This document shows positions 1-64,000 of a stretch of 64,000 nucleotides of DNA, piece by piece; position 1 is the first letter of the stretch, and each line of letters starts with the position of its first letter. This DNA comes from Bilabrum cf. latius (lineage: Eukaryota): positions 1,240,001 through 1,304,000 of the forward strand of contig OZ237746.1 of assembly GCA_965178125.1 (NCBI GenBank), written 5' to 3'. The notes beneath the pieces are model-generated. The model worked only from the letters and a program-made list of their open reading frames with translations, was not told the DNA's origin and did no database searches. The position numbers were made by a program, and so were the translations under genes.

Positions 1-1246
1 CCACCCGAATGTCGCTGTTCTGCTCGTTCATGAGCAGGCCATCCCCGCCGCAGTCCGACAGCATCGAGCGCAGCACCCCCACACTCGTCACGTTGCTGTG
101 CAGCACCACGCAGGCCTGCCCCGCGTGCTGCACCTGCACGCCTTCCAGCGCGATCCCCGAGGCGTCCGCCACCTCCAGCGCGCCCCGGCTGGGGATGTAC
201 GTGCGCGCGCGGGCGTCCATGCCCCCGTCCGTGGAGTGCTGCACCGCAATGCCCTGCATGGATATGTCCGTTGCGCCGGCCTCGATGCTCACCACGGTGC
301 GGAGGCGAGGGACCACCACCCGGGAGCTCCCCGGATCGAACCCCGGAGGAGGCAGGAAATAAAGCTTGTTCCTCCCGGCGGCAGCGTCCCAGTACCACTC
401 CCCCGGCTCATCCAGCCCCTCCCGCGCGTTGTCCACGAGGAACCGCTGGCCCCCCTGCACGGCGTACTGCCCCACGGCGCCTAGCGTCTGGTCGCGGAAC
501 TGCACCGTGCCTGTGGACTCGTCGACGGACTGCACGCGCGCCCAGTCCGCCGTCCACGCATTGAACACCAGCACGCTCACGTTGGCCAGGTCGTACAGGC
601 CGCTGTGCAGGAACTGCAGCGCGGACGGCTCTACCACCATGCCGGTGCGGTCGGCGGGCGGGCACCCCGCGCTGTTGACCGCACTGCCAGCCCCTCGCTC
701 GATTCCGTTGGAATCAGCGGATGCGCACGGTTGGAGCGGCTTGGCCCACCGCGCGGTCGAATTGGGCCCGAGGAACCGCTGGTAGGCCTCGCTCGGGTCG
801 CTCGGGACGGTGCGAGCACGCTGCATGCGAAACCCGTCACAGAACAGCTATGTCACCTCAATGCCTGCTGGAACTGAATATTCCAGAGTTCCAGCTGGGT
901 ATGGTGCTGGCGCTGGCACCGGGTTTGACAGCAGACTGCCGCCAGACACCGTACCTGGACCTTTCCAAACTGTCCCGGAATCTGATGCATTCAGGACGAG
1001 GGTATCTGGCAGGTAGTGGGTGCCACCCTATAGATAAATGTTAACACGACGCACGGTTGTGCTCCCCTGGGCCTCTCGCGCCATGGCTTGGGCGAGCAGC
1101 GGCGAGTCCACTGGATCCTCGCGGTTGCCTTTGGCGCCTGGCCGGCCGCTGGGCGAGACGAAAATCTCAAGGAAGCTCCCGCTGGCATGTGCGATTGGTA
1201 CAATACATAAATGTACAAGTAGCAGCACCTTGGGTAAGACACGCAT
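1..1246 (-). CDS. Secreted right-handed parallel beta-helix (pectin-lyase-like / GH141-like) protein, 3' end runs off the window
   Basis: ATG at 1246 gives a signal-peptide-like MRVLPKVLLLVHLCIVPIAHA. Motifs include IFVSPSG, IYL*GGTHYL, *LFCDGFRMQRAR, EGLDEPGEWYWD and beta-helix repeats (LEGVQVQHAGQACVVL...SDCGGDGLLM). Two in-frame TAGs (1028-1030, 848-850) are read as Gln. Confidence 0.75.
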
Positions 1247-1366
1247 CAGTGAACGGGAATGGTAACGTTGGTATGCTTCGGTTGCATCATGTGGTGCTGA
1301 CGACGAGCAACTTTCAAGAGGAGTGCCGCAGTGCTGCATGCAGCTACCTAGACTAGACTATAGTCG

Positions 1367-2125
1367 TCAGAAGTCGTCCCCACCGAGCCCACCGAGCCCG
1401 CCCCCAAACAAAGCACCCCCTCCTGATACCCCGTCCCCAACACCCCCGAACTTGCCCGCCTCGTCCTCCTCCCCCATGGAGGACCCCTCGTCCTCCTCAC
1501 CCTCGTCCTCGTCCTCGTCGCTGCTACCGGCCCCCGCCCCCGCGCGGGGAGCACCTCCTTCCTTTGGCGGATTCTTGATAACCACCTCCTTCTCCTAATC
1601 CAGCAGATGCAAAAACTTGTCTTTCTACACATCTGGTACCAAGCGCTTATCGGTGGGCGCACTGCCAGCCGCCGTCGACGAGCTCGATATCATAGTGCCG
1701 CCCAGGCCGTCCACACCGCCGGCTGCGGCAACTTGCTTCTGATGCTGACTGATTGCATTGAATAGAGCAACAACACCTTTTGTGGCAATTCGTTTCAACT
1801 ATCTCTCGAACGGCTTGTCGAGCGGGTCCGGAGGCTGATGTGCCCGGCGACGAAGCCGTTTTCGTTCCTTTGCTCGCTCCTTTTGCTCCTTCTTTTCCTG
1901 CGCAAGCTTTTCTGTTCGTTTCTCTGAAGCCGTGTGTCGCTTTGCGAGCACAGGGTCCTGCTACCCGATGTCTTTGCCGAGAATGTGCTGCATGGCAACT
2001 GCAAAGCCAGTCGGGGCCTCTTCTTGTGCTGTTCCTTCGATCCTTGCTCGCTTTTCATCCTGCGGCTGACCTCCCATTTCCTATCTACCGCGTTTACGAC
2101 CAGATATAGCGCGTTGAGACTCCAT
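1367..2125 (-). CDS. RRP15: RRP15-like pre-rRNA processing protein (~252 aa)
   Basis: Single frame from ATG 2125 to TGA 1369-1367 with 5 TAGs (2081, 1961, 1799, 1625, 1595). Motifs FAVAMQHILG, PVLAKR, FER*LKRIATKGVVALFNAISQHQK and KDKFLHLL, followed by an acidic tail. Confidence 0.88.
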
Positions 2126-2197
2126 TTGCGGCAGTATGGCCCGCTATTGCACCTGTGCTCTCTGCCGAATTGTCCAGTGCCGAAATCCGATATTCCG

Positions 2198-5100
2198 ATG
2201 GAGCTCTCGCCTGCCGGTCGAAATTCGGCCGGAGCGCGTCCCGGCTCAGCGCAATACTTCATGGACCAGTCAGGTAAGTGTAATTGGTAAAGTTTCACCC
2301 CTCGCGTGGGTACTTTGCTTCGTGTCGAGCTGCAGTCAGGATCCCGACTGCTCCGAACCGCGGTTTCATCGCTCGGGCGGCACAGAATATGTTATGATGC
2401 GCGGTTGTCCAATCTGGAGCGGCCTGTTACTTTGTGTGGTCTGTGCCATATGTCAGTACACGTGGCTTGGCGTACAGTGCTCGAAGTACCACGGGAAGGA
2501 CCTGCCGAATATTCCGGTGCATTCGCGACCACTGCTGCGATTCGCGATGCACTTAACCAATCCACTTATGTACCGGCTCATTCGATGTTGCAGAAATCAA
2601 TGGACTAGCTAGGCAGCAGCCATTCCTCAACGAGTTGCTTCGGCTGCTGCATGACTCTCCTGAGCTCATTTTCGAGAAGGCTGGCGGGCGGTGCCTGTCC
2701 ATCCCTCACATTGGCAAGTTTCTCAATTCCATGCGACCGCTGCGCAAGTCTAGGGCGACCAAACCAGAGGGTAAGCTGCCGTGGGACGGCCACGACGAGT
2801 CTGTGTGGCAGACGTTCGGCAAATCGACCTTCAAGCGGCAGCTCAGCAACTACGGATTTACGTACGCCCGCGTTGCCGCCACGGGCATCGACGTGAGTTT
2901 TCCCAAGCAGCTGGGACACCTGCCCGTGGCCAAGGCCTGGGAGGCCCTGGCTCAGCTTGGCCAGAACCGCCGGCGCCGCCGGGACCAGAAGCGCAAGAGC
3001 AGAACGGAGGACTCCCCCGCTGGGGGCAGCGGCGGCGGCGGGGGGGGCTCCAAGGGGACAGGGGCCTCCTCCAGCAGGAGCAGGCCATCGGCTGCATCGG
3101 CCTACGCGGCGCACAGCGCTGCCCAGCAGGAAGCCGCGCGCCGCCGCCGCCGAGCCATGGGTGCGTCTGGGCGCAGCAAGGGGCTGCGGGGCGCGGGCGG
3201 GGCGGGTGCCTCCGGGAGAGGGGGGGCGGGGGGCGCGGGAGCGGCTGACCTGTCGCTGGAGCAGGCAGCACAGGCCCTGGCGAGCGTCCGGGGCGTGGGG
3301 GAGGGCGGCGATGGGGGGCACCACCACGGGGGGGGGCACGGGCACAGGCACCACGGGGGGCGGTCGTCCTCGGGACGGCGCGGGAGTGGGGTGGGCCCCG
3401 CGGGGAGGCCCAACGCGGCTCTGGCCAAGGCGCTGGGGCTGGTGCCGCAGGAGGGACAGGCCCTTCGGCAGCGCGGGCTGAGCGAGTCGCTGTCAGCCGC
3501 CGCCGAGGCCGCCGCTGCCTCGGATGGGCTGGTGTTCGGGACGGATGACGGGCCCGCGTCCTCGCCGCGGTCCCTGGGCGCGGGGGCCGGGTACAACCTG
3601 CAGTACAGAGGTGGGCGACACAGCCGCAGCTCCAGCATGGCGCGGCATGCGAGGGGGCGCGGCATGACGGACGATGAGCGGTCCACTGGCACGCGGGAGG
3701 ACGGGGCCGCGAGTCCACATTCCCAGGTGTCGGATCTGGCGGCCTCTAAAGCGGCGGCGATGGAGGCAGAGGCGGCGGCGAGGCAGGCCGGGAGCCTGGG
3801 CGGGGGTGGCAGCTCGCGGCGGGGCGCTGGTCGGGCGGGGCACGGGTCGTCCTCGTCCTCGTCGTCGTCCTCGAGGCAGCACCAGGACGCGCTCGCGGCG
3901 CTGCACAGGGCCGAGCAGGAGGCGCAGGCCCGCAGTCGGGCGGGGAGCACGGCGGTGTTCCTGGCAGGGGGGTCGCACCACAGCGGAGTGGGGCATGCTG
4001 GCCACGGCCTGCGGGGGGGGCGGGGTGGGGGTGGGAGCGGGGCCCGGGGAGCCGTGGGATCCTTGGGCGAGTCGAATAGCTCGGGGGCACTGGATGACGA
4101 GATTGATGTGGGGGTGCACGACGTGACGCTCGGGGGCGCGTCGGTGGGAAGCGGGGCGGAGGGTGGGGCGCCCACCACCCCCGCGCTGGGACCGCTGGGG
4201 TCTGCCCCCGGGTCGGGGGCGGGACCCCCCGGCCGCCGGTTTTCCGTGCTGGACGCCTCCTCTGCGGCTGCGGCCTCGCGGGTCAGTGAAGCCCTCGGGG
4301 GCGCGGGACAGGGACAGGGGCAGGGACAGGGCGACGCCAACAACGGGGAGGGCGTGGGGCTGGGGCTGCCCGCGCTGCCTTCCGCCGCGGCGGCGGCCGC
4401 GGCTGCCGCGGGCGGTCTGGGTGGTGCCGCGGTGGGGTCCGAAGGTCGCGCGAGCACTGGTTCCTCCGTGTCTCGGCGATCCCACGGGACGGAGGGCGAG
4501 GGGGACCGCGCTGCGGGCGGGCTGGCCAGGGACCTGCTGGCGGACGACCGCAGGACGCGGGCCTTTAGCACCGCGAGCGGGCTGATGGCGGGGAGTGGGA
4601 GCGCGGGGGGGGCGGGGGAGCACAGGGGCGCGGGGGGGGGCGCGGGGGGCAAGTCCGGAGGCATGCCCGTGGGGGGGCTGCTGGGCACGAGGGGCGGACA
4701 CAGGCCCAGCGTGAGCTTCGGGGGTGCCGCGGGGGCGGCGGCTGCGGCTGCTGCATCCTCTTCGTCAACCGGTGGCAAGTACATCGGGTCTGCGGGCGGC
4801 AGCGCGGCACCGGGGGGCCAGCTGGCGGCCGCGGCCTCGTCCAAGGTGTCTTAGGACGCCTTCGGGAAGGGGGGCAAGGACAGGCATGGGTCTGACGCCG
4901 GGTTGGGTGACCAGTACATCCAGGACGACGACTCGGCGCTGGCGGGGCCCTCGCGACGGGCCCGGTTCATGAGCGCCGCCTCGATGGCCAGCGAGGGGGC
5001 GGGCGGGCTGCTCCTGCGAGCGGGGGCCTACGGTGGCCACGATGACGATGACGACGACGATGACGACGAGCAGGATGAGGACGATGAGGAAGTGGAGGTG

Positions 5101-7122
5101 GGCGGGGGGACCATCGGGGACGGGGCCTCCTCCCGCGGCGGCGGCAGCAGGGCGGGCTCCAGACGGGGCGCGGGCGGGGGCAGGGGCGGGGGCAGGGGCG
5201 GGGGCAGCGGGAGGGGACGAAGAAGAAGGGGGTCCACTGGGCTGGGGGAGGCCCTCTCGGCGGCAGCCAGCAGCGTGCGGGGGGGCGAGGACGGGGACGA
5301 TGACGAGGACGACGTGCACAGCCAGGGGATGGGGATGGGGATGGGCGCGGGTGGCTACGACCGCACCCCGCAGCTGTCCCCGGTGGACTCGGCGTCGCAA
5401 GGGGGCCGCATGGCCTCCTCGGGCACGTTGCCGCCGGCGGGAGAGGGCGTGGTGGTGGCCAGTTCCGGAGGGATGCTGCCTCCTCCCGGCATCCGGGCGT
5501 CGTCTTCTTCTTCTTCTTCCCAGGCCGCGAACGGTGCGGGAGGGCCCGACAGCTCGCCCTCCATGGCGGGGCTGGCCCTTGCAGATGCGCTTGTTCCCCC
5601 GGCGGGTGCCACCGCCGAGGACGGGGTGGGGGAACACAGGCACGGGCACGGGCATTCGGGGGAGGAGGCCGCCGGAAGCAGCGCCCGTGTGCGGCAGTAC
5701 GGCGACTACGGCTCGGGGACGACCCACGAGGTCGACGCGGGGGCCGGGGCCGGGGCGGGGGCGGGGGCTTTGAATGGGGCCGGTGGCGCGGTGAGCTCGC
5801 CCAGTGCGGGACCAGGGATAGGAGGTATGGACGGGGGCGGGCTCACGATGGCGGTCGGCCTGGAGCACATGGGCGGCGGAAGAGGAAGAGATGGGGCGCG
5901 GGTCCCGGGCAGCGAGAGCAAGCCGCCCGCGGGTGGCACGCTGGCGCGTCTGCTGGCGAGTGGAAGCGCGACCGTTGGCGGGGAAGAAGAAGGGGATCTG
6001 GCGGGTGCTGGCGCTGGTGCCGAGGAGGGGACCTCTGCCCGCACTCGGCCGTGGGACGAGCAGCAGAGGTAGAGGCAGCAGCGGGGGTCCCACCCACTGG
6101 GCCCCCTCGCAAGGGCGGGGCACCTGAGCCAGGAACAGGTGGCGCGCATCGGGCCGAGCGGGCGGATCCGGTGGGACCCGGAGCTGAAAGTAAAGGAGGA
6201 CGGGTCGTCGTCGAGCGGGGGAGGTAGTGCGGCCGGTGGGATGGTCGCGGGTCGCAAGCGGCCTCGAGAGAGGTCGGGCACCTTCCACGGGGACCCGACG
6301 ATGCTGGTGGCGCTGGCCACTGCGAGCGAGCTGCATGGCACTGCAGCGGCTGGCGGGGCCATCGACAGGCAGCAGCCGCTGGAGGAGGTGGCGCGCCTGG
6401 GGTCCTCGTCCTCGCTGGAGGAGCGAGCGGGGCGCGGGGGCGGGGGCGGGGCTGGTGGAGAGGGCGGGTCCGTGGGACCGTCTCCCGCCAAGCGGAGGAG
6501 GGTGGCCTCTGTGGTCTCGGAGGATGGGAACAGGAGCGGGCTGGACGTGCTCGCTGACGTGGGCTCGCAGGTGAGCCCTGCCCGCGGGTAGGAGGGGCAG
6601 GGGGCCGCGGAGAGGGAGAGGGAGAGGGGGGGCAGCGCGCGGCGGTTCTTCGACAGAGAGGGCGGGGCCTCGGGTGGCACGCCCCCCGGCAGCGCGCGAC
6701 GGTCCCGGCCCCGCAGCAACTCGATGCCTCAGGCGTACCACGCCGCGGTGGCCGGGGTGCGCTCCCCGCTGCGGCCGGGGCTGGGGCTGGGGGCGGGGGC
6801 CGGGGCCGCGCTGGGAGCGGGGAGGGGGGGCCTGGGCGGTGCCGTCGGTGTGGTGGAGCCTGCGAGCGGCGGCGGGTGGCTGGGGCCCCCCGTCGTGTCG
6901 GAGGGAGGGTCCGTGGGATAGGGCGATGAGCAGGAGGGAGGGGGTGCCGGGTCACCATCGGAAGGGATGGTCGGGAGCAAGCGGCCCCGGTCAGGCAGCC
7001 GCAGCACGGGGAAGAAGAAGAAGGGGGCAGCCAAGGATAAGGACAGTGAGCCGCCCGCCGTTCCCACCGTCACCCGCAGCGGGCGGCGATCCAAACCGAG
7101 CGCCAAGTACAAGGGGACTTGA
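2198..7122 (+). CDS. HSF-type DNA-binding domain protein with a very long low-complexity G/A/S-rich region (~1534 aa)
   Basis: Exon 1 is 2198-2273. Intron 2274-2593 (GTAAGT...TTGCAG) is phase-compatible. Exon 2 is 2594-7122 with TAGs at 4852, 6070, 6589 and 6919, ending at TGA 7120-7122. HSF-like motifs PFLNELLRLLHD and STFKRQLSNYGF. Confidence 0.75.
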
Positions 7123-7205
7123 GCTGGAAGATAGGCATTGATGCTTTGAATGATCGCCTATGCTGGCACACAGATAGTCATGGCTGAAGAAGGAGAGGCT
7201 GCACA

Positions 7206-8106
7206 TCAAAACGACTTGCTCCCCGCACGACTATGCCCTCCGGTCTGCTTGCTGCCCGCGGCCGGGTCGGGCGCTTCAGAGTCCCCGGAGAGAGTCTCTT
7301 CTGCACCTGTGCCATGCCTACCATCGCCCTGGTCCTTCAAGATGCTGCGGATAGGGGCCCGGAAGGAGGCAATCAGTCTGTCTGCCGCTGCCTGCATGCC
7401 ACAATGCTCCACGGGGAGCCCCAGGGGGGCATCTGCTCCTACTGCCGGTGCGCTGCAGGCAGTGCTAAAGGAAGATGCTTCCCCAAGTCTCCGGTTGGCC
7501 CCATCAGAAGATGCAAACGTGGCACTGGCCCTACCTTCCGCCGCAACTGAGCTCGCGGGGCTCGGCGCGGGATACAGAGCCAGGAGGTCGGCCAGCAGTA
7601 CGCCCTCCTCCAGTGCCGCCTCCCCTCCAAACTCGACATCCAGAAGCAGGCCTTTGTTTGTGCCAAGTTCACTTCCGATTCCACCCCGCCGGACTCCCAC
7701 CACGAGCCCCACGCCTGGGCGGGTGGGGTCTCTGCGGCGAGGCGCCCTCACCGCGTCACCCACCTGTGGAACGCGGGTCCCAACGGCACGGGGATCACCC
7801 AGCTGGCTCAAATCCCGTATATCGTCGAGAAATACATTATCTTCCACTTCACCAGTGTCGTACAGCACGCTTCGGATGCTATCTCCAGCGTGGTTTCGCA
7901 GGGCTTCCATCACTGTGCCGGGGGCCCACATCTTACCGAAACGGCAGCATACCTGCAAAAATTATGAGTGATGCAAAGGGTCTGACGGATAGCTGTGACA
8001 CCGTGAGGCAAGCGCTATTGCGATGAATTGGTCCCACCTCGACGCGGTGGCCGGGGGCGAACAGGACCGGGCCAGTCTCGTGCCGCCGGCGGAAGCTGCC
8101 AGCCAT
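7206..8106 (-). CDS. Tudor/Agenet-like domain protein
   Basis: Exon 1 is 8106-8038 (alternative ATG at 8124). Intron 8037-7953 (GTGGGA...TTGCAG). Exon 2 ends at TGA 7208-7206. The spliced sequence FAPGHRVEVCCRFGKMWAPGTV...VLYDTGEVEDNV resembles a Tudor barrel, and a second degenerate copy follows (QVGDAVRA...LDVEFGG). Confidence 0.6.
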
Positions 8107-8184
8107 TCGAATGGAATCAACCATGGGAAGAAAGCAGCAATGGTATCACACGATTTGCATCGCAGGCAACACAATGGAGGAGGC

Positions 8185-8202
8185 GAGAGAGAGAGAGAGA
8201 GA
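8185..8202. repeat. (GA)9 microsatellite
   Basis: gagagagagagagagaga is directly visible between the RT stop codon and the Tudor gene start. Confidence 0.9.
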
Positions 8203-8344
8203 AAATAGAGTTTTCGCACGCAATTCAATACCAGAGACAATCCGAGGACTGCCACCAAAGTAACGCGCACCTTAACAGGGGACCCAGCTGTACCCGCGTT
8301 GGCGGAGCCAGTCAGGACCTGAAAAGGCCTCTGAAGAAATAGTT

Positions 8345-8393
8345 GGTCTGGTTAAGACCGATACATGCCTAGGACCCGTGTCCTAAGCGCATC
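8345..8393 (-). other. Two adjacent predicted stem-loops just 3' of the RT stop codon
   Basis: On the minus-strand RNA, GAUGC-GCUUAGGAC[ACGG]GUCCUAGGC-(AU bulge)-GUAUC (8393-8360) is followed immediately by GGUCU[UAACC]AGACC (8359-8345). Confidence 0.5.
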
Positions 8394-8413
8394 GCGTTGA
8401 GATCTCCTGGGAG

Positions 8414-11400
8414 TCAGACCCAGTCGAACGTCCGCAGTGAGGGAGCATGCGCGAGGAAGGCCTGGCGAGGCGTGAGGCGTTCAGCCTCTCGCCACCAGAC
8501 CGCCATATAGTCCGCCTCTAGGACTTGTTGCCTGCTCCAGATCCGGGAGCGTGCTAGCCTTGCCGTTCCCTTCGCCCAGATGCGTTCTAGCACCTGAAGC
8601 TCCTTGCTGAGGGCGCAACGGCCCAGCGTTCCTGTCATCCACTCTCCGATGAACTAGTTCTCGGAGGGATTCAGTATGTGTCCGAGCGGGTGGGCTCGGA
8701 TTGCAAGGTCTCGGGCTGTTGGGCTGCCCGAGCTGAGTTGTTCAGCTACGCACAGTTGGCAGGACTACAACCCCTCAATGGCTCGTCCGAAGCTCTCATT
8801 GGCCCTCTGCTACAAGCGTCGGATTGCACGTCGGCACCGTTCTTGGAGTTGTTCGAGGGTGCCTTGGACGATAGAGAGCTCCAAGGAGTCTGCGTCCCCT
8901 CGGTGTTCCTGTGTCAGCACCTGCTCCGTTTTGACGTGTTCCATCCATAGTGCTCTCCCCACTGCCGTGGGTGCCCAGGGTACGTCCGTGTGCGTGGCTT
9001 CCGCGCGCATCATCTCGGCCTGTACCGAGCGTTCTCCTCTGTGGTGCATGGTCCCTTCCCGAGGGTAACGCCCAGTGAGCCATCGTAGGATGAGGCGGCC
9101 GTCTCGGCCTCGCCAGGTGCTCCGTGCTATCGCCGGCATGGCCGAAGGGCCGAGGATCCGGGAATTGTCCAAACCGATGCAGCTCTGTAGGTATTTCATG
9201 CCTACAGAGTCCTCGTCAAACTTTGCCCAGGCGTCTGTCGCTACCGGGTGCATCGTTTCTGCTTCGCGCAGTATACCGGCAGCGTGCGTGCTGGAGCTCG
9301 ACTTCAGCAGTGCAGTCGCGTCCCGTAGGATATACGGGCACAGCCACGAGGTGAACGTTCGTTTCAGCTGCTTGCGGTTCTTGGTGTTGAAGATCATCTG
9401 GAAGACGGACTGGTCTCGTGCGCCATGTTGGCACCTGTAGACTGCGGCCATGTTCGCCATAGGTCCCTGGGCACTAGGTTCGTGCTTGACCATGTACCAC
9501 GCGGTTAGCTGCATGTGGGCAGGCGTGTCTCCGCTCAGCAGCACCAGTGAGCAGCCGTACGCCTGTGAGACAGCTCTGGCCATCGCGTCGGCCGGCCAGA
9601 CCAGCGCCCTGACCGTGTCCTTCGGCAGGAAACGGCCGCCTCCTTTCTTAGGAAGTCGGGGGGCTGCTTCGACCAGGGCGGCCCTGGCACAGTCTAGGAC
9701 CTCGTCGACAATGTTCAAAGCTGCCTTGTTCCAGACTATACCTGGTACGTAGGTGCATTTCACTGTCTTGCGTTTTAGCTCCTGCTCGAAGCCTGCTGGT
9801 GCCGCTGAGAGGTGGAGGTCTTGCAGCACCGTCCCGTAGACTGCACTGTACAGGATCGAGGACAGCTGTGCAAGGCTCCAGTCAGAGTTCACGGCTGCTT
9901 GGCAGATGTCCGCAATGCTTCGTCTTGCCTTGCCGGCTTGCCTCTCCAAGTGTTTCACTGGGTCCAGGACGTGGAGCTGTCTAGTACTTCCGTCGGCCAT
10001 TTTGACCGGTGCCCGTCTGGTGTGTAGACGGAAGCCGAGGTAGTCGTACTTGTGGACCAGTCGGATTGGCTCCAGTGGTGCCGTGGCTAGAGTGCCAGGA
10101 AGTTGCTCTTGGATCCTGAGATTGAGCTCCTCTGGGGTGAATGCAACTGCACGTCCGCTTTCCACGTCGTCGTCAGTTGCTTCGAACGCCTCACGGGTCA
10201 GTCCGGTCGCCATCACAGCTGTCTTGCTCGTGTAGCCATTGCTGACTGCTCTTACGCCCAACTCATGGCCAGACTCATGGTGTCCAATGGAGAGCACTGC
10301 TACAGCCGTCAGCGAGCCGCTCTTGCACAACATAGTGACGCAGGTGTCGTCCGCGTACAGCGTCTGTGGCTCCTTCTGTGCGATGTCCCAATCGGCTGTC
10401 AGTGGTGCCGCTTGCGGTCCTGCGCACGCCTGCCTGACGTACTCGTTCGCAGGTACCATTGATACCGCGAAGCCATCTGGGGAGATGGGATCTCCCTGGC
10501 ATGTCCCCTTTCCTCGCTCGAATGGTTCCGATCGGGTGTTGCTTGGGCGGTGGTACACCTCCGCTTTAGCTTTCATCCTATTGACGAATGCACTCGAAGC
10601 GGTCGCGCTCAGTCCAGCCTTCTCTAGCGTGTACCGCATGATAGGCCATTGGACTCGGTCGAATGCTGCTTTCAAGTCTCCGAACAGGAGCACGAGGCCC
10701 TGCTTCCCCGCGGTGAAGGTCTGCTGCAGAATCTTCAGGATTGCGATCACTCGGTCACGGCGCAGCGTGAAGCCGAACTGCGAAGCTCCTTTCGTTTGGC
10801 GTTGAGCCATGACTTCCTGGCAGTTGCCCAGCAGGATGATGCCCAATACCTTTGCAATCACGTCTGCGTACTAGATGCATCTGTAGTCACTGCATCGAAA
10901 GTCACGGTCGTCCGGCTTGCCTTTGAAGGCTGGTGCAATGAAAGTGCGCAAGAGGGTCAGCGGGTACTATCCGCACACCATTGCGCAATTGTGGATAGCT
11001 TGAAGGGCCTTGAGGAGTGTGTCAGGGTACTTGCGTTCTCCGTCGGCGAAATCGAATGTGAGTCTGATTGCGCGTGTTGGCACCCCGCTCGGCCCCGTAG
11101 CCTTTCCGGACTTCAACTACTTGATTGCAGTCGAGATGTGTTCCTCGGCAGCGTCATCAGTCACCAGCATGCCGATTTTCGGGGATGTTGGCATGTGTTG
11201 GCCCAGGACCTCGATGAATCTTGAGAGACCCTCATCAGTGGACGTGTCCACTGTGTTGGCCGTTGCGTTGGTAGCGCTACTGGAGTAGTATGCCGCGTGG
11301 GCGTCCACTGCCTCCTAGGCATTGGAGGTCCGTGTCCCGTCTTCGCGGTCCACCATTGCAATAGCTCGTTGCTTTGATCTTCTGGCCCCGAGTTGGCTCG

Positions 11401-12133
11401 ATATCGTGCGGTACGCCTCGCGGGCAGGTAGGACCTTCAGAGCTTGTTGGAGTGCGTGGGCATCGCAGCGGATACGATCTCTGGTGAGACGTGTCACTGA
11501 TATCGTGTCACTTCCTGCAGCTGCAACTACTCGTTGAAGCACCATCTTGTTCGCGAGGTTGCTCGGTTGTAGGTCTGCGGGGGCCAGGGAGGACAGTGCA
11601 GTCGGGAGCAGATGCTTGCCCCAATCGCAATTGGTCGCTACCCTAGCCTGTACCCGTCGTCGCAGTTTGCTGATCCTTTTGATCATGGCGTTGGCCTCTG
11701 GGCACTTGCCAGACCCAATCTCCCGTATTGACGTCTCGCGCCTGTCTGCGTGCTTGCTTTTGATCTTACGCAGCAGGGAGGCAGCTGTGTCCCGGATGCA
11801 GACAGTCTCGGTCAGAAGGGATGCGTCCTTGTGTCGCTGGAGTCTTGCTCTTTGGGCCCTTTTTACCATGCGAGAGATCTTCGCACGGTGCTGGAGGCGG
11901 CTGCGTGGGGCTGCTTGTTGGCGCTGGGCTGGTCCAACCGCGGCCTCGCAGGCTTTGGAGTCACAGTCTGCCAGCGTGGAGACCAGATGTTCCAGTACTG
12001 TCGTGGCTTGGCCAAGGATGCTGGCCTTTTCATCTCCTCCCGCTCCCGAGTCTTCACCTAGTGTCAGGGCTGCTGTGCTCGCCTGCTTGCTCAGCTCCAT
12101 CAGCTATGGCTGTTCGGCCAGCAACTGTGCCAT
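8414..12133 (-). mobile_element. Non-LTR (LINE-type) reverse transcriptase ORF, ~1239 aa, no recognisable endonuclease
   Basis: One frame from ATG 12133 to TGA 8416-8414 with 8 TAGs. RT motifs AIK*LKSGKATGPSGVP, DYRCI*YADVIAK, QFGF, FGDLKAAFDRV, GTCQGDPISP, YADD and YDYLGF. The C-terminus has a CQLC...HIL knuckle-like segment and LARSRIW. Confidence 0.85.
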
Positions 12134-12419
12134 CTTCCTGCGGTATCGGCGGACCTGGGCTTTGGTACGTGGTCTCCGTAGCGGCGAGCACTGCTCGCGG
12201 CGCCGCCGGCGGCGTCCCAAACCGGAACCGACGCGCACTTTCCGGAGAAGATATGGATCGTGCGTAAAGACACCGAGAACGGGGTATCTGGAGCCTTGTT
12301 TTTGGCGATCAGGATATCAATCGTGTATATTTGATAGTCTTTCTGAGGATTACCTGGTACAATTACGTAGATATCGACTATATCACCCTAGAAGTGGTAC
12401 AACTGCCTCACGATTCGCT

Positions 12420-15400
12420 ATGGAGCTATCTTCAGAATCTTTGGGCCTGCGAGAAGCAGGCTCGCTCCTAGGAGAAGCCACCTTGCTGCAGGGCAAGTTC
12501 TCAAATATGACAGCAGTTCTATCTATCGGACGATCCTTCGGGTTTGACTAGGCAACGACCCCGAGCTTTCTCTGCGGAGCGAGCACAACGGAGCTGGTAC
12601 CAAAGGACTCGCCTGGGCGGCAGTTCCTGGCAGAAAATATCATGCCAGAAGGCTCTCACGTTCCCAGTGCAGCGCCGTTGGATCCGGCAGCGGACCCCGA
12701 GCTGCGCGCCGCCGGCGCGATGCTCTTTACTCGACCGGGAGAGGAGGGCGAGCACGTGGTCCGTGCAGCCTCTGCTCATACCTGGAACACCATGGGGTCG
12801 ATGCAGCCCTGCTTTAATCTATCCCCGGCCGCCATCATTGCTTCTGCGCAAGACGCGTGTTCCAGCGTCGCGGCGGAGGGAGGTCGCGCCCACCGGGTGG
12901 AGGCGGCCGACTCTCTGCAGGCAGCCGAGGTGCTCGCTCTGGGGGCGCCGGCCGGGGCCATGGCGCGGCGGGCGGCCTACGCGATGCAGGTCCAGGCCAT
13001 GCTGCGCGTGTCGGCTCAGAACGGAGATGAAGAGGAGGCGGCGCAGGTGGGGCAGGCGGCGCAGGCTGCCTGGGGGGACCTGCAGAGCAGGATGGGGGCT
13101 GCACGCGTGACGGCGGGGCTGGACCTAGAGGTGGTGTCGCTGGCGGCGCAGGCTCTGGAGCACGAGGGGCAGGGGCAAGCGCAAGCTGCCGCTGTCGCCC
13201 CGTCTGCCGTTCCTGACGCTGCCGCTGCCGCCGGCTCATCGGGAGCCGCCCCCGGCACCGGCACCGGTTCTTCTTCTCTTGCTCCTGCGGCCCCTGCAGC
13301 TCCTGCGGCCTGCACGGCTGCCTTCGGGGCGGACAAGGGCCTGACGAGAGAACTGCAGGCCCAGCGGGTGCTGCTGGCCATGCGGCTGAGGGGCGCCCGT
13401 GGCAGGCCACTGGCCCTGGCTCTGGCAGGCACGGCCCGGGTGGCGGCGCATCCAAGGGGTGTGACGAGTGCGTGGTGGGAGGGCGATGGCGCGTCGGGCC
13501 CTTCTCCCCGGGACAGGGCCGAGCAGCTGCTGCTGCCCGCAGGGAAGGGAGCCGCTGCCGAGCTGGGCGACGCTCTGGGTCTGTGGAGGCTTCCGGTCCC
13601 TGCCAAGCGGTTCTCCAGGGTGTCCACGGCCCACCACGGGACGGCTGCGGCCAAGGGGCCTCACCCGCTGCTGCCCCCCGGCGTGTCCCTGCGGCTGGGG
13701 ATGGATGGCCGGTACTGCCTGGAGGGGGCCTCCCTGCTGGCCCCTGCTGTGCCCGCGGGGGCCCTGGAGGGGGCCGAGGAGGCCACCAGGACCGGGGTGT
13801 GGACTCCTGCGGTGGGAGAGGGGGGAGAGTAGGCTGGGGAACAGATGGAGGGAACGGGAGACAGCAGGCCATCGGGCAGCGCCCGGGGCGAGGGGTTGCT
13901 CTTCGTGGTGATGCGGCCTGCGCCGGACCAGGCCCAGGCAGTCCGGGCGTACCCCCGCGATCGTGTGCCCAAGGCTCTCCCTGAGCTGGCCCCGTGGATG
14001 GGCGGCAGCATGCGCTGCGCCGCTGGGGAGTGGCCCGAGGCATCCATGCCCGGGACCGAGGCATCGGATGAGGCCTGGGTTAATGCAGCCTGCGGGGCAG
14101 TGAGGGCCGTGATGGGCGGCGGTACCGCGACTGGGACCGAGACTGGGACAGGGTCAGGGTTGTACGGCCTGAGCCAAGGACAGGTGGATCGGCTGGGCCT
14201 TCGGGAGCAGGAGGGGGAGCTGCCCACGGAGCTTGGTGCCGTGGTGATGCGGCCCGCGGGGTGCGTGGCCCTGCCACTCGTTCGACCCGTCCCAGCGTCA
14301 GGGTCGGGGGGCGGGCCCGGCCCCGAGGGAGTCGCAGATGCTGATGCAGATGCTGATGCTAGCGGTATGCCCCCCACCATGGAGATGCAGGCCGTGGGGG
14401 TGGTCCTCGTCTGCGTGCCCCGCATCCGTAACGGTGGAGGGGAGGGCCAGGGCTTCGATCGGTTTCCGCTGGGTGCACTCCTGCGGTACAGGCAGGCGCA
14501 CAGCCAGGAGCAGGAGGTGTTCCGGCAGTGCGCGGCAGCCACGGACGGCAAGCCCCTTGAGGAGGCGCTGGCCCTGTCGCGGCGCATGGCTGGCGAGGAC
14601 ACGGCGGAGGAGCGGCAGCTGGACGAGGTGCCTGCCTGGGACCCTCTGGCTCCCGCCGGGACCTCCCGCAAGACCTCCCTGGACCTGATGCTGGAGGGGG
14701 CTCTCTCCGAGGTGGGGGCCGGAACACCTGAGGGCCAGGGGGGCGTCTCCTCGGGGGCGGGAGGCCCTGATGGTGGCGGACAGCACTAGGACAGCAGCGG
14801 CAGTGGTGGTGCATCTGGGTCCATTGCAATGGGCGAGGAGGACGTGAGGCGGCTTGGTGCGGACAGTTTCAGTGAGACGGAGCTGCGCTTGGTATAGGGA
14901 AAGCGCGGGTCCGTCGTGTCCCACCCGCTGCTGGTGGAGGCTGAGAGCGAGACCAGCAGCACCAGCGGCGAAGGTGCCTCGGCCTCGTCGGCAGCCCACT
15001 ACTCGGAGGGTCGCTGGAGTGAAGAGGCCGTGGGCATGCTGTCCGAGCTGGTCCTGTCTCCCCGGGCCATCCTGATCGCTGCGGGACGGGTGGGTGTGGC
15101 GGCATCCAAGGCAAGGGAGAAGACATTGCAGGGGCTACTGGCCAAGGCGGCCGGTGCTGGTGCTGGTGCTGGGGCTGGTGCTGGTGTTGGTGCTGGTGCT
15201 GGGGATGCCCCCGCCGAGGGGAGTCCGGCCCCCTCTGGGGTGGAGGGGGTCGTGGATCTCGAGAAGGATCTCTTCCCACTTGAGGCGCTGCTGGGCGCGG
15301 GCACGCTACCCTCTCAGCCCCTGCGCGCCAGCATGCGGGAGTGCGGGCTCAGGCAGCAGCAGTTGGGGCTGCTCGTCGCTGCGCTGAGGCACAGAGCGGC

Positions 15401-18400
15401 GGGGTGCGTGGCAGAGGCAAAGCGGCTGCGAGCCCTGGCCGCCCCGATGGTCACGGAGGCGATGAAGACCGAGATGCTGGATCAGGCCCACTCGCAGGTG
15501 CGCATCGCCTCGGGGTGCCACGCGGCCGCGGGCTACCTTCTCGTCAGCATGCTGCGCAAGCAGACCACCGCCAGCGTGGCACGGCTGGCGGCTGGGATCC
15601 ACCACCACCACGCGTCGCTGCTCCGGCTGTGCGTGGCGGCCACCGGAGGGGAAGGACGATTTCCCGCCGCACTGGGCCCGCACCCTCTGTCCGCACCTGG
15701 GGCGCTGCCGCTGGTGAGCGCGCTTGTTCTCTCGCAGGTCTGGGCCCGGCTGGGGGGCCACGCTCGCGTGCTGGTGGAGCCACAGCCCTGCAAGCTGGCC
15801 GAGTCTGCATGCGAGCTTCCGCCCCTGCTTGCCTCCAGCCTCGTGCGGCGACAGGTGGTCGTGCAGACGGGCTTCGTGACGCGGGCCGTGGCAGAGGTGC
15901 TGCGGCTGGAGCTGGAGCCCTCTCGTCCTGGGCCCAGCCAGCGCGCATTCCTCGCCTCTCGGCTGCTGCTGCTGCAGGAGGGGGAGCAACTCCGGGGGGA
16001 CAACGGTGGAGATGCTGGGGCTGGTGGAGATGCTGGAGGTGGTGGAGCGGATGGGCAAGGAGAGTGTGCTGCTGCAGATGCACCTGCCGCTGGCGAGGGG
16101 GGAGCAGCGGAAGCAGCTGGCCCTGTTGCAGTGGACCCTTGCAGGCTCTCGTTCATGGTGCTGGCCATGTCCGAGGGCGCAGGGGACGAGGGGGCTGGCG
16201 GTGAGGCCGCCGTGGAAGCCGCGTCTGGGGATGGCGCCGGGGCCGATGGAGCCGGCCCTGAGGAGCTGCTGCTGCCCGAGGAGACGTACGTGAAGGGCGT
16301 GCTGGGCGGGGGCGTGCACGCCGGGCTGCTCGAGGAGCGTAAAGGGCTGCTGCTCGGCGGTCTGGTGGCGCTGGCGGGACAGGCGGGGCGCTGCCTGCTA
16401 TCTGGCTTGGAATGGGCCGACGGCTCCGGCGAGAACGACCTGCTGGGGGTTGTAGAGAGCAAGGACAGGGACGAGGGCGCGGGGGCCGTCACGCACGCGC
16501 GACGCATGTGGGACGGACTCCGGTCCATGCGGGCCGTGCTGGTGTCTGGCTGCGCGGAGGTGCGGCGATGCGCGGTCCAGCTCGGGGCGTTGGCTCGTGG
16601 GGTGGAGGCGGGGTGCCTGCCCTGGGAGGTGCTTGTCCTGAGAATCGGGGCGGCTGAGACAACCATGCGGCTGCTGGCATCCAGGGGTGGGTTTGCGCAC
16701 AGCAACGGGCTGCTGTGGACGACGCGTGCGCTGCTGGAGGAGGGGGCGGGGTCTGCCATTGAGGGGAGCGCTGCACGCCAGAGTGGAGCCGAGCCCGAAG
16801 ATCGAGTCCCGCGCAGTCCCTTGGAGGGCCACGCTCTGCTGCGAGCGCAGTGCGAGTTCTACTTGGGCCTGCAGATGTGGGGGCTGGAGGGGGTGCACAG
16901 TGAGGAGGCAGGTCGGCTGCTGGGTGCCACTGGGCGCGCCGTGCGAGAGGCCTTGTCTCCTTCTCACCCCTGTATGTCTCTGTGGCAACTGGGGCTGTGC
17001 GAGCTGCTGGGGAGCCCGCCTTCCTCCTCACCGGCACAGAGCAAGGGAAACGAGCAAGGCTCACTCACGGAGGACCGAGCGGCTCGAGCTGCGCTGAGCC
17101 GGCTGCAGGCTGCAGGCGCTCGGTTTTCCTCGCTGAGTCCAGTCATGTTTCTGTCCCTGATACAGCTGCCGCGTGCCCTGATGGAGGACGGGGGCGGCAA
17201 GAAGGAGCTGCTGGTGCTCAGAACCGAGGCGGAGCGGCTGTCTGCCGGCTGGCTGAAGCTGGAGGACGACGAGAAGCAGAGAGCCAAGAGCACCCGGCGC
17301 AAGCGGAACGGAGTGGACGCCATGTCAGCCCCCGCTCCATCGACAGAGAGGGCCTCCACCGCCGCAGGGTCCGGCAAGCAACCGGAGGCCCTGAGCCCTG
17401 GCGAGCCCCGCGGCCCTTTCCTCGTGGCCGTGTGTCGGCTGGAGGCGCTTTCTCTCGTGCGGCAAGCCATGTCGGCTGCCAGCGCCGCCCTGTCGTACGG
17501 AGCCAAGCAGGCACTGCTAGGCGAGGCGCTGGATGCGGTGGAGCAGGGCATTCGGGCAGCCCGCAAGCCGCTGCTGGGGGGCATGCAGGCGGTCCAGCAC
17601 TGCCCCGTGTCCCAGATGCTGCTGCTCTCTGCCACGGAGCTGCAGGTGGCGCTGCGCCAGCGGTCCGTCGCGGTGGGGATGGCCAGGACCGCGCAGCGCA
17701 ACCTCGAGGTCATGTTCGGTCCCTGCAGCCTGGAGGCGCTGCAAGCCGCCCTGCGGAGGGAGGACCTGGAGAGCTACCCTAAGGAGCTCAGTGAGCAGGT
17801 GGGAAGGGCTGCTCGCGTGCTGCAGTCCATCGGCAGGTGGCAGCCGGGCCAGTTGTTCTCCAAGGCGGTGCACGAAGCGGCCAGGCAGCTGCGGGACGAG
17901 TCCCTCGAGCTCAAGGCCTGCCTGACGGGAGTGTCCGCGGGCGGGATGGAGGACGTGCGGCTGCAGCTGACGGTGGCGAAGGAAGAGACGCCGGTCTGGA
18001 CGCAGCCCGCCTCTCTGGCAGACGAGCTGCTGGGCATGCTGGGGCCAGAGGTGGGAGGAACCAAGGTGCTGGACGAGGAGGGGCAGAGCAAGCACGCCAA
18101 GCGAGTGGCGCGGCTGCTGGCCCTGCCGACGGACCTGCAGCGGTCCGTACACCTGCACATGCCGCCCACCAGCGGGTGCCTCACCCCGCAGCGCATCCTC
18201 CGGGAGTCCACCCGCGCCATGCTGGACCGGTTGATAGACATCCTTGCGGGAGAGGCCTTCATGTCCCACCAGCAGGTCATGCAGATGCGGCAGCAGCAGG
18301 CCATGTACGGCGGGTCCAGCCGCATCGCGGAGCTGGGAGCCGCGGGGGACAAGGGAGGGGGCGGGCAGCGGCGGAGGGCGCAGCTGGCCCTTCCATGGGC

Positions 18401-21230
18401 CGTGCTGCTGGTGGAGATCACGCGGGCGAGGGCCATCGCGAGCCACCAGCCGGACTTTCGCCGGGTCGCGCTGGAAGGGATGAAGAGCGAGGACAACGGG
18501 GGGGCACCCGAGGCGGTGCGGGCGGTGCTGCGGGAGGCCAGGGAGATGGGCGTGACCCTGGACGAGGACAAAGACGACGAGGACGAGGACGGGGAAGGGG
18601 AGGACGCGGCGGCCCTGGAGGCCCTGGGGGCTGTCGGGGGAGGCGCTGGGTCCGGGTCCGGGAGTGGTGGTGATAGCGAGGTGCCTGCGGACGTGCCACT
18701 GACCCGGAGCGACAGCCACAACAGAGACCACCACGACGAGGCGAACTTCCACTCGCTGGAGCAGCTGCACAGCATGGGCGCTGTGGGCACCAGGGGGTCG
18801 AGGGGGCAGGGGCAGCAACCGAAGGGAGGGCAGGAGGGGCAAGGACAGGGCCAGTCCCCTCCCCCTATCTCTGCCCGCCACCACAGCGCTCACCTTGTGG
18901 ACCCCCACGGCATCTCGAGCCCGGGAGCCGCCCCCGTGAGCCCGGTGAGGGAGGCCTGGAGCGTACGGGACGTGATGCGGCACGTGCAGGACCACAGCGA
19001 GCTCGAGGACAGGCTGGGGAGGGAGGCCGCGGAGGAGGCCCTGCGCAAGAGGAAAGAGGCGGCTATCAGGCGGCTGAGGGGCGCTGGCGGCGCCGACGCG
19101 GAGATGCTCGAGGATGCTGGCGGGGCACAGGCCGGGGGCGTGCTGGAGGTGATGCGGTGGATGGCGGGGGGCAGCGAGGGAGAAGGGGTGGGTGAGGGGG
19201 AGGGGGATGGTGGCATGGAGGCGCTCGAGCGAACCTTCGGGGAGGCACGGGCCACCCTGCAGCAGCACTGGCCGAGCCTGACGCAGCTGACAGACGTGCT
19301 TGTGCATCGTGCCAAGATCGAGGAGAGGAGCGGGCCGAAGGACGGGGTGGCCCCGGTAGCATCGATGCTGGACGCCCCTGGGGCCCCGCCTCTGACCCCT
19401 TCGGAAGCGCTGGGCCACCTACAGACGGCGCTGTACAACGTGACCAAGCTCACGCAGGTCATCCTCTCGCACAGCAGGACCGCAGGAGGGCCCCTGGCGG
19501 CCAGGGAACAAGCGGACCTGGAGGCATTCGCGGCACTGCACGAGGCCTCCGCCCGGGAGCAGCTGGCCCTGCACATGCATACCATGGAGCTGGGCATGGC
19601 CACCAGGGGCCAGGCTGGCATGGCCATGGGCGCGGGGGGCGGCGCACAGCAGATCCTCGAGGCCATCCGCAAGCGGGCGCACCTGGCCACGCGCATGTTC
19701 GAGGTGGGCGCCTGGCCGCGGGCTGAGCGCATGATGCAGCAGTGCCTGGAGATGGGGCGGAGCGCGGGCAAGCCCGAGGCGCTGACGCAGCTGGTGCAGC
19801 GGCAGGTGGTGGCGTTGGTGCACATGGGCAAACGGAAGGAGGCTCTCGAGCTGGCCCGGGAGCAGTCCGAGATCATGCAGCGGCTCGCCGGTCAGTGGGC
19901 CGACTCCAAGACCCGCGAGATAGGCGCCACGATGCAGAGCCTCGCGAGGCGCCTGTCCATGGAGTTCGAGCCGCAGCAGCCGCAGCCTGAGACTGCTGCG
20001 GCGGCAGCGGGGGAGTTTGAGGACGCAGACCCAGTGGCGCCTGCTGCAGGTGCTGGTTCCGGGGCGGGGAGTGACGAAGGAGGGGGCGCGCCCCGGACGC
20101 CTGAGCGGCGGGGGCCGGGCGCAGGGGCGGGGGTATCCCCGGGCAGTTCCCCCGGCAATTCCCCCAGCCGTAGGCGAGTCAACCGTATGGGTTACCCGGT
20201 GGACGAGGACGGGATCCCCTATCAGCTGGCCCCGTTTAAACAGATGTGCTCCGAACAGCTGCAGCAGCTCAAGGCCATGGGCTACACGAGCGCCAGCTCG
20301 AACCTCATGGCGCTCATGCGGGCGAGGAATGACCTTGCCTTGGCCGTGCCGATCATCGCGGATATGCAGGAGAGCGGCAGGTACGGCGAGGGCGACGTGG
20401 ACGACGATGAGCAAGAGGGTGGGCAGGTGGGCGGCCAGGGGGATGGAGGAAGCTCCAGTCCTGCACCTGCGCCGGGCACGGCCGAAGCACCCCCCAGCAG
20501 GGCAGGCGATGCTCCAAGCCCCCCCTCCGCCAACACATCGACCGCTTCCCCTCCCTCGGCCGCTTCCCGCGTGCCCGTGTTCCAGCGGATGGGAGACCTG
20601 GACGAGGATGGGATCCCGCGGCAGTTGGCGGGCACCAAGGCGAGGTTCGCCTCGGAGCTGGAGGAGCTCGCCGAGGTGGGCTTCACTGACAGGGCCGTGG
20701 CCATGCACGCGCTCATGAGGAAGGGCGGGAGCGTGGAGCTTGCCATGGAGCTGCTGCTGGACGAGCACGCAGAGGTGGACGAAGATGCGGGGGCGGAAGA
20801 AGGCGAAGGAGAGGGAGATGGAAGCACTCCTGCCCCTGCCCCTGCCCCTGCCCCTGCCCCTGCCCCTGCCCCTGCGATCGACGCGTCAACAGGTGCGAAT
20901 GCGGGCGCAGGGCCTGGGCAGGCGCCCTCGAGCGGGGCCGGCGAAGAGAACGAGGACGGTGGAGAGCGGGGTGGCGATGGCCAGCAAGAGGGTGCATCGG
21001 GCGAGAACGAGAGCGGCGAGGAGGACGAGGGCATGTTCACGGCGATGATGGGGAACCGCCGGGTGGGCGTGCCGTTTTCTGAGTGCAGGCGCGTGTACGG
21101 GCACTTGCTGCCCCAGCTCAAGTAGCTGGGGGTGGAGGACGAGCAAACCGCGCTCATGCAGCTGTTCCGGTTTTAGGGGGACGTGGGGCAGGCGGCGGCC
21201 GGGTGCTTTGAGGTCATGGAGCAGGGCTGA
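12420..21230 (+). CDS. Very large Clu/CLUH-domain-like protein with TPR-like helices and three C-terminal UBA domains (~2936 aa)
   Basis: The listed ORFs at 12642, 13845 and 14916 share one frame, joined by TAGs at 12549, 13830, 14787, 14895, 21123 and 21174; TGA is at 21228-21230. Clu-like motifs LGMDGRYCL and LRASMRECGLRQQQLGLL. UBA-like segments QLQQLKAMGYTS, ELEELAEVGFTD...GGSVELAMELL and LPQLK*LGVED...GDVGQAA. Confidence 0.7.
20829..20875 (+). repeat. (CCTGCC)n hexamer repeat encoding a Pro-Ala linker
   Basis: About 8 tandem units are visible between UBA2 and UBA3 of the Clu-like gene. Confidence 0.9.
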
Positions 21231-21334
21231 AGAGCATGGATCCATTCGAGATAGGATAGATGAAGGGCGAGCGGTGCGGTGGCATCTGCATCATGTGCCT
21301 CATTCGGCGAGAGAGAGCACATGAGAGAGAGCAG

Positions 21335-22243
21335 TTACCAGAAGAATCTCCACCAGATGACAAGCAAGATGACAAGCACCCCAATGGCCACAGGGGCCCA
21401 CCTCCTGACCTGGTCCATCCACCTGAGCTTCTTGGCGCTCCACCGCATGCGCTTCGACTTGGTCACAAGCTCGCTCGTGCTGTCCCGCACATCGTCCAGC
21501 TTTGCCCCTCTGTCCAGCAGGTCGTGGATGTTCTCCGTCATCACCCGCCGGATGTCGCCCAGGTCTGACTGAACCTGGCCCGCCAGGCCCCCGCCGGAGG
21601 GTCCCCCCGAGGCAGCGGCCACGCCCGCGCGGGATCGAACCCCGCTGGATCCCACCACCCCGCCAGCCGCACTCACGTACTCTTTTCTGCGCTAGCGCAG
21701 GCGCTGGTCAAATGACGCGCACGGGTATCCCCTCGACTGCCTCGCGAGAGCCAGCAGCCAGTCCCGGCCGAAGTGCTCCTCGAGGTAAGCCAGGAAATCG
21801 CCCGCCAGCGCATCCAGGAAGGCCACCGCCGTGCGCTGGGAAAACTGCTGCGAGCTCGCCGCGAGGAACACCAGGTCATCTCGGCACAGGACCGCGTAGT
21901 ACGAGTCTCCCATATCCACGCATGTTCTTGAGGCGCCTTCCTGCTTGGCTCCGATTGCGCGCGCCACCTTGCCAGCCTGCAAGTGGGGAAAGACGCGGCG
22001 GTAGCGTATCATGCAAGTGGGGCATCAAACCAAGCAGTGATAATTGACGAACAGCTGGCCCTGAAACCGTTGCATCTTTCGGTTTGAGATAGACCCACTG
22101 CGTACCTACACGTGTACCGAACCACTGCAAGCTCTCACATCTCTAGTCGCTTCAGATCCTAGCTATCGGGCCGAAGAGTCTTCGACAGACACAAGCGGAA
22201 AGCCATCGGACGCCTTACAGATCAGCACGTAAGCCAAAGACAT
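21335..22243 (-). CDS. SEC22: SEC22-like longin R-SNARE (~248 aa)
   Basis: Exon 1 starts at ATG 22243 (MSLAYVLICKASDGFPL). The intron is probably 22138-21977; an alternative in-phase donor is possible. The longin domain is followed by the SNARE motif VMTENIHDLLDRGAKLD and a TM tail ending WWRFFW at TAA 21337-21335. TAGs at 22163 and 21692. Confidence 0.9.
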
Positions 22244-22716
22244 GCTGCAATTGCCACTTTAAAAACGCACCGAACGGCAACTGCGCGTGAGGAACGCTAT
22301 CTGCCGCAGTGTCCTTCTCGCTTGCCAGCTTCGCAAAGTTAGAGACTTTATTCTTCAATTAAACAGGATCACTTGCTTCCTGAAAGTTGGTCCTAGCGCC
22401 GTCGTTGCTTGTGGACGTGCACCTGCTCTGCAAGATCGGTTGTAACCAAATAGTCTGGTATTTCAATAAAGTATCCCTATCGAAAACCGTTTGGGGATGC
22501 GGCTCGTGTTGCATTAAAAGTAGAAGACCGAGTGAGTTTGCCCGCGCTGGTATGCTGCATATGGATTTGCCATATATACTGGGTTCATATTCTCTCTATA
22601 TGGAGCTGCTCACGCGGCAGTGGCGGAGCGAGTATGCGATTGGTCACTGCAACAGCCAAATTGAGCTCCTACGCCAATGTTGCTCTATGTATCGCCCCAC
22701 CCTCCGATTTCGCAGG

Positions 22717-23438
22717 ATGCCCAAGACCCCGAGGTAAGTGTTTTGTTGTGTTGTCTCTGTGCTGCGAATGGTGAACCCGTGCACGCGTGCAAGACTGCAA
22801 ACCTGGCAAGTTCGAACTTGAACCGATCGAATGAAGTGAACGCCACCAGAATCTGCCAAGGCTGTCGTGCAGCTGCGGTGCACCCGTGACAATAGCCTCA
22901 GTTGTAGATTAGCTTCTATTGTACTCGCTGCTTGTTGTTTGCAATGGCTGTGGTAGAACCTAGCCCCACCGTCCACACCACCGGTTTGAAATTGAAATCG
23001 GCAGCGACAGCACCCGCTGATGGGGCCCGTGCATAGGGTTCGTGCCATCCAGATTGCATCAATATGATTATATTATATTGTGTACCGTACTTTGTGCGCA
23101 GCAAGAAGAGCGGAAAGGCCACGAAGAAGTCGGAGGGCTCGCGCCGCCGCCGCAAGCGTACCGAGACGTTCTCGTCTTACATCTACCGCGTGCTCAAGCA
23201 GGTGCACGCCGAGATCGGTATCTCCAGGAAGGCAATGAACATCATGAACTCGTTCGTGAACGACACCTTCGAGAGGTTGGCCAACGAGGCCATCCGCCTG
23301 GCCAGGTACACGAAGCGAACGACCATCACGAGCCGAGAGATCCAGACGGCCGTGCGTCTGCTTTTGCCCGGCGAGCTCGCCAAGCATGCCGTGGGTGAGG
23401 GAACCAAGGCTATCACCAAGTACAACCAGCTCAACTGA
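22717..23438 (+). CDS. H2B: Histone H2B, intron-containing
   Basis: Exon 1 is 22717-22733 (ATG CCC AAG ACC CCG AG). Intron 22734-23101 (GTAAGT...CGCAG). Protein: MPKTPSKKSGK...[15 protein letters not shown]...[11 protein letters not shown]...[21 protein letters not shown]; ends at TGA. Confidence 0.97.
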
Positions 23439-23845
23439 GTGTGGTGGCCCGGCATTCGAGGCAGATGCAGGGGCCCGAGGCTGACGGCCCTCGGCCGTTT
23501 GACCAATGGGGTTCGGGAGCAGGGAGTGGAAATGCTTCTGGTCTGGTCTGTCCCGACCACATGATTTGATTGATTTGAACGAACAAGACAAGATTCAGGT
23601 AAGGGCACAGAAACCATGAAGACTGTCTGCGTGAGCAAAATCATCTAGACACTCAAAAAACCGCATGGTGCAGGATTCAAACTGCCCAGCTGAAACCAGC
23701 CAACCCAAAGAGGCCCGTTCATCCTCCGCCGCGCAAGGAAAGCGAGTAGCCCTGCTGCCTGCAGCATGGAACGCGAACCATCGTCCAGGTCCATGTGCGG
23801 CAAGCAAGCCACCCCACCCGTCACCGTCACCCTGGCACTCTCTCC

Positions 23846-25474
23846 TCATCGGAACCCCGTGGACCCCGGCCTGCTGCTGACCCCGCTCCTGGCCCTGCCC
23901 CTGCCCTTGGCCCCGCCCCCACTCCCCGAGGCCCCGGAGGGCAGCGGCGGCGGGCACATCCTCGCGGTGGCGCACCCCATGGCCAGCAGAGCCCCTGCGA
24001 AGAGCATGGCCACCACGGTGCGAGCCGCCCACCGGGTGCCCAGCCCCTTGGCCTCCTCGTGCGCCTGCTGCGCCTGCTCCTTCACATGCGCCTGCACCCG
24101 CTCCAGGCGTCCCCCCAGCGCCTCCTCCGCCCTCTGCAGCCGCTCCAGCGTCTCGTCGAAGTGCCTCCCCACGGACGCAACCTTGGCCTCGAGCTCCTTG
24201 CGCAGCCCACGCACCTGGGCCCGGTCCTCCTCGGCCTGCCGCTGCAGGAACTGCACCACGCCCGCGGACCGGAGCACCTCCTCGATCTCCTCGGCCGACA
24301 TGGTCACGCCAACCCCTGCTTCTGCACCGGCCTTGCCACCCCCCTCCCCCTCGCCCTCGCCCTCGTCCCCTCCCCCCTCCTCGTTGCTATCCTCGCCCGC
24401 CTGCACCACCCCGCCCCACTCCCCGCTCTCGATGGCCCCCGCCACCCCTTTCTCCGCGAAGAAGGACAGCCACAGGGCGTCGTGCTGGTCCGTGAGGTCC
24501 CCCGTGCTGGCAGAGAGACCCACCAGGGGTCCCATTGGGGACATGCCGTCCCCCCCGCCGCTGGGGACGGCCCGCCGCCCCTCTCCCCGGGCCTGGGCCT
24601 GGGCCGCGCGCAAGTCAGCAGCCGTGACCCTGGCTCGGGCACAGTGCACCCAGCCCTGCGACGAGTCCGGGTCCGAGGGCAGCGCGTCCGGCCCCGGCCG
24701 CTGGGAAAAGTACAGCTTCAGCTGCAGCTCACCACCCACGTAGAGCGGACCCTCCCCCTTTCCCTTCCCCGTGGCCTGTGCGGCGGCCTAGGAGGCCCTG
24801 GCCCTGGGCTTAAGCGGCTCGTGCGTGAGGCGGGCCGTGACGTACTTGCCCCCCGAGCCGAACTGCCGGATCCGGGCGGAGCACTCGCTGCCCGACGGGA
24901 GGCTCGAGCCGCCGTCTGCGGCGTTCCGGTCGAACGGTGCGTTGAAATGCTTGCCATCTGAGAACGCCATTGACACGGAAGGGTACTTGCGAGCAGACTG
25001 GCGGCCGCCAGAGTTGTCAAACGTGTCGAAAAATACGCCGAGCCCGCGATACTCGGTCGAGTGGCCGAAGTTGTTGCCGTTGCGCGGCCTACCCTGCACG
25101 AGCCACAGTGCCATTCCGTCGCCAAAGTATGCCGCCGAAGTGCCTCCTATGCGCATCTGCAGGTCGATCCGCCATCTCCCGGCAAAGGCGCGCTCGCTTG
25201 GCGGATCGTGCAGCCACAGCCAGCCTCGCTGCCCCTGCTTGTTTCGGGTGAGTCTCACGCGATCATCGTCTACCTCACTGTGACCACCAATATCCCACCT
25301 GGAAAGAAGCATCAACGCTGGGTCAGGGTCGCCCTCGTTCCGCTGCTTTGCGGTGAGATCAAAGCTCATCTGGGGCACCCGCACGAGGTCTGCCTGCCTC
25401 GGTCCAGCGCCCGTGGCTGACTGGATCCATATTGCAGCAAAAATCAAGCTCGCCAGCATTGTGCCGGCGCTCAT
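23846..25474 (-). CDS. L-type (legume-like) lectin membrane protein, VIP36/ERGIC-53 family
   Basis: Signal-like MSAGTMLASLIFAAIWIQSATG; the exact start ATG is uncertain. Motifs DRVRLT...GWLW, FGDGMALW and GLGVFFDTFDN. One TAG at 24788 joins the lectin domain to a coiled coil and TM segment; TGA is at 23848-23846. Confidence 0.85.
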
Positions 25475-25701
25475 CAGTAGCCAGTGCGGCTGCGGTGCGA
25501 ATGGTCCATTTGGCGAGATGTGGTCCTTCATGAAGGTTCCCTCCGTGGGTTGCACCTCGGCCAAACTTTTTAGCGAGCAAATTCTGGGTATGTAAGTCGG
25601 ATATGAGAGACTAATTGTTGGCAATTAGAAATACTATCGATTAAGCATGTTTCTTGCCAGGTTGCTTCCCTGTGTCCGCAGAGTTTACTACACCGGAGCA
25701 G

Positions 25702-26221
25702 ATGCAGTCCTTGCTTGTGTGCATCGCCGCGGTGGCTACGGGAGCCTTTGCTGCCAACTGCCCAGAAATCGCAGATTATCCGCACTGCAAATTAGATTGC
25801 TATTTCGACTGGAACGTGGTCCCGCCAATCGGGTCTCACACGTGAGACTGCTGGCATGGGTTGATCAAGGTTTCGCTCGTCCCGTTCTTGAGCAAGCTAT
25901 CCCGTATTGCTCCGCCCCGCGAACTGTGCCGCCGACCTGCCGTGCAGGTTCACTTGCTAGGGAGTACCTGCCAACGAGAACGTGACAGTCCACTTCTCTG
26001 TGACGAAGCAGCCGGGCATGTCGGCCGGCGTGGGTCTGGACGTCTCGCTGAACGGGGAGAAGCTGGACGAGTACGTGCTGGAGCCGGACTCGCCGCAGAA
26101 CATCTCAGTGACAGAGAGGAATCCCCGCCCTGACGCTGGCAACTGGCAGTTCTACTTGCACAATAGGGACTGGCTCGTTTGGAAGCACGCAGATGTGCGT
26201 TTCCAGACCGACCTATTCTGA
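25702..26221 (+). CDS. Small secreted Cys-containing protein of unknown function (~137 aa)
   Basis: Signal peptide MQSLLVCIAAVATGAFA. Intron 25842-25947 (GTGAGA...GTGCAG, phase 2) joins two listed ORFs. One TAG (FTC*GVP); TGA ends at 26221. Confidence 0.65.
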
Positions 26222-26320
26222 TGTTCCGATCATCACCTGCACCCCGCCCTGATAGATCGAGCGGGTGGTACCCTGCTCGCATAGGCAGTGCTGGCTACCA
26301 CTCTAGACCCGAAAGGCGGC

Positions 26321-26641
26321 TCACTACCGCATGATGCGTTGATCTGCTTCAAGTTGCTTGCTGAGAGGCAGCTGCTGCTCGGGGCCGCACTCGTTGCGGT
26401 GCTGCCCTGCGCGGAGCTGCGACCTGCTTGTTCTCTATAAGATTGCATCGAGCAATTTAATTTTTTTGGCATTCGCGTGGACTGATGCCTGGGTCATAGG
26501 TGCTGCAGCCTCCCTCTTCCCGCGGGGCGGGGATGATGTGAACAGACCTCGCGAGCATCTGGCCGGCCTCTGCCACCCCATCCACTGCAAATCATAGCAC
26601 TCAGTATCGCGTTTTGACGAGCTCACTCTCGAGCTGCGCAT
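26321..26641 (-). CDS. Possible small basic hypothetical protein
   Basis: ATG 26641 to TGA 26323-26321 with two TAGs. The Arg/Ser-rich N-terminus resembles a mitochondrial presequence, and there is a possible 42-nt in-frame GTGAG...TTGCAG intron. No recognisable homology. Confidence 0.25.
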
Positions 26642-26754
26642 GTCCGGACCGCTTGCTTCGCTCCGACGTCGCGCCGACCAGCCCGCCCGGCGGTGGAGCA
26701 AAACCGGAAGACTCAACTTGCATGTGACGTGGCGATGCAAACGCCACTGAATTG

Positions 26755-28998
26755 ATGCACCGAGCTCTCCAAGCTCGTAACTCTGCATCCAGGGTTGTAA
26801 ATCATAAACTTATGTCAAGACACATGGCCCGAGCAGGGCCGCTCGGATCGAAGTCGGCGTCGTCTGCACCTGCAAGCAAGTCACCAGGAATCGTATGGTT
26901 CAAGCAGACCGACTTGCGGCTACACGACCACGAACCGCTAACTATGGCCCATGCATCCCACAGTAGTGTGGCGCATGTGTTTTGTTTTGACCCTAGATGG
27001 TTCGGTACGACCCATTTCTTCGGTTTGCCGCGCGTTGGCTTGCACAGGGCAAGGTTCATGCTCGAGTGCGTGGCCGATCTTCGCGCACAGCTGGAAGGAC
27101 GCGGTGCCCGCCTCATGATTCGTTATGGCAGGCCAGAAGATATTCTTCCCGCCGTGGCTCGATCAGTAGGTGCGACTGCGGTGTACGCACACGAGGAGGC
27201 TTGCATTGAGGAGCGAGACACGGACGCCGCGGTCGGCCGGGCGCTAGCATCCGTAGTACCAGGGTTAGGGGGGAGCTCCTCATCAGCGGCAGCAGTGGGA
27301 GGTGCCTCTGCATCGAGCGAGTCCAAAGAAGCAGCTTCGAACTGGCCGGGTGCACGGCTGGTATCCCTGTGGGGCGGCAGCACCATGTACCACATCGACG
27401 ACCTGCCCATGGACGCACGCAGGAGAGGTGAGGTACCCAACGTGTACACGCAGTTCCGCAAACTCGCGGAGAAGAACTGCGAGGTCAGGGACCCACTGCC
27501 CGCTCCGAAAGCCGAGGCAATCAGGCCAGCGCCCGAGGGGCTACAGGCCGCGGGGGTGCCGCCTGCAACCGAGGCCGTGGGGGCGGCTGTGGCGGGGGCG
27601 GCGGGGGGCTGGGGGGCGCTGCCCTCGATGGACTAGCTGGGTGTGCGTCTGCCCCCCGGGCTGGAGATGCTCGCTGGCACAGGCGGCAAAGAAATGGAGG
27701 AGGAGAAGGAGGTTGCCGCGGGAGGGGCAGCCCTCTCGGTGGAGGCCAAGGAGGACGAGCCAGGGCTGGAGGCAGGGGCAGTGGCGGTAGGAGCATCCTC
27801 CGGTGCGGGTGCATCGCACGGTGGTGCTCCTAGCGCGGATTCTCTGCTGTCAAGCGGTTGGCGGGACCCCCGCTCCGTGCTTCCGTTCGTTGGCGGCGAG
27901 TCGGCGGCGCTGTCCCGTCTGCACTCGTGGATGTGGGAGGGCGACCATCTGAGGAGATACAAGGAGACGAGGAACGGCATGGTGGGCGGGGACTACTCGA
28001 GCAAGTTCTCCCCCTGGCTCGCATTTGGGTGCATCAGCCCCCGCCTGATCCACGAGGAGGTAAGGAGGTACGAGAAGGAGAGGGTGTCCAACTCCAACAC
28101 GTACTGGCTGCTCTTCGAGCTCATCTGGAGGGACTACTTCAGGTTCGCCAGCCTCGGGTGGGGCTCTTCGCTGTTCCAACTGGGCGGTCCTCGTCGGGTG
28201 AAGCCGCACGAGACGGAGAGGCTCTGGAGGAGGGACCCGGCGCTGTTCCGGGCGTGGGCGCAGGGGCGCACTGGGTATCCGTTCGTGGACGCCAACATGC
28301 GGGAGCTGCTGCAGTCCGGGTTCATGAGCAACCGCGGGCGCTAGAACGTGGCCAGTTTTCTGGTGAAGGACATGGAGCTGGATTGGAGGCTCGGGGCGGA
28401 GTGGTTCGAGTCGCTGCTGATCGACCACGACCCGGGGGCCAACTACGGGAACTGGACCTACCAGGCCGGGGTGGGGGCTGACCCGCGGGAGGACAGGTAC
28501 TTTCTCATCCCCAAGCAGTCCCGGCAGTACGACGGCAAAGGGGCCTTCATGCGGCACTGGCTCGGGGCCGAGACGGAGGGCTGGAGCAACGAGGCGTTGC
28601 ACCAGCCGCACATCCGGGCACGGGACCTGAGGGCAATGGGGGAGGAGCCGCCCACACCGGGGCTGCCCGCGAGCAAGCGGGGCAAGGGGGGAAGAGGAGA
28701 CCCCATGCCGGACCCCAGCGCGCTGCAGGCCCCTGTGGACGGGGCCTACCCGTGGCCCGTGGTGGAGCTCATGGCCGTGAGGTCGCCCAGGGGTGGGGGT
28801 GGGGGCCGGGGGGGCGGGGGAAAGGGGGGCCGAGGCGGAGGGGGCAAGCGTGGAGGCAAGGGGGGCAAGGGGGGCCGCCGGGATTTCTCGACGCGCGCCA
28901 GTGGAGGTGCTGGAGAAGGCGAGGGTCGGGGCGGCAGGGGCGGCAAGGGGCGGCGCTCGCGTCGTGGGGGCAAGGGGCGCGTGCAGCACCTTGGGTGA
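26755..28998 (+). CDS. CRY-DASH: Cryptochrome DASH (photolyase family) with RGG-rich C-terminal tail
   Basis: Motifs WFKQTDLRLHDH, GGESAAL, YKETRNG...DYSSKFSPWLAFGCISPR, FELIWRDYF, GYPFVDANMREL, GFMSNRGR*NVASFL and NYGNW.Y.AGVGADPR. TAGs at 27634 and 28342. Start is ATG 26755 or 26812. Confidence 0.95.
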
Positions 28999-29142
28999 AC
29001 GAGCGGGCACGGCATGGATTCTCGGGTGTGTCTGGGTGTGGCATTCCGTGGTAGCACACGCATAGAGTATAGTATTTCACACACCTCAATCCGCTGGGAT
29101 GGGCAAGACAGACCCTTGATGCTCCACAGTCCCGTGCTCGGC

Positions 29143-29904
29143 TCACATCTTGGGCAGCTCCTTGATGGCCGGCAGCAGCTCCGAGGCCCTAGACCCAAGG
29201 CTTCCCTTGTCCGGTACCATCACCACAGAGGTGGCGCGCTTGGTTCGCGCGGCGGACCCTAGCTGTTGCTTGGACTCTACGAACACGCAGGGCACCCCCT
29301 GCTCCTCGCAGTAGATGGGGATGTGCGAGATCACGTCCTCGGGGTAAATGTCCCCGGCCAGCACCACGAGGCCCTTTCCTCCCTTTCGGATCGATTTGAT
29401 TACTTCCTTCACCCCTCGCTTCAATTCTTTTGCCAACGCAGCTGCGACGACAAGAAGGAAGCTGGGCATGCTGTAGCAACTATATTCGCTTGCTGAACAG
29501 CGAAAAGTAAGACAGCATCACTGCGTACTGGCTCTCACCCTTCTGCACAAGGCGCAACACGTCCAAACCCAGCTTCTTGCCGGCAAGAGGCTTGGCAATA
29601 TCGCTAACTATCACGGGAATCGTAGGCTCCCGGATGGATTCAGGGGCAGCATCAGCACCGGCGCCAGACGCAGCACCTGACTCTTTCTTGCTCTTCTTGG
29701 ACTTCTTCTCCTTCTTCTCCTTCTTTTCCTTCTTGTCCTTCTTACTGGAATCCTTAGGCTGCGTACGCAAGAGGCTCTAAACAGAAAAGCTTCAGAATAG
29801 CCAGCAACTGCACAAGATGGTTGGCATAGCGCCATTTCTTCAGACGACCATGAAGTGCATCATTGTTGCATACCGTGGTTGCAGTTTCGCTACATTCTCA
29901 CCAT
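29143..29904 (-). CDS. NHP2: NHP2-like H/ACA snoRNP protein (L7Ae family) with Lys-rich N-terminus
   Basis: Predicted exons are 29904-29902 (ATG only), 29758-29539 and 29441-29143. Both introns are GTGAGA...CGCAG. Motifs IAKPLAGKKL, LKRGVKEVIKSIRKG, LAGDIYPEDVISHIP and LGSAARTKRATS. Confidence 0.9.
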
Positions 29905-30059
29905 TATTGGACTTGCAAAGCGAATGTATCATCTTGCAGTTCTCTTTCGCAGGTGTGATGAATGCAGTGGAGCGGTTGTAACCAAGTTGCAACCGGCTGA
30001 CATTGGCTGCTGCAGCAGCACGCGACAAAGTGCCTTCCGGGACTGACAGGCCTGATAGC

Positions 30060-30970
30060 ATGCTAAGACGAGCTGTAGCTCGCGGTGGAAGGCAGGCATT
30101 GGGATGCTTTAGGCGCACTAGCATGCAGCGAGTTGCTCCTATGCAAGTACGAACAGCATACCAAACGCTGAACAGACCAGCAGATGCAAAGGCCAAAATT
30201 CACAACGCTGACGAAGCAGGATACATGATGGACCCATCTTAGATTCAATTGTAGAAGTAGTAGGTCCTTGAAGAGGTAGATGGCGAGCTAGCCCGGCGAA
30301 ATGTGTACGAACAGGCTCAGGACGAGCTCCAGATCACCACTGGCGCGAAGGCCTTCGAAATTCGTGAGCAAGTCTCGCGCTGCCCCCTCTGGTGGTATGC
30401 TCCTGTATAGTATGTGTATTTCTGCATTGGATACTCTCGGCTCTGCACGAACCTCCATTGTCTTCGCTACCTTCGTTCGACTACGCAGTGCTGGATCGAA
30501 TCGCCTTCTTGATGCTGATCACCGACATGTTCCGGGGGGTTGCCATCGCAATGGAGCAGTGGTACAGACCCAAGGCCACCATCCTTTATCCATTCGAGAA
30601 GAACACGTACTCGCCACGATTCCGCGGGGAGCACGCCCTGCGGCGGTACCCGTCGGGCGAGGAGAGGTGCATCGCCTGCAAGCTGTGCGAGGCTATCTGC
30701 CCCGCCCAGGCCATCACTATCGAGACAGAGGCTCGCGACGACAACAGCCGGCGCACGGTCAAGTACGACATCGACATGACCAAGTGCATCTACTGCGGGT
30801 TCTGCCAGGAGTCGTGCCCCGTGGACGCCATCGTAGAGGGACCCAACTACGAGTTCGCCACGGAGACACACGAGGAGCTGCACTACGACAAGGAGAAGCT
30901 GCTGGCCAACGGGGACAGGTGGGAGAGGGCGCTGGCCCACAACATCGAGGCCGATGCGCCCTACCGATGA
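30060..30970 (+). CDS. NDUFS8: Mitochondrial complex I Fe-S subunit TYKY/NDUFS8 (NuoI homolog)
   Basis: Presequence-like [19 protein letters not shown]. Four TAGs lie at 30240-30263. Intron 30364-30488 (GTGAGC...CGCAG). Motifs [31 protein letters not shown] and [16 protein letters not shown]. Confidence 0.97.
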
Positions 30971-31506
30971 ATGAAGGCATGCTTTATTGCAGGGCTGCGG
31001 AGAGATGTACCTGGGCCGCTGATTGGAAGATGCCGACCATTTCGCGTAACTTGAAGCCAAATCCGATTCTCATCCAGCATTTGGTTCGCCACGTCCGTAT
31101 GTTCCGCTGCGACCAATAGCGGCGCGGGGATGCGCGGCGAGATGCTTCGGAAGTTCACCACGCACCCCCCAATCCGCTGCACAAAAGGTGCGGCAGCTAT
31201 TCCCTCGCGTCCTGGCTGGTTTTAGCTATTACAATGAGTATTTCTGGGACTAAGACAGCCAAAGTTGGCTCATCGTTGGCACCCCGAGCGGCGCTGAATG
31301 CACGAGTCGGCTTTCAATCACGCAGTACTTCAGCCGTCAAGCTTGGCGCTAGTCGGTCGTGGGCGGCTGAATTCTGCGTAGTTGCAGCTCTTGGCGTCGT
31401 CTCGTATGCCTAGGCGCCAAATGTTGCTCTGGCGATAGCTTCTGGCCTGATCGGAGGGGCTGTTGCGGCGATTCTGGCGGCGCTTCCGGGACGTATCGCG
31501 ACGGCA

Positions 31507-33666
31507 ATGCCTGCGGATGGCATGTCGAACAGCGTCTTGCTGTGGCAAACTTCGAGCTTTGTGCTATTTCTGAGCGTAGGCCTTGGAATCCCCGTCATGG
31601 AGGGCGCCATGGCGCCGTTGGGGCTGCTTCCATACGCAGCAGCCGCCCTGACGGCCTGGAACGTGCTTCTCGCCTGGCGTTTCACCGAGCCTGCACTGGC
31701 TGTCGTGGAAGATCGCATCCAGAACATGCAAAAGAATTGGGACGAAAACACTATCCGCTGCTTTGTGGAGATCGTTGGCCTCGTCGCTGGGACGAGCTTC
31801 GGCGTTGCACTCTCAGGAGCAAACGGCTCCCCTACTGTACTTGCCCGCGCAGCCATCGGTGGGATCGCCGGATTCTCACTGGCGGCCGCAGTGTTGATTT
31901 GTGCACAACTTGCATTGGATCGGCTCGACGATTCGGCTATGAAGAGCTACCGAGCGCACGCTGAGGGCATTGCAAGATTGGCAAACAAGCAGCAGGATCG
32001 CCACGACCTCAGGATTGAAGCCGAGAATCGCGCGCGCACCGCGTCGTCTCAAGGCTCGAATTCTGATTGCGAGGAAGAGGAGCAGAAGGTCGAGGATGAC
32101 GACGACCTCAGCCGTGAGTCGTCCAGCGACTCCCTGGCGATCGAGCAGGAGCGAGCAGAGCCGGTGACCGCAGCCGAGCAGCAAACCGCCCCCGTGTGCC
32201 CGATGGACGTTCCCTCTGAGAAGGACATGATCTGGAGGGAGGAGCAGGGCGTCTCGGTGCTGGTGCCCCGCGGCATCCCCTCCCGCGAGCACAGGGCCTC
32301 GGAGGCGCCGCTTCGCACTGACATCACCATGGCCGAGGTGGCGAGGCACTGCACGCGGAAGGACGCATGGATCTGCATCGAGGGGCGCGCCTACGACGTG
32401 ACGAGCTACGTGGAGCGGCACCCGGGGGGCTGGCTCCCCATCGCAGACCTGGCGGGCAAGGACGTCACGGACGCGTTCGCCAACTACCACCCCGCCGCGG
32501 TGTACGAGAAATTGCTGCCGCAGTTCTACATCGGGGACATCCAGGACTACTCGGAATCAGAATTCGTCCGGGAGCACCGCGCCATCCGGCAGGAGCTGCT
32601 GCGGGAGGGGCTGTTCGAGACCCGACCGTCCTTCTACGCGTACATGGGCGCTTGGTACGTGCTTCTCTTCTCGGCGGGCGTGTTCTTCACCGTGATGCGG
32701 CCCACCGTGGCGGAGCACATGGTGGGAGCCTTCTTCTTCGCTTTCTTCTGGCAGCAGGTGGCCTTCTTCGGGCACGACATCGGGCACAACTCGGTGTCGC
32801 ACAAGCGCGAGTCTGACCTGTGGTGGGGCATCGTGCTGGGGAACACGACCGGGGGCATCTCGTTGGCGTGGTGGAAGCGCTCGCACAACGTGCACCACGT
32901 GGTCTGCAACTCGATCGAGCACGACCCTGACATCCAGCACATGCCCATCTTCGCCGTGGACGAGGGCATCTTCGGCAAGTTCTTCTCCACCTACCACCAG
33001 AGGGAGGTGATCACGGACGCGGCCGCCCGCTTCCTGGTGCAGTTCCAGCACTGGCTGTACCTCCCGGTCATGGCCGTGGCTCGGTTCAACCTGTACGCGC
33101 AGGGCTACCTGCTGCTGCTGTCCAAGGAGAAGGTGCAGTGGAAGGCGATGGAGCTGGGCACCCTGTCCGTATTCCTCAGCTGGTTCACCGCCATGGTCTG
33201 GCTGTGCCTGGGCTCCTGGCAGGAGAGGGTGGCCTATCTGCTGCTGTCCCACGGGCTGGCTGGTCTTTTGCACGTGCAGATCACGCTGTCGCATTTCGCC
33301 GAGGACACGTACCACGGGGGGGCCTACAACGACGAGTCCGACGAGTGGTTCCGCATGCAGACCAAGACCTCGCTCAACGTGGACTGCCCCAAGTGGATGG
33401 ACTGGTTCCACGGAGGCCTGCAGTTCCAGATCGAGCACCACTTGTACCCTCGCCTGCCGAGGCACAACCTGAGGGCCGCCCGGGAGAGGGTCCGGGCCCT
33501 GTGTGCCAAGCACGGGGTGCAGTACAAGGAGATGGGATTCTTCAAGTGCGTGCTAAGGGTGCTGCAGAAGATGAAGGAGACTGCCATCAAGGCGGGCCAG
33601 CTGACGAAGGGAGACGCCGGCTTCTACGAATCGCCCCTCTACGCCGGGCTGCACGCCGAGGGCTGA
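31507..33666 (+). CDS. Cytochrome b5-fusion front-end desaturase (delta-8 sphingolipid / delta-6 type) with N-terminal membrane extension
   Basis: HPGG haem motif and three His boxes (HDIGH, HNVHH, QIEHH), plus DPDIQH and WFHGGLQFQ. Uninterrupted ORF ending at TGA. Confidence 0.93.
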   Translation: MPADGMSNSVLLWQTSSFVLFLSVGLGIPVMEGAMAPLGLLPYAAAALTAWNVLLAWRFTEPALAVVEDRIQNMQKNWDENTIRCFVEIVGLVAGTSFGVALSGANGSPTVLARAAIGGIAGFSLAAAVLICAQLALDRLDDSAMKSYRAHAEGIARLANKQQDRHDLRIEAENRARTASSQGSNSDCEEEEQKVEDDDDLSRESSSDSLAIEQERAEPVTAAEQQTAPVCPMDVPSEKDMIWREEQGVSVLVPRGIPSREHRASEAPLRTDITMAEVARHCTRKDAWICIEGRAYDVTSYVERHPGGWLPIADLAGKDVTDAFANYHPAAVYEKLLPQFYIGDIQDYSESEFVREHRAIRQELLREGLFETRPSFYAYMGAWYVLLFSAGVFFTVMRPTVAEHMVGAFFFAFFWQQVAFFGHDIGHNSVSHKRESDLWWGIVLGNTTGGISLAWWKRSHNVHHVVCNSIEHDPDIQHMPIFAVDEGIFGKFFSTYHQREVITDAAARFLVQFQHWLYLPVMAVARFNLYAQGYLLLLSKEKVQWKAMELGTLSVFLSWFTAMVWLCLGSWQERVAYLLLSHGLAGLLHVQITLSHFAEDTYHGGAYNDESDEWFRMQTKTSLNVDCPKWMDWFHGGLQFQIEHHLYPRLPRHNLRAARERVRALCAKHGVQYKEMGFFKCVLRVLQKMKETAIKAGQLTKGDAGFYESPLYAGLHAEG

Positions 33667-33872
33667 GGGAGCAAGGCCCACGAAGGGCGTCTGGGAGGAA
33701 TCTTTCGTGTTGAATGTAACCAGTCTTTGTCGTACTTGGTCAGTGGATCAACTAGCCATTGTTGCCTTATTCTCCGATAGTTTTCTGCTCCATCTGCAGT
33801 TGCTGTTGAGACCCAGCAACGGATCGCTGCGTGGAGGCCTCTGCACTTGGTCCCGCTGTTCTACCTACGCGC

Positions 33873-36416
33873 ATGGCGTCAAGGCGTGCCTCCCTTCAAG
33901 ATGACGCGAGGCTTCTTTTGGCATCAGAGTCCGAGAGAGACGCCAAGCAGCCGACGAAAGCCGCCCGAGTGCCCGACGGAAGCCGTAGGGAGACGATGCG
34001 CGCTGGAATGGCAGTGTTCGGCCAGCCAAGCATGCTATCGTGGGCTTCCTTTGCTGGTACACGAATGTGGGGCTTGTGCACCTGGTCACGCGATGGCTCG
34101 CCGAATCCAGTCCCGCTGCATGCCGAGGATGAGGAGCTGGATTACGCCGGGATCTCAAGTGCAAGTGGCGGCGGTCCGATTGCCGCGCCCGGTATCGTTA
34201 CGAGGCAGCCTAGGCCTCTGCCGATTGACTCTAGGGCGTAGTGGCCAGATATGCCGAGCCTTGCCTCGCAATTCGCTCGGATTCCCTTTGAACACGCTGC
34301 TACAGGCGGGCGGACGAGTTGCAGGCTTGGTCGAGTGCCCCCTTCTGGGCTTCTTGAACTGATTGCATTCGCTGAAAGTCAACCGAGGCATTTTACGATG
34401 CCATTACACATTTTGACGTCCAAGCGATCGGCAGAGGATCTAGCCGTGGAGGACGGGGCGGCACACGAGGCTCGGGCGTCTGCCGCCTCGGCAGGAGGGG
34501 ACGAGGAAATGGGCGGTCGCCTGATCCTCCGGAGCGATTCGCCCGTGAAGGACAGGACCGGCGGACCTTTGGCCATGCGACCGGGCCTGGACGCGGGCCA
34601 CAGCAGCATCCTCTCCCTAGCGCCCCCCTCGGAGCAGGAGGGCGGATTCGACCCCTCTTTGCTGGACGGGGGGCCCAGCGCGGCCTCGGTGCCCTCCCAT
34701 ACGACCGAGAGAACAATGGGCGAAGGGAGTGTAACCCTGCCCGGAGGCAGCACCACGGCCGCCGTGCTCCCCACAGCAGCGGCCCAAGCCCGCGTGCTGC
34801 TCGGGCTAGGAGACAGGCCCCCCGCCAGGGCCTCCACGGGGAGACCGCCCTCCAGGCCTGCCCTGGCTGGATCGCTGGAGCGGTGGAGCAGGCGCAGGGA
34901 GCCCTTGGGAGAGGCCATGCGCGGCGCCGGGGCCATTGATAGGCGAATCAAGGATGACGGGGCGTCCTCGATGGCAGAGGGGAAGGCGGGCGAGCTGGAG
35001 GCAGGCGCAGAGATACAAGCGGCGGAGGGGAGCCCCCGCAGCATGCACGACACACCGGAGCACGGCCTCACCCTCCCCCCGGGTATGTCCTCTGTGATGG
35101 TTCGGGGACACGTCTCGGCTGACGCGTGGCAGCCCACTGGGACGGTGCACGTGTTCGGGTCACCTGGCCCGGGGAGGGTGCGGCTATCACTGCTGCTGTC
35201 TCAGCACCCACCCGCCGCCCTGCTTGTTCCCTCGGATGGGCCGGGTGCTCCTGGCATGCGGGCGGGATCGACCCTGTCCGGGACTGCTGCGGGGGTGGTG
35301 CTTGGTGCGGCCGGCAGGGGTCCTCTGGGGTGGCGGCCGCAGGGGGAGTGCTACGGGTGGGTGGGTCGCAGAGTATGGGTGCGCAGGCGACTTTCCACTG
35401 GCTTGCTGGAGCTGTGGCCGTACAGCACCTACGCGGCTGCCTCCATCTCGCAGGCCGGGGCACTCACAGGGGGTGGCGGCATCACTGCGGGAGAGGGCTG
35501 GAACGCGGACCCCTCCCAGTCCCAGTCCCAGTCCCAGCCGCATCCCCCCGCAGGAAGGGTCCTGCCTGCGGATGACCCCTCCTGGTCCAGCGAGGACAGC
35601 GGGTGCGCGCTTGCTGGGAGCGCGCTTGGGCTTGCGGGGCCCGTGCCGGGGACTGTAGCGGTGGACGTGTGGTTCGCGCGAGACGGGAGCGGGCGGTGCC
35701 TCATCACCACGCACCAAGAGGGCGCGGCGGGGGCCTACGAGGCCGCGGGGCTGGCGGGCCGTCGATTGGCCGCTGGTGGGGAGGGGCCTCGGGGGGCTGG
35801 GCTGGCGGGGGGCACGGCGGGGGACTGGGCCGGGAGGGTTCCATCGCTGGCGGGGGCGGGGGCCTTGCCCCACGAGTGGGTGCCGGGATTCCGGTTTTAC
35901 GCCTTCGCGGCTCGCGTGGCCGGGACGAGTCCGCTGGCTCTGTTCAGCCGGAAGGTGTCTCGGAGCGCTCTGGCAGATGCAGAGACCGAGGCTGCCATGG
36001 CGGAGGAGTAGGATGGGACTGTGTGGGGAGGGGAGGAGGAGGAGGAGGAGGAGGATGGCGTGGAGGAAGAAGAAGGCGGTGGGACCGAGAGGGATGCGGG
36101 GCATGGGGGTAGGGACGGGGGCTTTTCGGCTCGAGTGCGGAGTGTCAGGGCCGAGCTGAGGCGGCGGTGGAGGAGGGCCCAGCGGGCACCCAGAGGGAAG
36201 GCTTCCATCTCGAGGGCGGGGGCCAGGGCGGCCGTGGCTGTGGCCGGGAGGGCCGCAGGGGGGGACCCTGCGGCGGCAGCTGCGGAGCTCGCCGAGGCGG
36301 GTCACCTTGCTGCCGAAGGGACGGACGAGGCGGTCCACTGCGAGCTGAGGGACCCCAAGGACGGGCCGCCGGTTGGCAAGTGGAGGCACATCACTACCCT
36401 ATTCATGTTTCCGTGA
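33873..36416 (+). CDS. Hypothetical protein (~847 aa)
   Basis: Three listed ORFs share one frame, joined by TAGs at 34239 and 36009, and end at TGA 36414-36416. Low-complexity linkers alternate with globular-looking blocks. No family recognised. Confidence 0.6.
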
Positions 36417-36462
36417 AGAGCTTCCGCATGCTGCATATGTTATATATAGTCTAGTATCATAC

Positions 36463-36927
36463 TCAAGATCCAGCTCGCCTGATCAGCATGTATATCCTCT
36501 GGTCAAGGCTAATGTTGACCAAATGACTCGGGTGGGACTGGATCATCATGAGCAGTCCGCCGAAACTAGCGATAATTGCGACTCTCGATGACTTAGTCTT
36601 CTAGTACCTGAAGACCTTGCCACACATCCCGTAATCGTACTGATCCAGCAGTGTTTTCTTGCCGCTCTAGTCGTATGTATCCACGTCGTCCTCCTTGCCG
36701 TCCAGTCGCAGGGTCGATGCCAATGCAATGGTCAGCCTCTATCCAACCTTAACAGGAAACAGTTCTGAGGCCACGTCAAACACGAGGTCCGCTCCGAAAG
36801 CAGTGCAGTGAGACACAACTCGATCCACTCGCTTGAACGTCTTTCCCTCCGGGTTTACCTTTTGCACCTCAAACAAGTCCTCGAACAGAATCTGAGATGA
36901 ACTACCGCTTGAAGACGATCCGGACAT
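36463..36927 (-). CDS. RPB8: RNA polymerase I/II/III shared subunit RPB8 (154 aa)
   Basis: Motifs ILFEDLFEV...GKTFKRVDRV, LFPVKVG*RLTIALASTL, LLDQYDYGMCGKVF, ASFGGLLM and RIYMLIRR. TAGs at 36739, 36667 and 36601; TGA at 36465-36463. Confidence 0.95.
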
Positions 36928-37200
36928 GGCAACCTATCCGCCAGCTGCTGCCATGCTTGGGGTTTGCGCTCGTTGCCGTCTGTGGAACATCATGCGGAAC
37001 CAATTGCGCGGCGCCGAACGATGGAGCATGGACAATACATTGCTGCTAGACTCCAGCGTGATAATAGGAGTCATTCAGTGCTGGCATGATACAAGGCGTA
37101 TTTCTGGCAAGAAGGTCCCACTGAGCCAATCGCGTGGCTGCACGAGCCTAAACCCCACACCACAGCGCTAAACGAAGCAGTGCCTGCCCAATCGCTCTAC

Positions 37201-38180
37201 TCAGTGCTGAGAGTTGCCCCGAGCACGAAGACCATCCTCTGGATTGCCTCCCAGCGGAACTGCAGGAGAGCCCCCGAACCCAGGAGTGGGTCCCACCGGT
37301 GCCACGCCGGCCTCTGCCTAGGCGCCACCGTCTCCCACAAACGCCCCCTCAGCGTCTGCCCCGCCGCGCGATGGGTCCACACCCCCGGGACTGCCAAAAC
37401 CGGGAGCGTTGACCGTGCCGCCCCCAACTCCCTGTCCCGGTCCCGCATGGCTGGCAGCGACCTTGGCTGGGCCCCCGCCGGTCCCAGGGGCAGCACCCCC
37501 ACCCATGGTAGAGAGCCAGTTCCCCAAGGTGGGGGCGGACTTGTACCTGAGTTTTACCTGCTCCACCCCGGCGGGAACTTGCCTAGTGCACGCGTGCGCC
37601 ACCAGCAGCAGGAGCGGCAGCAGCCATGCCAACAGCGTCGAGTAGAGCCCGCCCAGCGGGACGAGCAACAGCACAAGCAAGAACAGGACCAGGTAGATCC
37701 GTGCCTTTTCCATGGCCCCATCACTCTGCAGGAACTTGATTCCGGTTGAAGCCACCATTTTCTTCAAGAAGTTGTGCGCAGCTGCCGGCGGCCGCAGCGC
37801 AACCAGGACAAGCACGAGGCCAAAAACAGAGACAAACAGCATGAGTGGCGAAAACATCTGCCAGAGCAACAACGTGATCAGATAGATCCACATGTAGTTT
37901 CCCGCGAAGTAAACAAAGTTAGCCGCAACATGCTTCTCAAACTTGTTCCAGGCCGTTGGCGGAGCCTAGAACTTCTTGTAATCGAATAGCTGCCCCCACG
38001 GTCGAAGCCCCTTCCAACACACGCCTTTGATTAACGCTACGATCTCCGAAACATCTGCGGCGATATGGCACTGGGTGAGAGCTCATCGAAACGGTTTGCG
38101 CAGATGTTGCTACAGTGCGTTGAACTGCCATCTGCATGCTTGGCCAGACCCGTCGTTTTCTGCTCACCCTTCTTGTCCAT
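37201..38180 (-). CDS. PRA1 (prenylated Rab acceptor) family membrane protein
   Basis: Exon 1 is 38180-38168; intron 38167-38055 (GTGAGC...CGCAG). Motifs LRPWGQLF...F*AP...NFVYFAGNY, hydrophobic hairpins and HACTR. TAGs at 37966 and 37318; TGA at 37203-37201. Confidence 0.85.
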
Positions 38181-38400
38181 TTTGATCAAGCTTTGCCTGC
38201 TTGATCAATGATACAGTCTAACTTGCCAGGAGACTGCACCGTCGAATATAATTGGGCCGATGGATTGAGCGACACCGCGATCGGGTGAGCCGGAGCGGTT
38301 TCGCTACTAGTAGTATGGAACGTTCCTCTGGTTGGAACAAGCTCGAACTTTCAATTGGTTTTTATGACCAGATGTAGCTCGCAAGATGACGTAATACTGC

Positions 38401-41400
38401 ATGGATAGCTTTTTAAAAGATAGTGGTCTGGTGATTCCACCCATAGGGCCTTGGAGAATCAACGAGAGGACCCAGTCTTAGCAGCAAGCCCAAGACATTG
38501 CCTCGGAGCGCCTCGAGCATGAGGCTTGCGGGAACTGTGGTGGCTCACAATGGACAAATGATGAATTTGGTGGTGTCCATTGCGCCCTGTGTGGTTCATA
38601 GCTTGTCGTATAGCGGAGGGATGAGCATGCCGACGCCAGCTAGGCAGTTGGCCAGCAGCCCACCACTGGCCGCTCTAGGCGCATGCGCGGGCGAGCAAAT
38701 ACCCGAGACACTCGTGTAACGTTGATATCAAGGCCGATTTTGCTTCGCAAGCAGCCCTCTGTCGATGACCCTGGCTTCACTGCATCACTGAGCAAGCGAG
38801 AAGCGAGAGCGCTCGGCTCGGCGCTCACTTGGCTGCTCAGCAGGATGTGTCGCGCGGCTGACGCCCTCATGATGGCCACGGCTAGCCAACTGGATAGACG
38901 GGCTGCAGTCGGCAGCGCATCAGCCCCGACGTGCCCGTCCGGCTCCCCCGAGTGCTCGCTGTGCCGTGCCCGCCGACACCTCGCCCGCAGGATGGCACCG
39001 CTCGAGCCGGGCGCCCTTGAGGCCCGGAGCAAGGCCATCTGGGCGGGGGTGCTGCGGTTGTATGCGACTGGAAGCGACAGCTAGGCCGGTAGCGGTGCTG
39101 CGGACGGGCCATCGGGTGGGGTAGGGAGTGGTGCAGGCCGGAAGCGAGGCCGGCATGAGATGGGGGCCGATTCTACCACTGCCACTGCGACCGCTGGTGA
39201 GCACCGTGATGAGGACGAGGGCGGTGGTAGCACTGGTGATCGTGAAAGTGATCGTGATAGTGGTGGTGATGATGATGACCGCGGTGGCGGCGCAGGTGCA
39301 GAAAGCGGCAATCTCGTGTCCGAGGCGCGAGCCAACGAGTGGGCGCTGGGTGTACTCGGGCAAGGTGCCGGACATGGACATGGACATGGTGGTGAGCGTG
39401 GAGGCGCTTTGGGTCCGATGGATGTCCGGGTGGCGGCGCTGCCCCCCTTCACGGCCAGAGGACTGCTGCCGGTGCTGCTGCTGGCCCTGCAGTCGCTGCA
39501 GCTGCCCGTCGGGGCATTCGACGTGTGCTCGTGGGCGGGGGCTGGGCTGCTACCGTTCTTGCGCGCCTGGCTCGCAGTGCCTGGGGATCTGGTGGGGCCA
39601 CTGTGGAGGGTGCAGGGTGCTCTGCTGCCCAGACAGGTCCCTGGACCCGAGTGGGTGGAGCGGGCTGCAGGGTGGCTCGCTGGCTCGCTCGGGATGCGCC
39701 TGGGACTGCCTCATGCTCTGCCCCTGCGGACCGCTGGCCTCAGGCTCATCGCGAGAGCGGATGGTATGGGGCTGCTGAGGCACGGGGACAACCAGCTGGG
39801 CGAGTTTGGCCTGCTGGCTAGTGTGATGAGTGACCCGGTGGGCGGCATGCAGCGTGCCTATGGCTCGAAAGGGGGCTACTCCTTGCTTGCCGCTGCGGTG
39901 CAGCAGGTGCAACAGGTGCAGCAGGCTCGAGGGCATGGCGCGGGCCAGGACAGGAATGATATGAGCGCAGGCTCGTAGTAGACGACAGCTGCAGCTGTTT
40001 CTGATGCGAGTCACACGGACACCGACACGGACACCGACACCGACATGGACACCGACACCGAGCCAGCCCAAGCACACCGGGCCGGCTCCAGCTCTGGCCC
40101 CGCCCTGTAGAGACTAGAGGAGCAGGCGGGGGCCTCCTCGCGAGGGCACAGACACGCACGGCTGGTGCGGGCAATCCAGGGGCTCGCCAGCGACCGACCT
40201 GTCCCCAGGCCCCTGGATCGCTGGGCGCACGCCGGGCCTCTCGCGGGGGAGGACGGGCGGTACACCGGGCTGCGCTCCCCGGGGTGCGCGGTGGCGAGGC
40301 AGATGTGGCTGCTGGCCACCAGACAGCGCTCTAGCCTGAGGCTGCAGCGCGTTGTGGACGCGGTGTGCCGCTGGTAGAGCCGGGCACATGCCAGCGGCGT
40401 GCTGGTGGCGGCTGGAATGCTCGTGGGCAGGCTAGCTGTCCGTGACTGGGGATGGGAGCAGCCCCCGGGCATCGAGGCAACTCGAGCTCACGTGTCACCC
40501 CCACCCCCAGCTGCTAGCGAGGTGGACTCGGCCCTGCGATGCGCGGCGGCTTCTCTGGCACTGGCCGGGGCGGCTGGCTGCGACCCTGGTCAACAGGCGG
40601 GCGCGCAGGTGCTGGCACATGCCGCCGAGGTGGCACAGCGGGTGGTGGACCCTCAGGACCGGCCCCGAGGTAGCGAGGGGCTGGGCGTGCTGCGGGCCCG
40701 TCTGCGGGGCGCGAGCTCTGGCCCCGGGGAACAAGGAGAGAGTGGGCCCGCGGGGTGGGTGCCTCCTCTGGTGGACGCGCTGGCTGCCCCGGGGGCGGCG
40801 GGTCGGCTGTTCGCTGGCGTGCCGATGCGGGCGCAGCGCCGCGAGCTGCACAGGGAACAGCGAGTGGCGGCGCTGGGTCTGCCCTCGGTGGGGCCGGGGA
40901 TGGCGGCTTCCCTGCCCCCCGCGCAGCGCGAATACAGGAGGGCCCGACTGTAGGGCACGGCGGCGAAGGCGGTCAGAAGCGCTGCCGCGGGTCTGCTGGC
41001 GGCCGTGTCATTCAGAGCGACCATGCCCGGTGTTGAGCAAGAGGGTGGGGCAAGTGGCGCAGCAACAATAGACGAGAAGGCAGAGGTCAGAGATGGCCTG
41101 CTGGGCTCGTAGGACTCGTAGGGCACACCGCGCTCATTTCGTGAGGGCTGGGACAGGGAGGGGGAGGGCAGTAAGGACGCTGTCCGGGATGCAAGCAGCA
41201 GGGCGGATTGGGTGCTAGTACTGGAGATGCTCCGGGCGTGCCTGGGGCTGGACGCACCAAGTATCGCGAGGCTGTCGGAGAGCAGGCACCCTGGGCACGG
41301 GGCGGCTGCATTGGTGCGGGAGGTGGTGCGGGACCTCGCCGTGGAGGACCTCGAGGGGCTCCTGGGACATGCCGCGGGGCTTGCGGCCACTGCGTGTCTG

Positions 41401-41442
41401 TGCGATCTGCTGGAGCACGGCGAATGCACGATCCGGATGTAA
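38401..41442 (+). CDS. RRN7/TAF1B-like RNA polymerase I initiation factor (~1013 aa)
   Basis: One frame with 12 TAGs, ending at TAA 41440-41442. N-terminal zinc ribbon CGNC...W...GGVHCALCGS*, plus LALQSLQLPVGAFDVCSWAGAGLLPF, which resembles the Rrn7 cyclin-fold motif. Confidence 0.75.
40018..40059 (+). repeat. Imperfect (GACACS)n repeat encoding Asp-Thr repeats
   Basis: gacaccgacacggacaccgacaccgacatggacaccgacacc is visible inside the RRN7-like CDS. Confidence 0.8.
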
Positions 41443-41583
41443 CGATTGAGTTAACCGGGTTGAGTCGACTGGCGCACCCGGTATGATTGTCGTAGACCGC
41501 TTGCTGTGCACTTGAAAATCACGTTAGTTTTTGTTAGTTCACTGCAAAAGTTACATCGCTTACCAAATGGTGCGCTCTCACGA

Positions 41584-44500
41584 TCACCGCCCGCTGCCCA
41601 GCTGCGCCTCCTCTGCCTCAGCCAGCTCGGCTACGGAGGTCTGCTGCCCGATGCAGGACCGGGCCACTGAGTTGAAGAGGCTCTCGATCTCGGGGGCGCA
41701 ATGCGTGAACGGGCGGGACCAAAACCTGTACTGCGGCACCTTGATCAGCTCGATGAACGTGATCAGGAGGCCCCACGGGTGCGGCCGGTTGCAGATGAGT
41801 TTCTGCAGCAGCACCCTCGTGAGGATCTCCCGGTGCGCGTCATCCGGGGCCTCCGCGAACAGCTTCAGCACCGCCACGCTGAAGAAGTGCGTGTGGCTGT
41901 TGGGGTACCTCAGCTGGGAGGCCACTGCATCCAGCAGCAGGTACTTGCCCGAAGGCTGCAGCTGCTGCAGCACCTGCTTGAGGAGCGGGATGGCGGGGCT
42001 CCTCGAGGCCACCGTGGCATCCCCCGCGGCGGCTGTCCCGCTGGTCTGCGCCACGAGAGCCACCAGGGCCTGCAGCCGGGCGTGAGAGTAGCGGGCGGGC
42101 TCCTCCACTCCCGCTCCTGCCCCCGCCACAGCCGCTACCTCGGCGCTGCTGAGCTGCATGGCCGCTGCCACCCGGGCCGGCATGGAGGGCGGGCCCCCGC
42201 TCTGCAGGTACCCCTGGATGTCCCGCGCCAGAGACGGGTCTAAAGCGGCGGTGGCATCCGCGTTCTAGACGGGTGGGAGCTTGATCTCCGGGATGGTATC
42301 TATCTTGAGCTGCGAGGTGAGCGGCTCGGGCGCGACCATCTGCCTCGGAGTGGCGGAGAGCACGAGGTTGCGCAGCTGCAGGCAGACCGGGGGCAGCACC
42401 TCGCACAGCTCGTGGTGGTTGTCTGCCAAAAAGTCCTGCGCGTCGTGCAGCACCACCACAACCAGTCGTAGCACGCCTCGGTAAAAGAGACGCAGGGTGG
42501 GCGGCATGCCCCCCGGGCACGCCCGCAGCGTGTCGCCTAGGAAGGAGAAGGTCGTGCGCAGCAGCCGCAGCAGCATGGGCCACCCGCGGGCCCCGGGCGA
42601 GTGCAACACTGCTGGCAGCAGGGACCGGTGGCACAGCAGGGTGATCCACGACAGGGCAAAGGCGGGTACGCGCTGGGGCCGCAGGCACAGCAGCGCATTC
42701 CCCACTGCCGTCGATGCCAGCATAGTCAGCTGCGTGCGGGCGCTGGCCAGCACCGCCTCGCTCTGGTACGCGGGCGGCCGGGGCCCTGCGGCGGACTTGG
42801 AGCCCGCAGCAGCCGCGGCCGCCGCAACCTCGGCCCCTCCCCCGCTCAGCGCGTCCAAGGTGGCGTGGTCCACGGACTGGGGCGCCTCCTCGGGCGGTAG
42901 GCACACCCGGATGAGGGCGGAGAGCACCCGGGTGTAAGGGCGGGGATCAAAGGGCAATCGAGCCATGGGCAGCCGCCAGACCCTGCGCGCTGCCCGCCGG
43001 CTAGAGCTGCCAGTGCCGCCCACCGCCGAGGCAGTCGAGGACGCGCTCACCATGGAGGACGCATCGTCGTCGTCGTGGCCCGCCTGCGAGGCGCGGCCGG
43101 AGCCAGAGCCCGAGGCAGGCCCCCGGCCCGCCCCGCTCCCGCCCTCATCCTCTGGCTCGAGGTCCTCCACCCACCAGTCCGCGTCAGGAGACGACAGCCC
43201 GAAGCCGCCCTGCCCCGCCGCGGCTCCCAGCGCGGCCCCCAGCATGTCCGCGCCCTCCTCCGTCTCCACGAGCGCGTCCGCGTCCTCCTTCGAGGAGGAG
43301 GAAGAGGCGGCCGAGGCCCGGGCCTCCACGGCCTGAGCGCGGCGGGCCGCCCCGGCCGAGGCCGCGGCTCGCTGCGTGCCTAGTAGCCCGGACTCGCCGT
43401 CCCGCTGAGCCGCTCCCTCGGCGCGCATGCTCCTCTGCCGTGCCGCCCACGCGTCCGCATGCGCCACGAGCACGCTAGCAGCGGCTGCCAGGCACCGCGA
43501 GAGCATAGCCGCCTTGTTAGTCACACCGTCCGCCCCACGAACCAGCAGGGACAGCAGCGTGGACACGGCGTCCGCCCCGGAGCCCATCCCTGCAAAGAGA
43601 AGCTGCGATGGGGCCTGGGCGGCGGCTGGGGACGGGTCCGGCACGATGCGCGACCCGTCCGACCCGATGCCAGACCCTGCCCGGGCGGCAGCTTCCGCCG
43701 CTGCATCGGCGCGCACCGCCACCTCCACGGCGGCAGACACGAACTGCACGGCCGCCGCCTCTGTCTCGAATGCACCCGATGAGTTGAGGCGCGCCAGCAC
43801 GCCCACGAGGTTGGCGCCGCCCTTGCCCGGGGCCGCCTCCGCCATGCGGTGCGCCAGGTCCACGTCCCGCAGCAGGGACAGCACGGCCCGGCGGGTGGCG
43901 CGGGTGGCGCGGGAGGGCCTCTGCATGGCCCACTACCACCTGGCCAGCACCCCCATGTCGTCCCGCGGCACGTGCAGGTGCTCGACCGCATCGCCCTCGT
44001 CACCCTCCTCCGGATCACCCGATTCGTATCGGCTTCGCGCGCCGCTCCCGTCCGCGCCCGCCCCGCTGCTGGCCATCACCTCGGCGTCCGGCCGAGCAGC
44101 GGCCGCCAGCACCAATCCGGCCTCCGGGTCGGGCAGCGTGTCTGCCCTGCGTGCCATGCGCAACACCCAGGCAGGCACGCGAGCCAGAGGGCCTGCCGCC
44201 GTGTCTGCGCCCGTGGCATCACTGGCCGAGGCAGCCCGGGCAGCGAACACGAGGCACGCCAAGCGCCGCCCCCACGCGGGTCCCTTGGGCTCCGTCTCGT
44301 TGGAGGGCACAGGCTGAGCCATCGCGGCCCGTGCCGCCATCTCCAGCTAGGCCACAGTGCGGGTGAGCTGCTGCGGGGACACGTGCCCGCGCAGGAGCAG
44401 CCGGGTGGAGGCCGGACAGTCGAGCACTGCGCGTCCCATCGAGGCAGCCGCATGCGCCCGGCCCACGTCCGACTCCCCGTCGCTGTCCGAGCCGCTCTTG

Positions 44501-47500
44501 GACGCGTGAATACTAGCTTCCACCTCCACCAGCTCGCCAGGCGCCGAGGAGCGCGCCTCCTCCGCCTTGGGCCGGGGCACAGCCGGCTGCATGCTCAAGC
44601 CGTCCTGGGCTGTGGGCCACTGCTGCAGCAGAGCGTCCACGGCGCGCTCGTCCGGCACGCCCTCGTCCGAGTCGCCATCGTCCTGCCCGGGACCCGAAGC
44701 GGCCGCGACCCGCCCGCGCACGGCACACCTCCAGACCACCGCGGCGGCGAACTGCACTCCCAGGCCGGCCGCAGAGGGCGTCGCGCCCGCCTCGGGCCCT
44801 TCCACCTGCGAGTCCTCTGCCGCTGCCGCCGAGCAGAGCGAGTCCAGGTCCCGCGTGCGGATGACACCGGCGCGGGAAACAGCCGTGGTCACTGCTGCGT
44901 CCAGCCCTCTCTCGCGCGGAGAGAGCACCAGCGTGCCAGCGGTGGCCGAGGCCACGGCGTTCACGTCCGTGGTGACCGAGGCGGCCTTGAGAGCGGCCAC
45001 GAGGGCCTGCATGGGCAGCAGCCCCATCTCCGCAGCAGCCCGCTGGGCGGCCCTCCTGGCGGCCTCGGCCTGGTCTGCCTGCCACGAGGTCTACGGGCGC
45101 CCGCCCCTGGCCTCCCTCAGCGCTTGGGACCACTTGGCGTCTGCCGCACTGCGCACAGCCTGTCCCGTCTAGAGGAGTGCCTCCACGCACTCCTGCGCAA
45201 AGGTGGCGGCGGCAGCGGCCCGTGCCCGCCCGATGCCAGGGTTGGCCTGCGAGCTTGCGTCCTGGGTGGGCAGCGGCGTAGCGGCGAACTTGACCTCCTC
45301 CACGGCAGACACTACCGGGTGCGACGAGCTCAGCGAGCTCAGCGAGGGGGGCGCGCCTCCTGCAGGCCAGGCAGTCACAGTCTCGCCCACAGCCCGGTTC
45401 AGGAACTTCATGGCCGCGCGGTACCGCCCCAGCATCTCGACCGCCTCGGGCTACCGCTGCAACGCATCGGCTACGTGCCGCGAGGCGTTGCGGGCCTGCT
45501 ACCGGGCCATAGCCATGCGAGGTGGCGCCGAGGCAGAGGCTGCACCAGCGGGCCCCCCGGCTCCTGGCTAACCAGCTGGCACAGCGGTTGCCGCTCCCCC
45601 GGCGTACTGCCCTTGCTGCGGGGCGACTGGGTTCTGTTGCAGCTGGTCGAAAGCCCTATAGACGGCCAGCTGCGGCTGCAGCAGGCCCTGCGGCCCCGGT
45701 CGTAGTGAAGGCGGCAGGGCTGCAGGCCACCTACTGCCAGACTGCCACTCGTCCGTGTCTGTGTGTTGCCTGCCCTCGCTCTCCGCCACCCGCCTCGCGC
45801 GGACCTGCTCCGCCAGCATGGACTGGCAGTCTCGGCTGGCCCTGTCTGCTGCCGCCGCCTCAATCAGCGCCGAAGCAAGGTCCACGTGGTCCTTGCTGAG
45901 CACCTCCACGGCCTGCACCACGGGGGCCACCCGCGAGGACGAGGCCGTGGGCTTCTGGCCATCACCCCCGTGCGACTGCTTCAGAAGGACCTGCAGCTCG
46001 TCCGCGCCCACTCCGAGAGCGGCATGCACCTCCGGGCTTTTGGTGAGGAACTCCCGGAGGTTCTCCTGCGTCTGTGCCTTGACCTGGTCCTAGCACGACA
46101 CCACCGACATGGAGCTGGCCAGCTATCTCGCAGTTAATACGCACGCTGCCACCATCCGCTTGCTGGACGGGTCCATAGCGAAGTCCTTGGCCACCAGTTG
46201 CTTGGCAGTGGTGCACGCAATGGCCGAGCTCCGGTCCACAACCCCCTTCATCACCCGGCACACGGCCATTGACAGCGCCCTGGCTACCACGGGCTCCAGC
46301 TGCAGCTTCGGCGCAGCTTGCGACAGTGCCAGGCCTGCCGGCACTCGCACTAGCTGCTCTAGCCCGGGGGCCAGCGCGAGGCCCGGCTGCTTGCTCGTGT
46401 CGATGGCAGAGGCTCCGCCCGCCGCGGCTCCCAACCCGCCGACATCCGCCCCAGGTCGACCCGCCCCGGCGTGTCCCTCGGCCTTCCTCCGCCGCCGTAG
46501 ACTTTGTCTCGCCTCGTATTCTTCCACTGATAGACCAGGGACCGTCTCTGGCTCCTGGGCTGCCTTGGTGCTGAAGTCTGCGGTGCCCTCAAGCTGCGGC
46601 TTCCTGCGCTGTGAGAGCAAGTCGGCTGCTGGCACGGCCCCGAACTCGACCTCGAGGGTCTTACATACCACGTCCATGCCAAACTTGATGTTCATCTTGA
46701 GGTACTTGACCAAGTACAGCTCGCGCAGCACTCCAAGGATCCCTACCGTCCACGGGTTCGGGGGCATGAACGGGCGCGGCGCGTCTGCCTTGGCGGCTCC
46801 CTCCAGGACGCTAGACACAAACACCACGCAGGCGATGAGTTTGCCGGACTCGAAGGCCTGCAGCAGCAGCTCGCGAAGGTCAAGTTCCTTCCGCAGCAGC
46901 GGCCTCCCCCTGGCGAGAGTCATGAGCCCGAGCCACTCGCCGATGCTCTTGAGCATGGAGCGCTCCCTCGTGCTCGTGCTGATCGAGTCGGACCCCAGCA
47001 GCTCTCGTGCCGACTCGAGGGTGGCCTGCAGCACCTCTTTGTACAGCACCGGCGAACCAAACTCGCGAAGGAAATTCGCATGAAGATCGTGAAAGTTGGG
47101 TTGCGTGGATACCCGCTTCACGACGAGATAGTGCCCGAACCAGGGCAGGTGGTCATCCGCGACGTTGCTTCGCATCTCGGCGGCCGTAGACTTCACGTTC
47201 GAGTGCGAGAGGTTGTTGATCTGGAAGTGCAGCCTGTCACGCACTGTCACTGGGACATTCGGAAGCCTCCTGCGCGGAGGTCGATCGGCCGAGCTGAAGT
47301 ACTGCACGGGCTGCGTTGGGCCAAACCGGTATCGTGCAACGGAGCTGCCACCTGCACCACCGTCGCCCGCACCTGCCCCTGACGCTGCGGATCCGTCAGG
47401 TGCCATATCGGGGGGTTGCTCGCCGGCCGCCACGGCACGTAGGATGTCTGTGAACCTCGCCCCAAGCTGCTGGATACGGCCCCTGTGGCGCAGGAATGGC

Positions 47501-50500
47501 GTTGGCAACATCTGCCGCGGGGGTTGTTGCCGGGTACCAGATGCCTCGCCGGTGCCTGCCTGCGCTGCTGAATGCGCGGTGTCTGTCGCTCCGTTGGCGC
47601 CACCGACCTGTTTGGGCTGCTGTGCGTGCTGCTGACCAGGTGCCTGCTGTCCAGTCTGCATCGCAGCAGCGCTGCCTATAGATGCTTCCACAGCCAGTGC
47701 TGTGGCCGCAGCCGCCTATGCATCGACGGAATCGTCCGAGCCAGGCGCCAGCACCAAGTCGGCGGGAGATCCCGACTCAATAAGAGCCAGTGATGACTCC
47801 ACTGACTGCAGCTAATGTGACAGCTCAGACGGCCGGGCCGGAGTCCCGTAGCCCGGTTGCTGTGCTGCTAGGACCCCCATCTTCTCGCGCAGCTTGCCCA
47901 CAAAGCCTGCAAAGTGCTGCTGCAGCGCTGGTACCTTCTCCACCAGCTTGCAAAGATGCGCCCAGGCAGGAAGCCTGGCCTGGAACTGCTCCAGAGCAAA
48001 GACCCCGAACCTGAACGGCCTGCCAGCGTCCCCGGGGGTCGCCTTACTCCACAGCCCCTCACATACCAGCCGGAGCACAGCTCCCAGGGCACGGGGAGAC
48101 AGAAGCCGAGCTTGCACGGCTGCTCCAATGAGTGCGCCCGATAGCCTCAGCTCCTGCTCGCTCATCGCGTCGACACGCTTCCAAAGGGGGATCAGCTTCA
48201 GCAGAGCTGCGCCCACGTCCTCCCTCGAACCGACCCGCCCACTATCCCTAATCTAGGCCAGCTGCTGGACTGCGGCAACTGGAGTGATACGCCGCTGGAA
48301 TGCTGCCGAGAGCACTGCATTCGCAGCTGCAGGAATATCAGCTGGAGCTGGCGCTGTGCCAGAGTCGGAGCCGCTTGCCTGATCCGGCTGCTTGCCGTCC
48401 GGCAGAGAGGCGATCCCTCCTGGAGCGCTGGCAGCACCAGACTATCCGCTTCCACTGGCCGCATCAGTCGCCGCTTTCAAACCCGGCAACACCTGCATTG
48501 CCCTGTCGATTGCGTGCACCAGCCCAGGTATGACGACCGCCCTGCTGGCCGGGGCATCCTCATCCTCCTCCGGACCAGCGGCAGACCCCGAAAAGCCCTC
48601 TCGCATCGCACGGATGAGAGCCGCGAGGTGGTGCGTGTCGACCACACAGCTCTGGCTAGGCACACCACCTGGTGCTCCCGCGAGCCTGCCTCCTTCGTGC
48701 GTCCGAGTGATGCCCTGAATTAGGTCCAATGCAGCGCGGGCGGCGGATGCGGCGCCAAACGGGAGCTGGTTGTTCTCCTCTGGTGGCCCGAAGCAGCAAC
48801 GGATCCAGGCATTCAGGAGGGTGCTGCTCCTCTGCGGCTCCATCGCCGAACACGTTCCTAGCACTACAGGGATAGCAATGGCCGGCACGGGTATGCAAAG
48901 CAGGGCACCCAGGAGCGCCCTGTCTTGTACTGGCAAGCTGCGCGCAAGCTCGGGCGTGCGTGGAAGGCGGCCGAAGAGACGGGAGCTAGGCCCGTCAGCC
49001 CCCGCCGCCCCCTCGCGCTCCTCTTGATTCGCTAGCTCGTTCACGACCAGGCAGAGTAGCTTGCCCACGCGGGCGGCGAAGCGAAGGAGCAGCGGCAGCA
49101 CCCTCAAGCCCGGGAGGTTGCCACGCAGGAGCAACTCTGATTCGGCGTGCTGCTACTTGCTCTAGGCGCCGGGGCCGGAAGCGGCTGAAGCGGTCAGTAC
49201 CCTTGAAGTCCTCGCCAGGGTGTTCACAAGCAGGGCGGGGGATATGCTCCACAGGCGCACCAACACCGTCATCGCAACCGCGGGCGGGTCCGTCAGAGAG
49301 GCAGCGGCAGCTCGCATCGGCGCTGCAGACTACACGATCGCGACGGCAGGCTGAGGCGGAGGCTGGCCTTGCTTAGAGGCGTCCGCGCTGTGCTGCTGCC
49401 GTTGCTGCTGCACCACAGCCCTCAGCTTGTCCTCGGCGAGGCCCGCCTGTCCCTCCAGGGCAGCGGGCACCTGCACCGCCAGGACGCTGGCGAATTGGCG
49501 AGATGCAACTGTGCTGAACACGCGCTCACGCAGCACGTGCGAATCTCGAACGCCGTCAACCTGGCCCGCGTCCGCCTTTGCCGCTGCCAGCCCCAGCACC
49601 ACCAGCCCGTTGGCCTGCTGCTGCGCCCTGTCCAGCAGCTTGAGGCTGAGCGGTTGCAGCCCGCCCACGTGTGCCAGACGTAGCACGGTGGAATACGTGT
49701 CCATGGCGCACCACGCCTGGTTGGCCACGCCGCAGCCAGTGGAGGACCCCTGGATGGGGCTCATGAGCCGGGCAGCAGACACCTTCGCGAATGACAGCTC
49801 CGACGCCGGCATGTCCACCGCACACGACAGAGCATGGATCTGGGCCTACGGGTGCCTCCATCGGCCCAGCAGCTGGTGCCCTGGAAACGGCGCCCCGCCC
49901 TGACCTAGCTTGACCGTTCGGAACACGAACCAAGCAGCCCCAGGGTGCGCGATGGGCCCGATGGATGAGATTGCGCCGGCGCCCAGCTGCGTCGAGCCGG
50001 AAGGCGTGCATGCCGCCGATGCCGACATGGGCAGGTCCAGCCCAGATGCCACTGCTGCCCACGAGGGGCTGTGGTCCTCCTACAGCACGCGGCTAAACAC
50101 CGACGGGCTCCACGACCCCCAGCCCTGGGAGGACGGAGCAAAGTTGCCGCCGCTCCCCGCACCACCCGTGGACACCAGAGCGAGCGGGGCGGGGCGGCCT
50201 TGTGCCTGCCCAGCCGCGGCGCACACGACCTCAGCCGCCCAGCCAGGCAGCACCCTCGCGCCATCACGAGCCGCGGTCGGTCCATCCGCGCTGCCCGCAG
50301 CAGCACCACCACCCGCGACGGCAGGCCCGTCCCCCTCCGCGACGTCCTCGGGCTTCCAAGCGGCGGGCATCGAGTTGCCCACGGCCAGCAGCAGCGCCGC
50401 GATTTCCTTTGCGTGCAACGGCAGCAGCCCCAGGGACCTGGGCCCCCTGCCCGCCAGTGCAAGAGCGTTACGCAGGCCGGTTACGCTGCCCGCCCCGGAC

Positions 50501-51868
50501 GGCCCCAGCTCCAGCACGATGCCGGTCAGCTCCTCCAGGGCCTCCCGCTCTGCTTGCGCCGCGGTCTCAGGAGGAATGGCGGCCATGGCCGAGTCCTGCA
50601 GCTGCTGCTGCGCCTCCCTCACGGCCTTCTCGGCTGCCTCCCGCGCCCGCCGGGCTGCCCTGCCCCCTCGCCTCGGCGCCGAGCCCACCGCGGCGGCTGC
50701 CTGCTCCGCCTCCCTCACGGCCCCGTCTCGCGCGAGCACAGCCAATCCCTCGTCCACGCACAGACGCTCCCCCGCCGAGGCGCACACGTCCTCCACCAGC
50801 GCGTCGGCCGCCCCCCCGGCCTCGAGCTCCCGTGCCGCCAGCCTCGCCGCAGCAAGGCCTCCCGCGGCCTGGTCTGCCGCCCCGTGCAGGGCTCGACCCG
50901 CACGTGTGGACCGAGAGGCGGCCGCCACGTGATCTACCAGCACTGCGGGCCCCTACATGGAGGGCAGCGCTGCAAGGGCCTGCACCTGCGGCCCATGCGT
51001 GGCCTGCAACTGGCGCACGCAGGCGGTCAGGGCTGTCTTGTCGGCAGACGCGGCCGGGTGCGTGCGCAAGGTGAAGAGAGCGCCATGCAGCATGCGGCTA
51101 CTCAGCTTTGGCGGCGACCCACCGTCCGCAGGGGCCACAAACTTGGTGGCGAGTGTCTGCACGAGGAAGTGCACCCCATGGGCGGAGAGGACGGGCGTCG
51201 AGGACTGGGCCACAGCCAGGGCCACGCCGACCTGCGTGGGAGGGGACAACTGGACTGCCTAGGAGAGGGCTGCCAGCCCGTGCGCCGTCACGGGGATCCC
51301 AGCGACGGGCTCGCCAGAAGCAGATTTCGAGAGCAACCGGCACGCCCCGCGGCGAGATGGACCTTCCAGCGCCGTGCACAGCACCGATCCGTAATTGAGG
51401 AGCTGAACCGCATCGTCAAGCTCTGTTTGCAATAGTTTTAGCTGCGATGGGAGAGGGGGGAAGGGTGCTAAACCGCAAAGTGCCACAACGGAGCATGAAC
51501 CGCTGCTGCGCGATTCAGCGAAGCGTGAACACCACTCTGCGGCACCGCCTCACCTTTGGTTCGACAGCAGAGCTTCTCCCTTCGTCCAAATACTGTAACA
51601 ATCTTGTAAGAAGATATATTCTGGCTTCATCCCCAAACTCTCCGCACAGCTGCGAGGTGAACGTAGCGATGCAAGTTGAACACGTTTGGTGCACCGCTGT
51701 CAGCCGCGGCATGTCCGGAATGATGTGTTCTTAGGTTTGGAAGCAAATTAGAAACATACTCACGCTGCGAATTTGTGACGTAGTATCTCTGGCATTCGCG
51801 TGGCTCAGCCTCTGCACCAGCTAATCCAGATGCCACAGGAGCGGACCAGCGAGCCCGATCCCGCTCAT
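41584..51868 (-). CDS. NOT1: CCR4-NOT scaffold subunit NOT1/CNOT1 (~3350 aa)
   Basis: Exons 51868-51764, 51649-51554 and 51441-41584 with canonical GTGAG...CGCAG introns and about 22 TAGs. Motifs FQINNLS..N, WFGHYLVVKRVSTQPNFHDL, ERSMLKSIGEWLG, FMPPNPWT, KDFAMDP, QLRNLVLSA, QLRYPNSHTHFFS, RPHPWGLLITFIEL and CAPEIE. Confidence 0.95.
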
Positions 51869-52108
51869 TTTGTATGCCTTCTTCCGGCCCTTCTGTGAGC
51901 TATAAGACTATCAATTGGCTGCTGCCCCTTTGATGTATCTTTGGGGGCTATCAACCAAGTACACTGCCTGGCGATCATCGTAGGCTGTAGAAATCCATAC
52001 TTTGTTTGTACCGTGTCATTCTGACCAGGAGAACCGGGCATCCTGAATCTCCCCGTAACTATCTTAGTGGGCTACGCTCCGGAATACCCAGTAGAATTTG
52101 CTTTTAAA

Positions 52109-53772
52109 ATGGCAGCTGGAGGCTCGAAGCAGCTTGTTGAGGTCCAAGAGATTGAGAGACTGAAGGAGGAGCTAGGCGAGTTGAAGGAGGAGCACGCAGA
52201 GAAACAATTGGCGCTAGCAGGGGTCAAGGACACTCTCAAAGCTACAAAGGAAGAGAAAAAGACGGCATTCAAGAAGTTGTAGAAGTCCGATGATATCAAC
52301 ATAGTTGTTCTGGGTGCAAGCGTGAGCACACAATGGAAGGTATCGCAGGCACTTGAACACCGACGCGCCGCAATCGGGCACGCCAGATTATCTACCGACT
52401 GTACCGCAGGCATTTATGAGACTAGCAAGACACTGTGGGGCGTGCGCCCCCGAAGTTGCTTCTGGCGAGCTGCTGGGGCGACTGCAAGTGGTTGAGGGCA
52501 GTCATATGCTGCATGTTACTACTTCAGTCCCCAGGAAAGCGGGAGCATCGTTTGCTGACGGCGTTTCGCCTAAAGACAAGCATGTTCACAACCTCATGCG
52601 CGCGTACGGGACTGTAAGCTTCGCGAAAAGGCCTCCTTCTTGAAGCCCATACGAGCACTAGTTCACTCCTCATCGTGTGCGCGCTGCCTTTCGTTTCCTT
52701 TGAACTCCCGCAGATGAGAGCTGACCATACCCACGTGGGATGGTATCGCAGCAGCATGCACGCTTCGCATTGGACTGACGACACGCTGCAGCGCATGAAG
52801 CGGGACGCTACCTCGGAGGCCTCCCGCCTGTACGGCGACAGGTTCATCATGCTCGTGTTTGACGTGCTCGACGTGGCGGCCCCGCAGCGAGTCAGGGCCT
52901 ACACGCTGAGCCCCACCGCAGCTGCGCGAGTGGCAGCCTTGCAGGCGGAGCGAGAAACCGGGGAGCACGTCCCTGCCTCGGTGGACACCCTGGACGCCCG
53001 CATCTGGGAGGAGGGACTCATTGCCGAGCTGCCGGTCTTCGTGCAGGCGCCCGCGGCGTACGTATCCAGGACATTGCTCAGCTGCGCGGCTGCGCTCAGC
53101 GCGGCCGATGAGCAGGCGGCTGCCGCTGCGCAGGGCCCCGACGGGGTGCTGGCAGCGGCGGCGCTGCAGTGCGCTGCGCCTTCCACGGCGCCGTCAGCGG
53201 CCATGCGAGACATGTCTGCCGTCGGTCAGCTCCCGGTGCAGTACGCGGCGGGCACGCTGGGGGCGCGCTCCGGCGAGGCGCTCGAGGCGGCCACTGCTGG
53301 TCTGGAGGGCGTGGTGAGTCGAGCCCGCCAGTGGACGGAGGATGCCACCGGGTCTGAGCTCAAGCTGCTGCAGGTGCAGGAGGAGCTGGCCACTGCGCGG
53401 ACCATCGCGGCTGGGAAGGACGAGGCGGCAGAGGCGGGCAAGGGCAGCGACAGCGGGGCTGGCTCGGCGGCAGCATCAGCTGCAGCCGACGGTGACGACG
53501 AGGAGGACGCGGCCAAGAGGGCGGCCGCAGCTGCGGCGGCGGCGGAAGCAGCTAAGATCCGACGAGAGGCAGCCGCGAAGCGGGCGAAGGGCCTCGAGGC
53601 AGAGCTGAAGTCGTTGCAGGACGCGACCCGGGCTAGGAAGCTGTCCGCTCTCGTTGGTGTGTCGGCTGCCGAGGAGGGTGGCGCAGCCGTGGCGGCAACC
53701 GCGCGGGAGACCATGGGGCGGCTGGTACTGGCCGAATCCATGCACAAGGCCGTGGAGGTTGCGTTGCAGTGA
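52109..53772 (+). CDS. EIF3H: eIF3 subunit h-like MPN-domain protein
   Basis: Exons 52109-52321, 52410-52613 and 52714-53772 (introns GTGAGC...CGCAG and GTAAGC...CGCAG). Motifs FMRLARHC...ASGELLG, DHTHVGWYRS, LVFDV...RAYTLS and ELPVFV. TAG at 52280. Confidence 0.78.
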
Positions 53773-53967
53773 TTGTGTCCGTGACAGTCCGTCAATTGCC
53801 CCGCAAGCAAACGTATAATCAACCTACATGTACCTACGATCACACTCCCGGCGCACTGTCGAGCGAGAAGAGGCCAACCGCTTTGCAGCGGTTCCGCTGC
53901 AGTGCCGCAGCAGAGGCGCGTCGAGGATTATCTCAATTTAAGCCCGTATGCCAGTCCTGGACTCAGA

Positions 53968-55797
53968 ATGTTGCCTGTGATGCTCGCAATTTTATCTATC
54001 TGCATGCTACTGGCTGCAGGTTCCATTGCAAGTGCTTTCGATGTTGTCATCAGCGACGAGGTTTCCAACACAGATTTTCTAGGCATTGGATTCGATGTAA
54101 CATCTTACCACACAAATAGAACACAAGATTAGTTGGACCATGTGTACCTTAAGCGCCTAGCTGAGGTTAATCCAAGTTTTGTGCGCGCCTCGCACGTGTG
54201 GGGGCCAACCGGCAATTGCACCGAGCCTGTCCTCAGCTTCGTGCACTGGGCGACGAACGCCTCGATCTATGTAACTACGATGGGCACTCCGCTGCACAAG
54301 AACCGTACCACCATCGATAATTATGGTGAACGTGTGGCAGAAGCTCTGGTTCCTATGCAAGCGGCGAGTAATAGCAGCATCCGCTGGTACTGCTTTACGA
54401 ATGAGATGTCGCTCTGCTCGAAAGGCTCGTGTGAGTGGGCGTATATGGCTAAACTTGGACTTCCGGAGGGCTACGATCTGTATAAGTGGTATCACGACGC
54501 TGTGCGATCGGGTCTGGAACAGTTCGGGCTTGCCCCGCGGCTTGGCCAGCTCGCCACGGACGCATCGTCAGGCTGGCAGTACTGGAAACCTACAATGAAC
54601 TGGGCATCCACGAATAGTACTGGTCCAAATTCAACTGACGGGGGCATCCTGTAGACAGTAGATGCGTGGGGCGGCCACGACTATGCGGACGGCTTCACGG
54701 TAGCTCCCGACGAATCGCGAGACGGCGGCTCCACGAACTCGTACTACTGGACGATCTCCGGCCTGTCGCGGTGGGGCGGGCAGAATCTCTCGGGTCGTTC
54801 CGAGGCCGCGGATGGAAGGTATCGCCCCTTCATCATCGGGGAGGTGGGCTCAGCTCAGCGCCAGCCCAAGAGACCCGGCAAGGGGTGCAGCATGCTGGAC
54901 TCTGCAGAATACTTTGACACGCCATCCGAGCCCTACGTGGCGCTGCAGATGGCAGAGATGGCCGTGGCAGCTGCCAACTACAGCATCAGCGCGCTGGCCT
55001 ACTGGTCTCTCGCCGACTCGCCCCGCAGAGCGGACGGCGTGTGCAACTGGTGGGGGGCATGGCGATGGACCCATGAGGCCGGCTTCGGGGCACGGTTCCA
55101 CTGGTACGCGCTGGGACCCATGGTGCGTGCCATGCGGGGTCCAGCCCGGACGCACGTGGTGCGTGTCGCAGACCCCCACCTCCGCGTGGCCGCCCTGCAG
55201 ACTACAGGCCCGGGGCAGCCCGGCATGGCCCCTGGTCCTGCCTGGACCGTGGTCGGGGTGCTGCGGCGGCCGAATGCCAGCGCCAAGCTGTCTGTATCTT
55301 TGCCTGCAAGTGAGGCATGTGATGCAGCATCCAGACCTTTCCGAGTGTGGATCTACGACCCCCTGGCCCCGCCCGCCAACACGACCTTCGCCGACCTGCC
55401 AGCCCACTCTCGATCCGTACTAGTATCCCCAACGCTGCGGGAGGACGGTACAAGTGGGTCGTCGCTGCAACTCGGTCCCTTACCCGCTAACTCCATGTTT
55501 GTGGCGACCTAGTCGTACTCGGACAGCGCGCCCCCAGCATGCAGAGGGCTGCACGTGACCTCGAGAGCTGGGTCCCGAGTGGAGCTCCAGTGGGACTGCA
55601 TGCCGGAATCGGTGGGTATCACGTACTACCGTGTGCTCTTGGCGGGGCAGCAGGTCCTCTCGACCGTGCGATGCGGGGCCACGGTGGCCGTGCAAGTGCC
55701 CGCGGGTGTAGGCATTGAGTCCAGCCTTGTGCAGGTGGTGGGTGTGAACCGAGGTGGGGACGCTGGCGAGGCCTGCCAAGCACCACTGGACTGGTGA
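53968..55797 (+). CDS. Secreted clan GH-A-like glycoside hydrolase with C-terminal beta-sandwich/FN3-like domain (~609 aa)
   Basis: Signal peptide, then FLGIGF, a putative acid/base motif WYCFTNEM, DAWGGHDY, a putative nucleophile motif PFIIGEVG and ALAYWS. The tail VELQWD...ITYYRV looks FN3-like. TAGs at 54130, 54652 and 55510. Confidence 0.65.
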
Positions 55798-55876
55798 AAG
55801 GCATCAACCCCAGGTTTGGGCAGCAGTGGGATGGAAAAATACGCGTACCACGATCAAATTGTGTCATGAGGTTGAT

Positions 55877-58093
55877 TCAGTCAAAGACATGCTCTACCCC
55901 GAAGTCGCTATCAAGTAGATCCACCCCTCGTTCACTGGCATCGTAGTCGGATAGCATCAGCTGCTCCAAGGGCTCTGCCAGCTCTTCCACAGCGCCCTCG
56001 CCCACCAGAAGGGCACCCACGAGCTTCTTGCCCCTACGCACAAGCTTCACGCAATCCCCCGACCCCAACCCCGCCCGTCCCTCGGTGACCCTGAACTCAA
56101 CGCGGTAGGCCGACTCCGAGTCGACGGCCGAGGCTCCCTCGCCCGCTCTGCTCGCCCCACTGCCAGACGCCGCTCCCGCATCTGCCTCGCCTGCCCCTGG
56201 CAGCTCTACCACAGGGCCCTTGTCTGCGATCCCTTCCCCTTGGTCGCCCAGGCCCGCTCCAGCAGCCACCCCCCCGGGCGAGACGGCCTCGAGTCCCCTG
56301 CCTGACGCAATCACGGACTCGCCCGTCGCTGCCTCGAGCGAGCCGTCGCCCTGGTGCAGCCCCATGGCGACCACCGTCTGTCCAAGCAGCTTCGTGCGGT
56401 GCGCGAACAGCTCAAAATTGTAGCCCGCCTCCAGTTCCAGCTGATCTAGACAGCCCACCGCGCACGCTCCTGCATACGCGCCCTAGATGCGCGCCTGCGA
56501 CCACAGCCGCATCTGCTTCCACAGGCACGGGCCTGCTGCCTCGCATTCCGCGACAAGCCGTGCGTGTCGCATAGCGGGCCACTGCACTGCAGCGCAATCA
56601 CCGGCTGCCATGACCAGGGGAGAGCCCGTAGTGCGCATGCCCTCGTCCACGACCAGCCCACCGCACGGTCCTCGCTCGAAGATGTGCTTCGGCTCGGTGC
56701 CTGCCTCTGCACCACCACTGTCGAGAACTGGGTCCGGGCCCTCCGCGGGCCCCCACTCCCAGCCTGCCCCGTACCCCTGGTCCAGTTTGATTGCACACGC
56801 ACCTGTTGTTGTTTTGGGCCGTGCTCTGCTCTCGCCACCCGCCCCTGCTTCATCTGTAGAATGTGAGTACAACGTGTGGTAGTGCTCCACCCCGCAGTCC
56901 CCGCTGAAGTCTGCGCACAGTTCTGTTCGAGGGAACACACCTGTGGCCACCACCACCATGTCGCACTCGACGAAGCGAGGTGCATCACTCGATGGGGAGC
57001 CGTAAGCACCGATTTCCTCGAGCGACAGACAGAGTGCGAACTTGTCCGCGCCAGAACCAGAGTCAAAACCAGATTCCGCTCCGATTCCCGCCTTCTCCTC
57101 CTCTTCCTGTCCACCGGCACCGGCACTGGCACTGGCACTGGCAGTCTTCTCCTTGACCCCGACCACTCCCACCCCGCGCAGCAAAGCAACTGGGTGCAGG
57201 GCGGCAGGTGTGGACGCGGTCGGGGCATCCAGGCTGCTCTCGGGTGCACCTGTATCCTTCTTGGAGATACAGCTCAGCAGAAGCGACTGCCAACCGGGGC
57301 CCAGGCTATTTCCCGAGTACTGCTGCTGCACTTCTTCGGAGACCGCAGGAGCACCATCCTGCGGCAGCTTCGGCGGCATACCTAGCTGCTCCCCTGGATC
57401 ACCACGTGCATCGGCGCTGGCTGGCACGATAGAGGGGTCCCTTTTAAGAAAGCTGTGTGTACTGCCGACAGTAGCCTACCGTAGCAAGAAAGCAGAGGCG
57501 GTTGCATCCAACAGCGTCGATCCTACCACAGAGTTCCTGCAGATCCAGGATACCGGACACACTCGCCGCAGGAAGTGCACAAGCTCCAATGAGAGTGCGC
57601 CATTTCCAACGATTGCGATGTGTTTTGGACTGAACGCCTAAAGCCGCCTTGATAGACGACGAACGCTTGCTTCGTCGCGAATAGCCGCTACCCTGCCGCC
57701 ACGATCCCTGAGAGCCGCTGGTACATGCGGCCGAGCACCAGTGCATAATACAATCCTATCAAACGGTAGGATCTGACCTGTCTCCAGGACCACTTGTCGC
57801 CTTGGAACATCGAGTGTGGAGACGGCGGCCTGAAGTGCCCGAACGCCTGGATATTTCCGTTGCAAGAAGTCGAGTGGCAAGCATTCGACTTGCAGGCTTT
57901 CTAAACTAGACGTAATCTAAACGAGTTCGCGTACTCCTGTAAGAGATCTTGAAGCAGATACGACAGTGACATTGACTTTCCGCCCACACGCAGAACTAAG
58001 GCGCGCCGCCTCTTCGGCACAAGAGACACCTGCGACACCACCGCCGACTACAACCAGGCTTAGAGGAGGGAGACCCTCTACTGACTTGCTCAT
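55877..58093 (-). CDS. PYROXD1: PYROXD1-like pyridine nucleotide-disulfide oxidoreductase (~738 aa)
   Basis: Motifs VVVGGGVAGVSCAE, LCTGARP, IVGNGALSLEL, NSLGPGW, VATGVFP, AAGDCA, QMRLWSQAR, FELFAHRT and C-terminal DLLD...FD. Four TAGs (57917, 57638, 57476, 56483). Confidence 0.92.
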
Positions 58094-58258
58094 TGCATTT
58101 GCATCGCACCCTGCACACTAATGACCCGTCCGCCGGCGTCCATTCGCGGTTCATTCGCGGTTGCAACGTCGAAAATTGAATGAACGGACGGGAAGCCAAG
58201 GCAGGTACTTCGACTCCCACATGAAAGTATGGACACCATAAATCACTTATCAGTAGGA

Positions 58259-61200
58259 ATGGCGCTGCATGCTATCCCAAATTCGTAGCCGCAGAGTGGA
58301 ATCGCGCAGTCTCGGCTTGGGCTCGGTTAGGGTATTCAAAAATGTGTGTCTTCGATCTCGGGTAGTAACGCCAAGAAGAGGCGAATCCATGAATACGATG
58401 TCGAAGGTGTACCTCGTTTACCTCTGGGCGACCTTGCCTTGAATGTGTCTGCCTCTGATTCAACAGAGCAGTAGCGCCAGGTCGATCAGTGCGTGCACTC
58501 CCCAGAAGAGGATGCCGCTATTAGCAGCCTCGGTCCCCCCGCATGGCTCGGCAGTTCCGTTATTCGTGGCTCTGTCATTCGTAGCATTGGACGTAGCGGC
58601 CAATGCCACGATTCCCTGGTCGCTGTGGAGGCCACAGTCGTGTATCATCGGACTGCAACCACGGACTCCCTGCTCGGTTTGTTGAGCGAGACGACTAGTG
58701 AAACCAGTAGTACAGGCAAAATCAAAGTAGTTCTACAAGGTGGTTGGCTGGCTTCCATGGCTGATATCGTGGAACCCGAGTAGATCGCAGCCCACCAAGC
58801 ATCAAAAGACCGAGCCAGCTCAATGCTGCCAAATGGCACTCTGCTGCACATTGTATTTGAAGACGCGTCGCACAACAGGAAGGATTTGTGCGCCGCGAGT
58901 ACCGCTGGTGCAGCCGTAGGCAGTAGTGACGTTCCAATCGTGGTGGCTGCTGACCCTCACGTCTCAAGCCCAGGCCCCTTCGGCCGCGTGCTGGTCGTGC
59001 TGCACCCTGACCTGGTGCTCTCTCCCAGCAGGGTGCTCGAGGCGCAGTAGTGCCTGAGAAAGGCCGTCATCAGACAGCTGGTGGGTTCTTCTGGGATTCA
59101 GGCTGCCTTTGAGCCCGAGTGGGAGCCTGGTGCTGCAGCCGTATCGATTGGCCAGCCATCAGCCGCAAGCAGCAGCAGCAGCAGCAGTAGCAGCAGCAGC
59201 AGTAGCAGCAGCAGCAGTAGCAGCAGCAGCAGTAGCAGTAGCAAATCGAGCGCCAAGCCACACGTTGGAGCGCTTGCATCGGGTGTTCTCCGCCATTCGC
59301 TCTTCCAGATGGCCTTGCAGCGATGCGCTGGGGCCAAGCTGCTGTGCGACAGAGCGGCGGCTCGATCAGCCAGCCGATCCTCCGCCAGTGGAGCAGCAGC
59401 GGGTGTGCCTATTGCAGTGGTCCGCGGCCTTAACCGCACCGCCGCAGCCCGCGGATTTCCTTCTCTGGTCCTGCGACAGGGTACCCTGTGCCCGCGGGTA
59501 ACTGGGGCATGGGTACGCAAGCTGATCCCTGCCGTGGTCCGCACGCAGGAAGCTCGCAGGCTTCTGCTACCGGAAAGTGCAGCAGACAACGATGCTGTTG
59601 CGATGCTGTAGCTGGCTGCTGCCCCCATTGCAAGCTGGCTGGAATCTCAGTTCGGAGCAACGGCGTCGTAGGGGAGTGCATCCCAGTACGGTGCATCGGG
59701 CGCAGATGCACCCGAAGAGACCACCATCCACGACGTACTCGGCATAGAGGTCATGGTGCGGTCGCCCGTGTGGGGCCTGCTTGGCTTCGTAGATGCTATC
59801 GTCGCCGCTACCGATGACAGCAAAAGGGGTCCACACAGCAGAGTGCTTCCTCTGGAACTTAAGACAGGCTTCCAGGCTGCAGGGCGGGGAGTGCACTGGA
59901 AACACTCTGGCTAGCTGGCCATGTACAGCGCCATGATGCACGGACCACCAGGCTGGCAGGGAGGGGAAGACTCCGCTAAAGGCCTTCTCTCATACCTGCC
60001 AGGTGACAAAAAAGGAGCCACTGCATCTCAGCAGAGCGGCACGGCATCTCCAGGAGGTTCCGAGGCGGGTTGCAGGACGCATTGTGTGAGCTCCACGCTG
60101 GGTGAGACTGCAACACTGCTTCAACTTCGGAATCGCCTCGCGTGCGCAATTCAGTTGCACCGACGCGCTGTCTTGCTGCATGCAGCCGACAAGCAGGTCC
60201 CTTCCGAGCCGGGCACTCCACTTGATTCCACCTTCCCTCCAGTGCTGGGGGAATCCGAGTGCAGACCATGTAAGCACTGCTCTGAGATTAGCACATGCGC
60301 AGCTATCGCAGGAGCCGCTAGATTGAGCAGTCGTCCAGTATCATCAACCGCATGTGGGGATTCCCCAGTGGCTACTGCAAGGGGCTCCGCCACCAATTCC
60401 ATTGTGGTGGAGAGGGTCGCTGCCATGCGCGTATCCGAGCCAGCGGCACGTTGGGTTTGGTCGAATTGGGCCGCTTCGCTTGCTGAGTCGCAAGACTAGC
60501 CCGATGCTGGAGCACCGACAGGCAAGTTTTGCTTCAGTGGCACAACGCTTTTAGACGCAGTGGCGATCGCTTCCCGATTAATCGAGGGGTCGGTGGATGG
60601 GATGTCCTTTGAAACTATCCGTAATTTGCACAACTGGAGCCTGGCCTGTTTGGGAGACGATGGTCGTGTGTTTTTGGTGGATATTTCCGTGGCGTGTGCC
60701 TGCATACAATAGATGCACCCTGAAGGGTTGCAGCCACTTGTTCTGTCGCCCAAGCAAGAGGTCACGCTGCAGTCTTGTGGGCCCGTGTCTACATGCTTCA
60801 AGGCTGTTGGAGCCTCCACCCCTGCGGCGGATCTCTTGCACTGCCGTTCCACAAGGGCGGCGGTACTCGAGTCTCAACGATCGTACGGTGTGGGTGGGGC
60901 TGTTGCCATTGAAACTCCTACTCTCTAGCTGCTACAGTCGCTCTGTGCGACATCTTGCGGTGCTCAGATCAAGGGTTTACGGGTAGTGCACCAAGGGATC
61001 GAACGGGAATTGCGCGCCTTGGCATACCCAGATGGCATGCCAGCCGTCTTTCGCACCTCAACCGGAGGAAGGTATGGATAGGACCGCACGATGCTGGTGC
61101 AGGTGGCAGCGGCAGCAGTGGGCCAGCCTGCTTCAACTTGGGGACTAACAAGAGGATTTTCGATTGCTGGCGCACTTGCTGATCCTGCTAGGCTCTTCCA

Positions 61201-63217
61201 GACCCGTGAATTGGCTAATATGCCTACCCTTCCACAAGCGGATTCAGGACCTTGGGAGGGTCTCAATTCCGACCAGTCCCGTGCTGCTGCCGGTGTACTT
61301 CGGATGGCGGAGCTAGTGACTGGCGGTGCCGGTGTGGATGAGCTTGCAAGACGCGCAAACGTGCGAAATCCTACTGCCCAAGTCCCTGGAGCGAGCGAGC
61401 CCCAGCACGGCACCGGATCATCTGGCATTCCAGTCGCGCTGATTCACGGGATGCCCGGTACTGGCAAGTCGGCCACCATTTGCAGGATCATTGAGGCCGT
61501 GTGTCGTCGCGGGGGGCGCGTGCTGGTCACAGCCCTCACGAACTGTGCTGTTGACAACGTGCTGGAGAGGTTGCTTCAAAGCAAAGGTGGAACTTCCACG
61601 TCTGTGACAGCTGACCCTGCTGCATGCGGTGCATGGCCTGCAGGTGATTCAGTTCGATGCATCCGTGTTCGTAAACCGGCGTCCCCGCCAGCGGTACTAT
61701 TGCAGTCGCCCTGGTGTCGCTTCGTGGGGCCAGGAGCAGGCGACGACGAGCCCGAGACGGTGGATGGGCTTCGCCAAATGATGCGATCTGCCTCGGTAGT
61801 TGGACTCACGGCGACTGCATGCATGTATCCATCCACATATGCATACGTGAATTGCGCCGGGCCGTACGATCTGTGTATTGTAGATGAAGCGGCTCAGATG
61901 TCGCAGCCTGCCGCCGTAGCGGCGATCGGCCTCAGCAAAGCGGTGTGCCTTGTGGGGGACGATGAGCAGCTTCCGCCGATGGTGCGTTCTGACGCTGCTG
62001 CAAGACTTGGTCTTGGAACTTCAGTGTTCGCTTTAGTGAAAGACGCAAGGAGTGATACAGAATCCTTGCATCTAGCTGCCTCTGCCAGCAGCTCTTCTAG
62101 TGCAGGCGGCAGCAGGCGAGTTTACAGTCTGTGCAAGCAATATCGGATGTGCATGGCGATTGAGTGGCTGTCTAACCAAGTAACGTACAATGGACACTTG
62201 TCGGCAGGAAGTAAAGCAATTTCAAGGCAAACTATAGGATCCATGTAGACGAGAGCTCTGATGGCACCGCTGGGCGATGCACCTGTAGAGACCGAGCTCT
62301 GCGCCCTGTTGGCTGTGTGCAGCCCCAGAGCTGAGTGCTCGGTAGTTTGGCTAGACGGTGGGTATGCAGCACCTCTTGCTGCGACCGTGGCTTCTGCGCT
62401 GGTTTCGTAGCCCATATCTGTCTCAGTGACGGCCGCAAGGTTGGCTGGCCCTCGTATAGCTGCTGCCGCGTTGGCGTGCATGCGCGGTGAGTCGGCAGGC
62501 ACGGCAGTTGCACCAAGTGCAATTCAAAGGGCCATTTGCTCGTTGTAGTCGCAAAGTACCCCGTCCATGAAACGGTAGACTGACACCAGCAAGGTGAACA
62601 TGATGGAATTGCTGCGAGGCGTTGCCGTATTCGTGGCTCTGCTACGCACGGGCATTCCACCTGCTGCCATGTGTTTCATTTCGCCATTTCGATCGCAAGT
62701 AGAGGCGATGCGGGAGACTCTGCGCGTTCTTAGTGCGGCTTCTGGCTCTCGTGGGAGTAGTAATGACAGCAAGAGTCCCGCTGTAATTCCTGCGGGGGCT
62801 ACAGACGTGACCTCTGGTATAGACTGGCTTTCCTAGCTCGCAACTATAGATGTGGGCACAGTGGATGCGTTTCAAGGGCAGGATCGGGAAGTGGTTGTAC
62901 TCAGCATTGTAGACTCTTTTACTGAAAGCCGAAAGTCTGGCAGAGACAGGGATGCAACCACCCTGACACTGCAGGCGCGTCGCGAGCTGGATGGCACTCA
63001 TGTCGGCAACCCGGCCCGGCTGAATGTCAGCATAACACGTGCAAAGAGCAAGCTTGTTCTGTTGGGCTGCATGGGGGATGTCGGCACGAGATCTGAGGAC
63101 TCACAGACCGCTTTTGGTCGCCTGTGCAAGGCTGTTCGAAGGCAGAGGTGGCGGCACGATGCCGGGCGAGCTTTGCATAGTGTGCGGCTTGCTGCGGCGT
63201 GTGAGTTGGATGAGTGA
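58259..63217 (+). CDS. DNA2: DNA2 nuclease/helicase (~1652 aa)
   Basis: Single frame with 17 TAGs. Nuclease part: HPDLVLS...*CLRK, SPVWGLLGFVDA, PLELKTG, *LAMY, LRNRLA and CKHCSEISTC (Fe-S ligands). SF1 helicase part: GMPGTGKS, TNCAVDN, DEAAQ, VGDDEQLPP, QYRM, TVDAFQG and RLNVSITRAK. Confidence 0.92.
59168..59242 (+). repeat. (AGY)n trinucleotide repeat encoding poly-Ser within DNA2
   Basis: About 25 consecutive AGC/AGT codons in the DNA2 frame. Confidence 0.9.
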
Positions 63218-63294
63218 GGGATTCATCGCAAGTTGAATTGCTCACTTTATTCTGCTATATACCCGTATAGGACGTTATGGTCGTGCTGAAAGCC

Positions 63295-64000
63295 TCATCT
63301 TCGCTAATAAATGCAACAACTCCCAAATACCTACGTCAGCAGCGCCACCCCAACAGCGGCTGCCAGAATACCCAAGTACTGTTGCCACCTATCCTAGAAC
63401 GTGCTCGCAACAAAGTTCTCCACGAAGCCCTCTGCGGTTACCCTTCGAACACCACCGCTACTGACCCAATCAAAGGATGGACAGCCTGCCTATAGCCTCT
63501 GATCCTCAGTTGCGTGGGCACCAGCCTGGTAGCAGTGTGCTTGTGTCAGGCCCATGGGCGCGTTCGCCATGAAGGTCGGGTTAAAGTATGTTGCAATAAA
63601 TCTTGGAACGGCACTATAGTTTTTCACTCCCCCCACGAAGATGCTATTGAATAGCGCTGCCAGGTTGTTCAGGATTCCTGTGAAAACATGGGCAACCAAA
63701 GCGTCTTCAATGAGCACAGAGCTCAAGTGAGACGTCCAGCTGAGCCACAAGCCACAACCGAGAAAAACTGCAATCATTTCAAGGATGGGCCCAGGCTAGT
63801 CAAGCCTCAGTCCAAGCAGCAAGTACATGATTGGGGCCGTGAGCATGGCAAAGCAGGCGAGGTACAGGGTCTCCTTGATGACCAGAGCAGCGTAGTAGCT
63901 GTGCGGCGAGTACAGTCCAATCGACTGCTCTCTGTAAAACAAAGGACGTGCCTTGAACAACATCGATACCTGCGAGTTGAATACTCCGGCGCAAAAGAAA
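63295..64000 (-). CDS. ABCG/PDR-type ABC transporter, C-terminal transmembrane domain (5' part outside the window)
   Basis: RPLFYREQSIGLYSPHSY...ETLY...IMYLLLGL and further TM helices, ending CCIY*RR at TGA 63297-63295. Five TAGs. Confidence 0.85.

Follow-up and report, generated by a model that had tools for sequence, protein, structure and literature searches.

UAG probably read as glutamine in the nuclear genes of a GC-rich protist that groups with Cafeteria

In the 64-kb stretch of DNA analysed here (the window; 64% GC), UAG appears to have changed its meaning from stop to glutamine throughout the genome, UGA, the most used terminator, and UAA having stayed stops. We assign a probability of about 0.9 to this reading taken jointly with the view that the window stems from the nuclear genome of a gene-dense, GC-rich protist with few introns. 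A CRY-DASH cryptochrome and a subunit of complex I on DNA of this length and composition would presumably be out of place in an anaerobic fornicate as well as in a ciliate macronucleus. A code in which UAG alone has become a glutamine codon is of a known kind; what looks new here is the lineage carrying it.

TAG is used as a sense codon throughout the locus: nearly all genes have it in frame, among them the essential RPB8, NOT1, DNA2 and NDUFS8. The 21 ORF models (18,310 codons) held 102 in-frame TAGs and a more strictly chosen set of 19 gene models 99; six more lay in spliced exons (one in the 5' exons of NOT1, one in the gene at 52,077-53,796 and four in the predicted exon 1 of NDUFS8). This is close to the approximately 105 counted in an earlier note on this DNA, and the counts for single genes included NOT1, 21 plus 1; DNA2, 17; NDUFS8, 4; and RPB8, 4, with 3 in the Rpb8 domain. 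Some of the TAGs close to the 5' ends of ORF models may precede the true start codon; 48 TAGs have homology-supported sequence in the same frame on both sides. No internal TAA or TGA was present in the 19-21 gene models. In the 19 models the coding frame held 99 TAG, 0 TAA and 0 TGA, and the two non-coding frames of the same genes held 244 and 237 TGA, 32 and 47 TAA, and 101 and 86 TAG, the zeros being partly a consequence of how an ORF is defined. Reading TAG as an amino acid gave uninterrupted frames of 3300 aa in NOT1 and 1662 aa in DNA2, and Pfam domains ran across the TAGs. The 20 complete ORF models were terminated by TGA in 18 cases and by TAA in two.

At the start of the window lies the 5' part of a gene for a parallel-beta-helix-like secreted protein (2-1339, minus strand), the ORF of which extends past the window start and has TAGs at codons 104 and 164. 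Its PDB matches, to the glycoside hydrolase BT_1002 and to a parallel beta-helix repeat protein, were weak; TAG 104 aligned in them to Glu or Arg, and TAG 164 (850-848) lay outside every PDB alignment obtained. The latter is one of five TAGs that the earlier note had named, the others being in the CRY-DASH, DNA2, ABCG and PYROXD1-like genes; all five were found where it had placed them. The Rrp15 homologue (1367-2152, minus; PF07890, E = 3.6e-22; stop TGA) has six TAGs, three of them in the Rrp15p domain, and in its alignment with human RRP15, TAG 64 fell on Glu and TAG 118 on Asn. A low-complexity long ORF rich in Gly, Ala and Ser (2635-7122, plus; four TAGs, stop TGA) matched no Pfam family; its length and high third-position GC suggest that it is coding. 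A retroelement ORF with a reverse-transcriptase domain (8414-12,238, minus; PF00078, E = 1e-9; eight TAGs) shares the code of the host genes. It is followed by a very long ORF of no assigned family (12,642-21,230, plus; five or six TAGs, stop TGA), which encodes 2862 aa from the first ATG and 3227 aa in the longest model.

Further along, we found genes for a longin-type SNARE of the synaptobrevin family (21,335-21,913, minus; Pfam Synaptobrevin; one TAG, stop TAA), histone H2B (22,890-23,438, plus; Pfam Histone, E = 1.6e-21; N-terminal model uncertain; stop TGA), an ERGIC-53-like L-type lectin (23,846-25,624, minus; PF03388, E = 3.5e-26; one TAG, stop TGA) and a CRY-DASH cryptochrome with photolyase and FAD_binding_7 domains and a Gly/Arg-rich tail (26,752-28,998, plus), the TAGs of which are codons 295 (27,634-27,636) and 531 (28,342-28,344). 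The gene for NDUFS8, the TYKY subunit of complex I (30,060-30,970, plus; Pfam 4Fe-4S domains; about 269 bits against solved NDUFS8 chains), has a predicted intron of 125 nt (30,364-30,488), the sole frame-keeping GT[AG]AG...CAG candidate of 50-200 nt. The cytochrome-b5-fused front-end, delta-8-like desaturase (31,507-33,666, plus; Pfam Cyt-b5 and FA_desaturase; stop TGA), whose look-alikes in the Atlas are sphingolipid/delta-8 desaturases, has no TAG. An 861-aa ORF (33,831-36,416, plus; two TAGs, stop TGA) matched no Pfam family. The genes for RPB8, common to RNA polymerases I-III (36,463-37,074, minus; PF03870, E = 2.5e-41; stop TGA), and for a PRA1-family protein (37,201-38,082, minus; PF03208; two TAGs, stop TGA) come next.

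The second part of the window carries a 1013-aa ORF of no assigned family (38,401-41,442, plus; 12 TAGs, stop TAA), and the main exon of NOT1, the CCR4-NOT scaffold (41,584-51,486, minus; four NOT1 Pfam domains in order; stop TGA), with upstream exons at 51,554-51,649 and from 51,764 upstream, joined by GT..AG introns. A spliced gene without family assignment (52,077-53,796, plus; introns 52,322-52,409 and 52,614-52,713; stop TGA) has, after splicing, an open frame of 501 codons from stop to stop and 455 aa from the first Met. The remaining genes encode a secreted-looking protein of 631 aa without family assignment (53,902-55,797, plus; three TAGs, stop TGA), a PYROXD1-like flavoprotein (55,877-58,093, minus; Pfam Pyr_redox_2; four TAGs, including codon 59 at 57,919-57,917; stop TGA), the DNA2 nuclease-helicase (58,229-63,217, plus; Pfam Dna2 and AAA_11/AAA_12; codon 562 at 59,912-59,914; stop TGA) and the C-terminal membrane domain of an ABCG transporter (63,295-63,999, minus; Pfam ABC2_membrane; five TAGs, the last being codon 232 at 63,306-63,304). 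The ABCG gene runs past the window end, and its fragment had no solved-structure match. No tRNA genes were found in the 64-kb window.

Four runs from four studies carry the stretch with no other letters. X5 and X6, from studies other than that of the window, provided gene-sized contigs that lack four GT..AG introns, all four of which are present in the X1 contig. The spliced joints suggest that the X5 and X6 contigs are RNA-derived, although the automatic label of X5 reads "RNA? (probably DNA)". An RNA-derived contig at RPB8 (36,517-38,026) showed no differences from the window and the highest depth in the region. Likewise, no differences were seen in the X5 and X6 contigs of PRA1 or in the X5 contigs of the 1013-aa ORF (38,363-41,533, gene-sized), NOT1 (41,554-51,441) and the 631-aa ORF (53,946-55,925). 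The minus-strand GT..AG joints of NOT1 (51,441>51,554 and 51,649>51,764) are present in both X5 and X6, as are those of the gene at 52,077-53,796, the introns of which are read through by the X1 contig. Since the spliced contigs agree with the window at every base, 42 TAG codons included (in RPB8, PRA1, the 1013-aa ORF, NOT1 and the 631-aa ORF), the transcripts would keep UAG; the earlier note had named this point for checking, and all 42 covered TAGs bear it out if the contigs are indeed RNA. The runs were seen as contigs, which drop rare variants, so that partial editing could escape notice.

UAG could be ambiguous, specifying glutamine within genes and also acting as a terminator near the 3' ends of some mRNAs. 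Codes without dedicated stop codons exist, according to the available text of two reports (PMC4967479, 10.1101/2022.04.12.488043), and in the ABCG gene the last TAG is only two codons upstream of the TGA stop, so that either could end the protein. Nevertheless, we consider such ambiguity improbable. In five transcripts with contig-delimited 3' ends (NOT1, PRA1, the 1013-aa ORF, the gene at 52,077-53,796 and the 631-aa ORF), TGA or TAA lies 24-128 nt before the X5 contig end, contig ends being imprecise proxies for transcript 3' ends; in the gene at 52,077-53,796, the distance from the stop to the X6 contig end is 31 nt. Moreover, the conserved Not1 domain continues for 200 more residues past the last TAG of NOT1.

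A slightly less probable alternative is that both UAA and UAG encode glutamine and UGA is the sole stop (NCBI table 6), with TAA merely rare because of the high GC content. The preponderance of TGA among the terminators would agree with it, and there is a precedent in ulvophytes with UAR read as glutamine, in which, as described in the accessible part of PMC2984419, TAG is commoner than TAA and TGA is the sole stop. However, if TAA followed the CAA:CAG ratio, as the expected counts assume, about 24 in-frame TAAs would accompany the 102 TAGs of the window, where CAA makes up 19% of CAR codons, and none was observed. In L001, a metagenome contig with a NOT1 gene, CAA (49) is even commoner than CAG (44), yet the 30 TAGs are accompanied by no TAA, as against about 33 expected on the same assumption. 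Furthermore, TAA closes the SNARE gene directly after the C-terminal membrane anchor, two residues past position 87 of 89 of the synaptobrevin profile. It also closes the 1013-aa ORF, where another TAA and a TGA follow within seven codons and the transcript contig ends 91 nt past the stop. TAA is not a sense codon here but still a stop, in keeping with the view, implicit in the earlier note, that only UAG has changed its meaning.

As to the residue, the main evidence comes from the comparison of the window NOT1 with that of L001, which is identical to it at 1405 of 2275 aligned residues (62%) and has an open frame of 2315 codons containing 30 TAG, 0 TAA and 0 TGA. TAG constitutes 24% of glutamine codons in L001 and 12% in the window. 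Only one of 45 aligned TAG sites is common to the two genes, the rest being at different sites, and at 24 of 44 sites with TAG in one of them the partner species has CAA or CAG. In the same alignment, 43% of ordinary Gln codons have a Gln partner; of the 19 remaining residues, 10 were checked and paired with Gln at no more than 10.5% of sites. A calibrated pairwise likelihood placed His 39.5, Lys 62.5, Glu 64.9 and Leu 106.8 lnL units below Gln. In the comparison with the Cafeteria clade, Gln stood opposite TAG in 11 of 112 cases; its share was 11.7% opposite ordinary Gln and at most 4.5% opposite the 12 other residues checked. In CRY-DASH, all 120 homologues have Gln opposite TAG 531 and 78 of the 120 have it opposite TAG 295, and both TAGs align to Gln in P0026, a relative with 76% identity. 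TAG 562 of DNA2 falls on the nuclease-motif Gln of mouse DNA2 and TAG 274 on Arg; in the alignment of the PYROXD1-like protein with human PYROXD1 (E = 1.4e-41), TAG 59 falls on Gln, 152 on Thr, 206 on Lys and 537 on Met. Thus, the earlier claims of TAGs on conserved glutamines stood for these three genes, but the argument from motifs is weaker than was held, as many TAG columns in distant homologues are not Gln. The columns of RPB8 in PDB alignments contain Asp, Pro/Thr and Ile, and those of NOT1 in distant homologues contain Lys/Arg, Asn, Glu, Leu and Ile/Val, with Ser at TAG 3074 in one close fragment.

Such mixed columns would suit the possibility that UAG specifies another residue (His, Glu, Lys, Ser or Leu) or several. 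A profile-style tally of 22 columns put Ser first and ranked Gly and Arg, too, a little higher than Gln, which was 2.9 lnL units behind Ser; at this sample size the method decodes true CAG/CAA codons correctly in only 44-58% of cases. UAG is read as Leu or Glu in other eukaryotes, as reported in the accessible portions of PMC5304391 and PMC10553269. Still, this possibility seems about as doubtful as the reassignment of both UAA and UAG: in the calibrated likelihood, Gln leads every alternative by 39.5 lnL units or more, a TAG occupies an invariant Gln of CRY-DASH, and TAG is one transition away from CAG, consistent with the CAA/CAG partners in L001. Taken together, these comparisons make glutamine the best-supported meaning of UAG, the strong signal coming mainly from one gene, NOT1, and one relative, L001. 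That the TAGs reflect pseudogenes, CAG-to-TAG miscalls, codons spliced out or edited, or gene-specific readthrough is highly improbable: we found no point in its favour, and against it stand the identical sequence in four studies, the TAGs kept in spliced contigs, essential genes with frames open up to 3300 codons, and the recurrence of the pattern, largely at other sites, in the divergent L001. Sense reassignment of UAG to glutamine, as proposed in the earlier note, is therefore supported by transcript contigs, by a trait shared with L001 and by codon pairing.

The same code, with UAG for glutamine and UAA and UGA as stops (NCBI table 15), is used by Iotanema spirale (Fornicata) and two phyllopharyngean ciliate lineages. 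In Iotanema, too, UAG is a minority glutamine codon (about 8%, according to the available text of PMC5304391), but its main stop is UAA, whereas that of the window is UGA. The table 6 lineages (many ciliates, hexamitin diplomonads, some Ulvophyceae, Streblomastix and Amoeboaphelidium protococcarum) likewise turned UAG from stop to glutamine, probably via a mutated tRNA-Gln, and have TGA as the predominant stop; in contrast to the window, UAA is also glutamine there. Amoeboaphelidium genomes have a GC content of about 40% (accessible text of PMC10608142), well below that of the window. A change of UAG alone, with UAA and UGA kept as stops as in the window, is likewise known from the rhizarian exLh and from some phyllopharyngean ciliates, but the residue there is Leu. 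By analogy with other lineages, the change in the window organism may have involved a normal tRNA-Gln giving rise to one with a CUA anticodon, together with an eRF1 whose recognition of UAG would have lost efficiency.

Two single-gene trees, of NOT1 and CRY-DASH, place the organism near Cafeteria among the stramenopiles and apart from the lineages known for this code. It looks, then, as if a rare code variant has a new carrier lineage; the position beside Cafeteria would imply an independent origin. Cafeteria roenbergensis (Bicosoecida) is the closest named relative in both trees, and in the NOT1 tree its NOT1 falls in one group with that of the window (support 100/99). Its nuclear genome is also compact and GC-rich (about 70%), but the prediction of its nuclear genes relied on the standard code, as far as the available text of 10.1101/751586 states. 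Its NOT1 is a full-length standard-code product of 2715 aa, only 31% identical to the window NOT1. As C. roenbergensis appears to use the standard code, the code change would be later than its split from the window lineage.

Under the standard code, the long genes of the window (64 kb, approximately 64% GC) fall into pieces, and reading TAG as a residue gives single frames of 3300, 3227, 1662, 1495, and 1274 aa. A Pfam scan of the TAG-open frames revealed ordinary eukaryotic nuclear genes, with domains on either side of TAGs: NOT1 (four domains, in order), DNA2, CRY-DASH, a cytochrome-b5 desaturase, Rrp15, a PYROXD1-like flavoprotein, an ABCG membrane domain, a reverse transcriptase, RPB8, NDUFS8, histone H2B, a longin SNARE, an ERGIC-53-like lectin, and PRA1. 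The genes occupy both strands, are tightly spaced, and have few introns. A total of 102 in-frame TAGs were found in the 18,310 codons of 21 ORF models, with no internal TAA or TGA, although the latter zeros follow partly from the ORF definition itself. Two models end in TAA, one runs off the window, and 18 of the 20 complete ones end in TGA, which never occurs in frame, indicating that UGA is a terminator. A stricter set comprised 19 models; its coding frames contained 99 TAG, 0 TAA, and 0 TGA codons, and the two non-coding frames contained 244 and 237 TGA, 32 and 47 TAA, and 101 and 86 TAG triplets, respectively. Thus, TAG is equally common in and out of frame. Moreover, 48 TAGs have in-frame sequence with homology support on both sides. 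With spliced exons included, NOT1 and the gene at 52077-53796 each gain one TAG, and the predicted first exon of NDUFS8 contributes four. The totals of the earlier note (about 105 overall, about 22 in NOT1, 17 in DNA2, and 4 in NDUFS8) agree with these ORF-model and spliced-exon counts, and the coordinates of the five TAGs that it had placed on conserved glutamines were all correct when checked against ORF codon positions.

Positions 36400-56399 of the window were compared with contigs of four public sequencing runs from four studies (X1, X5, X6, and X8). No other letters, insertions, or deletions were found in any of the four, and the X1 contig was unbroken from 40016 to 56399. In X5 and X6, the region is represented by gene-sized contigs (36517-38026, 38363-41533, 41554-51441, 52077-53796, and 53946-55925), whose depth varies from gene to gene, and which leave out four short GT..AG introns (52322-52409, 52614-52713, and, on the reverse strand, 51442-51553 and 51650-51763). 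Because of the skipped introns and the gene-specific depth, we infer that X5 and X6 are transcript assemblies; the automatic label was 'RNA?', and for X5 'probably DNA'. Their contigs cover 42 TAG codons (4 in RPB8, 2 in PRA1, 12 in the ORF of 1013 aa, 21 in NOT1, and 3 in the ORF of 631 aa at 53902-55797 of the forward strand), all of them unchanged. This excludes miscalls, the removal of TAGs by splicing, and editing at the consensus level, the comparison being one of contigs, among which a minority of edited molecules may go unseen. In-frame UAG (99-102 codons) thus occurs within conserved, expressed protein-coding genes.

The decisive evidence on the identity of the encoded amino acid came from a relative. 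A NOT1 scan of metagenome contigs found a single locus, L001, with 6945 nt and a GC content of 56%, in which one frame is open over 2315 codons and contains 30 TAG, 0 TAA, and 0 TGA codons. It is 62% identical to NOT1 of the window (1405/2275 aligned residues). Among the 45 aligned positions with TAG in either gene, only one has TAG in both species, which indicates that TAG and CAR codons interchange freely. At the other 44, the partner is CAA or CAG in 24 cases, and otherwise Gly (4), Leu (4), Ser (3), Pro (2), Glu (2), or Arg, Ala, His, Lys, or Asp (1 each). As a reference from this alignment, 43% of ordinary Gln sites have Gln as their partner, and the figure is no more than 10.5% for each of 10 other residues checked. 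The TAG likelihood calibrated on this alignment was highest for Gln, followed by His (-39.5 lnL), Lys (-62.5), Glu (-64.9), and Leu (-106.8). In this comparison, UAG thus behaves as a codon for glutamine. The share of TAG among Gln-type codons is 24% in L001 (30/123) and 12% in the window (102/839).

Several TAGs could also be read against other homologues, and the conserved columns gave the clearer answer. Codon 531 of CRY-DASH, one of the conserved glutamines proposed in the earlier note, is Gln in 120/120 homologues; codon 295, likewise TAG, is Gln in 78/120, and both are Gln in a 76%-identical fragment (P0026). The proposals for DNA2 and PYROXD1 held as well: in DNA2, one TAG lies opposite the motif Gln and another opposite Arg, and those of PYROXD1 align to Gln, Thr, Lys, and Met. 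As for the proposed QRR terminus of ABCG, no solved homologue matched the ABCG fragment, and in the beta-helix protein, codon 164 lay outside the aligned regions. Overall, the distant homologues were mixed: the residues opposite TAGs are Asp, Pro/Thr, and Ile for RPB8 (plant and human proteins), Lys/Arg, Asn, Glu, Leu, and Ile/Val for NOT1 (24 homologues), and Glu and Asn for Rrp15. NOT1 codon 3074 is Ser in one close fragment. Profile-style decoding with distant homologues used 22 well-occupied TAG columns (NOT1, 24 rows; CRY-DASH, 120 rows; DNA2, 6 of 8 matches). It placed Ser at the top and Gln 2.9 lnL lower, and was underpowered for Gln: at this sample size, it recovered the true meaning of CAG in only 44, and of CAA in only 58, of 100 resamplings. 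In the Cafeteria clade (31% identity), Gln accounts for 11/112 residues at NOT1 TAG sites; in this comparison, the value for ordinary Gln is 11.7%, and for 12 other residues checked it does not exceed 4.5%.

If UAA and UAG both encoded glutamine, as in the UAR code of table 6, TAA would be expected in frame. As CAA makes up 19% of CAR codons in the window, approximately 24 in-frame TAAs would accompany the 102 TAGs; in L001, where CAA (49) outnumbers CAG (44), approximately 33 would accompany the 30 TAGs. None was seen in the 18,310 codons of the window or in the 2315 codons of L001. Moreover, TAA closes two ORFs. It ends the tail-anchored SNARE (21335-21913, reverse strand) two residues past the synaptobrevin match, whose last position in the profile is 87 of 89, and it closes the 1013-aa ORF (38401-41442, forward strand). 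Over the next seven codons, this ORF is followed by another TAA and a TGA, and its transcript contig extends 91 nt beyond the ORF. UAA is therefore not a sense codon but a terminator, and the code is a UAG-only variant, not one in which UAR encodes glutamine. In the codes of the Condylostoma and Blastocrithidia type, the reassigned codon is ambiguous and serves as a stop as well when it lies at the end of a gene. In the 64 kb of the window, five genes have a 3' end delimited by a contig, and in each of them TGA or TAA stands shortly upstream of it; these are contig ends rather than precise 3' ends, and UAG might terminate translation elsewhere.

The window organism is, with moderate confidence, a stramenopile related to, yet distant from, bicosoecids. 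The NOT1 C-terminus tree (43 rows, few of them named; LG+C20+F+G4) groups the query with rows P0184 and P0190 and with Cafeteria roenbergensis (ultrafast bootstrap 100, SH-aLRT 99), the bootstrap being not fully settled. In a CRY-DASH tree, a clade of 10 rows (SH-aLRT 96), away from streptophytes, unites the query and a close relative with Cafeteria and the brown alga Pylaiella. Thus, the query groups with named stramenopile sequences in both, these being two single-gene trees with few named rows. A green alga was an alternative by score, as RPB8, the desaturase, and the best NOT1 C-terminal matches (Spirogloea, Micromonas, Closterium, and Dolichomastix) are green, and Tetradesmus is the top CRY-DASH match. 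In trees under a site-heterogeneous model, by contrast, the query joins Cafeteria and further stramenopiles, and Tetradesmus remains a long-branched outlier. TGTAA is the green-algal poly(A) signal, and it was not consistently present before the contig 3' ends. An aphelid such as Amoeboaphelidium, in which UAR encodes glutamine, was dismissed because TAA is not a sense codon in the window, and because the Amoeboaphelidium genomes listed in Table 1 of PMC10608142 have approximately 40% GC, against approximately 64% here. NDUFS8, compared with solved structures, was too conserved for placing the organism, and DNA2 had only 8 matches, the named ones being two oomycetes, one Mortierella-like fungus, and an AAA-domain protein of the actinomycete Longispora.

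Cafeteria is described as having a genome of 34-36 Mb with approximately 70% GC and nuclear genes annotated under the standard code (10.1101/751586). Judged from the two gene trees with their few named rows, the code change of the stramenopile lineage would lie between two splits, being younger than the divergence from the Cafeteria clade and older than that from the L001 lineage. The sequence of 36400-56399, with 0 differences over 20 kb, occurs in X1, X5, X6, and X8, which carry four organism labels in four studies, and is also present at small shares in runs labelled as algae or protist metagenome. For some of these runs, the labelled subject may be another organism, the sequence then coming from a co-cultured or contaminating flagellate.

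In abundant and essential messages of this organism, UAG is a sense codon, most probably for glutamine, and UGA and UAA terminate. By analogy with lineages that have similar codes (PMC5304391, PMC2984419), UAG would be read by a tRNA-Gln with the anticodon CUA, and eRF1 would probably have a weakened recognition of UAG. No tRNA gene and no eRF1 gene were found within the 64-kb window.

The reassignment of UAG alone to glutamine, with UAA still a stop, is described for the fornicate Iotanema spirale and two phyllopharyngean ciliate lineages in PMC5304391, which also describes UAG as leucine in one rhizarian and some ciliates; a ciliate in which UAA and UAG encode different amino acids is the subject of PMC10553269. 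The window shares with Iotanema and some phyllopharyngean ciliates (table 15 type) the in-frame UAG, its glutamine identity, and UAA and UGA as terminators, so the kind of code is already known. In a literature search that extended to few subscription journals, we found no published UAG-only glutamine code in a stramenopile, bicosoecid, or alga, nor among recent nuclear cases. We give even odds (a probability of about 0.5) to an independent origin of this code, with UAA and UGA kept and TGA rather than TAA as the main stop, in a previously unrecognised GC-rich stramenopile lineage near bicosoecids, shared by two or more members that diverged deeply (62% identity in NOT1). If so, stramenopiles would gain their first reported nuclear code change. 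Few nuclear codes have changed, and fewer still treat UAG and UAA differently. One more independent example, in a GC-rich relative of Cafeteria, would be a data point on the uncoupling of the two codons, and the window organism and L001 would provide a divergent pair for tracing tRNA and eRF1 changes. Standard-code gene callers will fragment nearly every gene of the organism. L001 and the close fragments P0026, P0255, and P0299 come from metagenome and assembly collections, and these three, found in public protein sets, look like fragments of genes called under the standard code. Annotation, phylogenomics, and metagenome binning of the lineage need table 15.

Other features of the window were also observed. 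An ORF with a reverse-transcriptase domain (8414-12238, reverse strand) belongs to a retroelement and contains 8 in-frame TAGs; as it uses the variant code of its host, the retroelement is a long-term resident and did not arrive recently. At its upstream end, it overlaps the 3227-aa ORF next to it in the longest model of that ORF (11547-21230). CRY-DASH has a Gly/Arg/Lys-rich, RGG-like C-terminal tail of approximately 100 aa (28700-28998, forward strand), which is missing in the aligned plant homologues. The ORF model of the cytochrome-b5 desaturase has a putative N-terminal extension of approximately 270 aa (31507-32310, forward strand) with hydrophobic segments before the Cyt-b5 domain. The four observed introns and a predicted one (30364-30488) are 88-125 nt long and begin with either GTGAG or GTAAG; all share CGCAG at the other end, which makes for a tight 3' splice consensus. 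The 1013-aa ORF and NOT1 (main exon 41584-51486, reverse strand) are convergent, with stop codons 141 nt apart (41442-41586); their transcript contigs end approximately 20 nt apart (41533 and 41554), and the 3' UTRs are very short. Finally, a short GACACC/GACGCC-type repeat (40013-40061), which encodes a Thr-Asp run in the 1013-aa ORF, is the place where DNA contigs break. It draws many other contigs, with a summed depth of approximately 1330 in X1 and 300 in X8, indicating similar repeats at many places in the genome or the sample.

Follow-up and report, generated by a model that had tools for sequence, protein, structure and literature searches.

The window analysed here, a 64-kb stretch of DNA, very probably represents nuclear DNA of a GC-rich, gene-dense and intron-poor eukaryote in which UAG encodes Gln and the only stops are UGA, which is common, and UAA, which is rare. 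The features on which this reading is based are the following.

8414..12133, minus strand: reverse-transcriptase ORF of a retroelement (RVT_1, E 1.1e-09), with 8 in-frame TAG, 0 TAA and a TGA end
21335..21337, minus strand: TAA terminator of SEC22, directly after ...WWRFFW (TGG TGG AGA TTC TTC TGG TAA)
21338..21913, minus strand: SEC22 exon 2, with part of the longin domain, the SNARE motif, the tail anchor and one in-frame TAG
22025..22243, minus strand: ORF that probably contains exon 1 of SEC22 (longin N-terminus), beginning MSLAYVLICKASDGFPL
26755..28998, plus strand: CRY-DASH (E 2.6e-141 to Arabidopsis CRY-DASH), with 2 in-frame TAG and a TGA end
30512..30970, plus strand: last exon of NDUFS8 (complex I TYKY subunit), with a TGA end
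36463..36927, minus strand: RPB8 (E 2.5e-31 to Arabidopsis NRPB8), with a TGA end; its coding part contains 3 in-frame TAG
38401..41439, plus strand: RRN7-like ORF (1,013 codons; 12 in-frame TAG)
41440..41442, plus strand: TAA end of the RRN7-like ORF (ATG TAA); another TAA lies downstream at 41452-41454, and then a TGA at 41461-41463
41584..51093, minus strand: NOT1, the CCR4-NOT scaffold (Pfam Not1, E 8.7e-101, and three further CNOT1 domains), with 20-21 TAG and a TGA end
58229..63217, plus strand: DNA2 nuclease-helicase (Pfam Dna2, AAA_11 and AAA_12), with 17 in-frame TAG and a TGA end

The Pfam Dna2 domain occupies residues 441-541 of DNA2 and AAA_12 extends to residue 1629, with 12 TAG between them, while the NOT1 domains span residues 1064 to 3295. 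The TAG at ORF residue 577 of DNA2 faces the Q of mouse DNA2 'ehrsqvvly', a conserved Gln of the nuclease, and the one at ORF residue 539 of CRY-DASH faces the conserved Q of 'snrgrq'. Residues 2-152 of the NDUFS8 exon align to residues 72-222 of the 222-residue plant subunit; since the alignment reaches residue 222, the TGA of this exon coincides with the homologues' own C-terminus. Upstream of it, at 30060 and in another frame, lies an ORF with an Arg-rich N-terminus, and this arrangement of NDUFS8 points to aerobic respiration. ARAGORN detected no tRNA gene in the 64-kb window, Rfam returned no match there, and an eRF1 gene is absent from the window.

The 22 coding segments (18,244 codons) contain 97 in-frame TAG, distributed over 18 of them, and neither TAA nor TGA. 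The two off-frames of the same segments hold 30 and 47 TAA, 104 and 91 TAG, and 254 and 245 TGA, so that UGA, never found in frame, behaves as a terminator. UAA does not occur in frame in any coding sequence, which upholds the claim of the first-pass annotation in the face of 22-32 TAA expected; its counts of 17 TAG in DNA2 and 8 in the reverse-transcriptase gene were also reproduced. The expected number is 22.4 from the CAA:CAG ratio, 32.0 as the sum of per-gene values derived from two-fold codons ending in A or G (Poisson P(0) about 1e-14) and 64.7 from position-specific base frequencies. Indeed, CAA accounts for 136 of the 726 Gln codons, so 22 TAA would be expected beside the 97 TAG were TAA synonymous, and none was seen. 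About 10 are expected in DNA2 alone, and 5.4 in the reverse-transcriptase ORF, given an A:G codon ratio of 0.68 there, with 0 seen in either. The zero count is partly built in, the ORFs having been delimited with TAA as a stop, but it is not circular for DNA2 and NOT1, since homology anchors lie at both ends of one frame. TAA does exist in non-coding DNA, as it is found in frame just upstream of four start regions (2554, 25627/25687, 38392 and 52615); the non-CDS DNA (9,717 bases) holds 55 TAA, with a TAA:TGA ratio of 55:147.

A TAA at 21337-21335 terminates SEC22 right after the tail anchor, as had been reported from the first reading of the sequence. The Pfam Synaptobrevin match (E 4.2e-14) is nearly complete at this point, since it extends as far as residue 227 of 229 (model position 87 of 89), and the best PDB match is SEC22b. 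Read-through into the convergent neighbour gene, also foreseen in that reading, would run through 370 antisense codons before the next in-frame TGA. GC3 drops from 0.83 to 0.53 across the TAA, as the coding signature does at TGA ends, and the SEC22 ORFs of the near-identical relatives P0121 and P0161 stop at the same W. Judged from these alignments, at least one gene, SEC22, can terminate only at UAA. The TAG of exon 2, at residue 74 of the exon translation, faces Q in both relatives and K in SEC22b; translation of this exon with table 15 gives Q at TAG and a stop at TAA. The ORF at 22025..22243, for which no Pfam match was obtained, probably holds exon 1; since its frame differs from that of exon 2, an intron would lie between them, with approximate splice sites.

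The TAA at 41440-41442 that ends the RRN7-like gene was equally confirmed in the sequence. A second TAA follows after 4 codons and a TGA after 6, and read-through adds 6 codons. GC3 falls from 0.77 to 0.47 across the first TAA, and in the relative P0135 the ORF stops at the same codon. When the TAGs of this gene are compared with a relative, Q is found at 4 of the 5 residue-aligned sites and K at the remaining one. The name given to the gene stands in part: a match to Rrn7_cyclin_N is present, but it is weak (E 0.018, 15.6 bits for a cut-off of 24.1).

Altogether, 21 gene ends could be defined, 19 of them TGA and 2 TAA (SEC22 and the RRN7-like gene); the first-pass annotation was correct on the two TAA ends but had put the TGA ends at 21. 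We share its caution that the case for UAA as a stop depends on two ends and on the absence of the codon from reading frames, given that no more than 2 of 21 ends are concerned and only one of these is unambiguous. From these few ends, UAA appears to be a working terminator, the SEC22 end being compelling and the RRN7-like end supportive only. Two of the 21 genes have a TAG within their final 30 codons, with about 3 expected by chance (density 97/18,244). Thus, TAG is not enriched towards the ORF ends of the 21 window genes, and no gene in the window requires TAG as its end. In the ABCG-like gene, TAG precedes the TGA by 3 and by 12 codons.

Comparison with relatives bears on the meaning of UAG. 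Three of three standard-code DNA2 fragments from a relative end exactly at TAG 496, 843 and 1355 of our sequence, and at five other TAG sites its residues are Q, Q, Q, S and L. When DNA2, the RRN7-like gene and SEC22 are taken together, close relatives carry Q at 8 of 11 aligned TAG sites and S, L and K at one each, with 2 further sites opposite gaps. A more distant partner is L001, a metagenome NOT1 that is 58% identical to the window NOT1 and was compared with it codon by codon. Window TAGs face Q at 9 of 17 partners in L001, and L001 TAGs face Q at 15 of 29 partners in the window. These 15 represent 12.6% of the 119 window Q sites, while the corresponding fraction is 0-1.9% for S, L, G, P, E, K, R and A. 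Moreover, TAG recurs at the same positions in a relative, NOT1 2539 in the L001 comparison among them. These exchanges show UAG to be a sense codon that is substituted in the manner expected of Gln codons.

At many window TAG sites, distant homologues of NOT1, RPB8 and SEC22 carry a residue other than Gln. In NOT1, the corresponding columns read S/N at 1809 (H in L001), R/K at 1820 and I at 3095. One TAG of RPB8 lies on a D that is conserved in 5 of 5 alignments among those listed, which lends no support to Gln at this site.

In base composition, L001 has a GC3 of 0.49 and uses 49 CAA and 44 CAG in 2,315 codons. It contains 30 in-frame TAG, 0 TAA and 0 TGA, with 27.6-33.4 TAA expected (P(0) 1e-12 to 3e-15). 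Since its GC3 is low and CAA is at least as common as CAG, yet TAA is missing, GC bias cannot explain this absence. The uncoupling proposed in the first-pass annotation, with UAG a sense codon for Gln and UAA not, thus holds in the window as well as in this lower-GC relative. The UAG/UAA split is common to a clade that includes a relative 85-98% identical and the lower-GC metagenome relative 58% identical to the window.

Were both UAG and UAA read as Gln (table 6, of the ciliate/ulvophyte type), the rarity of TAA would be due to GC content and the two TAA ends would be coincidental. The window is indeed 64% GC, TAA is the rarest plus-strand triplet (143, compared with 391 TAG and 654 TGA), and the RRN7-like gene would gain only 6 codons. 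On the other hand, such a code requires in-frame UAA at Gln positions, and none stands beside 97 TAG in the window, where 22 are expected and about 10 in DNA2 alone, or beside 30 TAG in L001, where CAA even exceeds CAG. In addition, SEC22 would carry a 370-codon antisense tail behind its tail anchor. The UAR = Gln code was rejected, and this account is very improbable. The absence of in-frame TAA suits an unassigned codon as well as a stop, and TAA accounts for only 2 of the 21 ends; UGA could then be the sole efficient stop beside UAG = Gln, with UAA unassigned or avoided, being neither translated nor a regular stop, and both TAA ends mis-modelled. This seems unlikely, since SEC22 is well anchored by its nearly complete Synaptobrevin match, the end conserved in P0121 and P0161 and the drop in GC3, and the share of TAA among the ends (2 of 21) comes fairly close to the non-coding TAA:TGA ratio of 55:147. 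Furthermore, for known UAG-only codes, the available text of PMC5304391 presents no eRF1 that keeps UGA while losing only UAA.

A context-dependent code, with UAG read as Gln inside genes and as a stop near mRNA 3' ends, would recall the stops of Condylostoma or UAA in Blastocrithidia. It could apply to the ABCG-like gene, whose true end could be one of the two TAGs before its TGA, but terminal TAGs are no more frequent than the approximately 3 genes expected by chance and zero genes in the window need one to end, so we regard it as quite unlikely. It is barely conceivable that the in-frame TAGs are untranslated, through pseudogenes, unrecognised introns, RNA editing or assembly error. Introns do exist, as the 5' exons of SEC22 and NDUFS8 lie in other frames; however, TAG is present in 18 of 22 coding segments and inside conserved domain blocks (CRY-DASH, DNA2), its positions recur identically in a relative, between relatives it interchanges specifically with CAG or CAA, and the same frames are wholly without TGA and TAA. 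Of other meanings for UAG, Ser, as in Scotinosphaera, was rejected, being found at 1 of 11 close-relative sites, 1 of 17 in L001 and 2 of 29 of the L001 TAGs. Leu, as in exLh, is found at only 1 of 11 and 1 of 17 in L001.

With UAG = Gln and UAA retained as a stop, the new meaning of UAG could be supplied by a tRNA-Gln with anticodon CUA, as known decoding would suggest. Since CUA pairs with UAG and not with UAA, UAA would be left free for eRF1; the available text of PMC11687900 makes the same argument, that such a tRNA cannot read UAA and lets UAG evolve alone, and it also fits here. The eRF1 itself may no longer recognise G at the third stop position, or may do so less well, with UAA and UGA still accepted. 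New in-frame UAG would mostly arise from CAG by C-to-T change, an origin that fits the concentration of UAG at poorly conserved Gln sites.

UAA and UAG nearly always change meaning together in nuclear codes, and the few exceptions are natural experiments on how eRF1 discriminates the third stop-codon base. The present case adds an apparently non-ciliate, aerobic and GC-rich lineage, together with a lower-GC relative that has the same split; the pair formed by the window and L001 separates the effect of the code from that of base composition. Standard-code gene callers fragment such genes, and DNA2 is found in public protein sets as ORF pieces ending at each TAG, whereas annotation with table 6 would read through real TAA stops. 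The code here is NCBI table 15, which is advisable for annotating this genome and its environmental relatives. The identical table is listed as 'Blepharisma nuclei; some phages: TAG=Q', a bookkeeping entry rather than a lineage, and since the window carries eukaryotic nuclear genes, it is not of phage origin.

Fornicates are not known to possess complex I, whereas the window organism encodes its NDUFS8 subunit and is aerobic, with 64% GC. Within the available text of PMC5304391, the fornicate Iotanema spirale has the same codon table, with only UAG reassigned, to Gln, UAA and UGA kept as stops, and a T32G change in the GTS motif of eRF1. The first-pass annotation rightly named this precedent, but its list was too short, omitting Protocruzia tuzeti, two phyllopharyngean lineages and Scotinosphaera (UAG = Ser). 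Ciliate macronuclear DNA is usually AT-rich and, in Phyllopharyngea, divided into gene-sized molecules; the window, by contrast, is a contiguous GC-rich stretch of at least 64 kb that carries at least 21 genes and a retroelement. As far as the accessible part of PMC11687900 describes them, Protocruzia tuzeti and the two phyllopharyngean ciliate lineages share with the window organism the reassignment of UAG to Gln with UAA kept. The green alga Scotinosphaera likewise reassigns UAG alone, to Ser instead of Gln, with TAA and TGA documented as stops in the accessible part of PMC8271138. In a NOT1 tree whose rows included named green plants and no ciliates, our query lay outside the named green-plant rows. 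The uncultured rhizarian exLh, also a non-ciliate, uncouples UAG from UAA with Leu in place of Gln, according to the portion of PMC5304391 at hand. In the UAR = Gln taxa (Ulvophyceae, diplomonads, oxymonads and Amoeboaphelidium protococcarum), a stop has become Gln and UGA is the main terminator, as here, but TAA is read as Gln too, while it is absent from frames in the window. Amoeboaphelidium was excluded as the source, its genomes having 40% GC in the portion of PMC10608142 at hand, compared with 64% here.

The chances are about even that a previously unreported clade, which would be neither ciliate, fornicate nor green alga, independently reassigned UAG alone to Gln. Under such an independent origin, the reassignment would be old and stable and not a transitional state, since the GC content of the clade ranges from 56 to 64% and its proteins diverge by at least about 40%. 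If this is true, the split persists across very different mutational biases, which argues against GC-driven 'codon capture' as the force maintaining it. UAG = Gln with UAA kept is a rare kind of code already on record, in Iotanema and the above ciliates, and the present lineage adds a further case.

The window has a G+C content of 64.3% over its 64,000 bases (0.56-0.72 over 4-kb windows) and, according to Pfam, PDB and ORF evidence, carries eukaryotic nuclear genes tightly packed on both strands, most of them in the form of a single long ORF. The identified features are as follows.

TGA at 1367-1369, minus strand: Rrp15
Same frame, after the Rrp15 TGA, minus strand: ORF with a signal-peptide-like start and a sub-threshold match to the GH141 insertion domain (E 0.0013; score 19 bits, cut-off 27)
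8414-12316, minus strand: reverse-transcriptase (RT) ORF of a retroelement
11538-21230 including a 5' extension, plus strand: giant ORF, 3,181-codon protein, sub-threshold UBA match (E 7e-4; score 19.8 bits, cut-off 22.4)
21338-21913 (main exon) and 22025-22243 (first exon, other frame), minus strand: SEC22
30512-30970 (main exon) and 30060-30512 (first exon, other frame), plus strand: NDUFS8, a complex I subunit
38401-41439, plus strand: RRN7-like protein, Rrn7_cyclin_N match with E 0.018, below cut-off
41584-51549, minus strand: NOT1
58184-63217, plus strand: DNA2 (Pfam Dna2 and AAA_12)
63295-63963, minus strand: ABC-2 transporter, partial
Other genes identified: histone H2B, ERGIC-53-type lectin, CRY-DASH, L7Ae-family protein, cytochrome-b5-fused desaturase, RPB8, PRA1 and pyridine-nucleotide oxidoreductase

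The spacer between Rrp15 and the next gene is only about 130 bases long, and the distance between convergent genes is 80-142 bases. Since the 5' exons of SEC22 and NDUFS8 are in another frame, introns exist but are few; these putative introns appear biased toward the 5' ends, and the large genes are uninterrupted. The RT ORF overlaps the 5' extension of the adjoining giant ORF on the opposite strand, which places the retroelement at or in the 5' region of the giant gene, and its TAG usage is like that of host genes (8 TAG and 0 TAA in frame). NOT1 has about 3,170-3,320 codons, compared to 1,849-2,688 residues among the 120 listed homologues, and its surplus consists of low-complexity sequence rich in Ala, Gly and Ser, a feature that several other window genes share. 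DNA2 contains about 30 consecutive serines (59100-59250, plus strand), while the corresponding run is far shorter in P0124, a DNA2 fragment from a relative.

To count stop triplets, 22 coding segments totalling 18,244 codons were used, each beginning at the first ATG or at an exon backed by homology and ending just short of the stop codon. TAG occurs 97 times in frame, compared to 104 and 91 times in the two off-frames; TGA is absent in frame and occurs 254 and 245 times off-frame. The first-pass annotation had found no in-frame TAA in any coding sequence and, indeed, the count is 0, against 30 and 47 off-frame, though this zero is partly built in, as TAA served as a stop in the delimiting of ORFs. 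Were TAA synonymous with TAG, the CAA:CAG bias (136:590) would predict 22.4 in-frame TAA, and a gene-by-gene estimate from A- versus G-ending two-fold codons gives 32.0 (Poisson P(0) ~1e-14), with about 10 in DNA2 alone and about 5 in the RT ORF. The zero is a genuine observation in genes that are anchored by homology at both ends in one frame. For instance, DNA2 carries 12 TAG between its Pfam Dna2 domain (residues 441-541) and AAA_12, which extends up to residue 1629, and the domains of NOT1 span residues 1064-3295. Furthermore, 55 TAA were found in 9,717 non-coding bases and in-frame TAA lies directly upstream of four start regions, so the triplet is not absent from this DNA.

The main rival explanation is that TAA is rare solely through GC bias. 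It was removed by L001, a 6,945-base metagenome contig and the sole match of one NOT1 metagenome scan, whose product is 58% identical to the window NOT1 over 2,398 columns. L001 has only 56% GC and a GC3 of 0.49 in its NOT1 frame, where CAA is at least as frequent as CAG (49 versus 44), yet this 2,315-codon frame contains 30 TAG, no TAA and no TGA, whereas each of the other five frames holds 4-20 TAA. A Gln meaning for TAA would predict 27.6-33.4 in-frame copies (P(0) from 1e-12 to 3e-15). Since L001 displays the same TAG-sense, TAA-free pattern, the split belongs to a clade rather than to a single assembly. The uncoupling of UAG from UAA proposed from the window (97 TAG versus 0 TAA) is thereby borne out in a second genome (30 versus 0). 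Among the contigs searched with SEC22 or DNA2, no further DNA of relatives was found, and the RT gave no match among the viral contigs searched.

Which amino acid is read at TAG was examined at two evolutionary distances. With distant homologues, one TAG of CRY-DASH falls on the strongly conserved Q of 'snrgrq', and one TAG in the DNA2 nuclease domain aligns with the conserved Q of mouse 'ehrsqvvly'. The remaining TAGs lie mostly in variable columns, where distant homologues do not identify the residue: the NOT1 columns across the 120 homologues listed show R/G/Q at 1099, S/N at 1809, R/K at 1820 and I at 3095, one RPB8 TAG is opposite a conserved D in the five alignments shown (5/5), and the SEC22 TAG is opposite K in SEC22b. 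Close relatives, represented by ORF fragments called with the standard code in public protein sets, settle the question. SEC22 shares 217-218 of 229 residues with its relatives P0121 and P0161, DNA2 is 84-89% identical to P0122-P0124, and the RRN7-like protein is 79-82% identical to P0134 and P0135 (BLASTP). At the 13 window TAG sites covered by such fragments, the relatives have Q at eight, S, L and K at one each and a gap at two. All three DNA2 relative fragments stop one residue short of window TAGs (496, 843 and 1355), so the relative has a standard-code stop at those places. The fragment P0134 ends opposite residue 697 of the RRN7-like protein, where the window frame continues without TAG; a lineage-specific TAG, an indel or a contig end could account for this.

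The comparison with L001 gives the same result. Of the 17 window NOT1 TAGs that align with an L001 codon, nine are opposite Q, two opposite E and one each opposite A, H, S, L, D and TAG, and L001 TAGs face window Q at 15 of 29 (L and G at three each, P and S at two each, R, E, K and TAG at one each). As a control, ordinary window NOT1 Q codons are opposite Q or TAG of L001 at 55 of 119 sites; moreover, an L001 TAG is found opposite 12.6% of window Q sites versus 0-1.9% for eight other residues. A single TAG position, window residue 2539, is common to both NOT1 genes. Because the alignments with close-relative fragments and with L001 are mostly Q, TAG behaves as a Gln codon, in agreement with the assignment first proposed. 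The same alignments lend no support to Ser, as in Scotinosphaera, or to Leu, as in the rhizarian exLh.

We then considered gene ends. The first-pass annotation had counted 23 of them, 21 with TGA and two with TAA; both TAA ends stand, at the coordinates originally reported, but the total does not, as 19 TGA are present among 21 definable ends. The UAA call was said to rest on two gene ends and on absence from frames, and 2 of 21 ends are indeed TAA, a share near the non-coding TAA:TGA ratio (55:147). SEC22 terminates with TGG TGG AGA TTC TTC TGG TAA, the TAA lying at 21337-21335, just after the tail anchor. By residue 227 of 229, its Pfam Synaptobrevin match has reached position 87 of the 89 in the model, which makes the protein complete at this TAA. 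Read-through would meet no TGA for 370 codons and would run antisense to the convergent neighbour; a long C-terminal extension would prevent tail-anchor insertion. GC3 is 0.83 before the TAA and 0.53 beyond it, a drop like that at TGA ends, and the P0121 and P0161 ORFs stop at the same tryptophan. The RRN7-like ORF ends with ATG TAA (41440-41442), as annotated, and GC3 falls there from 0.77 to 0.47, the relative P0135 stopping at the same codon. This case is weaker, since read-through adds only six codons before a second TAA and then TGA. UAA as a terminator is thus well supported by one gene, SEC22, and the RRN7-like end is consistent with it. For UGA, the last residue of NDUFS8 aligns with the last of a 222-residue plant subunit, which confirms TGA as a stop. 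Nothing indicates that genes end at TAG as well: it occurs in the last 30 codons of only 2 of 21 genes, about three being expected by chance. The ABC-2 fragment, whose TGA is preceded by TAG at distances of 3 and 12 codons, is the sole window locus where TAG could be a true gene end.

Taken together, these genes show a codon table with UAG as Gln and UAA and UGA as stops, that is, NCBI table 15. Such decoding would involve a tRNA-Gln(CUA) that pairs with UAG but not UAA, and an eRF1 whose recognition of a third-position G is lost or weakened. A CUA tRNA-Gln and a changed eRF1 are the explanations given for other UAG-only codes in PMC11687900 and PMC5304391, the latter describing T32G in the GTS motif of Iotanema eRF1. 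The 64-kb window contains no tRNA genes (ARAGORN), no Rfam matches and no eRF1 gene. Among the 22 sequencing runs listed, 20 contain the window or part of it, six of them at least half its words, and none is recorded as RNA. In public protein sets DNA2 occurs only as TAG-cut fragments, both for the window itself (P0125/P0126) and for the relative (P0122-P0124); standard-code gene calling therefore shreds genes of this clade.

As for the organism, no close named relative was found among the 120 NOT1 matches listed, the best identity being 48% in the most conserved domain. A quick-search NOT1 tree of 55 rows (the query, 16 named and 38 unnamed sequences from these matches) groups the query, whose branch is very long (1.43), with the environmental sequences P0031, P0045 and P0014. 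This weakly suggests a position outside the named sequences of green plants and opisthokonts, the placement being weak because of the single gene, the quick search and the skewed composition. PDB best matches are not discriminating: RPB8 is nearest plants, H2B nearest animals, and NDUFS8 matches plants, fungi and animals about equally. Fornicates are not known to possess complex I, and NDUFS8 thus speaks against that group. Ciliate macronuclei are generally AT-rich, and gene-sized in Phyllopharyngea, so a contiguous GC-rich stretch of 64 kb or more speaks against the ciliates in which UAG=Gln is known. Relatives are present in runs labelled 'algae metagenome', which, together with its stop-to-Gln code, made the genus Amoeboaphelidium a candidate; it was rejected because its genomes have 40% GC (PMC10608142, Table 1) compared to 64% here. 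Taken together, these points make an independent origin of UAG=Gln in the window's organism plausible.

The observation itself is confirmed, and the sequence evidence supports both the uncoupling of UAG from UAA and the reading of UAG as Gln. In the literature covered, chiefly papers outside subscription journals, no non-ciliate of high GC content was described as using UAG for Gln while retaining UAA as a stop. Reassignment of UAG only is already known but rare, and the window is a further case. According to PMC11687900 and PMC5304391, UAG alone encodes Gln in Iotanema, Protocruzia and two phyllopharyngean lineages, as in the window. In the same sources, a rhizarian (exLh) and other phyllopharyngeans likewise reassign UAG alone, but to Leu, and in PMC8271138 Scotinosphaera does so to Ser, instead of Gln. 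The special value of the present case lies in two relatives of contrasting GC content that have the UAG/UAA split in common.
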